Program-made: the position numbers and the translations under genes
The notes under the pieces: model-generated
The model's database searches: none
The model's input: the letters and a program-made list of their open reading frames with translations, nothing else
What the model was told of the DNA's origin: nothing
In this document: in pieces, positions 1 through 64,000 of the stretch
How positions within the stretch are numbered: the first letter of the stretch is position 1
Layout: every line of letters begins with the position of its first letter
DNA from: Hamiltosporidium tvaerminnensis FI-OER-3-3
Lineage: Eukaryota; Fungi; Microsporidia
Assembly (NCBI GenBank): GCA_022605425.2
Contig: CM061253.1
Location: 186,001-250,000 of the forward strand
Reading direction: 5' to 3'
DNA: 64,000 nucleotides

Positions 1-81
1 ACATAATAAACCGATTTTTATAATTAAAATATTTAATTAAAATATTATTTTTTAATATTTTATTCAGGAACCGAGGCCCAG

Positions 82-2484
82 ATGTGTGTAGAAATGTATT
101 TTACGCGAATTTCAGAAAAAACTGCTTTGATAAAATGTCATTTAATATTTATGTTTCTCGTTTGCTTTCCTTTTCTGGTAAATTTAACAAAGATAGTGTT
201 TTTTCTTGTAAACGAAGAAAATCGAATTTCGAATCTAGATATTTCGCATTCACTGTTGGAAAAAGGCATTCTTTGCACCGATTTTATATATCCAATGAAT
301 GAAGAAGATAAATTTAGTGTTTTTAAAAATAATATTATATGTTTCCAATCAATATCAGAACAACCCAAATATTATATTCCAAAAATAGTAACAATACCTT
401 ATAATAAAAATGCTTTACTCCAGTCAAATGTTCTGAAAAAAAATTACGAATGCAACCGAACAGATATTAGAATTATTTTAAAGGATGTTTCTTATCAATC
501 TTTGCATATTTTTCTTAAATCAATAGAACATAGTGAGATTATTGTTAATAAACTTAGAATACAAGATTTTTTAGATATATTGATAATTATTTCTCTACTG
601 GATATAGAAAATAACAAAAAAATATCAGATTTTATCAAAGAATTATTTATAAATCTTATTTTTTCAATGAAAAACGAAACTATACCATTTGATTTTGAAA
701 AATATTATGACAGTCCGCATTTTGAGAAAATTAATAAATCAATGCTGATGAATCTATGGATACTTTTTATGAATATTATAACATTTAATGATAAAGCCAC
801 AGTGCGAACTACCGTTCGTTCAGAGTTATACACAATGAGTTTTAAATTTATTGATGTCTTATTTTCATCAAAGGTTTTACCTCCAAAAAGTTTAGGAACA
901 AAACTATATTTAAGATTAGACAAAACAAGCATTACACATATCTATAAGATAATAAATGTAGAGTATTTAATGAGAACATGGATTTTTCTACTCAAAATAT
1001 CAAATCTAGATATTCTTTATGTTATTTTCTTAGACCAAGAATCTTATGAGAAATCAGTCAAACTTTTTTCTAATATAACATGTAAAATAGAAAAGATTTA
1101 TGTGGTTTTTTTAGAAAGTTCTATAAAGTTGTTTTCAAACATAAATTTTTATATTCCTTGCAAAAGCTTAAAGGTATTCAAACTGAAATATGATTATTTC
1201 ACAACAGATGAAATAAAAAAGCTTTTAAAAATTTGCGATCCTTTACAATATATTACCATTAAAACAAAAAAATTGGATTATGAAAAATTAAATCTATTGG
1301 TAGATTTTTTTAAAAAAAATCCGGATAAATTCTGCAAGATTATATGTTGGATCTATGATATCTTGAACACAGATTCGGAATCACTATCGCACATCCCGAC
1401 TAATATTATATTTTATATCGATCAAATTAAAACAGGATCAAGTTATGAAAAAATACCTATAAAATATATGCCTTTTTTCCACAAACAACATTATTGTTAT
1501 AAACTAAAAGACAATGATGTTTTCCCAAATAATATTGTATTCTATGAATGCTCAAAGTTCATAGAAATAACATTAGATTTTACAGGCAGTTCAGTACCTT
1601 TTAAACTTAATAGTTCAATTTTTACATCAATGAGATACTTCAAAACCATAAAATATTTTTTTTTGGAAAATATCATAATTAGTGATGAATTGCTTTTGTA
1701 CGTTTTAGAATCAAATACAATTTTACTCTTAGTTGTTCAAAAATTTTGTATCGCTTCTAATTTAAAATTTCTTTCGAGAAATGATAAATTGATTAATCAA
1801 AGTGTAAACAATATTGTTTTAAAAGATTCATTATCGAATATTAATTGTAGTGTTTTTGATTATTTGAGTAGATTTAGACATTGTATCGGATTTAAACTTG
1901 TAAATGTATACGTTGATTATAGAGTTTCTTGTCTAAAAAATTTATACAATTTTTTTTTAAGTTCTTCTACCATAGAGTATGACAAAATATATATGGAAGC
2001 TTTTGCTTTCGAAACAGAAATAAATGATGATAGAAACACAAGTTTTTTGCAATTTTTTTCTATAATATATGATTTTTCAAAGCTTTATAAAATTTTATAT
2101 CGTGTGTATAGAATTTCAGAAACAGAATTTCGCTTTTTTAGTGAAATGAGATGCTTGAAAAATGTTCATATCGAAATTCGCAATCGAACTGACTGTATCG
2201 ATTTTCAAAGACTATTTTGTAATTTCGGTATTGAAAGAACTATTCTACATTTTGATATCAGTGTTTATAGAATTCATAAGAATACAATAGAATTTTTTAA
2301 AAAAATAAAAAATTTGATGATTCTTCGTATTTTCACTCAAACCATCGACATCGATATTATTAAGACAATCAAAAAAAACGATTTTAGAAAAACCTTTTTT
2401 AGATTTAAGCAACCTACACGAGAACACAGACCTATCGAAGTAAACAATTATCTTGATTCTGAATTTGAAACGTCTTATCCTTAG
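82..2484 (+). CDS. Lineage-specific large (~780-800 aa) LRR-like protein with N-terminal hydrophobic/signal segment; member of an expanded family
   Basis: Intact 800-aa ORF with CCC just upstream of the first ATG. Repeated LxxLxL-like motifs (SLKVFKLK, PLQYITIK, CLKNVHIE, NLMILRIF). Collinear with the paralogue at 10604-12948. The ATG at 151 (M24) is the one conserved in the paralogue and may be the true start. Confidence 0.85.
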   Translation: MCVEMYFTRISEKTALIKCHLIFMFLVCFPFLVNLTKIVFFLVNEENRISNLDISHSLLEKGILCTDFIYPMNEEDKFSVFKNNIICFQSISEQPKYYIPKIVTIPYNKNALLQSNVLKKNYECNRTDIRIILKDVSYQSLHIFLKSIEHSEIIVNKLRIQDFLDILIIISLLDIENNKKISDFIKELFINLIFSMKNETIPFDFEKYYDSPHFEKINKSMLMNLWILFMNIITFNDKATVRTTVRSELYTMSFKFIDVLFSSKVLPPKSLGTKLYLRLDKTSITHIYKIINVEYLMRTWIFLLKISNLDILYVIFLDQESYEKSVKLFSNITCKIEKIYVVFLESSIKLFSNINFYIPCKSLKVFKLKYDYFTTDEIKKLLKICDPLQYITIKTKKLDYEKLNLLVDFFKKNPDKFCKIICWIYDILNTDSESLSHIPTNIIFYIDQIKTGSSYEKIPIKYMPFFHKQHYCYKLKDNDVFPNNIVFYECSKFIEITLDFTGSSVPFKLNSSIFTSMRYFKTIKYFFLENIIISDELLLYVLESNTILLLVVQKFCIASNLKFLSRNDKLINQSVNNIVLKDSLSNINCSVFDYLSRFRHCIGFKLVNVYVDYRVSCLKNLYNFFLSSSTIEYDKIYMEAFAFETEINDDRNTSFLQFFSIIYDFSKLYKILYRVYRISETEFRFFSEMRCLKNVHIEIRNRTDCIDFQRLFCNFGIERTILHFDISVYRIHKNTIEFFKKIKNLMILRIFTQTIDIDIIKTIKKNDFRKTFFRFKQPTREHRPIEVNNYLDSEFETSYP

Positions 2485-5400
2485 AATTTTAAATGTTTTT
2501 ATCTGAGCTTAAAAATATATTTATGATGCGTGTATTGATTGTTGTACTTTTTCTTGAAACGTTCAACTAGTTACAGAATATTTAGGTTTTAATCTATATT
2601 TAATATGCTGATATAACCATCTGAAACATTTTTTGTAATCCATAGATATATTATTCAAAGATAACGGATAAATCAATATAATTAAATATATTTTCGTAAT
2701 CTAAGTAGTTTAAACCCTTTTCTTATTATTTTCTTATGTTTATTATATATTTGATTAGATCTATTGATACATCGTATATATGGATTTAAGTTTTTGATCA
2801 TAGAGAGCCAAAGAATATTTGAAGGAATATTTCTTAAATTTTATAAAAAGAATTTTCCCCGAAATGAAAAGAACTTATACAGAGGTTTGGTAAGGATCGA
2901 TAGATAATTAATCGTAAATGTAAATTAAAAGATTTAATAGCATTTTTCAATATTTTAAAAACCATGTCGAGTAGTTAGTGATATAAAAATATTTATTTAA
3001 AATATTTAATCGAATTTCGAAAGATTTTTTTACAGAATATTTTTTTAAAGCGATAAAACAGCGATATATGCACTATAAATATATTATTCTAATGAAAAAT
3101 AAAAAAAAAACTGATTACATATAAGTTATACAAAAATGATAAGCATTGTGTTAACAAACTAGCGAACCAATGATGCGTTTCTTTAATTTTTTTCAGAGCC
3201 GTACATTTTTTCTGAAAAAAAATATGTATAATTTACTTTTTTCTTGATATTTTTGCAAATAACTGATTTGATTTGTAAGTTTCTACTATTATGAGAACCG
3301 TTCTAAAACATTTTCCTCGCATTAAAAAATTCTTACAGTAATTCCATTCATTTCAAAAACTAAATAGGTTGTAATTACTTCTTTATATCCTAAAATTAGA
3401 CATAAAGATATAAATCTATTTTTTTCTTTATTTGCAGATGTAAGTTGCTAGATTAATATACCGAAAAAACCCAATTAGCTTTATAATTTATGGTTTTATC
3501 TAAATTACTCATTATAAGTCAAAAAGTATTCTGATGTATGATTAAAAGCAATCTTTGATTTCTTAAACAATTTTATTAAAATAAAAAAACATTATCTTAG
3601 TTTTTTAAACTATAGACTGTTCTATTGAATAAATTTTAAACAAAGACGAATACTATTTTGCATCTTTGAAGAGTTTCGAGCTTTTCGAGGCCTTTTTTTC
3701 GATTCAAAGTATATAATAATAAAAATAATAATAGAACTTTGGTATCACCCAGGAATAAGTATAATCCATTTCTATAGATAATTTCAAATACGAGGTATGA
3801 TTTAATAAGGTATGAGCATTGTATGAAAGGTATCAATGATAAACACATATTTGACAAATGAAAATACGATTTCGAAATTTCAATTTGAAGGTTTTATCCA
3901 AAATATATTTTGAACAAAAGTTTTCGTTTAAATAGCAAAACGAATATTAAAGAATCTAACCTGAAAAACTATTGAAGAAAATTTTTATATTGATGATTGG
4001 TAAATATAGAGTAAATGAGAGTATAATAGTGTATCTAAATAAATAGTCTCTCTATGTTATTCGGATTTTAATTTAATTTTGATGTTCAAGACTTTTGATT
4101 CGAGTATATGTATTTATCTTGTAAAATATCTCTTGATTCTCGGGATGTATCGAGAAATAACAAAAGGCTAGTAGAAGAAATCTTCATATGATTTCGAATC
4201 CGTTACAGGAGAAAAATAAATACGAAATATAAAAAATTTTATAAAAATTCTTTATTAGCAAGACTTTCTATTTGTGTTTGCACTAATTTAGAAGCATAGG
4301 CTTGGCAACGATTGGATGAATTTGGTTTGAAACAATAGTTTATATTTTTAGTGGAATGAAAAAGGACCAACATTTTCGGTTGTTCGAAACGAATTCATTA
4401 CAATAATTTAAGATCTACAAATAAAGACGGTTTTACTTAAATATGTTTGTAGCTCTTTAGCCTCTTCATGTACACCTAGTCCGAGTCTGTTCATACTTCG
4501 AGTTTAAAAGCATAGAAACCTGGCATTTTGTGTCAAATTTTGAAATCTATGCCCATGTGTCATCAACAATTGTATGCTTTAAAACGATCAAATCTAAGAG
4601 AAGGTTATACCGATTAGGTTGTAACAACTTCATAGTGACTCCCAGTTTAAGCGAAAGGAATAAATTTTAGACAGAAGTATTTTCGGTTCTGAAATTTCAG
4701 ATTTAATATGAATGGGCTAGTGTTTAGTGAGCCACATATAAGGTTTGACACACCATCGAACCTAGCGAAAAAAATATTAAAAGAATTTGGTAGCGTGGCC
4801 GGCCAGAAAATGACTTCTGCAATCCTTTAGTTGGAAACTTTGCAATTTATAGGCATCTTATGTGAAATTTCTTTAATTTAGGAGTAACAAATTTTTATTT
4901 TACACTCAGAAATGCAATAAAACCAGTAAATAAAGAGTTAAATATGTGTTTTTTTTTTAAAAAAAACAAAATATTTTTTGAATAAATATTTAAGCTTAAC
5001 TTTGACTAAAGTTCTGTTTTTTTGTTTCTATTTTTATTTTTAAAAAAGAGATTCTTTGCTTCGAAGAGAGCAAATTTATTTTTGAAGATAATTAAATCTT
5101 ACTAATATAGATTAGAGGTTTTAAACCATCAAGTGAAGAAAATTTACGTTTAATGAGAATCGAAAATTAAAAAGTTGGTTTTACAAATAGGTCGTAATAT
5201 ATATCAAAAATACAAGACAGATGTTAACAAAATGCATCAAAGTATCCTCAGTGGATAAAATTAAAGTTACAGTGTAAGGTTTAATCTCATAATAAAAATC
5301 TAACTATCTGGTTGAGGTGCAATGTCTTTATAAGTCTTGAAAAAACTTTCAGCTTGAACGAGAACGAACATAACTATTCTATAAATTTTACAAATTGTGT

Positions 5401-7649
5401 TTTAATCGTAAAGATACAAGTCAGAAAATAACTGTAAATTATTGATACTAAAAATTCTGAAGAATCTTATCGATGTGCGGAAAAACTTAATATATAAAGA
5501 CAGCTATGGCTAATTTTACAACCAATAGATCTAAAATTGTTTTTTTTATTGTTTTATTTGTTAGTAAATCAAGCTTAAACTCTTAAAATTTTTTTTCTAA
5601 ACTTGTATTTGATATTCAACAAAAGTAATGAAAAATCTATATAAAACAGACGAGTAAGCAAACATATTACAATTAGAACATCATTCTATTACGGAAAGAT
5701 AAAGGCCTCAATAAAATCAAAGAAAAATTTACTGAATCAATTTAGAATTTTACGCAAATTTGTAATAAATCCGAGAATATCTAGTTAAACATAAAGATCG
5801 AACATTTAATACACCGGGCCTGCTATAACCAGACTTGAAGAAGAGCAATCGAAAAAAGTCGGTTGTGGTATTTAGAAGTCATATTGTCAAAAACACATTC
5901 AAATACAAACTAACTTAAACCTATGAAGAATTTTATACATCCTTACTATAAGATATTTAGAATCACTGTTCAAAACATAGATGATCTTTTGAAACAATTA
6001 ATTTATTAAATAAGCGTATAAAACAACTTTAATCGATTTTATAAGATTTTCGTCAAATATCAAAATTTATGATTCTTACGAAATATAAATCGTAAGTACA
6101 TTTCTGAGAATAAAATTATATCCGGATGATCTGATCTAGTTTAAATTATTGTGAGAGCAATCAAAAGACAAAAAAAACAAAATTTTTTACTTTTATCAAG
6201 AAAAGCCTTAAAAAATTATTGATAATATAAATAGGATAACCTTTTAGTAGAGGCTGGCAGGAGAGTAGAATAATTTCAAAAAATCACATTCAAAAGTTCA
6301 ATTATAACAAAAATTTCGGCTTAACAACAATACGATAATTTAAAGATTTTTTTTAAAATACACCTCTTTGTCCTCAAGAATAGTATTTTCTATGTTTCTT
6401 ATACTTTTATACTTTGATATTTTTTTTCTGCTTAGTCGTATTCAATTGCTTTTGAAAAATAGAAATATTAGAAGCGACAATAAACTGGTTTAAGAGAGTA
6501 TTAGAACAAACAAATAAGTAAAAATGAAATATATTAAACTTATGGTTCATTAGGAAGTTTCCATATGAAAATTTTTTGGGGAATAGATTTGTCATTAAAC
6601 ATTTAATTGTAATAATTACATTTTTATTTCTAGAAAAAGTAAATTATATTAGTAGAAATATGGTTTTTAAACTCCAGAAGAATCTAGGTAAACACAAACT
6701 CAAATTAAAATTTAGGAGGAATAACATGAACATATAGAATGATTCTATTGAAACAAAGGTTTAATACTTCAAAAACAAATCACTGTCAATATTTATAGTT
6801 GCATATAAAAATGGTTTCTTTCAAAAGCTTATTAGGATGCAAGTTATTTAAAAAACAATTTAGGATACGATGCTTACCATAAATTTAATAAAGAAAATAA
6901 AAAATTCGTTTTTTTAGAAAGTTTAGAAAATATTTCAAAACTAATAAAATGTTAAAAAAAATTATAATTTGCAAAACCATAACTGAATAGATATCTACGA
7001 ATGTGAAATGTAAAAACCAATTATTTTTGATAAATGACTATCTATAATAAAGGTGTATAGATAATGGAACTCAATGGAATTGTATTTAAATTTAAAATTT
7101 CTTTGGTTTAAAATTTTGGAATATAAAATGTAATTTTGAATATTAAATATCTTAAGAGAAAATATCCTTTGAGAAAATATCTACTGAATTATTTTATAAA
7201 TATTAAAATCAAATTTGTTGTCTTAGTATTTTTACTATATAGTATATTCTATATGTTGCAGTACATGGTACTATACATAGCAAGAATATGTAATTTATGA
7301 AGATTGATTCGTTATTTATAAATCTAATTCTTTTAAGTTTCAACCAATAATAATTCATTTATCTGCTTAAATTTAGTTTTTTTCTATTTTAAGAGCCATT
7401 TGCAAATAAAAAAACCAAAATTATCTTTACTCGCGTATAATTATATTCATTGGAGAAAATAAAGAAAAATACAAAGTTTACGTTCCTTATTTATTATTTG
7501 TATCCCATATTTTATTAAGAGTTTCAAAAATCAAAATAAAAATTCTTAAAAGAAATATATAACTTGAATATATATTTGCAGAATGTAGTGCATACGTGAA
7601 GTACTGATCCTTTTCCGAAAAATAGCAAGTAGCGATTTATTTTTTTAGT

Positions 7650-9100
7650 AAACGGATAAAATAGTATTCTTTAATTTTGCGACATTTTTTATAGATACCG
7701 TTGATGTCTTTGTTATTCGTGTGAATCGAGGGCAAAGTTATGCCATAAAATGACACATTTAAAAAATATTCTTCAGTTATGTTTAAACATGTTTAATTGT
7801 TTCTTACGATATGATATAGATGCTTCATTATAAAGCTTACTTCCACATCACGACTCTCCACTACCACAAGATTCTATATATAAATCTCTAGATTTCTGAC
7901 TCAGCTAGTGTTATATATAGTTCGATGCCTAAACGATCTATATTTTCTAAGATCTACGCATATATCGCTGTCAAATCTTTCTAATTTCTTCTCTAAGTAA
8001 ATAAAGCGTGGATTTCTGTGTCACTTACAGCAAATTCATATTTTATTCTGATATTTTAAAAATCCCTGACAAAAAATTCATCTAGCTCGCTGTCGCCGTT
8101 TCCCTCTTCATGCTTTTATAAGCAAATTTTATGTTCTTCAGATAGATGAGAGAATAAGCTTCTGCTTGAACTCTTTTTGTGAGATTTTTTTAAAAGTTCT
8201 GACTTTTAGAGGAAAAGCTTAACAGTTGGTTCGCGAGATTCTTAAACTGTCTGTGCGATTAAATTTTGTATTTATATTATAGAATATTTAAGTAAGATAG
8301 AGTTCAGAGAAATTGATTTCGAGCTCTTTTAAATAAGGTTTCAGCTTTCTGTATTTCTTTAAAGACAAGCCTAATGAAGAAGTGTATTTTTTTGGCGATT
8401 CAACTCGAATTGTGTGATCCACATTCGTAAAATAAGTCTAAAGATATATTTTTTAAATCAGATTCTTTTTGTTGTCTTTTATAACCGATAGAAATTTCTT
8501 GTTTTTCAGTTTAGAACTTATAGATTTAAGGTTATATAGCCAAAGCAACCCATGATAAAATCTCTCGGTTTCCCAAAAAAAACTAGAAAGATGCGATTTG
8601 CTAACACTCTGAAAACAAAGGACTCGTTTTATTTCTAGGACATTTTTTATTTTTTTCCAAAACAGTCTTTTTCCATTTATATGCACAACTAGGTTATTAC
8701 AACTCGTAATCTTTTAAAATTCTTGGTAAACCACTGTCAACGTGATTTTTCTGTATGCTAATCCTAAAAAACAGTATCTGTAAAAAACATCCACTATAGT
8801 TTGGTCTTTTTCTTGAGCTTCTCATAATAATCTTGTGTTCGGGGAATCTAGCAAGTGTCGAAGCTAAAGATTGTGATTAAAAAACCTCTGTTGTAAACGA
8901 CATATAAAGCAAATCGTTTAAATTACCACATCATTTTAAGGTTTATTCTTCGGATACTTCCTGCAAGTAAACAGCTTTTTTTGCCACATTTCATTATCAA
9001 CTGATTAATTTTATTACTATGTCTTCTTACTTAATATAAATAAAAAGTATCTGTGGCACACATATTTATTTTTATAATATAACCAAGACAGGACTCCTTC
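7650..9100 (-). mobile_element. Heavily decayed N-terminal part of a non-LTR retrotransposon
   Basis: Broken minus-strand frames (e.g. KISQKEFKQKLIL..., VVESRDVEVSFIMKHLYH, FYGIT...GIYKNVAK) resemble the region leading into the RT domain of microsporidian LINEs. Many stops and frameshifts; boundaries approximate. Confidence 0.4.
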
Positions 9101-10603
9101 AAGTCAAAATTTGTAACTTTGTAGAATTTTTTAGTATAACTTTATCTAAAGGTTTTTAGTTTTGCTATAAATAAAGATTATTAACAGTGAAAGTTTATTG
9201 CCAGAAACCATTCAGAAGAAAGTTCTGTATAATAGAAATCATAGGCTTGGATTAATTTCTCAGAAATCGAAAACTGTTAGAAAAAAATGCAGTGCTTATT
9301 TTGTGACACAAAGTAGAAGCCGATATGATAACAACTGAAGTCTAGGGAAGCGACTTTTTTCATTTATTTTTGAGTAGGTCCCATTACGAAAAATTTCTAT
9401 AAAGCAAAACTGACATAATTTGTAGCAATAAAAAGTGAGTATTTACTGTAATAGCGTTTTAAGATTTATAACAAGATTTATAATCATTTCTCAATACCTT
9501 AAATAGAATTGAACACAAGTTAATGTGGTTTAAGAGTCCAAAAAGATTAGCCATATGTACTTTAAAAGCCATTACACCTTATACCCATATACCCATATAC
9601 CTAAGTTCACCAACCAATGATAGAATATCTAGAAACAAATACCGAAAAAATACGCCCAAAGAATCGATCGGATTCTATAGTCCAAGCATTAACTCACAAT
9701 ATAGAACACATTTTACATGTATATCTTGGATTTAATAAACAAGAAAAGGTTTAATACAAAATGATCTTATACAATTGAATTTTATTTACTATCATTGGTT
9801 TTTATTTAGAAGTTACATATTTAGAATAAATAAATGATTAATATCTCTTAATGTGCTATAGTTCGATATTTTTTTATCTGTAACTGGATACACGGGCTTT
9901 ATAATTCGCTAGCCATGCATATCTTTTTATTCGCAGGAGACAAAAATACTGCATACTTAATATTCAATTAATTAGTACAATGCAATTTTGTAAAATATTA
10001 TAATCTTTTCTATTGGTTTATACATCGAATATGTAGGAAGACCAAGTATTATTCATATATTTGCTCATATATTTTGAATTTTTCTGGTTTCAAACACTTT
10101 AACTTAAAAATATCATAGCCCAATATAAATTTTTGTTCGATTTTATTGTGTTTTCCGATATTTGTGCTTTATTTATCGAAGTATCATACTTTTTAATTAA
10201 AAGCCATAGAAATAGTTATAGTACTCTTTATTTTTATCTTTTCTGGTTTAGATAAAGTGTAAAAGAATAAAAATATATATTAAAATGGTTTTTTTTTACC
10301 AATTTTTTAGATGTTATTTAAATACCTTTGATTTGTTAAATATCGGTCGATTTTGTTTTAAACAATCTGAAATACTTAAGGAAGCAATAAATGCTTAAAA
10401 AAACAAATACTACACATACTTTCATGATATCTTAAAACAAAATTTAGATTTCCTTTAATTTAATAATTAATTAATCGATTAAATTAAATTTTTTTTTGAT
10501 TTGAATTTTTTAAATATAGCAAGAGGACAATACGACCCATTGGTTTATATAATTGTATTTCACGCATACCTTAGAAACACTAGTCTTTATAAAGGTTAGA
10601 TTT

Positions 10604-12948
10604 ATGTTTAGTTTTAGTATCTGCTTTTATTTTTCGCAATATTTGACCACTGTAAAGTTTTTTGTTATAAACGAAGAAAATCGCTTATTTAATTTTAATA
10701 TAAGCAATTTATCTTTGGAAACCGATATTCCCGAATACGATTATTTAGATCCTTCGAAGCAAGAAGATAAAATTACTATTTTTAAAAATAATATTTTGTG
10801 TTGTAAGTCTAGAAATAACGAATCTGAATACTACATTCCAAGTATATGTAAGATACCTTACAAAAAAAGATTTTACTAAATTCAAAGCTGCTAAGAATCT
10901 TATTTGAATCAAAACAGACTGATATTTTGATAGTTCTAAGAGATATATCTTATAATTCATTGCTTCTCTTTCTAAAATTAATGGATAATCGAGATAATAT
11001 TGCTAATAAAATTAAAATACAAGATTTTTTAGATATTTTGTTAATTATTTCTATATTAGATATAGAAAAATCAAAGGAAAGGAATAAATTTATAAAAGCA
11101 CTATTGATACATTTCATTATAGAAATGCCAAATTTGAAGCAGACTTTTGTTTTTGATAAATATTATGACAGTTATCACGATAAAAATATAAGAAGAAATA
11201 TTCTTATGGATTTATGGATATTTCTTCTGGATATTATAACGTTCGATGATAAAGTTATATCAGGGTATATATTACATACCAAAAAGAAACTTCTTATAGA
11301 TTTTGAAAGACCTATGATAGATCTTTCGACCAATATTCTTTTTTTAAAATATTTTCCAAGCAAAATTTGTTTAAGATTAGACAGAAGTAGCCTCAAAAGT
11401 TTATCAAAAATCCTTCATTTTGAATATTTGGGACATTTTTGGACATTTGTATCTAATATAATTAAATTTTATAAACTCAAATTAAGTTTTTCGTATGAAG
11501 CAACTGATAAAAAAATAATCGATCTTCTTTTAACAATAAATTTTCGAACAAAAAAGCTCGAACTTTCTTTTGAAGAAAATCCAATGAAGTTATTAGAAAA
11601 TAAAGATTTATTTATTTGTACAAAAAGTTTAAAAACATTGAAACTCACTTGTGTTTTCACGACTGAAGAATTAAAAATATTTTTAGAACATTGCAGCAAT
11701 CTTCAGCGGTTGAAAATCTTTACCGATTTATTAGATTTTGAACAACTATCACTGCTAATCGATTTCTCTAATAAAAATCCAAAAGTTTTTAGCAAAATTT
11801 TTTGTGTAGCTTTTGATTCAGTCAACATTGATCCCTGTTTAGTTAAGCCCATTCCCGAAAATATTGTAATCTATCTTGAAAATATCCAAATAGAATCAAA
11901 TTTTTTAGAAGTTCCTACAATATACAAGCCATTATTTATCGAATATTTTTATCGATATAAATACACAAAAAATTCAATATTTTTAACTGATGCGGTATCT
12001 TTTGATATTTCGAAATCTAAACACGTTACACTCAATTTTGACCTTTATAATTCTCCTTTTGAACTTGATACATTCATTTTTACATTACTGAGATGCTTTA
12101 CTTCTATTCAGTATTTCTTTTTACAAAATATTGTTATTAGTAATGAGTTTATGTCTTATGTTTTAGAATCAAATTCGATTACCCAACTGATAATCAACAA
12201 GTTTGTTTGTGCTGTAAATTTTAAATGCGATGCAAGCAAGAATACAATTTATAATCAAAAACTAAAATATATTTATTTAGAAGATTCTTTATCATATATC
12301 AGTATGGATATTCTAATCTATTTGCAAAGATTCAAAGGCGTAATTGGTTTAAAATTAATTAAAGTGGATATCGAATCTACAGAAATTGACTTAAATAGTT
12401 TATTAGATCCTTTACAAAAAGAAGAAGATAAAATATATTTGACAAATTTAGAAGTAAAAACCTATTCAAAATACGCGAAAGACTCAAATTTTTTACACTT
12501 CATTTCCGTAGCATATAACCTTTCTAAGCTTAATGAGATTTCATATCATGTTTATAATATTACTGAGACAGATTATTTTTACTTCAGTAAAATGAATTGT
12601 CTTAAAGATGTATTTATCAGCATTCATGATAAGACAAATATTTTTATTTTTTGTAAACTATTTTCAAATTGTAATTCAATTCACAATATTTCTGATTTAA
12701 ATATAGAAATCAGTAAAATTACCAAAAAAAACATTCAGTTTTTATTTAAAATAAAAAATCTTCAAATGCTTCGTATTTCATGTGATGAGATTAATTATGA
12801 AACAATTAAATGCTTTAAAAAAAAATATTTCAAAAACGTATATTTTAAAATCGAAAATCCTAACAGAAAAAAAAGATCAGATAAAATAAAACATTATCTA
12901 GATCTAGAATTTTCCACCAATGTTTCTCGAATTCCCGACTACTACTAA
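10604..12948 (+). CDS. Paralogue of 82..2484, interrupted by a 1-nt frameshift in an A7 run at ~10862-10868 (assembly error or young pseudogene)
   Basis: ORF 10553..10879 matches the N-terminus of gene 1 (FFVINEENR, EDKITIFKNNILC, YYIP..IPY) and ORF 10927..12948 matches the rest (IQDFLDILLIISILDIE, YVLESN, LRI). One extra A gives the continuous PYKKKILLNSKLLRILFESKQTDILIVLRD, aligning to PYNKNALLQSNVLKKNYECNRTDIRIILKD. The first in-frame ATG is at 10604. Confidence 0.85.
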
Positions 12949-13544
12949 AAATTAAAAAAAACTTTTTATATATTTCAAATCTAATAATATATTTCTATCT
13001 TTATTTAATAGAAAGAAGATTACAACATAAAAAACCATCTGCTTGATACTTAAAAATAAGGTGAAGAGCATTTTAAGATTCTTGGTAGGAATATAAATCC
13101 ATTAAATTTAGACTTGTTAAATGCGAGTTTACATTACAAAAAGAAAGTCTATAAAATGGCGAAAATTTCCTGGAAAATTTTTTCTTTGCCTTTTTTGTAT
13201 AACTGAAATGGCAGATATAAACCCTAAATCTAGATAATTGCTATTTAAAAGCATAGAACTACTTTCTTCCCCTAGTTAAAAGACTTAAGACCATGAGAAT
13301 AGAAAAACAAACCATTTAATCCTATAAAAGCTAGTTTGCAAACCAAACCTTTTATATGACATTGTACTATCTATGTAAGCCCCATTTAAGCCACTGTAAA
13401 GTATCTTAGCTATAATCTTATTTAATTTGAAAAGTATAAAGAAACCCCTATCAACTCTTCATTGAGTTAAGAAAATCACTTTTTAAAATTTAGAACTGAG
13501 TTAATGTCATAAAAACAAATATAACAATGCCACTATTTTTAAAA

Positions 13545-13770
13545 TATACTATATCTAATCCTTATTAGAGATATAAAGCATAAATAATAATTAAATATTT
13601 AATTATCAAATATCTTAATTTATCTAATACCTTATTATAATACTATATCTAATACCTTATTAGAGATATAAAGCTTAGAAGATAATTAAATATTAGAGAT
13701 ATAATACCTTATTATAATACTATATCTAATACCTTATTAGAGATATAAAGCTTAGAAGATAATTAAGTAA
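13545..13770. repeat. Imperfect local tandem duplications (tactatatctaataccttattagagatataaagc)
   Basis: Three copies of the core are visible. Confidence 0.75.
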
Positions 13771-14401
13771 TAACACACCATTAACAATAAATATATATTT
13801 TAATAAATAAAACATTCTAATCAGATATAAATCAATAAAAAGAAAATAACTTATAACTTATATTAAAGTGTTATAAAATAAAAAAAGTAAAGTGTTATAA
13901 AATAAAAAAAGGTGTTTATAAATCTTTAAGTAAAAAAAACAGATTAATTTAATTTATTTAACCGTTTGGCTGCTAAGCAATTATTGCAAGAACGCACGAA
14001 AACTGCGGGACTTATTTTCAATTGATGTTGTCAATTTTTTTTTTTATATATATATATTGTTTCGCACAACTACAATGTAACAAGTGTTATTGATAACATA
14101 GAAAAAGAAGTGGTCGTTAAAAATTAAAATTTATAAAAAGATAACTTAATCGCTAGCAATCGAATCAACGTCCGAAATAATAGTCCGTGACATGGTTATA
14201 TTTTTTAAATAATATAATTTAATAATTAATTAATTTAATAAGTAATATATCTTAATATAATATAATATAATATATCAAATATAAGTAATATATCAAATAT
14301 AAGTAATATACTCCTACTTACTATACTACCTCAGTATAACTTAAGACTCCCTGTTATTAAAGCTGCTTCTCTCTCCCTTCTACTCCCACTACTATACTAC
14401 C

Positions 14402-15019
14402 TCAGTATAACTTAAGACTCCCTGTTATTAAAGCTGCTTCTCTCTTCTCCAATGGTCCTACAACTAACACAGTATTACTACCACTAGCAACCTGTGTCCT
14501 ACCAGCATCATATACACGATAATACTTAACACCTCTACTCTTACATCTCTCAATAACAGTATTAAAATCATTTTTATCTCCTTTTAATACTATCTTAGCT
14601 TCTCCTTTACTTTCCCATATTTCTAATGAGTTATTGTTACGTAATAGTAATGATATACCATGCATTACTTGTGATAATATTTTACCCTTCGACATACCTA
14701 AATCACTACGAACTAATATTTGAACAACAAGTTCATCTGAGGTATTATTATTGGTATTATTTGTATTATTGGTATTATTAGTATCTTTATTATTGGTATT
14801 ATTATTATTAGTATTATCTTTATTAGTATCTTTATTTGTATCTCTATTAGTACCTTTATTAGTATCTTTATTAGTATTATATTTCTTACTACTACTATCC
14901 CTTCTACTACTACTATCCCTCCTACTACTACTACTACTACTACCACTAAATATTCTATTTCTTAGTAAAATATAGAAAAGTAAAATTAAAGTAATTGTAA
15001 GCCATAAAATATCAGACAT
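14402..15019 (-). CDS. PTH2: Peptidyl-tRNA hydrolase 2 (PTH2/Bit1 family) with N-terminal membrane anchor and Ser/Asn/Thr low-complexity linker
   Basis: Motifs VRSDLGMSKGKI..Q..H, W...GEAKIVLK and DAGRTQVASGSNTVLVVGP...ITGSLKLY are diagnostic of PTH2. Confidence 0.95.
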   Translation of the reverse strand: MSDILWLTITLILLFYILLRNRIFSGSSSSSSRRDSSSRRDSSSKKYNTNKDTNKGTNRDTNKDTNKDNTNNNNTNNKDTNNTNNTNNTNNNTSDELVVQILVRSDLGMSKGKILSQVMHGISLLLRNNNSLEIWESKGEAKIVLKGDKNDFNTVIERCKSRGVKYYRVYDAGRTQVASGSNTVLVVGPLEKREAALITGSLKLY

Positions 15020-15049
15020 AAGGAAATTAAGGGTATAGAAATAAAGAAG

Positions 15050-16150
15050 AGTAATAGATAGAAGGGTGTTAGATAGAGAGTAATAAATAAGAGGGTTTTA
15101 ATAATAAGGATATGTTAGAGGGTGTTAGATAAAGAGTAATAAATAAGAGGGTTTTAATATAAGTAGTACTAAATAAGAGGTTTTTAGATAGAGAGTAATA
15201 ATAAATATATTTATAGGGGTGTTAATAATAGAGAGTAATAAATAAGAGGGTGTTAATAACAAGTTGTAAATAAGAGGGTGTTAATAATGAGAGTAATAAT
15301 AATTAATTTATAGGGGTGTTAATAATATAGAGTAATAATAATTAATTTATAGGGTGTTAATAAGTAGTAGTAAATAAGAGGGTGTTAATAATTAGAGTAA
15401 TAATAATTAATTTATAGGGGTGTTAATAATAAAGAGTAATAAATAAGAGGGTTTTAGATAGAGAGTAATAATAAATATAATTATAGGGGTGTTAATAATA
15501 GAGAGTAATAAATAAGAGGGTGTTAATAATAGGAGTAATAAATAAGAGGGTGTTAATAAGTAGTAGTAAATAAGAGGGTTTTAATATTAGATAGTAGTAA
15601 ATAAGAGGGTTTTAAGATTAGAGAGTAATAAATAAGAGGGTTTTAATATAAGTAGTAGTAAATAAGAGGGTTTTAATATAAGTAGTAGTAAATAAGAGGT
15701 TTTTAGATAGAGACTAATAAATAAGAGGGTTTTAATAATAGAGAGTAATAATAAATATATTTATAGGGGTTTTAATAATAGAGAGTAGCAAATAAGAGGG
15801 TGTTAATAATAGAGAGTAATAATAAATATATTTATAGGGGTGTTAGATAGAGACTAATAAATAAGAGGGTGTTAATATTAGTAGTAGTAAATAAGAGGGT
15901 GTTAAATATAACTAGTTGTAAATAAGAGGGTGTTAATATAAGTAGTAGCAAATAAGAGGGTGTTAGTATAAATAGTAGTAAATAATAGGGTGTTAGTATT
16001 AGTAGTAATAAATAAGAGGGTGTTATTATAAGTAGTAGTAAATAAGAGGGTATTAATATAAGTAGTAGCAAATAAGAGGGTGTTAAATATAAGTAGTAGT
16101 AAAAAAGAAGGTGTTAATATAAGTAGTAGTAAATAAGAGGGTTTTAATAA
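15050..16150. repeat. Degenerate ~28-35-bp tandem array built on AATAAGAGGGTGTTAA
   Basis: More than 30 copies of the aaataagagggtgttaa / ttataggggtgttaa core directly upstream of PTH2. Confidence 0.95.
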
Positions 16151-16694
16151 GTATACTATCTAAACCAGTATTATCAATGCTTATAAGTAAGATAGTATTA
16201 ACAATATACTATATAAGATAGTGTTAACAATATACTTATAAGATAGTCTTTAAAATATAAACTTTATAAATATTTTTATTTAAAACATTAAATATCTCTT
16301 TAAATCTCTTTAAATATAATAGTAATAGATATTAACACCTATAAATGACTAATGTATTAGTAAAGGGTATGTAAGGTATTAAACTAAAAGATAAGAGGGT
16401 GTTAGTTATTAGTTAGTTGTTTAAGGGGGTGTTAGTTATATGAGTGTATATTAAGGGTGTGTTAGTTATATGTAGTGTATATTAATAGGGTGTTATTTAC
16501 TAGTATTGTTTCTAAAAGGGTGTTAGTATAGAGTACTAATAACTAACACCCTTATAAACATTAGTATAATTACTAACACCCTTTATATATCAGTACTCTA
16601 TAACTAACACCCCCTTACTCAACCCTAACCCTCTTTGGTCTCCCTGGTTTCCTATTAAAATATACTTTAATCACATATACTCTTTAACACCCCC

Positions 16695-19600
16695 CTACTC
16701 AACCCTAACCCTCTTTGGTCTCCCTGGTTTCCTATTAAAATATACTTTATCACAAGGTACCTTAACAACCTCATTAACAACTGGTATAATATCATACCCA
16801 ACCATTCTATTAAACTCTTCACTATAAAAACAACTAATATGTCTTAATACATTATCACCTATACTTCTTATAAAATATATTGCATGATAACAAGGTATTA
16901 ATAGTAATTGATATTTACCACAACTACAAGTACATTCCTTTAGATTAACAATATAAATATTACCATTATCATATACTTTACCCTTAAAATCTGTATTATT
17001 AATAATATTAGGTATAATGATATTCTCTTTGATATTATAAGGGTTATTTATAGATGTGTTGTTGTTATTGATATTCTCTTTATCATTATAAGGGTTATTC
17101 ATAGTTCTCTTTGTTATTATAAGGAATAGATAGATTATTTAAAGGGTCTTGTTCACATACTATATTACTCTTATTACTAACACCCTGTTGTTTATTAGTA
17201 TTATTATTAGGAAGGTGTTGTTTATCAGATAGATTACTAACACCCTGTTGTTTACTAGTACTGTAGTTAACACCCTCTTCTTTACTAGTACTATCATTAT
17301 CACCCTGTTGTTTATTAGTACTATCATTAACACCCTGTTGTTTACTAGTACTATAGTTAACACCCTCTATGGTGTTACTCTCTATACCAACACCCTCTAA
17401 TAGATCTATACTGTCATTAACACCCTTATATCCATACTCCTTATCATTAACACCCATCATAATATCCCTATCATTAACACCCCCCATCATAATATCCCTA
17501 TCATTAACACCCATCATAATATCCCTATCATTAACACCCCCATCATAATATCCCTATCATTAACACCCATCATAATATCACTATCATTAACACCCATCAT
17601 AATATCACTATCATTAACACCCCCACTACCCATATTAACACCCCCACTACCCATATTAATATCACTACTACACATCTTACTTCTTTCTATACCCTTTATT
17701 ATCCTATTACTAACTACTTCACATTTAACACCTCTTACTTTCATATACTCACTACACATCTTAATAATACAATTAACACATTCATAAAAACTTAAATTAT
17801 AAACACTATAATATATATATTCTATATCTAATTCACATAAATTATTTAAACCAAATAAAGGATATGGAAATAACATACACATATATTTACTACTGTTATA
17901 AGACATATAAGACATAAGACTATCAATACGAGAGTAATCAGTGTTAAGGGTGTTATTGAGGGTACTGTTATTAAAGGGGGTGGTATAGTTAGTGTTAAGG
18001 GTGTTAATAAGAGTACTGTTGTTAAAGGGGGTGGTATAGTTAGTGTTAAATGTACTGTTAAGACTACTGTTAAGACTACTGTTAAATGTACTGTTAAGAC
18101 TACTGTTAAATTTACTGTTAAGATTACTGTTAAATGTACTGTTAAGACTACTGTTATTAAGACTACTGTTAAAGGTGTTATCACTATATAAATTACTATA
18201 ACTACTGCTTATGTTGGGTCTGTTACATATCTCCCATATCTTAAGTATAACACTCTTATCTTTATAATAATTATAACCTTCTTTACATATATCACGTGTT
18301 TTAATAAAATAAGGAAAATTAATACTTTCTAGTATTTGTATTATAGTGTTATCTAGTTCTACTATAAAGAAGAGGGGTGTATTATTCTTAGTGGTGGTAT
18401 GGGTGTTATTGGTAGTGGGGGTGGTATTGGTAGTGTTAGTAGTAGTGGGGGTGTTGTTAACAGGGTCTTGTTTATAAGGACTATTGTTAACACCCTGTTG
18501 TTCACTAGATAGTTTGTTAACACCCTGTTGTTTATCAGGACTGTTGCTAACACCCTTTTAATTATCACTACTGTTGTTAACACCCTCTACATCACTACCC
18601 TTATTATTAACACCCTTATAATCATTACTATCCCCCTTATACCCCTTTGTATATTTAACATATTCTTTAAGATTATCACTTAACAATCCCTCACTAACCA
18701 TAAAACTATAAACAATAGGTTTATCATTAGTATCATATAATACACTATAAATAACATGTCCTATTACTATATTATTATATGTACGTTCATATACTTTTAA
18801 TTCTATAACTGGTCTTGTATATAGAAGTGTGTGTGGTATTGATATGTATATATTAGTATTTGAAGTATAACATATTATGTTAGTGTTAAGTGATAATAGT
18901 TCTGATTTAAAAGACAGTAGAGATTGTTTTAGAAAGGGTGTTAAATGTAAAGAAGAGGGGGTGTTATATGTAGAGGGGTAAAGGGTATTAGTTATAGGGT
19001 TAATAGATGTGTTATTTGATAATAAAGGGTGTTGTTTATTAGTAGTACTGTTAATAGATGTGTTATTTGATAATAAAGGGTGTTGTTTATTAGTAGTACT
19101 GTTACTAATAGTAGTATTGTTAACAGGGTGTTGTTTATTAGATAGTTTGTTAACAGGGTCTTGTTCACTAGATAGTTTGTTAACACCCTGTTGTTCACTA
19201 GATAGTTTGTTAACACCCTGTTGTTTATTAGTACTGTTACTAACACCCTCTAATTTACTATCCTTATTACTAACACCCCTATAATCATTACCACTATTAT
19301 TAACACCCCCATACCCTCTAACATATCTCCCTCCATACCCTCTAACATATCCTTATCATTACAATACTTCTCATAATTAAGTGCTTTCCATACTGTATGA
19401 TATCCTACTTTAATATTTCTTTTATTTAAAACAACAACAATATCACCAATACGTTGTTCTTTACGAGGATCAGATAAATGTAATATTTCTTGTTTAAGAT
19501 ATTGAAGTGTAGATGTACTGTTAGTATGTATATCTAACGGACATTTGTGTATAGTTTTTATACGTTTAACAACGTATAAATTATCTTTTTTACGGTATGA

Positions 19601-19774
19601 GATTGATATGTGGGCATCGCAATTGAAATCGTCTTTACCTTTACAGTGTAGTGTGTGGTGTTTGGGTGTTGATGTTTGTGATGTGTAGAGGTATGGTGTT
19701 TGTGATGTGTATTCTTTTATTGCGGTTAGTGCTTCTTGTTTTGATGTGAATGTGTCATTGGTGTTTAGAGTCAT
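16695..19774 (-). CDS. Mutator/MULE transposase-derived protein (MuDR-like N-terminal domain, degenerate core, SWIM zinc finger, C-terminal AT-hook), split by repeat expansions and frameshifts
   Basis: N-terminus F.SKQEALTAIKEY...HCKGKDDFNCDAHI...HKC (19250..19774). Core fragments RPVIELKVY...LYDTNDKPIVYSF (~18650-18990) and PLFFIVELD...KTRDICK (~18200-18380). SWIM CTCSCGKYQLLLIPCYHAI and RKPGRPKR in 16695..17102. Frame changes fall in the GGGTGTTAA-type repeat tracts. Confidence 0.75.
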
Positions 19775-19849
19775 TATAAAGGGGTAATAGAAAGGGGGAT
19801 ATAAGAGGTGGGGGAGATGGGTGTTAGTTATAGGTGTAGGGGGGTATAA

Positions 19850-20345
19850 GGAGGTAAAGGGTGTTAGTTATAAGGATTGTAAATTATAAGGGTGTTAATA
19901 ACAGTACTAGTAATTATCACCCCTTTAGTAATCTATATATACTAAATAACACCCTTTAGTAACAGTAGAGTTGTATAAGAGGGTGTTAACAACACTAGTA
20001 GTAATTATCACCCCTTTAGTAATCTATATAATAAATAACACCCTTTAGTAACAGTAGAGTTGTAAAAGAGGGTGTTAATAACAGTACTAGTAATTATCAC
20101 CCCTTTAGTAATCTATATACTAAATAACATCCTTTAGTAACAGTAGAGTTGTATGAGAGGGTGTTAACAAAGGTAATAGTAATTAACACCCCTTTAGTAA
20201 TCTATATACTAAATAACACCCCTTTAGGAAGAGTAGAGTTGTATGAGAGGGTGTTAACAACACTAGTAGTAATTATCACCCCTTTAGTAATCTATATACT
20301 AAATAACACCCCTTTAAACATCTAACTATTAAATAACACCTCTTC
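19850..20345. repeat. ~90-bp tandem repeat carrying GGGTGTTAA and its complement (TTATCACCC/TAACACCC) in each unit
   Basis: About five copies of aacagtagagttgta...gagggtgttaa...aattatcacccctttagtaatctatatactaaataacaccc. Confidence 0.9.
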
Positions 20346-20548
20346 AATACTACAAATAAAATACTTTATTACTTAAAAAACATTTAAAGAATACTAAATT
20401 CCTACTTACTTACTTAAAGAATACTTAATTACTTAAAAAACATATAAAAAATGTATAAAAAACATATAAAAAACGTATAAAAAACATATAAAAAACATAT
20501 AGAAAACATATAAAAAACATATAAAAATTACATTTTATTTATTAAAGG

Positions 20549-20755
20549 TTATGTACGTTCATATTTATTAACACACTTCTTATTATGTTTGATATGATAA
20601 ATACAACAGACATTACTTTTCTTATTATTAGAATGTTCATTGTTATATGTTTCTGGTGTAAAAGTAACACGTCTTGGTGTTATAAGACGTAGTGTTATTA
20701 TACGGGTGTTTGATGGTGTTATTGTTTGTGTTCTTGTGTTATTTGGTTGGTTCAT
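20549..20755 (-). CDS. YPI1: Minimal protein phosphatase 1 inhibitor-3 (Ypi1/PPP1R11 family)
   Basis: RRVTF (RVxF PP1-docking motif) followed by NEHSNNKKSNVCCIYH matches the family signature KVxWxxDTVDNEH..KKSKCCCIY. A CCCC run lies ~30 nt upstream of the ATG. Confidence 0.85.
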   Translation of the reverse strand: MNQPNNTRTQTITPSNTRIITLRLITPRRVTFTPETYNNEHSNNKKSNVCCIYHIKHNKKCVNKYERT

Positions 20756-21148
20756 TTATATTTTTTTGTTGTTGGTTAAAAAAGGGGATTAGGAATATAA
20801 AGAATGGTTTAAAGGGGTAGTAAAGGGGATTTGTCTATAAGAGAGTAAGATAGGTGATAGATAAGAAAGTTAAGGATTAATAAATAAATGATATAATAGA
20901 GTGTATTAAGAGTGTATTAAGAGGTTATTAAGAGGGTATTAATATTAAGAGTGTGTTAATATTCAGAGTTTATTATTTTTAATATTAAGCTGTATTATTA
21001 TTTTTAATGTATGATTGTAATTTTAAGATTCTGATTGTAATTTAAAGAATGTTTTAAATGTAAGAATATGTCTTAATACTACTTCTATTATTAATATTAT
21101 ATAAATTATTATATATATTATATTTATTGGCTGTTTCTGATATATTAG

Positions 21149-22100
21149 ATAAATTAAATATAATATAGCAGTTTGACATATTGATTTGATAAATTAAAAA
21201 TTGATTATATTTACTTTATAACTAAATTAAATATAATATAGCAGTTTGACATATTGATTTGATAAATTAAAAATTGATTATATTTACTTTATAACTAAAT
21301 TAAATATAATATAGCAGTTTGACATATTGATTTGATAAATTAAAAATATATTATATTTACTTTATAACTAAATTAAATATAATATAGCAGTTTGACATAT
21401 TGATTTGATAAATTAAAATTGATTATATTTACTTTATAACTAAATTAATATAATATGCAGTTTGACATATTGATTTGATAATTAAAATTGATTATATTTA
21501 CTTTATAACTAAATTAATATATTGCAGTTTGACATATTGATTTGATAAATTAAAATTGATTGTATTTACTTTATAACTAAATTAAATATAATATAGCAGT
21601 TTGACATATTGATTTGATAAATTAAAAATTGATTATATTTACTTTATAACTAAATTAAATATAATATAGCAGTTTGACATATTGATTTGATAAATTAAAA
21701 ATTGATTGTATTTACTTTATAACTAAATTAAATATAATATAGCAGTTTGACATATTGATTTGATAAATTAAAAATTGATTGTATTTACTTTATAACTAAA
21801 TTAAATATAATATAGCAGTTTGACATATTGATTTGATAAATTAAAAATTGATTATATTTACTTTATAACTAAATTAAATATAATATAGCAGTTTGACATA
21901 TTGATTTGATAAATTAAAAATTGATTGTATTTACTTTATAACTAAATTAAATATAATATAGCAGTTTGACATATTGATTTGATAAATTAAAAATTTATTA
22001 TATTTACTTTATAACTAAATTAAATATAATATAGCAGTTTGACATATTGATTTGATAAATTAAAAATTTATTATATTTACTTTATAACTAAATTAAATAT
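21149..22100. repeat. 73-bp satellite, ~13 near-identical copies
   Basis: Unit taaattaaatataatatagcagtttgacatattgatttgataaattaaaaattgattatatttactttataac; gcagtttgac recurs at 21168, 21241, 21314 ... 22034. Confidence 0.97.
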
Positions 22101-22279
22101 AAAATTAAAATATATTTTTTGTGAGAAGGGTTGTTATAATAGAGGAGGTTTTTTTTTTTATTTAGAATTTAAATTTTTGTTTTATGGAAATATATTCTTG
22201 TGATAAATATTTATTTAGAACTTCAAAGTATAAAAAATATTAAAATAATTATCTTAGAAATGGTAGGTTTTAATAGTAA

Positions 22280-22410
22280 AGTGTATGTTTTAATTGGAAA
22301 GATGGCTTTTTAATCGCAAAGTGTATGTTTTAATCGTTAAGTGTATGTTTTAATCGTTAGGTGTATGTTTTAATCGTTAAGTGTATATTTTAATTGGAAA
22401 GATGGCTTTT
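22280..22410. repeat. 20-bp minisatellite (gtgtatgttttaatcgttaa)
   Basis: Four to five imperfect copies. Confidence 0.85.
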
Positions 22411-23104
22411 TTAAATAATATATATATGTACATTTAAAATAGTAAGGTCCATAGAAAATATTCTTAATTAACAATGAGTTAAGTAATATAAGATGATATT
22501 AAAGTAATACAGAGAATAATCTTACTTTATAGATCTACATGTCATATTGGTAGGGAGGAGATGAAATATAAAATTATTAAAAAAATAGCTGATCTGATAG
22601 TAGAAAAGGAATAAATTTTAAGTAATAGTTGTTGAAATAGCTAGTTCTTAAAATAAATAATACAATACAGTCGGATAAGTATAAATTTTACAGTTAAATG
22701 TTTAGAATGTATTTCTTTTTATATTCAGAAGTACTCAACATATAATAATTACTTTTTTAAATGGAGTTTACAATTGGTATATTAAGCTTTTATTTTGTGT
22801 AGACAGTATTGAAAATTAGGAGAAAAACTTTATTGTATCTTTTGTCTAAAAATGCTTATTTTTTTTATAAATATGCCTTTTTTTATACTACAACTAGAAA
22901 AAAGAATAAATTTGAAAACAAAATAGTAAAACAAACTTGTATTTACAGAAAGAGAAATTTCCTTTAAACATCAAGAACAAATTGACTGATGAAAATATAA
23001 ATAATTATTAGTATTTTTACAAATTGAAGTAAATTTAAACAAAAAGAAGAATTAAATTTTTAAGTAAATCTTATCCAAATATCAAAAATACATAATAAAA
23101 ATCT

Positions 23105-23245
23105 AAAAAGACACATCTTAAAGCTTTTAGTAATCTGATACATATAAAATTAAGAATATGTGATTTTAAAAAGCAAAAAAGACACATCTTAAAGCTTTTA
23201 GTAATCTGATACATATAAATATTAAGAATATGTGATTTTAAAAAG
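23105..23245. repeat. ~71-bp direct duplication
   Basis: aaaaagacacatcttaaagcttttagtaatctgatacatataaa...aagaatatgtgattttaaaaag appears twice. Confidence 0.9.
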
Positions 23246-24079
23246 AAAAAACCTTATTTATTTATAAAGATATACATTTTGATATTGAGGTGTCATAAAT
23301 TTAGAATAAGAGTGAGAAGTATCTGTAAAAACGAATTTTCTATCAAATCTGTTTATATATGAAAACACGTTATTCTTTAATCTTAAAAAATATAGATTTT
23401 ACAACTTTTTAATTGAGATTGTTTCATATAACGTATAACTAGTAGATAGTAATATGTATAGCAATAATAAGACAAGAAAAAAATAATTATATATTCTTTT
23501 TTAAAAAAATGGCGGTATAAACTTGATACTCATGTAAAGATATAAGTATTGGAATAGAAAATTACAATAACAGAAAATTATTTGATTATAGATTAGAACT
23601 ATCATCTTGAATATATTTTGTCTAGGAATATAGTATTAGTAATAAAACATTGGTTTGTATATTTAATCTATTTTTATCTTTTAAAGAGGTGTTTTTTAAA
23701 ATCTGTTTACATTTCAGCCACGTAAAAAATCATATTTTTGTTAAAATTGTATTATCTAGAATTTGAAAAAGAAGAAATTATAAAAAGTTTAAGAAGTGAA
23801 AAATAGTTGTTAATATGATTGTCTTATACAAATCTGAATCTGTAATTAAATAATATGTGGTTGTTGTGTGGTTTTAAGAATGTTTAAAATTTAGAAATTG
23901 GCTTTAAATATAATTTTAATTTATATTCTTGTTATCTAATACTATTACAACCAATTAGATTGAATAAAAAAATATCAAATCAAGAATAAAATGTATAATC
24001 TAATCATGTTTGATTAAATATCTAATAATAGAATCTTATTTGATCAAATATCTAAAAATATAAGCTTATTTGATAAATA

Positions 24080-24432
24080 ATCTAATATATCTAATATATC
24101 TAATATATCTAATATATCTAATATATCTAATATATCTATTTATTAAACACAAATTTCAATATACAACTCTATTTCTCATACTAACCTATCAATAATCAGA
24201 TCTAATATATCTATTTATTAAACACTAATTTCAATATACAACTCTATTTCTAATACTAACCTATCAATAATCAGATCTAATATATCTATTTATTAAACAC
24301 TAATTTCAATATACAACTCTATTTCTAATACTAACCTATCAATAATCAGATCTAATATATCTATTTATTAAACACTAATTTCAATATACAACTCTATTTC
24401 TAATACTAACCTATCAATAATCAGATCTAATA
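24080..24432. repeat. 9-bp (tctaatata) repeat followed by a ~76-bp repeat x4, upstream of the first zinc-ribbon gene
   Basis: tctatttattaaacactaatttcaatatacaactctatttctaatactaacctatcaataatcagatctaatata repeated four times. Confidence 0.92.
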
Positions 24433-24509
24433 ATAATCTATTACTTTTATCAAAATATGAAACTGTTTCATATTTTTTAATTATAAATGATACTTCACCA
24501 ATAAAATAT

Positions 24510-24860
24510 ATGTGTGGTGTTATTTTATGTGGAATAACAAAAAAGTCTAAAATACTGAGTATACCGCCTACAAACTTTCCTTCTGCACCTTCCAACGTAA
24601 TATGTCCGTTCTGTACATTTAGAGGTAACTTAGTTTATAGAAGAAATGATGTTTGGTATACTTTTTTCTTTATACCGATATATCCTGTATACTTTGGTGA
24701 TCCGTATGTATCTTGTGTCTCTTGTCAGACACAACTAGGCGGAGCAGGTGCTAGTTTTTGTAAAAAGTGTAGATCTGCCACACCACTTGGGTTTAATTAT
24801 TGTGTTATGTGTGGTGATTCTTTAGAAAAGCAAAGAACAGCTCTTGTAGAAGGAGATTAA
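24510..24860 (+). CDS. Small Cys-rich zinc-ribbon protein (zinc_ribbon_15-like plus a second CxxC...CxxC ribbon)
   Basis: CPFC...WYTFFFIPIYP...CVSC and CKKC...YCVMCG. The CxxC-x(n)-FTFFFIP-x(n)-CxxC pattern is typical of this family. Confidence 0.85.
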   Translation: MCGVILCGITKKSKILSIPPTNFPSAPSNVICPFCTFRGNLVYRRNDVWYTFFFIPIYPVYFGDPYVSCVSCQTQLGGAGASFCKKCRSATPLGFNYCVMCGDSLEKQRTALVEGD

Positions 24861-25472
24861 ATAAAATAATTTTAAATATTTTATATGTTTTAGTGACTGT
24901 TTTTATTGATTAAATGATTCTTTTTATAGAAATAATTCATTTAATTCGAAAAATATTTTATTTTAAAGAATTTAGAAAGTAAATATTACTAAGATAATAT
25001 CCAATATAACTTCTATTATTAATACAGCTAAGATAATGAATATATCTAAGATAATGGATGTTTTTAAAATAATATATCTAAGATAATTAATACAGTCAAT
25101 ATATCTAAGATAATTAATATAATGGATGTTTTTAAATCAATAAAACATCTAATACAACCAATATAAATTCTATTATTAATACAGCTAAGATAATTAATAT
25201 AACTTCTATTATAAATATAGATAGATAATATAACTAAGATAACTAATATAATTAATACAACTAATACAACTAATATAATCAACCTAATTAATACAACTAA
25301 TATAATCGATCTAATTAATATTAAAAATACTAGTTAATAAAGAGAATAAATCGAATACTTCAAATATAACCAATACAATGATATATCAAACACAAACAAA
25401 TTAATTGTATCACCTCTATTTCTTATCTAAAACACAGTTTTACATATAAATATACTTTTTTTAATAACTGTA

Positions 25473-25826
25473 ATGTGTAGATGTTTGATAGTAGGTTGTA
25501 CAACATGTACAAACAGGATGGACAGTGCACCAGAGAATTATCCACAAGTACCTGGTCAAATACTTTGTATGTACTGTGGATGTAGAGGTAATGCAGTCTA
25601 CAGAAGAGATGATTTTTATTTTACTTTCTTTTTTATACCGCTGTGTCGGTTAAAAAAAGGCAATCCGTATTTGAGTTGTGATGTGTGTAGATCGAGGTTT
25701 AGTAATTTTGGTACTAATGTTTGTAAAAAGTGTCGTACTGCTGTACCAGGTACGTTTGATTATTGTCCTCATTGTGGTGCTAAAGAGGAAATGGATATAC
25801 AACCTATTAACAGTGAGTACAGGTAG
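25473..25826 (+). CDS. Tandem paralogue zinc-ribbon protein
   Basis: CMYC...YFTFFFIPLC...PYLSCDVC...CKKC...YCPHCG, collinear with 24510..24860. Confidence 0.88.
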   Translation: MCRCLIVGCTTCTNRMDSAPENYPQVPGQILCMYCGCRGNAVYRRDDFYFTFFFIPLCRLKKGNPYLSCDVCRSRFSNFGTNVCKKCRTAVPGTFDYCPHCGAKEEMDIQPINSEYR

Positions 25827-25854
25827 AAAAAAATGTGTGAGTAGTATATTGATG

Positions 25855-26180
25855 GAGTATAGAAGTATGGAATATGGGATATAAGATATGGTATATGGAG
25901 TATGAAGTATGGAATATAAGATATGGTATATGGAGTGTAGGATATGGGGTATGGAATATAAGATATGGTATATGGAGTATGGAGTATGGGGTATGGGGTA
26001 TGGAGTATTGGATATAGGATACAAGATATAAGATATAGGATATGGGATATAGGATATGGGGTATGGGGTATTGGGTATAGGATACAAGATATAAGATATA
26101 AGATATAGGATACAAGATATAGGATTTGGGTTAAGGAATACAAGTTCGAATATAAAATATAGTATATAAGATATAGTATG
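25855..26180. repeat. Purine-rich 7-bp-type degenerate microsatellite (GGATATA/GGAGTAT/GGGGTAT)
   Basis: Direct inspection; it generates spurious YPISYIL-type ORFs on the minus strand. Confidence 0.9.
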
Positions 26181-26529
26181 TAAATAATATGAATACAAAG
26201 ATAAGTTTATTATGAGTTTAATATAAGTTTATTGTAAGTTATAAAGATTTAAGATATAGGAAGTAAATAAATATTAATTAATTTAATTATAAATCTATAA
26301 GTTTAATATATTTTAAAAATAATAAAAATAATTAGAAATAAAAATATATAATTAAAATAAAAATAGAAATGAAATAGAAATATATAATTAAAGATAATAA
26401 AGAAATATAAAAATAAAGATAGTATAGAAAATATAAATACTTATTATTATAAAAATACAATATATTATACAAATACAAACTATTATAAAAATACAAACCA
26501 TTATAAAAATAAATTTAAATTACCCAATT

Positions 26530-27273
26530 TTATTCTTCTTCAATCTCTTCTTCTGCACTCTTAATTCTCTTAATAACCTTAACCTTTCTCACATGACAAT
26601 TCTGTATCGGAATAATAACACCGCTTCTTTTTTCTACTTCTTTACCTATTTTTTCATTCATAAGTTTTTTAATAATTTTAGAAATATCACAATCTTCTAT
26701 TTCTTCTTTAATAACTTCAAACATAATTTTTCTTATTTGTCTGACTTGTGAAGAATGAGCATATGAAGTCTTTTTAAGACTATCTGATCTTCTTTTGGTC
26801 ACTGCTATCATAAAAACACGTAAATAAAAATTATCTTTGGTTTTTATATCCAAATATCCTTCAATAAGTGTATGCCACTTTCTGATAATACCTTTGTGTT
26901 TGTCTGATGTAATTTCCATACCGTTGAATGTAGAAATGGCGTCTTTTCCTTTCACTGAGTCAATAACAAATTTAAATTTTCTAAAACTGTTTTCTTCGTT
27001 GTCGGGACATAAATCCGATTGGTTGACACAAAACATCTTGCCAACTAAATCTTGCTCAACGTTTTGCTTGCCGAGACTGCGGGTTACTAGGGCTTTGCCG
27101 GCTACTCGGGTTACAAATGTGTTGGGTAGTTTTAGATCTATCCAGTCTTTCTTTGTAAATGTTTCTGTTACTTTCTTTTTGGAACCTTTTTTTGCACCTT
27201 TTTTTCCTGCAAGAGCTGGGTTTACTGCTTGTATTGCCTAAAATTATTTGATGTCTTTTTTTTTACTTACCAT
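26530..27273 (-). CDS. RPS3A: 40S ribosomal protein S3a/eS1, two exons: ATG (27271-27273) plus 26530-27237; 236 aa
   Basis: Spliced product MAIQAVNPALAGKKGAKKGSKKKVTETFTKKDW...SFRKFKF...FNGMEITSDK...IRKWHTLIE...KKTSYAHSSQVRQIRK...IQNCHVRKVKVIK. Exon 2 is 708 nt (236 codons including the stop). Confidence 0.97.
27238..27270 (-). other. 33-nt spliceosomal intron immediately after the start codon of RPS3A
   Basis: GTAAGTAAAAAAAAAGACATCAAATAATTTTAG: GTAAGT donor, TAAT branch-like motif, TAG acceptor. It contains in-frame TAA and TAG. Confidence 0.93.
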
Positions 27274-27315
27274 TTTATTTTTGTGGGGTAGAAAATATTT
27301 TTTTTATAAATTTTA
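27274..27315 (-). promoter_or_regulatory. Microsporidian-type core promoter (AAATATTT element plus CCCC motif just upstream of ATG)
   Basis: Minus strand reads aaaaaatattttctaCCCCacaaaaataaaATG. Confidence 0.6.
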
Positions 27316-27379
27316 CAGAAAAAAAAACGGAAAAATGGGTTGATGAGGGGGTGAAAGGGAATAAGAGGGAGGATGGTAA

Positions 27380-28165
27380 TACGGGGGTGTTAAATACACT
27401 AGAAATAATATTGTTATATAAAAGGGTGTTAAATACAGTAGAAATATATTGTTATAAAAGGGTGTTAAATACACTAGAAATATATTGTTAAATAAAAGGG
27501 TGTTAAATACAGTAGAAATATATTGTTATATAAAAGGGTGTTAAATACACTAGAAATACAAGTAGTATAATAAGAGGGTGTTAATTACAGTAAATATATA
27601 TTGTTATATAAAAGGGTGTTAAATGCAGTAAATATATATTGTTATATAAAAGGGTGTTAAATACAGTAGAAATATATTGTTAAATAAGAGGGTGTTAAAT
27701 ACAGTAGAAATACAAGTAGTATAATAAGAGGGTGTTAAATACAGTAGAAATATATTGTTATATAAAAGGGTGTTAAATACAGTAGAAATAGTATTGTTAA
27801 ATAAGAGGGTGTTAAATAAAGTAAATACAAGTATTATAATAAGAGGGTGTTAAATAAAGTAGAAATACAAGTAGTATAATAAGAGGGTGTTAAATACAGT
27901 AAATATATATTGTTATATAAAAGGGTGTTAAATACAGTAGAAATAGTATTGTTATATAAAAGGGTGTTAAATAAAGTAGAATAATATTGTTATATAAAGG
28001 GGTGTTAAATACAGTAGAAATATATTGTTATATAAGAGGGTGTTAAATAAAGTAAATACAAGTATTATAATAAGAGGGTGTTAAATACAGTAGAAATATA
28101 TTGTTAAATAAGAGGGTGTTAAATAAAGTAAATATAAGTAGTATAATAAGAGGGTGTTAAATACC
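27380..28165. repeat. ~37-41-bp degenerate tandem array on AAGAGGGTGTTAAATACAGTAGAAAT, upstream of RPS3A
   Basis: About 20 copies of agggtgttaaat. Confidence 0.95.
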
Positions 28166-30830
28166 ATTCTCTTTAGATTTTTAATTATTTCTATAAATTT
28201 ACGGGTTGTTATCGATTGAATACAAATTTGTATATGAATGCTAGTAGAAGTTTCTAATTCTTAGATAAACGTACATAACTAAAGGGTTTTTATAAGAGAT
28301 TTATATTAAGACGGTTATTATAGGTTGGTGAGGAGTAAGGGGTGTTAATAGAAAGAGAAATATCAAAAAACATTTTTGCTAGATTTAGAGTTTAGGGAGG
28401 AGTTAGCAGCATATTTGTATTATAAAAGAAGTCTTTAAATTATTAATCTAGAAAATATGACTCGGGTATTCGGCTTGTAAAAAGTATTGGTTAAAGTATC
28501 TTCACTAAGGTAAAAAAAATAATAACTTTCTTCTCGTTAATTACTGCTGATTCATCTCTAAAATTATATCTTTATTTTTACGTAGACAACTTACATATAT
28601 ATAATGGATTGGGGAAGTGGTTTTAACATCGTATGAAAGATATCAATAAGTAAGAATTTCAAATATGTATTATATCGACAGAATAAGCTTCCTCGTATGA
28701 TTAATTTAAAAAAACAAGGATTTTTTTACGTGGAAATTTCTTGTGGAATCATGTGAATCAAAATCAAATTTAAAAATAAATTCTGAAGTAAATGAAAGTT
28801 GGTTGTAAACTTGTTAAAAAAATTTTTTCCGGAATGGTGTGCATTAAAACACGGCGCTTACTGATCTATAAAATACTTCTTATCTATGTAAATATTCTCG
28901 TTATTATCTAAAAATGCAGCATATTTTTTTAATCTGAAATATCTTTGGATTATACAAAGAATACAGCTGAAGACATTTTAAATCTTCTTTGTACAAACTA
29001 TAACATTAAATTCAAAAGTTAATTTAATAAAAGGCATTTATTTTGATTGTAGATATTTGTTTTGCAGTTGTTAACATGTATTATATGTTTAGTATACCTG
29101 GACGAAAATTTTACAAATTGCATTTATGAGTGGTTTTTTACGGGGAAAAGCACATTTATTTATAAAAGATGTGTTATCTTTATAGAAATTTAAATTTTGA
29201 AATTAGTTCTAGAATGATACAGTGTAAATGACGGAATTATGTGTGTTATAGGGAATTAAAGTAGTGTATTGTAATTCATAGATTCGCTCGAAGGTACGAA
29301 AAACTTTTTATCAGTGGAATGACTTTACCAACATACAATAACAAAATTTAATAGCATTGATAATCACTTCATCTAGATTGGATTCACTGCCCTTAAAAGT
29401 GACCAAACATCACATTTAAGACACAATTTTTATTAAATATGCATACAAATGAGACACAGACATGCAATATCCTGTAAAATTTAGAATGTAATGGTTCTTT
29501 TAACTTTGAACTAATTATATAGAGAAGATGTATAAAAAGACATTAAAAGAACTTGCTCGTAGACTAAACTTCCGAATAAAATCAGAAAAACTTATAGTGA
29601 AGCCTAAATTTTATGGACAGGTCATCTTTGTAAGACACTGCCTGCTATTCTAAATTCGAAACTGCCTTATGACTCAGTGCAGATGTCTCAAATAATTAGT
29701 TTTATAGCGATAAGTCATTTATTTAGTTAAGGAAGCCAATATTTGCGTTTTCTTACAAAATAATGCTTCTTTACATGTTTTCAACAACAATATCTAGATA
29801 TTGGGAATAGAAAGATTCGATTGTACAAGGTTACACAAAAAATCATATTCAAAGCAGATTATTTTAAGCCGACACATCTAGAGAATGAATTATTTAGAGG
29901 TTTCTTCTTGAATTACTATAAACATAAAATTAAAGTTATTGCACACTAGCTATATTCTTAGCAGCTATACAAAAAAGATATGTGTGTGCTCTTAGTGTTA
30001 CCTTTACATAGATTAAAAAGGTAAGTGCAGCATATGAGTAAATCGGTACTGAAATGAGATAATAAAAAGTTATTAAACACATACAGAATTTTAATTCAAG
30101 AAATTTATCGGTGTGGGCTTGCCTGTTTTAATTTTCAAGCTGAAAATACACCAATTCTTCTGCGAAAGATTATATAACACGACTTTGTAACTATAAATAC
30201 CTTCGCTTAAAAAAACAATGAAAAATCTCACAGCTTCCAAACCTTTCGGAAGATAAATTTGAGGAGAATATGGCTAAATACGGCTATTCAACTCTTTTAG
30301 ACAAATATACCTTGTGTGTTTCAAATTTAACAGTTTCAGAGCCGACCTTTTTTGCATTAGGCGTTAACAAAGTCAGGAGGTTCGCACCAACGCAAAGAAT
30401 AGATTTTGAAAGCCTGTGCATCTCGCACAAACAACTCTATGTTTTTAGTTTACTTGCAGAAAAAATCTGGATTTATTCGTATAAACATCAAACAAAACAA
30501 AAACATTTTATTTAGAAGGAACTCAAATAAATAATTTTTTTTGCGTTTTTTCGCTTTGAATTTCCTTGAATCAAAGTTCGCAGTGACATATGACGGGACA
30601 ACTAAGAAGTCGATAAAATATAAATTCTAAATAATATTATTATTGTAATAGGCAGATAATACAGTTATATTGGCATTTCTATTTACAAGATAATTTAATT
30701 TTAGAAATTAAATCACTATAAATTATAATATTAAGTCGGAAAGAAGGACATACATCGAAATAACATACAAAAATATTATATTTTTAAGAATTACATGTTA
30801 TTGAATGCATATCTTTTATGATTTAAAAAA

Positions 30831-30938
30831 ACGATACTTTTCTGTAATAGAAAGTATTGTCTTTTACTTGCTACAAAGGTATTATAAAAATATTTAATCT
30901 ATAATTATTCAAGAAATATAAAAATTGTGGTTTTTTTT
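30831..30938. other. Hairpin + AAAATTGTGGTTTT module, unit 1
   Basis: Stem ACGATACTTT/AAAGTATTGT at 30831-30860; TTGTGG at 30925. Confidence 0.75.
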
Positions 30939-31378
30939 CGAAAATATAAAAATATTTCAATACTTTTTTTCTTTTTAGAAAATAAATTTACTTTCTATAA
31001 ATTACTAATAGAAAGAAATTTACAATGAAAATCGAATCAATTTTATATCGTTACTGTTATCTTTTTCGATAAAAACTAGTATTTAGTTATTAATAGGTTA
31101 ATTTTTACTTGTATTCTAATTATTTATATAAATTTTCATTTTCTACTGTAATTAAGGTTATTTGATTATTGTACAGGTTCGTTCAAGTTCTAGATATTCC
31201 GTGGAATAATTGATTTCCAATTAAATTATGTGTATTTGATTATTGTACAGGTTTTCTCAAGTTCTAGTTATTTATATAAATGATTGATTTTAAATTATAC
31301 TACAGTTCCACGTAATTTGATATTATTAAGGAAGACATCTTAAGTATTTTACGTTTTAATAAATCTCACGGCCCTTAA

Positions 31379-33463
31379 TGCCTCTTTGTTCTTAGTGCCC
31401 TGTTATTTCTAATGCAGTTTTATATATTGATAACACCCTTTATTTATAATAGATATATGTTATTTGTATGATATTTCTAGCTTATAATTTCCGCTGTATT
31501 TTGTATTTACTCTAGCTTCTATTGCTCCTAAGCTTTTTCTAAATTTATATAGTCGAATTATAGTCTTTGAAACTAAATGATTAACAGGTAATACCTATAC
31601 CAATAGTCTCACAGCACAGTTTTTCGGCTTGCTATTGTTAGATATTATAGACTGAATAAATGTTTTGTTCATGCAATAACATGTTATAAGTAAACAAATT
31701 TCAAAGCAGATGACTCTTATTAACGGATAAATTTACAAAAATAATACAATTCTTTATTTCCTATTTTTTTATTTTTGGTTTATTAACAGCAAAAAATAAT
31801 CATGGAAATCTCAATGATTGTAATTCGCCAAAACAAGAAAAAAAAGATATTGCAGTAACTTTTTTGAAGACCGGACAGTATCCAGATATCTAAAGTGAAC
31901 AAGATCAATGACTTTTTTGAAGAAAGTCAAATGAATTCAAAATGTTTGAAGACAATCTTTATTCGAAAAGGCGCTAACGAATGCTGAAGGTTGTTTTTGA
32001 ATTCGAAAAGATTCTAATTAAACATATAATTGAGACAGGACAGTATGTAGCGCATTGTGGAATTGATAAAATGATTGAATTAATTAGACAAAAATATTAT
32101 AGAATTATCTGAATATCCATAATTGAATATTAAAATGCGTGTGAAGCATTTAATAGATTCAATTCTTAGAAAAAAATTCCAGCCAATTTATATAAATAAT
32201 CTTACAGACAAATATGATTTATTTATGATTGATTGTGTAGATCTTAGAAGATATGATGATCAAAAGGATGGGATTGTTAACCGTAAACGTAATCGGCCCT
32301 ATCATCAAGCAACTCTGGTGTTTTAAGATGATAAATGAGATTTTACTGTCTGTGAAAATTCATTGGTATTTCTATTTGATAATTTTGGTATTATGTAGAG
32401 ATTAATTCTGATAATGATGAAGAATTTTAAAATAAATTTCTAAACACATACTTAATTGCTCTTAAAATTCAAACTATTCATGGAAGACCACATAATACAA
32501 AGGCTCGGGAACAAATTGAACAGATGAATCAAAAATAAAAGATAGTTAGCTAAAAAATTTATATGTTACTGGTACAAAAAGATGGATTGGTTTTTATATT
32601 TATGTTATATAGGCTTATAAAAGAACAATATATACTGTCTCAAATAAATCATCATTTGACCTTATAATGGTCAACTTGGATCTATAATCTTCTTTCCGGT
32701 AGTATATCTAAAGAGGAACTAAAAGATAAATTGGTATTTGTGGCAGATATTATTTCGAGGTATTAACAGCAAGAAAACTTGTTCCAGTGTATAGATAGTG
32801 GAATTTGGAGATTGTGTCTGTAATATATAATGAAGTAAATGGGCCTAGCCAACTTGCCTAATCTTCAACAACCACTACTTCTGAAACTGATAAGAATCTT
32901 GAAACTGATACAAAAGTAAGAAAAGATTGTGAAAAGTATAAAGAAAGATCACAAAATGTAAAGTTTCAAATAAATCAATAAGAAATCTTCATATTTGTCA
33001 TAAGGTTTTTTTAAAAAAAAATATTTTGACATGAATACAAAGACTAAACACGCTCTGTTTGATTCATTCTATAATGATTCCGTCTTTAGAGCAACAAATA
33101 AATTTACTGATAGTATGGTAGAATTAGAAAACGATAATGTGGAAAAAAGAACTGTGTACAAGGGCGTAATAGAGCGATTTAATTTGTTTTTTTTTTATAA
33201 TTGTTATTCCTAAAAAAAAATGGTTTTATTTATAAAAATATAAGAATAAATATTTTTAACAGGGAAAACACAATTAAAAGTATATAAACATTTATTTTCA
33301 CTTGGTCCATTATATTTAAATCAAAATACTTCATAATTTGATAGGGGGCGTTAAAGGTAATTAAAAGAATATATGGGGGATATATATTTTGAAAATAAAC
33401 GGGAGGTATTCAATATAACGGGGGGAATATGAAGATTGGGGGGGGGGATGATGTTCCGCGGCA
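31379..33463 (+). mobile_element. Decayed retroviral-integrase-type (rve; Ginger/GIN/KRBA2-like) transposon
   Basis: Broken frames across ~31800-33210 read AHCGIDKMIELIRQKYY, FMIDCVDLRRY, INSDN.EEF, TIHGRPHNTKAREQIEQMNQ and KRWI...AYK, i.e. Zn-finger plus D,D,E remnants. Candidate termini TTAA|TGCC...GGCA|TTAA. Confidence 0.75.
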
Positions 33464-34218
33464 TTAAATACTTACAGAATTTGAATTTCCGAAATTTATC
33501 GGGTATTCACTCTCACATTAGAATTTCTAAATTAAAACACATCAATTCTTCTGCGAAAAATCGATATAACACGACTTTGTAACAGTAAAGAAATTAGCTT
33601 AAAAATATACTGAAAATATCAGAGATCCAAGCATATAAAGATAAATATAATGAGTAGATGGCCAAATCACGTATTCAAATTTTTAGAGCAAATCTACTTT
33701 CTGTGTTTCAAAGTTTACAGTTTCAGAGTCGATTGTTTTGTAATGTACATTAAAAAAGTTAGGGAAAAGCGCTGCGAAACAATAGAATGAACTTTTAAAC
33801 TCTGTAATCACACATAGACAACTTATGGCTATGTAGCACTTGAGGAAATGTCTGATTCATTCGAATACACACCAGACTAAAAGCAAAAAATATTTTTATT
33901 CCAAAAAACCCACATAGATAATTTCTTTTCGTCTGTTTTAATTTTTCCTTTTTAATTTCCTTGCTTTGGAGTTCGGACAACACCTGATGGTAGACCAAGA
34001 AATCTATAAGATATAGAATTAGTACTATATGATTTATGTATATGCAGTAATACTATTATTTTAGCACTTTTGCTTATAAGTCATTTTAATTAAAAAATAA
34101 AATCCGTTAAATAAAAATATAAGTTTTAAGGGAAGAATAGATTTATATATAATAAAATAGTATTATGTTTTACTTTAATAGGTATTACTATCAGCACATC
34201 TCTTATGATTCAATAAAA

Positions 34219-35060
34219 CGATACTTTTCTGCAATAGAAAGTATTGCTTTTACATAGCTACAAAATTTTAACTTTATTTAAAAGTTTCACATCTTTTTAC
34301 AATAGTGGCAAGTGTTTCATTTGTTTTCATGACATTAACGCAGTTCTAGGTTTAACATAAATAACTGCTACCCCAAAACTCCATCAGTAACCCCTGCGAT
34401 ACCTACGTCCCAAACCCTTTCATCTACCAGATGCGACGAACCTTTTGATAGGCAAGACAATTGCCCAGTATTTGTTAATGTCCGTTTCATGGAACTCGAT
34501 CGATGGCAGAAGCCCTCCGGGCTCATAAGACCGTTAGCCTTCCCACTTACTCTACTCTTTCTGAACCCAATTAACTTCTAGCTAAGATATAACAAGAGAC
34601 TTGGATGGGGTACACTTAGAAAGTGCAATGTGATACCTACGGATATAACCTGCTACTTAGCTTTTGGCTTTAAATGGATTATTTTTATATTATCTCCCAG
34701 GCACTAAGTCTTCTAGCCCGAATGAGCAAGGCTAGGTTTCCATGCCTTTGCATGGCAATTACTTACATGTTTGGATGCGGTCGGAATCTGGTTACATCAA
34801 AAACTGCAAATAACTTTGTAGAAAAAGTTCGCTATTTCTTAGACTTATCCTCTTCATAACAACTCCCATGGAACAACCGGACATGAGCGTGGTTTTACTC
34901 TCAACAAAAATTTAAGAAATGATCCCTCTCACACCAGTTTCACAACTCATTGCCGGCAGAAAGTTTTTTATCTGGTTACCCCTCGCTGCGTACAAAGGTA
35001 ATAAAATAAATATTTATAATAAAAAAAAATATAAAAGACATAAAAATTGTGGTTTTTTTT
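34219..35060. other. Hairpin + AAAATTGTGGTTTT module, unit 2 (split by element copy A)
   Basis: Stem CGATACTTT/AAAGTATTG at 34219-34246; TTGTGG at 35047; spacing is 69 nt once the insertion is removed. Confidence 0.75.
34265..34990 (-). mobile_element. ~726-bp non-coding structured interspersed element, copy A, with 6-bp TSD TACAAA
   Basis: TACAAA at 34259-34264 and 34991-34996. The paralogous empty site GCTACAAAGGTA is at ~30870. Homologous to ~46500-47210 and ~53253-53980. Confidence 0.88.
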
Positions 35061-38000
35061 AAGAAATTTTTTTTATATTTTATTACTTTTTTTTTATAAC
35101 TATAATTTTATTTTCTATAAAATACCAATTACAATGAAATTTACATTGAAAATAGAATTCATTTTATATTATTGTTTTTTTAATAAAAACGTATACATTC
35201 AGTTATTTTTGAGTTAGTTTTTTCTTAAGTCTTGTAGATTCAAAAATGATTATTATCTAACTATATTAAATTATTTCGTTATTATATATGTTTACTCAAG
35301 TTCTAGTAGTTTATATAGATGATTATTTTCTAAATATATTACAGTTATAAAGTAATTCAATATTTTATGAATACAATCACACGGATTTTTCAGTTTCAAT
35401 TAATATATTTAGAAGGATAAATAAAGTATAGTGCGATGATGTTAGATCGAAGTTTATGTGAGATTTAAGTTAAGAAACAAGGCTATCTGGTTAGATGATA
35501 TAAAACAAATGATTAAGTATAGGGAAAGGATCTTGATTAGATAAGAGAGACTAATATGGCTATAAATTACATTATCTTTTTAAAAATTTAAAATTTTTAA
35601 GATTTTAAGTAAAATATTAAAAAAATTTGTAGATAGTTAAACTGGGCTAAAAAGAAGCTGTTTTATTAACAATACATTGATTAAGGCAAAATGGTTGAGA
35701 AAGAATTATTTGTTTTTATTTATTTCAAAAAGCTATTATTTTACTTGGGATTTATTTTATTAAAATTAGCACATTTCTAAATTCTATCTGTATATTTATT
35801 TACATAGATTTTGTGTTTTCTACCATTTTTAAACTTTTATACATATTTTTCTACCATATGTAATACCATATTTTATTTTTCCAAATTAAAATTTTCATTT
35901 ATGTTTTGCGAGAGTTATTTTAATATGGTCTCTTCATCTGAAATAAGAGGTTGTTTATTTGTTGGCTTAACATGTTGAAAACCCTTTTTCTGATCACTAA
36001 CTGTTGGAAAAACGGTTTTGGATCTTCATATACTCCAAATCTCTATATAATACCCAAAGAAGCTTTTTACTAGTTTCATTAGCATTTGGCCCTGACTTAA
36101 GTTCTATTCGTCGATCAGAAGAAATTGTTTAGATCAACTTCTTAAGTACTATAGATTTAATAATACCTCTATATTCATGGCTTTGCAGTCTTATGTGTCA
36201 TGACTTTGTATATCGTCAAGATACTGTCGAAGTCATTAAATAAGACATCATCTCGACAAAACCTTAACCATTTATACCTATCAGAAATATTATCGAACAG
36301 TTTAGAGAATTTATCTAATTTTTAGTTAAAATCGCCTTTCTATAATTTTCTTTTCGAAAGCCACATATATAATACATTATCTAGAATTGTTTATTCCGGG
36401 TTATTTAGGTTTTATAATAATATTTTGAATGTTTAATTTATTAAAATTTAAAGATATAAAAATGTTCAGTTCGTTTTGAAATCAAAGGTATTTATTTAGA
36501 ATATAATTTTAATCATTTTGATTTGCGTTTATTTTATAAGTTCAATAATATCCTAATATGATTGCATATTGTGTTTCAAATCAAATCAATAACTTTGAAA
36601 AAAAATATTGAATATATCGATACATATTTTTTGATCAAAAATATTAAATTTATTTTCAATTTAGTAACAGTAAATATTGATGTAATTGTTTTAATTTTAT
36701 TCAATTATCTTCTAAGAAACTCTTATACCAGGAACTAACATTTTTTGATTTAAATATTTTTATGAAAGTTTAGGTCTTTCGTATGTTTTATAAAATTAAT
36801 TTCTTTTTCAGTCAAAATTACATTATAAAACTATAATTCTTTTTATATTTATATTGCTAGATTCTTCTCGGATTAATGTAAAATTATGGATTTAATTCCA
36901 TCTGCTATTACTAAGATAATTGGTTTGAAATCAAATTATTTCATCTATATTTAGATTTACTCAACGGAGCGAGTATTTTACAGTGAAAATGGAAATTTTT
37001 GTATTTTCGTCTTCTGAATGATTATTTTATTTCCTACTGCCAGTACCTCACTTTCATACTTAATATTAAATTAATTAAAATCTATTTTTTTATTTTTGTT
37101 CGATCTTTTTAAATAATATCATTTCTCTTTATTATACTATAAAAGGAATATAAGTTTAGGTTTTAGAACATTTGTATACAATGAAAACATTAGAATATAA
37201 AATTCTGTAATATATTCAAACCAAAAAATAATATTAAAGAATAACAAAATATAGAAACGAAAAGAGAATTTCTTTTAAAAATTTATTTATAAAGATATTC
37301 TTAAAACTGTTTTATATGTAATTAGATAAAGTAGGTAGTTTATAGATTTTCTTCCCCGTTTCTAGCTATTAAATTCTATTATATAGTCAGGTAGTAGTCC
37401 GACGAAGACCTACCTCGAATTATTCAAACGTTCGAAAAATTTAAGATACTACAAACGTTTTACATTGGATTACGACTGTTATGATTTGTTCATAAATCTT
37501 ATATAATCAAAAATAGTATGTGGAAGTTGAACCCCAAAAACTTAAAACGTTTGACTGATTCGAAGAACATTTTGTAGTTGTAGTACATGATAATAAAAGC
37601 ATTGATATTTTTTTTTACTTTTTTGAACTTTGATTTTTAACTAAAATCGATGTAAATATTTTTTTTTTCGATTCGTTTTTTAACCAATTTTACCTTCATA
37701 CTCAACAGTAGAGTAAAACCCATGGTAAAACGTCCTGTTTTTTATTATAATATGTTTCTGTGTAATATTCCCATAAAAAAATTATGTGTTAAACAATACC
37801 TCCATATTCAATACTTGCTTAAAATAGTATATTTGTAGTAAATAAAAAAAAACTAATATAATATATAAATTTGTTAACTACAGCATGGCATGCAGACAAA
37901 TTTAGCTAATAAAGAGAAATTATCACAGTTATAAGTCAATTAGAAAAAGCCTAAGATGATAGAATTAGAGAATAAACTTAAATGATCGAAAAATAATTAA

Positions 38001-38356
38001 TGAGCTAAAGCTCTAGAAAATAAAAAGAATGTAGAGCGAAAGAGGAAAAAATTGCAGATTAAAAAGATCTTGGATTTATATTTAGAAGTTTTTGCAGACT
38101 GCTAATATATAAATAAAAGACCAAAAACATTTATAAGTAAAACGACAAAGTGCGGGTATAAAACCCCAAATGATAATATAGGCATTGTAACATAGCGAAC
38201 AAAAGTTTAGAAGAATTTTATTTTTATATTTTTCTCTGTTGAATGTAAAATTAAAGTCGCTTCTACGAGCTTAAGACCTCGTAAATGATAGATAGAAAAA
38301 TAACTTATTTCTATAAAAAATATTAAAAAATTGCTAAGAAGTTTGGCGAACAAAAG

Positions 38357-38460
38357 CAAGCTTTTTTCTTGTGGGAAATAATTTGAATTACATCTGGTGA
38401 CATTCATTGCAAAAATATAAAATTTAAATTTTAAAAATATTAAAATTGTGGTTTTTTTTT
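38357..38460. other. Hairpin + motif module, unit 3 (weak stem)
   Basis: TTTCTT-GT-GGGAAA core around 38365-38378; TTGTGG at 38446. Confidence 0.55.
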
Positions 38461-40233
38461 ATCAAATATTTTATTAATTAAATTATATTTCTTGAGCTGA
38501 ACTAAAATTAATAGAAAATTCTATTCATAAAAAATCTATTGATTTCATTCATTCTTTAAATTAACGAAACACAAGAAGATTGCTCTTGGAAATGAATAAT
38601 GATAGATTTTTTTTTGCATAATTTAGATTCGGTCATTATTGTTTCCCATAAATTAAATTTTAAAATATTTAGGATTTCTTTTGAATTATGAGTTGCTATC
38701 AGCAATTTTAAATTAAATAGCGACATTAAAAATATACTTATTGTATGCTAAAGAAAAACATAACTAGAATTCTTAGCTAAGATCAAAAGAAACAATTAAA
38801 ATAAATGTTAATTGAAAGGAGCTATGAAAAAATAATCAAAATACAAATGTAACGATTGAAAAATCATGCAGTGCATATATAGAGGCCTTATCAATATAAT
38901 AAAAGGTTTGAGTATCATAAATTACTCAAATAAAATTGTATTGATATTAAAAAGTAGGTCAAGAATCACTTTTTTTATGAGCTAAACAGATACAAACAAA
39001 TATTACTAAGTGTAGAAATCGGACATGAAGAACTATATCTTGGATTACAGCAGATATACCCGTGATTATAAAAGACTGATTTAAGTTATCGCCTTTATCT
39101 CATGAAAATCTTTTTTTGGCAATAAAAATATTTTGAATAAAATCATTTAAAATATAAAAATCCAAGTTTATAAGTTAAATTAAAATGAAATTTTTTACAA
39201 GAGGTGTAAAAATTCATAATATTGTTTCAAAACCCAGAATATTACTTGAAATTATTTATATTAAAATGCCGGTATGATACGGTTTAATATTCTATTTTAT
39301 AATTGCATAATATAGGAACAACTGAACTTAAACTATATATGTTAGATTAGGAAATGTAAGACACAATAAAAGTGTTCTGATACAAAAGATGGCTGCTATA
39401 AAACGTTCATAAATCCTACATAGCAAATAATATGCGAAAACAAGAATAAAAAATCATTAAAACGTTTGTTCGGTTACAAAAAATTTGAATCTAGATATTT
39501 TAATATCCATTCTTGATTTTTTAATTCATAAATCCTACATATGTATCAATGGTTTTACAGGCTATATTTAAATTCTAAATAAGATTAATGTAATAATTTG
39601 TTAGAATTTTATTTCAAGCCTTTTTTTCTGATAAATGACAATTATATGCCTTTTAATGTTTTATTTCCATTCAAATTGCTGTTAATTCAGCCTTAATAAT
39701 AATTGAACAAAGAAGATATTGTGTAGAACTCTAGATATATTCTTTACCGGAATCTATACAAATAAAAAGGCGATATTTAAACATGAATTATCTAATACAG
39801 CATATCTTTATAAGAACAGGTTTTAATAGAAAATGTGTCGAGGCATACGAATAAATGCCAACGAGAAAAAAAGTCGAAATGCTATACAAAAAATATAGTA
39901 AAATAAATGGAACAAAGAAAATTTAAATGGAAGTTCTCAAAAATGGCAAGCAAGTAAAATAAAACAAAAAAGATCTATAATTTAAATTGAAAAATAACTT
40001 AAGGTAAAGTATGAAAGACTAAAAAATATTGGTGTATATAGATTAGAGGAGATTATATAATTCTTAATAAAATATTTGTAGCAAGGTTCGTAAATGAAGT
40101 TAAGATGAGATCTACATTTTTTTGATTAATATAAGCTTTTAGGCGCTACGGGATTAAACACAGTAAAATAATATAAATATTTGAGTTATTATTAAATATA
40201 TTTACAAATTAAGAAAAAGAAGAACGAAAAATG

Positions 40234-40339
40234 CAATTTATTTCTGAATAAGAAATACATTGGGATTTTCAGATCGAAAGGTGGGCTTTGAAACATATAT
40301 TATATTAAAAAATAAAAAAATATTAAAATTGTGGTTTTT
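40234..40339. other. Hairpin + motif module, unit 4
   Basis: CAATTTATTTCT-GAATA-AGAAATACATTG at 40234-40262; TTGTGG at 40329. Confidence 0.75.
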
Positions 40340-43300
40340 AATCGAAATTTTTTAATTATTTAGATTAAATTTCTTTATTTCGTTTCAAATAGAAAATAGT
40401 GTGAAAAAAAAACACAAAAGTCTATATATATTTGTTTGATAGATCAAACAAAACAAAGGGAAATCTTGTCAAAAACAAAGAGTTGAAAATGTTTCATTTA
40501 AATGAATTATCTATGATAAAATCATTTTTATTTATTTAATTGCCAGATTTCGTTTACATATTTCTCTTTAAATTTCAATTGAACATATCTGCGAAATAAT
40601 GGCAAAAATACACGGAGAAAATCATTTTAGCATTTCAAAGATTAATATAGATAGAAATTTACTATTGGAACTCGGAAATAATCAATTAAAAATAATTTAG
40701 ATAAAACTTGATCCGAGATCACATCAAAAAATACACATACAGCGGTTCGGGAATTTAAATACATATACAGAAATATCTCAAAATGATTATAGCCGGAAGT
40801 CTTAATATATTTTATTAAAATTGTTTTGATAGCAAAAAGAGACTTAGAAACACTCTTTTTCCATACCACAACAAATTCATATGAAAATACTTTAATTCTA
40901 GCAATACGGGTTTAAACCTATTTTTAAGATCAGTTAAACCTCTGCGATTCTTATAGACGCAATATTAAGATTTGTGTTTTTCTTTTCAGATGGAGACAGG
41001 ATACCACAAGCAAACAAAGTGCTCGGTCTTAGGAGTTTATAATTGTATAAAAATCAAATTGAATCTAGTGGAATAAATCTACAGCGGATATATGGATTAA
41101 GCCTCTATAATTCCGAGTTACAAACCATAAACAGAAAAAAAAGGAAATCTTTTGTCTTTGTATCCTCGAAACAAGAGTTAAACAAAAATGTAATAAGTAA
41201 GCAATGCCTTTAAATACCTAAGTATACATTCCAGTTCTCATAAATCTCTGGGTTTTGTAGCTGAACAGATAGAATAAACATTTAGTCGCTAGTAAATGTC
41301 ATAAAATTTCGCGGAGATATTCATCTAAACGAAAGGTCGGTTTTTGAGGAAATAAATTAGTTTCAAAGTCAATAGTTTTTCTATTTTATAACAAAAACAC
41401 CAAGTATTTATGCATCGTATTTCATATTCTATATTTTAGGCTTGGTCATAGCTTTTTAAAAAAATCCTGTATTTTTCTTTTAATATATTGTAATTCGAGT
41501 TTACAGTTTATGAGTCATAGATCGTATGACTTGTTTTCCAAAAAACCTTGAAATTCTGATTTACGAATTGATTTTACACATCGATCCTCAGGCAAATAGT
41601 ATTTAATTTCGTAATTCTATCGGTTAGCTGTGTTTCTATAGACTTTTTCAAAACTTCTAATCTCATTAATGAAAGAGAAACATTAGAATTATTGATTCAA
41701 TGAAAAATATAATTAGTTTTTCTTAAAAAAGTATTTTACGGATGTTTTAAGTTTAAAAGTTTTAAAGAAAGTCTAAAATTAGATTAATAAATCAAATTAA
41801 TGTTATTTACTATTAGAAATATTTTATTCTTCAGTTAAAAATTTTTTATAATTTTTACTGTTTTTCATTGATTATATTCCCACTAGTATATTTTCAAGAA
41901 GATTGAACCTAAATTCTTTATAAAATTTCTATTTGTAATTTTTTAATTGAAAGTTTTTTTATATTTTTTTACAGATCGATTGAGTGTTTTTGACTCTATA
42001 AAAAGCCAATTATTTGCTCTCCCATTACTTTTTGTGTTATAAAAGGTACTAAATTCTAATAAAAAATAAACAACATTACAAAAAAAATAAAACGAAATCG
42101 ACAAAGAATTTACTTATAATAAATACAAACATAACCTAAATTTATATAGCTGCCTGCCACAATTTTTTCCTTTACTTCTTTAAAAAAATCTTGTACAAAT
42201 AATAAATATCAAGCAAGCAAATAAAGAGAAAAAAAGCCGAAAACAAAATACAAAAGAAAGATAAGAAGAAATAAAAATAAAACTTCTTAAAATATAATCC
42301 GTTCTTTACAACCATATGTGATTTTCTTCATGATTTTATTTCGAAAAAAAATCCATAGAAATATATATATACGACCGATAAGATGCGTGGATTAAAATAA
42401 AACCAGGATTTGAGTTCAAAAGAACCAAGATAGCTATTTATTTTTTTCTTTATATTACAAATTCATGATAAAATACTCTATAGTTCTATCTTTTTTGTAT
42501 AATTTATTTAACCTTTCTATTTTATTTTCGTATATACAAAAATATTTGCTATAAAACAAATTATCGTAACGAGCCAGATGCGAGAAATATCCGAACCGCT
42601 ATACCGGGTCATATTTCACGACCCTCATTCCACAGCAAAGTTTTCTTTAGAGCAAAATGTTAAAAAATGGATTTTTTCACAAATGCTGCGACTTTATTTT
42701 TAAGAATTCACTGATTAAAAAAATTATAAATGATTTAAGAATCTTTGTTAATATTTCAGCACAATTTAAAGTTTCGAAGAAATCTTAAAAAGACAAAGTT
42801 TAAATGTTAAATAATCATATATTTATTTTAAAAATTTGAGAAATTAAACTTTATCTGTAACAATCCTTATATAGAAAGTAACATCTGAAAGTTCGCAATT
42901 TATATGCATTACGACCAAATAGGCTTAAAGTTTTCTATAAAAACCAATATCGATTTCTTCTATATTTCATCTACCATTCCAATGTTCATTACAAAATAAA
43001 AAAACAATACTTATTTCACAATTTACAACACCGAGGTTTCAAGTCTCCCAGAAAACCATATTTTGCATCTGCCCATGGATAATTTAATCTTACGAACAGA
43101 GAATTGGTGTTTCATTGTAATAAAAATCATTTCGCTCCTTATCTAAATATGTCGAAATAACGGCTTTAGTTAAAAGAAATTTGATAAAATCTATCTAAAG
43201 AACCAAAACTACAGGTATGGATTTAAGAACGAAACTATCATAAGTACATCGTAAATGCAACCAGATATATAAATTATGCCAAAATAAACACGATATATGC

Positions 43301-43702
43301 TTAAAGACTATAGAATTTACTTTTTTTAAAAATTATAATTTTGCCTTAATAATTTCATAATTTTACTTTTGAAATATATTAGGTACCGTAAATCACTACT
43401 TTTTTAAATATTCTTTATTCACCAAAGCTTATTATATAAAAAAAATCATAGGTGTAAATTATTCCATTACTAGAGAACCTTAATAAGCTCACATATATAA
43501 GGAATTTTTATTTCAGCAGCTAGGCGAGAGATTGGTAAATTTTATTTAGCAGGTTATAAAAAGCAAATGTCTACACCGTCTTAGAGTTCATGAATAGATA
43601 GAAATCTGGAGACAAATACATAGAATACGCATTGAAAAAAAAAGTTATCCTAAAAAATGATAATTTAAGATTCGATTGTTAGGACGTAGAAGAATAAAAT
43701 GA

Positions 43703-43803
43703 AATTTTTCGTATAAACAGAAAAATTGCAATTCTTAGCTATAAGATATTCGGCGTGGATATATAAGTAAAAAATATATTAAATATATTAAAATAGTGGT
43801 TTT
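43703..43803. other. Hairpin + motif module, unit 5 (variant TAGTGG)
   Basis: AATTTTTC/GAAAAATT at 43703-43727; AAAATAGTGGTTTT with core at 43794. Confidence 0.7.
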
Positions 43804-45066
43804 GTAAAAAAAATTAATTTAGTATTTTTTTAATTTGATTAAATATAGAATAAAACGATCAAATTTAGAAAAAAATGTAAAAATTCGAAAATTAAGTTTT
43901 TTTATGTAATATTTATCTTTACATGATGCAATACTTTTCGATTCGATTTACTTCTTTTTCTAACGCTTCTTAATTTTATGAATCAACGTATTTCATCATA
44001 GCGGAAAATATCGCGTACAAAATATTTTAAGCATTTGGAGTGAGAATATAATTGAACCTGCGGGTTTATGAAAAGGCTTTCTTATACGTGAAAATACCAT
44101 ATTTGACACGAATTACATACTTTAAAATCAAATAAAATACATCGGTAGTTGCGAAAATTTTTATTCAAAAAATTAAATTAGTGTCATATAAGAAATCTTT
44201 GGCTTTTTAATGAGATAAAATGGAAGTTTTTTTTATTGCAAATCTTTCTAATCAGAACTATACTTTTTGAATAGCTGACATTAATTATCTAAAAAAACAT
44301 ATTTTAGATAATTAAGAAACTTACGTGGTGCTTATTTACTTGCATGGTATTAGAACGCATAGTACAAACATAAGAGCACTTTTTGATATGTAAAACATCA
44401 GATCCTAAGAGTTATATCTTTATAATGGCACCATTTCGATATAAAATCCAAAATTAAGTAATTCATATAATGAAGTTTTCTCTAAGATTATGTAGTTTAA
44501 TATACTATTACGATTCATTAAAATAATTTCTAGTATAACATTTATTTTTTAAATATAGGAAACTTAAATATAAAGCAAAAGAAGTTCTATTAATCTTTTA
44601 ATTAAAAAAGGTAATTTTCACAAAGTTTAGTACAAATAAAATATATCAATATGTACATTTCTCTGATAATACCGAAGTTTTTCTGATCCTAAAATTAATC
44701 GAGTTACATTAAATAAATTAAAAATCCAAGTAGATGATTCAAATCTATTAGGGATTGTGATTAGGTATAGTGGTTTTCGCAATTCATTGTTCTTCGGATA
44801 AATTATAGCAAAACCGTTATAAAAAGAGTCGCAAGCCGAATCTTGGTTTTCTTATATATTTTTGTTCTTAATGAGGACTTGGAAACCATTGAATTTTACC
44901 ATATAGATGCAAACTTAACACATCTTCTTTAAAAAGTTATAAATGATTGAAACTGAAAAAACAACAACTTAAAAAAACATATAAAGAATTATAAGTACAA
45001 GAATGATGAAACTTTTATACGTGAAGGAAAGAGTAGAAGTACATAGAGAAATAAAGTAAAGAAAAA

Positions 45067-45172
45067 GATGAGTTGATCTTAAAGAAGAATAACTTATCAT
45101 TTACGACAAACGGTTGATTCTAAGTAAATTAATATAAAATTAATTATGAAAATAAAAAAGTTGTGGTTTTTT
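45067..45172. other. Hairpin + motif module, unit 6
   Basis: GATGAGTT...AACTTATC at 45067-45098; AAGTTGTGGTTTT with core at 45161. Confidence 0.75.
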
Positions 45173-46499
45173 CAAAAAAAATATTGCCTAGATTTTATTT
45201 TTCTTCGATAAAAGAAACCAAGTATTTTGTGAAATAAACCGTAACTTTTATTAAAATTATAAGAGTTGTATAAATTATAAAAATATTTTAATGAAACTAT
45301 TTTGGCAGTCTTTGGCTTTTCAGGATATTCTAAAAATTTTATTTTTTAAATAAGTATTAATAATTTGTCGATTTGTTACTGTCAAAGCATTTATTATATT
45401 ATTTTCGATGCATTATATTCTGTTATCTTGATTGATTGTGGTTTAATTAACCGAATTGTTGCTCGTTTTAAATATTTTCAGTTTACAGTAAAGAGATACA
45501 GGCATTGAAGTTAAGTAGAGGTATTCTTATATTTCTACTCAGAAATACATACTGCTCGAAAACATATTGATTTGAATCCCTAAATTCAAAAAAAGAAGAG
45601 GAAAACCAAATCTTATAGTTATTTATAGTTTGGTTATGCATTTATTTTTATATGTAAGTGTATTTAATTTGTTATGATTGCATACTTACAGAACATAAAC
45701 ATTTCTTCCGCAATAAAACCTTTAAAAAGGGTTAGCACACCTTGTAAGATCTCTCTATCGTAGATTAAGATTTACTGTTTTTTATAAATAACGAAATCGG
45801 TAATCTTTTACGAATTTTTGTTTTATTTATATTAAAAATATTCTAATATACTATTTTAACCAAAGAAGCAGCTTATTAAAAAGTTTAACGTATATTCAAG
45901 CCACTTTTGTTTTGCATTTTTAGTTGTATATCTAAGAAAAAATGCATTTCATTTAGAAATTCATTTAGTTACAAAGAAAGTAAGATCTGGATATTTGTTC
46001 ATTTTAGGATAAAAACATTTAGCAAACCCTTCAATGTGTTTACAATATATAAACCTGGTATATTCATTAAAGAAGGAATTCATTTTATGTACATATGAAA
46101 ACGGTGAATTATTGTAAGAATACAGATTAGTTGGATTGTGTATGGTAAATAGAAGTAAAATATTTTAGATATCATGGTAAAAATTAGTTTGTATATTTTT
46201 GTTATAGTCTGATTCAAAAATAGTTTATGAATATAATAGACATGTAGTTAGAATGAGTATAACCAAAGTAAAGACTTTCGGGTTGGAGAATGAGTGTATT
46301 GAAAGAGGAGTGAGATCTTTGTTGCCTTTGTGAGGAATATAAGTTACACTGGATCTATAGACCAATCTCCGATAATACCGAGTCAAAACAGAGTAAAATA
46401 GACAAATAAAAAACTTCTATTTGTTTATACTTGACAGCGAAGGGTAAAAATGGTCTTGAATAACTAGGTAAGTAAGTAAGTTAATATAAAGTATATTTA

Positions 46500-47210
46500 T
46501 TGGAAGAGGATTATTACAACAAAAACTTTCTATATGGAAATAAATATGTGAATCGATGTTTGAAATTCTTTTTTTAGATTTTTGGTAAAAATAAAGTCTA
46601 ATAAATTTTTTGTTGTTTCATGGAAATTTGTTTGAGAACGAGGGCGTCTACTAAATGGCTGAACTTTTCACAAATATATTTTAGTTTTATTTTTAACTAG
46701 ATCGCAGATCTCATCTGGACCTGTAGGTAAATGCTATGTAAGAGCATAACTAGCATTGATCGCTCTTGTTAGAAGACCTAGGGCCAATAAAATTTCAAGA
46801 ACTGACCCTCTCAAGCCAGGAAAGCTAAGTAGAAGGTTATACCTGTTGGTATGATATTGCACTGTCTAGATGTACTCCATGTAAGTCTCTGGAATATATC
46901 TTAACTAGAAGTTTGATGGTTTCGGAAGGATAGAGTAAATGGGAATGCAGCATACTCATAAGAGGAGCCCAAGGTGGGCTTCGACCACACTTTATTGAAC
47001 GAAAAATAACGAAAACTAGGCGATTGCCTCGCATTTTTACCGTTTCTAAACACATTTTACATGAAAAAACTCGGGGCGTAGTTTCGGCTGTGATATTGAT
47101 CGAGTATTAAAAAGCAATTATTTATGTTAAACCACGAGCTGCGTTAATCTCAAAAATACAAAAATAACTCATCTCATTATTTCAAAAGATGAGATATTTT
47201 CAAATTAGAA
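46500..47210 (+). mobile_element. Non-coding structured interspersed element, copy B (more diverged)
   Basis: Shares aagctaagtag..ggttatacctgttgg..atattgcactgtcta..gtaagtctct..atatatctta.ctagaagttt and gagccc..gggcttc with copies A and C. Ends approximate. Confidence 0.8.
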
Positions 47211-47243
47211 TGTAAAACACGCCTTTAATAATCAAAAAGAGCA

Positions 47244-47346
47244 TACTTTCATGTAAAGAAAGTACATCTTTTAAATATCCAACAAGGTATGAATAAAAAT
47301 ATTTATAATAAAAATAAATTAAAATATATAAAAATTGTGGTTTTTT
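47244..47346. other. Hairpin + motif module, unit 7
   Basis: TACTTTC/GAAAGTA at 47244-47264; TTGTGG at 47335; flanks homologous to unit 2. Confidence 0.75.
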
Positions 47347-48641
47347 AAGGAAAATATTTTTTAGATTATATTCTTTTTTTTGTAAAAATGTAAATTTATT
47401 TTCTGTAAAATACTAATTAAAAAAATTTATATAAAAAAGAATCGGTTTGATATTGTACTTCTTACTTTTTTTTACTTTAGACGTATACATTCGTTAATGA
47501 TTAGGTTATTTTTTAATTAAGTTAAATGTATTTTAAAAATGATTTTCTAATTATATAAAGGTATTTAGTTATGGTATATGTTACTCAAGTTCTATTAGTT
47601 TATACAGATGACTATATCTAAAAATATTACAGTTATAAAGTAATTCGATATTTTTATGAAGGAACTATCAAAGTTCTTATGTTTCAATAAGTATAATTAG
47701 GAAGTAAAAATAATGTTTTAGGTGTTAATGTTAGATCAAAGTTTATGTGAAATTTAAGGAGAAACAAAGTTGTCAGGTTAAAAATATATAAAAAAAATGC
47801 AAACTATAGACAGAGTATCTTTGATAAATATGAAAGACTGATATGTTTTTAAAATGCATCAACCTTCTAAAATTCAAGATTTTCGATAATTTAAGTCAAA
47901 TAAAAAAATAATGAGATGGCCAAAATGAGCTAAATAAAGTTGAAATTTATTAACGATAACAGTGATCTGGACCCAGTGATAACCACATAATTATTTTTTT
48001 AAATATCTTTAAAAACCTACAAGTTTAAGGAAATTTTACAACTTTTTACATTTTATATGAAGTAAAAAAAACATATCATTTTCCGATTTTTTTTTGAAAA
48101 CTTTTTTTACTTAAGATGAAAGAGCAAATATTATCAAACAATATCTTTCTACGTATTGAAGTTAGAATATAGAAAGCCTCATAGCTACTTAAATCAAAAA
48201 TATTTTTACATATTTTATAAGAATTATTGAATATCTTAGAAGAAATTTTTTGTTTGTACCGACCTAGAAAGGTAGATGCATTTGACCAAGTAATTCATGT
48301 AAAAGCAATTCTATACTCTGGAATAAATAAATAAAAAGAAAAAAATCGTATCACTACATAAGCGAAAGTTTATTCAGTTTTATATGCAATAAAATATATT
48401 AGAAACACATGAATTGAAATATCGCAATTTAATACTAAATATTCCGGAAAATAAATATATATTTCTGAAATATACCATTGTTTTTTATTTTTATTTTAAG
48501 AATTCTAAATTAAATCTCTAGTTCTACAAATAAATTATTTTGAAAAAGTCAAAAAACAGGAAAAGTAATTACATACATTCAATAAAGAATTATATACCAA
48601 TCAGAAAATATAAAAAAAAGATATAAATAAGTAAAAAGTAA

Positions 48642-49985
48642 AAAAAAGGTTTCTCTTGGTATAGAAGAACCCCTTTTTTGCTAGCTGTAGTGTATTTTTA
48701 AAGATTTTATTTAATAAAATTCTGGGTTAAAATATTTTTTACCATTTTTACATGTTTTCTTCTACCTCTTTGACCACTTTTGTCTCTTCTTCCAAATCCG
48801 ACTCTTCATTTATGTTATTGGTGGTTCCTCTGTGGTTCCTCCTTGTAAATAAAGGGGGCTTTATATTTTGGTTTAAATTTTTGGCACCATCTTCCTCTGT
48901 TTTCGCTTCTTTTAAAGGGGGTATTGGTTCCTCTGCATCTCTGATCTCTATAACACCCATTGACGCCTCTCCCAGCTCTCTTGGCATTTAGTCCTGACTC
49001 AGTCCTCTTCGTCGATCAAGGATAGTTTCGACTGTCTTTTTAGTACTATAGACTGAATGTATGCTTCTACATTCATGGGTATTTTAGTCTTTTAAGATGG
49101 ATTTATGGTATTTTGTCACAATACCGTCCCGGTCATCACATAGGGATTATCTCAACACTACACTTATAAATAAGGCCCACTCATTGGTGGGTCATACTTC
49201 TGTTTTCGTTTCACTATTTGAGTGAATCTTGGGTGATTCCTACTTATGGTGTTATCTTTTTTCTTCTTATCTAAAATAAATATGTCGGTCTGTTTTCAAT
49301 TTTAAATCGTTTTATTTGGTGTCCACTCTTATTCTGCTACTCATTTCAGAATTTCTTGAACTGAGTGGCTCCTTATTCGTTTTGAAGACTTAAACTTATA
49401 TCTATTTAGAGGGAAGGTGTGGCATCTAACCACTTCATTATGCCGTTAGTGTAATCATGGCCTGCATTTTTTCACATCTAGTTGCTAGATGATCCACAGT
49501 CTTACCGACTTCCCGCAATGTTGACACACACCATCTGCTCCCCGAATAATTTCTATCCTGGATATAGGAACACGCTTCATTTCGTGGCCTATATTTCCTC
49601 TCTTTAGCCATCTTGGTCACTACACTCCGCTCATTTTTTGCATTATATAACTTTGAATGGGTTTTCGTTTTTATTTCGTTATATAGTTTTGGTTGAGCTT
49701 TTCTAAACTTTTCTTAGTGACTTCTTCTACCAACCTGTACTTACTTTTAAGAAGCCTTTTATTAGTGCAAGATGGGTTTTTTATTTTCTCCCCTTGAGGA
49801 TTGCTGCTCGTTGTTGATATTTCTTTATTTTTCCGCATCCGGTTGAAGCATATGTTCGCTTCGCAACTCAACACTATGTGGCCTCTTCCAAGTTCTGTTC
49901 TGGGTTAAACGCTCTTTCTCTGGAGGTGTATTTTTAAATATATTTATATAAAAATAAATAAATTGAAATTGAAGTTGTGGTTTTT
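48642..49985. other. Hairpin + motif module, unit 8 (split by the LINE insertion)
   Basis: AAAAAAGGTTTCT...AGAACCCCTTTTTT at 48642-48679; AAGTTGTGGTTTTT with core at 49975; spacing is ~60 nt once the insertion is removed. Confidence 0.75.
48703..49925 (-). mobile_element. 5'-truncated non-LTR retrotransposon with C-terminal CCHC knuckle and restriction-like endonuclease (REL; R2/R4/NeSL-type), 13-bp TSD
   Basis: Fragments HSVELRSEHML, RNEA...IQDRN, CQHC..TVDHLATRCEKM..HDY and EAYIQSIVLKKTVETI. GTGTATTTTTAAA is duplicated at 48690-48702 and 49926-49938. AATAAA sits at the element's 3' end. Confidence 0.9.
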
Positions 49986-52477
49986 CGAATCAAAAAAATT
50001 TTAATTTAATTCAATTCTACATAGATTGAAAGAAAACAACAACTAAAACTATCTGCTTAGCATTGAATTAATAAAATGGTGTGCGGATCATTGTTGACAT
50101 TTTGTTAGATATAACCCATACTTGATTTATAAAGCCTTTCTCCATAATCATGAATTATAACAGATTAAAAGGAATAAATTGAAAATAATTCACTCTTCAC
50201 AATCAAAGACCGGACGATAAATCAAACCATTCATGTTTAACGTAAAAGTAATTAATTTGATTGGGAAAATAGAAAGAACTGAGCTTTGAACTCGTTTGAA
50301 TCTTTATATCGAGATTTTTTTCAGAGAGAAATAAATCCAGAAACACTAAAAGATACACCAACTCATAATATCTAAGGACCAAGTGCTTCATCTTACACAT
50401 AGAGGCAATAGCCGAGTGGAATATGTAAGAACGTTAAGTACATGTATAACGATTTTTTTTAACAATATATATTATTCTTAGTAATACAATATAGTTTGTT
50501 GTTTAACATTTTATATTCAGTTACCGCAAGTTTAAACATATTTTTAACGAATAAATTGTAAAAATCATAACAATATTAAAATTTATATTTTTTTATAGTT
50601 TTATTGCATTTTTGGTTTGATTTTGAGACATTAAGTAGCATTTCAGTCTATATTTGTGTACTGAGTTCCAAATTTAATTAATTACTTAAAAATTAATCTA
50701 AAAATTATCGATACTTATTTGATGAACAATATAGATTTTGGTCCATTTTTAGTGAAGAATACGTTATTTTGTTGTTTTACATTTCTTTTATTTCACTCAG
50801 TATAAGAAATTATCAATACCGCTTAATCTAAGTTCAATATTTAAACATTCAAATAAATCTTCTTTTGTTTCATTATAAAATTTCATGTTCGTGTTATTTT
50901 TATCTTATAAAAATATCAAAATCAGCAGACGAATGTACATTTGACTTTTCTTCTTTTATATTTCTCTTATCTTTATATTAAGATTGGCTCTTTTATCACC
51001 TATAAATTCTTTTAATCATACCTAGACATGTTACAGAGGTTATCCCCAAATTATATCTGTATATAGATTTCTAATTAAAAGAGTATGTTCTTGGTCTAGT
51101 TTGTCTCTAATTCTTTATGATTAGCGATTTCTTTTCTTACTTAAAGAATCCCAGTATATAGTATATATTAATATACTAAAAATAGGAATCAAATTTAAAA
51201 ATTCTTTTGGATGAACTTTTTTTCGATATTTTTACATTGACGCTTATATTTTTGTCTCGTATAATTAAAATTTAAGTTTGATTTTTAGATCATTTATAAA
51301 GAATAAAAACAATAGATTGTAAAATCAGTAATAGATTAAAAAAATATTACAGATTATCAAAATATAGAAACGTTTGCCTTAGTATTTTTGTAAGATGACT
51401 TTTTTAAATACAGTCTTATTTTTTTATGTATTTAGATCTAAAGAAATTAGTTAAATTATATTTCTAAATATTTTTAAACCATTATACTGTATTATATAAT
51501 CTATTCATCTTAACAAGACGGCGAATCATCTTCTAGTGTGTATATGATATGAAATGTAAGAGCTAGGTAAAGTTTATAGATTAACAATATGAATTATTTA
51601 CTTTTTTCCTTTTAAAAACAAAACTACTAATAATGGGCAGAATACAACATAAATCAATTTAAGAATTTTAATGAAAAAATATTTAAACTAACTTTTTTTC
51701 GATATCTTTTCTATAGTATAGTGCATTTAATATAAGCAATAAAGAATATAGATTCGATTTTTTTAATTTTTTTTTTAACTAATTATTTTAAAAGTACGAT
51801 TCAATTTTTAAAATTTATAATTTTTTTAAGTTATTTTAAAATAGTTGAAACATAGTAAATTTGAAGCTATGTTTGAAGGCCATTTTTCATTAATACTATA
51901 TGTATTCAAATAATAATTCAACAAAAAAAAATCTTTAGACTAATATAATTGAAATATTATCAAAACCAGTCTAAAAAAACCTGAATTGAAAATACTAAGA
52001 AAATTTCGAGCAGTTATTAGCTTATATAGCAAACGTTATTCAAGCGATACAAATGAATAGCTGCATACGAGAAAGTGAACGAGATGTAATAAAAATAAGA
52101 GGTAAAACAATTCACAATACACAAAAAATGCGGAACTAAAACCGCTGCAAAAGCAAATCCAAGTAGATATGAAGGGTATAATTACAGTTAAAACAGAGAC
52201 ATGTAATTGAATAAAAAAATATTACGAACAGAACATAAGTTCGGATATTAAATACAAAAACACATGAAAGAAAACGGAAGTAGTGGGTTTATATATCCTC
52301 AATTGGAATATTAAGAAATTTGCTTAAAATAGCAAATTTAACAAAAAAATTCAGCTCTGTTTTTGAGTTTTTCATTATATGAAAAATAAAGATCGTTTAC
52401 ACAGGTTTAGATTGGTTACACAATAAATGAGGAGACAAATTATTAAAGCTAGGATACTAATAAATATGTAAAACAGT

Positions 52478-52580
52478 CATACTTCTCGTAACAGAAATAT
52501 GCCTTATTTTACCTCTAGGGTATCTCGTCTGAAAAAATTTAAAGTACAAAGGCGTAGAAAATGTTAAAATTGTGGTTTTT
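52478..52580. other. Hairpin + motif module, unit 9
   Basis: CATACTTCT-CGTAAC-AGAAATATG at 52478-52501; TTGTGG at 52570. Confidence 0.72.
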
Positions 52581-53252
52581 AATTTAATAATGTTTTTTGA
52601 CAATATATTTTTTTTATTTGTTTTAATATAAAGATAATAAGGTTTCAGAATTAAAGAAAGATTCTATCAGATTATATAACAGTAACCAAGGAAATATTAT
52701 AACAAAAAAGAAAATAGAATGTTTTTTGGGAATTTTAAAGATCCGGCTATTTTTCTTCAGATTTAATTATATGTTGTTATGTATCAATTTCTTAGTAGAT
52801 TATGATTTGATTTGCAAAAATAGACATGCTAGTAGTGACATTATAGAAATAATTTTCCTATTTGTGAAGGGAATAGAAACAGAATTTTTTTATGAACAAT
52901 AAAAGACATGTATTTTACAGAACAATTGGAGGTTTAGATTGATTACGAGGAAACATTAAAGATGGTAAATGAAGCGATTCTTAAATTATATAGCGCATAT
53001 ATAAAAACATTTTGTAAGTTCTAAAAATTTCAGTATTTAAATATCAAAAATTTAATGTCTTATTTTATTAAACCTCGGCTTTGACTATTCTTTTTCATCA
53101 CCTAATAAATTCATATACAAACATGTTGATTGTAGCATGTAGTATAAAAAGTTTTATCTAGGATTACTGCAGATACACCGGAGATTCTTATAAGAATGAT
53201 TAGCATAATCGTGTTTTTCCCTTTAAGATAATATAAATTATTGTAATAAGAA

Positions 53253-53980
53253 ACTTGGAGGAAGGATAATCAACATAAAAAATTTTCTACTTGGTAATTA
53301 GAGGGGGAAACTGGTGTGAGGATCATTAATTGGATTTTTGGTGACTTTAAACCACACTATATCTATGGTCATCCTTTGGAGTTTGTACGAGGAATAGAGG
53401 TCCACGAAATAGCAAAACTTTTTCTACAACTTTATTTGTAGTTTGTTATGTAACTAGATCAAAGGGCGCACCAAGTATGTAAATGATTACCATCTATAAG
53501 TATAGAATCCTAGCCTTGCTCACTCGGGTTAGAAGACTTAGCGCCTGGGAGATAATAAAATAAAACACACTAAAAGCCGGGAGAGCCAAGTAGCAGATTA
53601 TACCTGTTGGCATGACATTGCACTGTCTAATTAGGCTCCGTGTAAGTCTCTCAAATATATCTTAGCTAGAAGTTTATTGGGTTCAGAAAGTGTAGAGTAA
53701 GTGGGAATGCTGCATAGTCATAGGGGAGCCCAGGGGGTTCGGCCTTCGATCTTACTCCAGGCAACGGACATTAACGAACACAGGGCAACTGCTCGTTTAT
53801 TAATTAGGTAAATCACACTTGGTGGATGAAAGGCTGAAGACGTAGGTATCGCAGGGGGTACCGATAGAGTGTTGGGGTAGCAGTTGTTTATGTCAAAACC
53901 ATAACTACGTTAATGCCATAAAAAAAATATAACACTTGCCACTATTTTAATAAGATGTGATACTTTTAAATAAAGTTCAC
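53253..53980 (+). mobile_element. Non-coding structured interspersed element, copy C
   Basis: Collinear with the reverse complement of 34265-34990, from gaaactggtgtgag to aacacttgccactatt..aagatgtga..cttttaaataaagtt. Confidence 0.85.
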
Positions 53981-56900
53981 AATGATTAAATTAATTGAAA
54001 TAAAAATGAAGATATCTAAAAGCCTAGAAGAAAAAAACTAGGATCCTTAGTCTTAAATACACACAAATAAAAATATATAAATTTTAACAGAAACAGAAAA
54101 ACTCTAAATAATAAAAGAATAATTCTAAGTAAAATTTTTAAAAAATCTCTATATAAGATTAGGCTGTTTCCACGCTTAAGACATGTGTTAAAATGGGTAA
54201 AAATAGATTAGAAAAACAATATTGACTATGTCTTGTTGTAAATAATGCAATACACCGAAATAAATTATCTTCTTTTTATATTTGAGTTGGAATTATTGGT
54301 AAAATAACAAAATAATTCTTGCTTTGAAACTTTAATTCTTATTAGCAAGACATTTTTAAAAAATGAGCAAGCCTGAAGTATTTATAGTTCTAAAATAGAT
54401 AAAAATTTTAAGTTTTATTTTTTTGGGATGTTTTTCTAACATTAAATTTCATCCAGTAGCACATACTTGATCGGTTAAGGTATGATATTTTTTTGACGTC
54501 CTACTATGTTTAAATTATTAGGGCTTTAAATAAGATTTTAAATTTACATATTATTTTCAATAAAGGCCAACTATTCTGCAGATTGTTTTATTTTATAATA
54601 CATAGTAAACAACTGAATCGAATTTATTAGATATTTTATTGATTTTTGAAAGAATACATTTAATTTTTATCTAAAGATATCTCCACAGAATTATTATTAA
54701 TATTACACTGAAACCAAAATTCTTTAAATATGCATACGCATGACTCAAGTATTTACATATTTCTAGAGAAAAATATTTTTTGTGCATGTTACGATTTATA
54801 TGCTAATATACAGATATAATAATCAAATATCTATAATACCGTACTATATTAAACATTTACAGGCAAGGTTTAGGAATTAAATATAAGCAAAAGCTACGAT
54901 TTATAAAGTGGGATTTATACTATTCAAAGAATCGGTAAGTATATTCCTTATCTAATTTGCTAACTTATTATTGATAAATAGCCTAGCAAGCAAAAACATA
55001 CATAAATAAGGACCTACTTTTTATCCTAACCGAGGCATAAACATTTCTCTATTGAAAATTATCTGTACAAGAAACAATAGATGGCAGACGTTGGTATTTA
55101 AGCTATTCTTCAAAGAAACCAGCTAATCAAACAGGGAACAATACATGATTGGACAAAGACCCCATGAAAAATACTCTAATTGAGTTTTCATCAATGTGAT
55201 ATTGTTAAAAACTATATGATAAGGTTTAGAACTATTTTATAATGATAAAATATTATGTTACAGATCTCGATGGGTGAACAAATTTACACAATCTGAGAGC
55301 GGAAAGACATAAAGCATGAAGATTAGCAAACAAAACATGCATTGAGAAAAATCGCCCCAAGCATGTTTGAGATAGCTCTCTCTAGTTATTGCCCAAAAAA
55401 CTATTTGCCACTCCAGGAAATTTTGAAAACGTGAATTTTCAGGGTGAAAGATTGTCCATAAGACTTTTAGAAGTATAAATATGAACTTGATGAGCTGAAA
55501 TATTCGAATTAGAGGTAAATGTGCATTATATAATAGTCGTAAAATTGCCAAAGCCGCATACTTTATACAGGTTTTACAGACTCGCTATTATTAAAAAAAT
55601 AAAACGAAGTATTTAGACCTACTTTAGACAAAAAAAGTCTAGCATAATTTTCATCTTAAAGTTTTCTAATTATTTTTGGAAAGACATACAAACAGAAGAC
55701 ATTCCGTAATGCTGCTAACATGATTTTTAAAATTTTGCATCCTTTAGATTTCACAAGGACAAGCCAATATTTTTTGTGGCACTTGTAAAATTATGAGTTA
55801 GATCGGTATTTTCTAGAAACAAAATCAAGAAAACTCAGAAGCGATTTTTGAAGGGAATCTATGTTTGCGACGTCCGAAAGTTTTAAATTTCTTAGTGCTA
55901 CTTCTGTTTTAAATATACGTTCTTAATCATAATGATGTTTTTAATTTTTGAAGAAACAAATAAGAAAAAACGAGACTAAGAATAATTCGGTGTGAATATT
56001 TTTGTAGTAGAATATTCACACAACAGCCTTTTTTTATGGCTAAATCCTTTAATATTTGAACAGAGTTACAAATAAAAACTTTTGGAATAGATAGTATTTA
56101 GAGTTTCTTACTCGGTATTTGTCAAATATTGATGAAACCCGTAGTGTTTTATCGATATTTGAATTTTTTGATGTATTCAAATTGCCAAAATTTCTTCATA
56201 TAATTACGTAATTTAAAACAAATCGAATACGTTAGGAATCGATTATATGTTAATCAGCTTTTTTCGAAATATCTAAAAAACTTTAGAAAATTGAACGATT
56301 AAATTGCTATTCTTAATCTAAAAAGACATTTTTTGTCCCTGAAAAACTTATAGGTCTGAAAGATATTGAAAAGGCTGAATTCAACCATTTATTATAATAA
56401 AAAAGGCAAAAAGGGAAAGTAAAGCCGACAATCCTAATATCTAAAAGCCTAGAATCATTTTATAAATATCTACATAAACGAATTTTTCCCTTTAAATACC
56501 GAAATTTATCAGAAAAAAATTTCAAAATTACATTTTGATATATATTGGGACAAAGAAACCATGGGCATACAGTTTAGAAAGAAAAGAGGATTAGAAAAGA
56601 TCGAACACTCAAATATTTTTGCTTTTTGACAAATGAATTAAAAGGTCGCTGAAAAATAATATTTAGTGTCAATTTAGACACATATAGAATTTTCAATAAC
56701 AAAAATTTACTTTTTCGTTTTATTTTAAGGTTTTTTCGAAAGATGATGCACTACTGGCTTTTTTGCCCAAATAAAGTACAATATTCTTATCGGGAAAAAG
56801 GTTAAACTTACAAAGAGAGATTCACTGCAAAAAAAACTGACTATGAAACGCCCGTTCTACTTACAGGAAGGTAATTGGTCAAATACCTGTGAATTGAAAA

Positions 56901-58641
56901 ATATTTTAAGAAGAGCAAAATATATGATTTTTTTGTACAAATAAAAAAGCTGTATATCTTTAACCGGTTAATTTCTGTTAAAATTATATTAAGCGCAAGA
57001 AATACCTACATGTAATATATTTTATTTAATTTTATTAACCGCAAGAAATACTTACATGCAATATATTACATTTAATTTTCTTAATTCCATTTACAGAACA
57101 TACTTCGTTGGCAACCAGCTTGTTTAAAATTTGATATTTCGAAAGGTATAGCGTATATGAAATATTTTGCACAACTAATATTATGCTAGAAAGACCTTTG
57201 AACCTCTTAAAACGTAACTAAAAAAGGCCTTCACGGTATTTAATACCAAAGAAAAATATTTCTGAAACTCTTATATGCTTATAGAAAAAACCGAACACAC
57301 TAAAAAGCAGTAAGCCAATGATTCACCTCCTCAACCTGATTATTAATCCTTTTAATAGTTTAAATAAGTTATATAAAGACAATTCAATTAGTTTCGCGAA
57401 ACTAAAACATATATATCATAAAATTCAAGCATTATAATTATATTTCAATCTATAGAATGCCTGAAATAATGAGTCAGAATCATTAATAATTCTCGAAATG
57501 AATTAACAGTATAAACTTAATTCATTTTAATAAAAGGACCTTTTTTCATCCAACATTTAATGTATTTTTATATACAGAAGAAATTTCAGGAGATTTAAAT
57601 ACTTATAGAGACCAAGTTTCCATCTGGTTGTCTTATCGTTAAAAAATACTAGGTTATAAACATACTTCGAATTGAAGTGAATGCTCTTGGTTTACATATA
57701 AATATTATCAATACATGTAGTTCCAATTATTCAAAGCCTTTTGGAAGCTTTAATTTCATACGTATTCGAAATTATTATTTTTAATAGAAGTCAACATAAG
57801 AATTAAACAAAGGTAAAAATAAATAATAATAAGTTAAGTTTTTTCATTCTATTCTTGAAACCTAAACACTGTATATTTCTCAAGGGTTGAAGGACCTAGA
57901 ATGCAATGTCAGAAAAATTGGGATGAACTCCAGGAAAATATGAATCATTTTCCTACAATGAGGGCTGAGTTATATGTTTAACGTAGAGACAATTCAATAT
58001 TGGATAAATCAAGCTGACATTACCATGAAAATACTATTAAATACCCTTTATGAGGGTTTATATATTTGAAGAGTAGAGAGATATACTGCATAAAATTGTT
58101 CAAAAAAGTTTTCCTATAGATTTTGCTGACTAAAAAAAACGGTTTAACGAGAAAAATTCAAAAAAGTCTTTTTTTTAGGATGACATACAAAACAGCATTG
58201 AGATGGAAATACTCATAACCTCACTGCATATAAAAGTCAATGACATAGATAGTGTCAATAAAATCAATAAAAAGATTTATGTAGAAAAATTTGAATTGAA
58301 TAACCAAAATCGAAGTATTGACTCTGAATTTATCTTTAACCTCAAATATTTGCATGACTAAAATAAAAAAAACAATGAGTAAGATAAACCAAATGAAAAC
58401 AAGAAGAAAAAATATCAATGTTTTGTAATTTTTTTCTAGGACTAAACCAAATTTTTTTGTGATTTCCGACTCTATACATATTTGCTTATACATGGAAATT
58501 TATAATAATGATATACATTTTATTTGAAAAAATTTATATTTAAATTTTGTAAATCTAAACAAGAATCTTCAATGAATATAAATCTTTTGTTATATTTATA
58601 AATGCCTTTAAAGTATGAAGCGGTTTCGAAATTAAAAAGTA

Positions 58642-58744
58642 ATCCTTTTCTATAGATAGAAAGGATCATTTTTATCTGTGTACTGGGCCTCTGTATAAAT
58701 ATTTATAAAAAAAATAAATTAAAAACGACTAAAATTGTGGTTTT
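58642..58744. other. Hairpin + motif module, unit 10
   Basis: ATCCTTTTCTAT-AG-ATAGAAAGGAT at 58642-58666; TTGTGG at 58735. Confidence 0.75.
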
Positions 58745-60099
58745 CAGATTAAATTTTTTGAAATATTTGATTCTAGATTATACGTTTAAAAATATAGAAA
58801 TTTTCTTAGAAAAATCTAAAATGTAATTTATATAATAATAAATTTCAAAAATATTAAATAACTATACTAGGAATAATTTTTATTTGATATGTGTCTATAT
58901 GTTTTAGTGTTATTACAATAGTATTTAACACTCTTCTTGTTTTTCATATCTGAATAATCTACGAATAATTAAAGTGAGTTGCATATTGCTATTGTTACAA
59001 AAACGAAGGATTCTTGTGTTTAGAAGCAAGAATATTTGGCCCAATGATTTTTTATACAAAAATATATTTAACGTTATTTACCGAAATATGTTCCTAAAAA
59101 AGACAGTATTTGATATATTCTAAGTGTAGTCCACAAAGTCTTTCTAATATGAATGAATATTAGGAAAACCTAAAAGAAACCGTTTTTTTTACTTAAAATA
59201 ATTTATTTCAAAGACATATATATTTAATCAATCAGACCTAATCATAGTTTTAATATAAAAGACAATTCTTCTAAAAAACTATGAATTTTATACAAAAATT
59301 TGATCTAAAAATAATACAGAGCTTAAAACAGGTATGTATAGGTAATACAGATATGGATTTAAATTACTCCGAACAAAGGTGAATTTTGATAACATAAATT
59401 TTGAAAAGTAGACGGTCTTAGAATTTTTTGTAATAAGTAAATGAAATTCAATATTTTAAGAACCCATTCATGTATTTTTTGCGACCCTTTTATTATTTAG
59501 AATGATAACGCACGCAATGAAAATAAGGTTTATAGTTTTGAGTTATAAATTGAAAAAATATAAAATGCATACAAATATTTAAAAAAATTTGATATGCTTT
59601 TAATCCTTTAGTTATTCTAAAGAATCTTATACTGATCTTTCCAATAATTTTCATGTATATGATTAAAAGGGTGGTGAGTGTAAAACATATTAAAAACTAT
59701 CTGGTTGGCAATGAGAGGTTTAAAATTTTTGAAAATATTTTTTGAAATTTTGGTGGGTTATAAACCTGATTAGATCTACAAGACAATCCTCTATGCACCC
59801 GATTCACAAAAGATTCAAAGAAGCAATTAGAAAATTTCTATTTGTTCATCCTCGAAACCGAGAGGTAAAAGATGAATCGAATAAGTAAATAATTATACAG
59901 GTTGAAAATGACGGTTGTTTCGAATATTTCTAAAAAACCCGACTTACGAAATGATGTTCTACACTAATTTATATTATTTAAATATAAAAACACATAAATT
60001 ACATGTGTTTGTATAAGAGAATTTAAAAACAGAGAAACATAATTTTTTCGTTTAATAAGATTTTATGAGTTTTTTCGAATCATTTGAATGCTAAATTAT

Positions 60100-61850
60100 C
60101 AATAAAAATTAAAAAATGCTCAAGCCTAATACCTTAACGGAAAGATATTGTTAAAACCAAATTTGACATTTTGTCACAAGTAGTTGAAAATGAAAGTAAA
60201 GATCAAATTCAACAAAAAAAAGAAAAAATCGTCTCAAATCAAAATTGACTAGTCAAATAAAAAAATAATGCAATACCATGCAATTACATTATATTCAATT
60301 CAATCGAATTTGTCATTTCTTAAGATTAAAAAAAGAAAAATAAGATCAGACCGTAGTGGTTTTAATCAAGCTCTAACCTTTTTTGTTGCATCTAAAAATG
60401 GATATCGGTTTTAGACCACAACCAAGTGAGCAAATTAAACGAATCTTTTTGAGCAGATTTTGTTCAGAATTAGAAACGTAATTTAAATTACAAAGTTAGT
60501 CTAAAGATTCCAACAATATCGGTGATATCCTGTTTGATATTTGTCAACAACTTGAGTAACTGACTTCTCGGCAAAAATTCGGATAAAAAAGTCAGGAACG
60601 TTTAAACCTAGTAAAATTCATAGAAAAAATGCTACAGTAGAAATTTTCTGAGGAGGTGGAAAGTTTATGAGACCAAGATTGAAGATCAACAAAGAGAGGT
60701 TGGCCACATAGGAACCGTGTTGTAAAGCCAAGACCACTCTTCTCGACGGAATATGCGTTATAATTACATTGGAATAATGGAAGATGACAGAAGAATCTAT
60801 GCGTCTGTTATTTGACAAGTAAAGATTAAACTGATAACACGACTAGAAAGTTATTGCCCTAAAGTTTGAATGCAAAGGAGTATCATCAGACTATAAATAA
60901 AACTGCAATTTCCCCCTAAACTATCATATAAGTGTACTTATACTAAAACGGCGGACTTTTTATAGTTAGATGATGCAGTACGCACAACATTAGTAAAAAT
61001 ATAAATTACATCTTAGCCACAAAATAACGAAACTTTATATCTTATTTCGTAATATACTTCAAAGAGGTTTGCACGGTAGTTGAGTTCAAATGCTAAGATA
61101 AATATAGACTTTTGGATTTTTTGAAGAAATCTAAAGATACATCGACTAGAAGACCTATTTCCTAAAAATCAAGATTAATCATTAAACTTATCTTAATGCA
61201 ACGAAAAGCTGCTTAAATGTAAAACAAGTGTTATCCGAAATAGAAAAAGAAGAAGTTCAAAGAGGTACAAACAGCCAACTTATAAAACGAAATCGATACG
61301 AAAAACCAAATCCAATTATATAATTTGCATAGAAAAACAAGCCCTTATGTGTAAATTACACCTGGATATGGTCTAAGAAAGGGAGTATACTACCGATTAA
61401 CGCGGCGTCTGCTATGGCCACTTTAAAATAATACGCGGGTAGAAGATATACGTAAGCACTGCAATCAGTCTAAGGAAAACGTGTACCATTTAGCATAGAG
61501 AATTAATAAAATATTTTGCCGACATTATATGACGACATAAATAAGTTATTGGTCACTAAAGTAACTCTTTCTGAATATATTTAATTTACGGCTACAAAAG
61601 AAGTTGAGCCACTCATCTTAAAAAATTCAGGACAAGAAGCTTGTGCAATTAAGAGTGAACACCAGGATAAATATTGATGTAAAAATTCTGAATATTAGAC
61701 CCGACATTATTTTAAATCAGAATAAAAAGAAGATATCAATTATTTGAGCTGGGAATTACATCCCAAGATTCAATTCAAATAATTTAAACATAAAAACAAA
61801 GAAAGTAGGACTTTCTACCCAATGAGTTTGCTCTTATCTATTATTCATTC
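60100..61850 (+). mobile_element. Older decayed REL-type non-LTR retrotransposon (RT end plus endonuclease)
   Basis: Broken frames TTLLDG...YNYIGIMED, LNAK...INKTAIS..NYHISV, LDDAVRTTLVK, RGLHG, RVNTRINIDVKILNIRPDII, GITSQDSIQI and FLPNEFALIY. Same family as 48703-49925. Confidence 0.8.
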
Positions 61851-62522
61851 ATCCTCGACACTACAGCCTTGCACGCACTTTGGACTCTCTTAGTAATGCT
61901 GCCCTCCGGTATCTTTCCAGTGCGTTCTTTTACTTTTTTAGGTTTCTTAAGAAGGTGTTTTAAAGGAAGGATCTTAGCTCTACGCCCAACCTGAAGATTA
62001 GTCCCTTTTAGTCGGTTCTTACGGCAAGCAGCGAAATCTCCAAGCCAATTCTGCATCCGGCAGAGCGAATAAACTAATACGAATCATGTAATGATATCCA
62101 GTATATTCGTGTGTAGTTTATATCACACAGATTATATATGAGAGATTTTCGGACCAAAATAAAACATTATTACCATACAACAAGCAGATAACTAAAGAAG
62201 GTGGAAAAGTAATTCAGAGTGTTTATAAAAGGGTTTTGAGTAAATTCATCATGCTTTTGGTTTATTATAACAAAAGAAGGTTCTATTTAAAGGTGTTGAT
62301 TGGTAACGCTGATTTACTCTATATATTCTTTTTTTTCAAGAGCACGTAGAAATGATCAAAATGTTATGATATAGATTCTAGACGATAGAATTCTCTCTAT
62401 AATAATTATAAATAGCTGTAAAAAAATTCAAAAAACATATTTAATAAGAATTAATACATAAAATAAATTATTATTATAAGTTATAAAACAATACAAGCGC
62501 ATAAAGTACCATTGAAACAAAA

Positions 62523-62627
62523 GATAAAGTTACTATAAATAAGAGTAACTTAATCATTGCGACAAACGGTGAATCGCAATACAATTTGTTATAAAATTTA
62601 ATTAAAAATTATTAAAGTTGTGGTTTT
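62523..62627. other. Hairpin + motif module, unit 11
   Basis: GATAAAGTTACT/AGTAACTTAATC at 62523-62555; second stem ATTGCGA/TCGCAAT at 62556-62580; AAGTTGTGGTTTT with core at 62618. Confidence 0.78.
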
Positions 62628-64000
62628 CTGTAAAAAAATATTTTTTTGGATTTTAGTATTCTTAATAAAGGTAACCGAATATTCAAGTAAAATAAAAAAA
62701 TTTACGTTACACATGTTCTAAAGGTTGTATTAAATATTAAAATGTAGTAATGAAACTTTTTAGGTATTCTTTTACTATTAAGAGTATTTTTTCTAGCAAA
62801 TTTGCTTTATATAGCAAAAAACCCATCATTGAAAATTTTTGTATTCAAAACATCCAAAATAATTTTTAGATGCTTTGTTTTCTGTTATTTGTTAAAATTT
62901 TAGTTAAATGACCGAGTATTTTGTCTTTGGTCTAGGTTTTCGGTCTAGGGTAACGAACTCGAGTATTGTATTATTTATTGGATTTTCTTACTACTCCCTA
63001 TAAAAAATCGTTCTAGAAATGATTTTTAAGGAACCCAAAGTTCGAAATAAAAGAAATAAACTGTACTATTGGTATATTTTTTCGATTATTCCTTATTGAT
63101 AATGCTATCGAATTTAGATATATATTTAATATACCTATAAAACATCAAGGCCTGTTGTTCACTAAAACTTTATACAAACTTTAGCAAGATTTTCAGTTTT
63201 CTCTGATCTTCCTGCCTAAGATTTTACGCTTTATTTTACATTTATGGATTCTTCTTTAATTAAAGTTTTAAATAATTCAACTGTAGTTTTTACTCTAAAA
63301 AATCGGATTCTTTGATAAATTTAACACTTTTATCAGAACTTGTTTTTGAATTTTTTATAATATCATAGGCTAAATTAATGGCATTTGAGAATTAAAATTT
63401 TTCCGAAAAAATCTTTGTATAGATTTGGTTTAAATTCGTTAGAAAAATATTAAATTAGTAGTTTAAAATCTTAAAAGAAATAATTACGGCCCTTTCCTTT
63501 AAAGAATAAATTCATTTACTTTATATAAAATATAGCATTATCGCCTCAATAAAAATGAGCTGATTATGCAGGCATATAGAAATCCGAGTTTTAGACCACA
63601 TAATTAAAAATTAGTTTGTATATCTCTTATTTAAATTTTACTTAAGAATAAATATTATTGAAGCAATGCATATATAAATAGAAGCTAGATAAAATGCAAA
63701 AGTACATAATCGTGTCAATGCAAAAATAAATCGATATCCGAATAGAAATGATGTGGCTAATACTTTGAAATCTACAATAAATATAATAACGTCATGGTTT
63801 TTGTTTAAAGAATATTACTTTTAAAAATTGGTATAATTAAAGAGATTCGAGTTTTTTTTGGAGTATTATTTTTAGCTTTTTTAAATAATTACTATAAGCA
63901 TATTAATCCTACGGCACTTTGGTTTTGGAAATCGGTTTTGGTCTCGAAACAATCATTTATTTCTTTCCACATTGTACAAAAATTTTAATTATCCACTAAA

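Follow-up and report, generated by a model that had tools for sequence, protein, structure and literature searches.

Candidate minus-strand small RNA genes with a U6-like upstream element form a co-oriented array in Hamiltosporidium tvaerminnensis

Type 3 RNA polymerase III (Pol III) promoters, in which a gene-external PSE or USE is combined with a TATA box, are found at the U6, 7SK and MRP genes of animals and at the U6, U3, 7SL and MRP genes of plants, and both the animal PSE and the plant USE serve two polymerases, Pol II and Pol III. Y RNAs and nematode stem-bulge RNAs are multi-copy and partly clustered, have type 3 Pol III promoters and a 3' U tail, and form a bulged terminal stem in which the 5' end pairs with the 3' end. 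In the Drosophila MRP gene, the PSE lies 23 nt upstream of a TATA box that is itself about 16 nt from the start (PMC1796607). The Dictyostelium DUSE also serves both polymerases (PMC7919456). As [AT]CCCA[AT]AA, or with two Cs only in some dictyostelids, it stands about 60 nt before the start of the Class I RNA genes, which number in the tens, are partly clustered and duplication-expanded, and are reported as Dictyostelia-restricted; the RNAs are about 60 nt long, downstream T runs suggest Pol III, and the stem is conserved in structure and not in sequence, with a variable interior (PMC7919456, PMC3188802). How microsporidian U6, SRP and MRP RNAs are transcribed has so far been unclear, an earlier comparison having detected, at the U6, RNase P and SRP genes, no A or B boxes and no motifs other than a TATA box and CCC/GGG (PMC5499648).

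Here we analysed a 64,000-nt stretch of contig 8 of Hamiltosporidium tvaerminnensis (the window) together with the rest of the genome. The units found there are likely to be minus-strand small RNA genes with type 3 (gene-external, snRNA-type) Pol III promoters that encode a new family of hairpin RNAs. Like type 3 promoters, they have an upstream element in a constant position, a TATA-like box before the putative start and a T run for termination, and the U6, MRP and SRP RNA genes are served by one and the same element; in geometry they come close to the Drosophila MRP promoter (PMC1796607). In contrast to the known type 3 systems, the Hamiltosporidium element is lineage-specific in sequence, lies at -54..-42 and is missing from the Pol II snRNA genes. 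The units resemble Y RNA and stem-bulge RNA genes in copy number, partial clustering, type 3 promoters and 3' U tail, but their predicted RNAs have no 5'-3' terminal stem and no Rfam match. An snRNA-type element common to U6, SRP and MRP RNA genes provides a concrete, testable promoter model for microsporidia, and the element rule given below a simple route to Pol III genes in their AT-rich genomes.

Array of short modules on contig 8

An earlier note, made from the letters of the window, had reported 11 copies of a motif on one strand, and all 11 were confirmed on the plus strand, where shuffled controls for AARTWGTGGTTTT gave an expectation of 0.02. A relaxed core, T[AT]GTGGTTT, was present 20 times on the plus strand and 0 times on the minus strand of the 114 kb scanned. 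While the reported co-orientation held, the count of 11 did not, since the array has 18 members and extends past the window to C8:286872. The covariance-model search of the genome matched these 18 copies on a single strand in C8:216-287 kb and about 8-10 dispersed loci, for which RNAs of 51-68 nt are predicted; the array is confined to contig 8, and the remaining family members are single and dispersed. Paralogy had been claimed for about 1 kb around the units, which applies within subfamilies only (units 1, 2 and 7; units 6 and 11; unit 10 with a copy outside the window); otherwise nothing is shared past about 120 nt, and just a module of this length is common to most units. The 18 co-oriented copies would have arisen by tandem duplication.

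The approximately 70 kb around the array are rich in repeats and nearly without ORFs: three ORFs of at least 80 aa were counted in 36 kb, none of them common to different units. This ORF-poor zone, also described before, was confirmed under the standard code. An alternative genetic code was rejected as the reason for the missing ORFs, because ORFs under the standard code are normal over the first 30 kb of the window and reassignment of TAA/TAG opens all frames alike. A tRNA scan of the window gave no match at the units, Rfam searches of the window (at the gathering cut-off and at E up to 10) left the units without a match, and so did an Rfam search of ten dispersed loci at E up to 1. Three raw-read RNA runs under the same species label contained no reads of the organism, RPS3A included. 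In a DNA run from a strain about 1% diverged, coverage of the stretch was even and unit 1 showed no differences, with too few sites for this to mean anything.

Read in the minus sense, the units consist of a PSE-like element, a TATA-like box, a CC-rich start, about 20 variable nt, a hairpin of 9-12 bp and a T run. The modules of the window are listed with window positions, covariance-model (CM) scores and fold z-scores.

30818..30937, minus: unit 1, complete module with PSE, TATA-like box, start, predicted RNA of about 56 nt and T run (CM R1 71.7 bits)
30922..30934, minus: unit 1, PSE-like element AAAACCACAATTT, reverse complement of the motif in the earlier note; same 13-mer at -54..-42 of U6
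30882..30897, minus: unit 1, TATA-like box, family consensus ATAAATAT (alignment columns 42-51, mean pairwise identity 0.65)
30825..30880, minus: unit 1, predicted RNA with start near ACC, hairpin 30834-30857 and T7 at 30825-30831 (z -2.42)
34972..35059, minus: unit 2, promoter and first approximately 9 nt of the predicted RNA (CM 49.7 bits)
about 34270-34978: unit 2, insertion of approximately 720 bp with TTTGTA duplicated at both junctions (junctions read; the repeat has further copies)
34215..34269, minus: unit 2, rest of the predicted RNA (hairpin, T run), layout near-identical to unit 1
38343..38458, minus: unit 3, intact promoter, weak hairpin, possibly decayed (CM 75.5 bits; z +0.23)
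40219..40341, minus: unit 4, complete module (CM 69.9 bits; z -1.98)
43687..43806, minus: unit 5, PSE variant AAAACCACTATTT; a T5 run within the stem would stop transcription early, possibly decayed (CM 69.4 bits; first TTTT at +24)
45054..45173, minus: unit 6, complete module, mismatched stem (CM 66 bits; z -1.41)
47226..47347, minus: unit 7, complete module (CM 72.2 bits; z -3.36)
49910..49987, minus: unit 8, promoter, cut off from the RNA body by an insertion (CM 33.9 bits)
48699-49896: unit 8, insertion of a 5'-truncated non-LTR retrotransposon fragment (junctions read; RVT_1 adjoins a fuller copy of the element)
48640..48699, minus: unit 8, rest of the predicted RNA (hairpin, T8)
52461..52582, minus: unit 9, complete module (CM 82.1 bits; z -2.52)
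58626..58747, minus: unit 10, complete module (CM 90 bits; z -1.71)
62510..62630, minus: unit 11, complete module (CM 73 bits; z -2.75)

The two insertions noted before were found in units 2 and 8, both of which are split, with target-site duplications present; these interrupted units were set apart from the 15 intact units used for alignment, terminator and fold statistics. Weak stems or an internal T run characterize units 3, 5 and 6 and the copy at C8:260571-260687, the stem of unit 3 having rightly been called weak (z +0.23). Given these units and the interrupted units 2 and 8, part of the array may be dead.

An upstream element in common with U6, SRP and MRP RNA genes

The 13-mer AAAACCACAATTT, of which the genome holds 40 copies, is also located at -54..-42 of the sole bona fide U6 gene in the genome (C12:1091599-1091718; Rfam 63.5 bits, full length), and the chance that one of the 40 copies would lie in that position and orientation is estimated at about 1e-4. 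By coordinates alone, the 9-mer AAACCACAA is found on the SRP RNA strand at a distance matching U6, and a start set 50 nt after the first C of CCAC falls 44 nt before the partial SRP match. In addition, MRP RNA is preceded, at approximately this distance, by the variant AAACCACGG together with a TATA-like box. No such element was found before the U1, U2, U4, U5 and RNase P genes. The claim of a shared promoter rests on context, because the 9-mer itself is not enriched genome-wide (792 copies vs 841 in the control).

Among the 15 aligned units, AAACCAC is invariant. Each unit would be a small minus-strand gene in which the element AAAACCAC(A/T)A(T/C)TT, located some 54 to 42 nt before the start, is followed by a TATA-like box (ATAAATAT) and then by a CC-rich start of the type usual in microsporidia. 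The TATA-like box, about 25 nt after the element, has an identity of 0.65 vs a baseline of 0.35, and we regard it as weaker evidence than the PSE because the genome is AT-rich. The motif is most likely a PSE+TATA (type 3) Pol III promoter element and not a start site. Among the three options offered in the earlier note, minus-strand non-coding RNAs came closest, although the motif had been read there as their start site and is placed here about 50 nt upstream of it. Similarly, the A-rich spacer between hairpin and motif exists but contains the TATA-like box, and the hairpin forms the 3' half of a short predicted transcript. The element had been thought to be of an undescribed kind, which does not apply to a type 3 promoter but does to the RNA family, given that it lacks an Rfam match.

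The U6 gene of the same genome resembles the units in its identical 13-nt element, the same spacing, CCUUUGU in the start region and a 3' hairpin that immediately precedes the T run. In contrast to U6, the units lack the U6 core (ACAGAGA, AGC) and have half its length; a genome search with the U6 model RF00026 at E up to 10 gave no match in C8:216-287 kb, and cmscan found none in the window. When metagenome sequences were scanned for the element at 80-105 nt from the U6 core on its upstream side, a single GC-rich contig was retrieved, in which AAAACCACAA precedes a U6 gene by about 61 nt; one such hit is within chance. CCACAA at RPS3A was rejected as the same element, since its position 10-15 nt before the ATG makes it a start-proximal CCC-type motif and not a -50 element. 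The RPS3A gene has an intron directly after its ATG.

We infer that the units would be transcribed by Pol III, that a SNAPc-like factor would read the element and that the RNAs would accumulate. One ORF of the genome exceeded the Pfam cut-off for SNAPC3 (26 bits vs 23.8), a borderline match covering only the C-terminal zinc-finger end, and its sole sequence homologue is the H. magnivora orthologue. Pfam searches of the genome found no SNAPC1. The SNAPC3-like ORF had no match among solved (PDB) chains by sequence, and a comparison with the Atlas returned only generic zinc ribbons and nothing informative.

Predicted transcripts and their 3' hairpin

With the start placed at +50 from the first C of CCAC and the end at the first T4, the rule reproduced exactly the 120 nt of U6 and gave RNAs of 50-61 nt in 14/15 intact units. 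In 14/15 units, the first TTTT occurs 46-57 nt after the predicted start, compared to a background of 9.2% (binomial p = 4e-14). Among units, the PSE has a mean pairwise identity of 0.92, the T run one of 0.83 and the TATA box one of 0.65, while that of the 5' half of the RNA (0.35) equals the baseline of 0.354 and the flanks of the units are likewise at random-baseline identity (0.35). Because divergence has reached random identity except in promoter, stem pairing and terminator, many copies have probably been kept by selection.

A hairpin followed by the T run (minus sense) was found in fixed register in 12/15 intact units. On the plus strand, it ends 63-69 nt before the core, in agreement with the fixed distance described before. 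The predicted RNAs folded better than their shuffles, with z < -1.4 in 13/15 and a mean of about -2.5. The covariation check proposed in the earlier note was made as a count on a hand-set structure and a model-based alignment, which favours structure. On this model-fitted alignment, 69.8% of stem cells were paired vs 53.3% in shuffles, and the covariation score was 0.384 vs 0.166 in shuffles, with 0/500 shuffles reaching 0.384 and slid controls at 0.08-0.14. RNAalifold found no consensus on a plain MAFFT alignment, because the stems are out of register there. Conservation of promoter and T run together with stem covariation supports the previous suggestion that what is under selection is motif, spacing and structure, not a protein, and the covarying hairpin points to a constraint on a transcript.

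In the predicted folds, the stem is restricted to the 3' half, and the approximately 20 nt at the 5' end either remain unpaired or fold into a mini-hairpin of their own. With a length of about 50-60 nt, the transcript would comprise about 20 unconstrained nt and a hairpin of 9-12 bp on its 3' side and would end in a U tail, at the first run of at least four Ts. In this analysis, the rule yields about 26 candidate hairpin small-RNA genes without a known relative, 18 of them in one 70-kb apparent gene desert. If expressed, they would add a new abundant RNA class to a lineage thought minimal in non-coding RNAs.

Competing explanations and possible function

The units might instead be dead relics of one Pol III small-RNA gene or U6 promoter fragment that was tandemly duplicated, with conserved parts simply not yet decayed, which we consider unlikely. 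Units 2 and 8, broken by retroelement insertions, the weak stems or internal T run of units 3, 5 and 6, and the repeat-rich surroundings of approximately 70 kb with almost no ORFs would fit such an origin. However, relics should decay evenly, yet PSE (0.92) and T run (0.83) stand out against flanks and 5' RNA half (both 0.35), stem pairing is kept through changes on both sides, and the first T4 stays inside a 12-nt window in 14/15 units.

In fission yeast, clusters of Pol III genes act as boundaries. Sites bound by SNAPc, TFIIIB and Pol III could similarly mark a chromatin boundary, a condensin-loading site or a centromere-like landmark, the transcript being a by-product, although we give this little credence. 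It would accommodate 18 co-oriented promoters in an ORF-poor 70 kb and a 5' half of the RNA unconstrained in sequence, and no centromere has been located so far in the genome of this or of other microsporidia (PMC12449221). Such a DNA-level site, also among the options raised before, is not supported by a hairpin that covaries, and thus indicates constraint on the transcript, or by an array on contig 8 only, as a landmark needed per chromosome should recur.

A plus-strand 3'-end signal, with the motif as GU/U-rich downstream element, AAUAAA in the A-rich spacer and the hairpin within the 3' UTR of transcripts that are either long and non-coding or decayed from coding ones, is highly improbable: the poly(A) signal of the species is A[A/U]UAAA about 20 nt before the 3' end (PMC10542269) and such hexamers occur in the spacer of many units, but the plus strand has neither an ORF nor a common upstream body, U6 is preceded by the identical element and SRP RNA by the 9-mer, both in the opposite orientation and at places where a poly(A) site would be meaningless, and the A run before the hairpin is accounted for by the minus-strand T-run terminator at fixed distance. 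Equally far-fetched is a mobile element that carries or creates a promoter-like module, so that the copies would be transposon ends and not genes, for although at U6 and two dispersed units the PSE lies 4-25 nt downstream of the 3' end of an abundant non-LTR retrotransposon, and a repeat of approximately 720 bp lies near several units, the distance from element end to PSE and the intervening sequence differ per locus, the word AAACCAC follows within 30 nt after only three of 622 element ends, and the array units share no element-like termini and occupy one locus in one orientation, as tandem duplication predicts.

If the units are Pol III small-RNA genes, their approximately 26 RNAs could form a lineage-specific, programmable guide or decoy class, with the 3' hairpin as protein handle, the approximately 20-nt 5' tail as specificity segment, targets such as the abundant retroelements of the genome or host transcripts, and the copies kept as an expandable tandem array; we see only a slim chance of this. 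Comparisons of the first 26 nt, and of the entire RNAs, with known RNAs (SSU rDNA and about 1.5 kb downstream, U1, U2, U4, U5, U6, RNase P, MRP) and with 257 kb of local DNA gave best matches of 10 nt and 15 nt, which were not above chance. As a guess, and the weakest step of our explanation, the RNAs might have a regulatory or structural role similar to that of the dictyostelid Class I RNAs, each forming a stable small RNP of the La/Lsm type whose protein binds to the hairpin.

The parallel to Class I RNAs, striking if the units are expressed, extends to family size, RNA length, partial clustering, an upstream element, T runs and a structure-conserved stem, and would be one of analogous design, with no homology claimed. 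In contrast to the Class I stem, which joins the 5' and 3' ends, the predicted hairpin of the units is local and 3'-terminal. Whereas an 11-nt motif adjoins the Class I stem, no motif is present in all units, whose 5' half is at random identity (0.35); a loosely similar CCUUUGUAGC(A/U)A occurs in units 1 and 2 only. The DUSE [AT]CCCA[AT]AA agrees with AACCACAA at 6/8 positions, a resemblance only, and the element of the units lies about 50 and not 60 nt upstream.

The one-stranded array and its dispersed relatives

The eleven co-oriented motif copies reported in the earlier note were all recovered in place on the plus strand, with AARTWGTGGTTTT occurring 11 times in the window compared to 0.02 occurrences expected from dinucleotide shuffles, and the relaxed core T[AT]GTGGTTT was found 20 times on the plus strand and not once on the minus strand of the window, which spans 186001–250000 of contig 8, and a further 50 kb of that contig. 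The scarcity of open reading frames was likewise borne out, as the sequence from ~30 kb to 101 kb is almost free of ORFs of at least 100 aa (standard code). This shortage is not a genetic-code artefact, since the standard code yields normal genes in the window's first 30 kb. Across the assembly (21,638,905 bases, 17 contigs), the 13-mer, i.e. the motif read as its reverse complement, occurred 40 times versus 32 times for the reversed control; 14 of these 40 lie on one strand of contig 8 (C8) at 216–287 kb, and the remaining copies are at background level.

A search with R1, a covariance model of the unit module, revealed 18 copies in C8:216818–286872, all on the minus strand, including both units interrupted by insertions and one copy that the motif search had missed. 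It also returned about 8–10 dispersed loci, whose promoters are laid out as in the array and whose predicted RNAs measure 51–68 nt; none of these loci matched an Rfam family.

Dispersed R1 loci on other contigs of the assembly
C1:792739
C1:1693083
C3:719081
C4:203632
C5:289380
C5:301017
C13:942735
C15:616248

Longer paralogy is confined to subfamilies, and other unit pairs have the module alone in common. Such a pattern would be expected from ancient tandem duplication with free divergence thereafter, and part of the array may have decayed.

Subfamilies of array units
Units 1, 2 and 7
Units 6 and 11, with the copy at C8:271633–271752
Unit 10, with the copy at C8:262460–262579

Unit layout and the element upstream of U6

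Read 5' to 3' on the minus strand, each unit consists of the element, a T/A-rich spacer of ~25 nt and ATAAATAT, with a start region ~10 nt further on that often shows ACC(U)UU, the microsporidian CCC-type start motif. The start region is followed by ~20 nt of variable sequence, a hairpin of 9–12 bp with a tendency to UUUCU...AGAAA in its inner part, 0–5 nt, and a run of T4–T8. The units are probably type 3 Pol III genes on the minus strand for hairpin RNAs of ~55 nt, a reading in which the identity of the promoter is the strong part.

A 13-mer copy outside the array, at C12:1091760, has A/T-rich surroundings as in the array units and is followed, in the opposite sense, by a full-length U6 snRNA (Rfam, 63.5 bits, E 5e-15); the genome has no other bona fide U6 gene. 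On the U6 strand, AAAACCACAATTT occupies positions −54 to −42, a TATA-like box comes next, and the RNA begins in a C-rich patch. The element also lies ~50–55 nt ahead of the starts of the SRP and RNase MRP RNAs.

Element sites at other RNA genes, outside the window
C1:1345710–1345720: RNase MRP RNA element, AAACCACGG with a TATA-like box at nearly the U6 distance
C2:86130–86138, SRP RNA strand: SRP RNA element, the 9-mer AAACCACAA, from coordinates alone
C2:85891–86041, minus strand: SRP RNA, partial model match

Going by coordinates, the predicted SRP RNA start falls 44 nt ahead of the partial match, consistent with the Alu domain being shortened in microsporidian SRP RNA (PMC5499648). At the Pol II snRNA genes U1, U2, U4 and U5 and at RNase P the element was absent, and the only such features were a TATA-like box plus a CCC patch. 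Since the 9-mer alone is not enriched genome-wide (792 occurrences versus 841 in the control), its weight rests on context.

One option of the earlier note, a plus-strand 3'-end signal, here taken as a poly(A) site, is not supported: no plus-strand body is present, and the element (at U6) and the 9-mer (at SRP RNA) precede genes in the opposite sense. U6 pseudogenes are ruled out by zero U6 model matches inside the array.

Animals and plants have promoters of the PSE/USE plus TATA kind to which that of the units belongs (PMC1796607). As to a factor reading the element, a 326-aa SNAPC3-like ORF (712–1692 of the extracted stretch L054; C1:704243–705223) matched in its C-terminal zinc-finger part at 26 bits, just above the Pfam SNAPC3 cut-off. 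Its H. magnivora orthologue was the sole sequence homologue found, and SNAPC1 was not found in the genome. A SNAPc-like reader is thus plausible, if tentative.

Predicted RNAs, conservation and known systems

With the RNA start set at the first C of CCAC plus 50 and its end at the first T4, the 120-nt U6 is reproduced exactly and the array units give predicted RNAs of 50–61 nt. Of 15 intact units, 14 have their first TTTT beginning 46–57 nt after the predicted start (background rate 9.2%; binomial p = 4e-14), hairpin and T run are in register in 12, and 13 of the 15 predicted RNAs have a folding z below −1.4 (mean ~−2.5).

The 15 units had a mean pairwise identity of 0.92 for the element, 0.64 for the spacer, 0.65 for the TATA box and 0.83 for the T run, compared to 0.41–0.46 for the stem arms and 0.35 for the 5' half of the RNA, the same as the unaligned baseline (0.354). 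In a model-based alignment of 22 copies, which itself favours structure, 69.8% of stem cells were paired versus 53.3% in shuffles, and the covariation score was 0.384 versus 0.166, a value reached by none of 500 shuffles; slid controls scored 0.08–0.14. Judging from the identity profile and the stem pairing, the promoter, the pairing of the stem and the terminator appear to be under selection, and the 5' sequence of the RNA does not. We infer that the units are transcribed and that their RNAs accumulate. No guides for rRNA or snRNAs were detectable among the sequences compared, and any function of the predicted hairpin RNAs would be a guess.

Taken as a whole, the system most like this one is that of the dictyostelid Class I RNAs and their DUSE element (PMC7919456, PMC3188802), which agree with the units in RNA size, gene number, clustering, an upstream element, T runs and a stem of which only the structure is conserved. 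Because fold and motif differ, the relation claimed is one of analogy, not of membership. In the literature searched, neither such an element nor such an RNA family has been described for microsporidia. An unrelated, GC-rich eukaryotic metagenome contig (Ga0115005_10089351; L086 2203–2212) carries AAAACCACAA ~61 nt ahead of a U6 gene; this single match is within chance, and its position is reminiscent of DUSE and plant USE.

Mobile elements and neighbouring genes

Unit 2 is interrupted ~9 nt past its predicted start by a ~720-bp non-coding repeat with TTTGTA duplicated on both sides, and unit 8 carries at its start a 5'-truncated non-LTR retrotransposon fragment with ~10 nt duplicated; a reverse-transcriptase ORF adjoins a fuller copy of the latter elsewhere. 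Once the insertions are taken out, both units regain the usual layout.

Copies of the two insertions (window positions, or positions in extracted stretches)
Window 34270–34978: ~720-bp repeat
Window 46572–47205: ~720-bp repeat
Window 53265–53974: ~720-bp repeat
L075, L076, L077 and L083: ~720-bp repeat
Window 48699–49896: non-LTR retrotransposon
L080 (U6 locus) 1579–2866: non-LTR retrotransposon
L075 1–1499: non-LTR retrotransposon
L079 490–1481: non-LTR retrotransposon

Several Pol III-type units have the ~720-bp repeat within them or no more than a few hundred bases away; at unit 7 it is 30 nt beyond the terminator. Its first bases in unit 2 contain GGGTAACCA, a sequence present too in the U6 5' stem-loop. 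The 3' end of the retrotransposon, an abundant one (...CCCAGAATTTTATTAAATAAAA), has 622 genomic copies and is found 4 nt (C5:289380), 11 nt (U6) and ~25 nt (C15:616248) upstream of the PSE and oriented like it, as well as at the start of unit 8. Dictyostelium TRE elements and yeast Ty3 have an integration preference for Pol III promoters, and there may be a mild one for this retrotransposon. That the units themselves are transposon ends was rejected, as their distance to neighbouring retroelement ends varies.

Neighbouring genes in the window
16695–17915, minus strand: three ORFs in a row, including one that has a SWIM zinc finger
26533–27273, minus strand: eS1 (RPS3A) gene, with a short intron (GTAAGT...TTTTAG) directly past the ATG

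The three ORFs look like a frameshifted remnant of a MULE-type transposase. RPS3A shares 98% protein identity with its Hamiltosporidium magnivora counterpart (second exon alone searched). A CCACAA 10–15 nt ahead of its ATG is unrelated to the −50 element and forms part of a start-proximal CCC-type motif.
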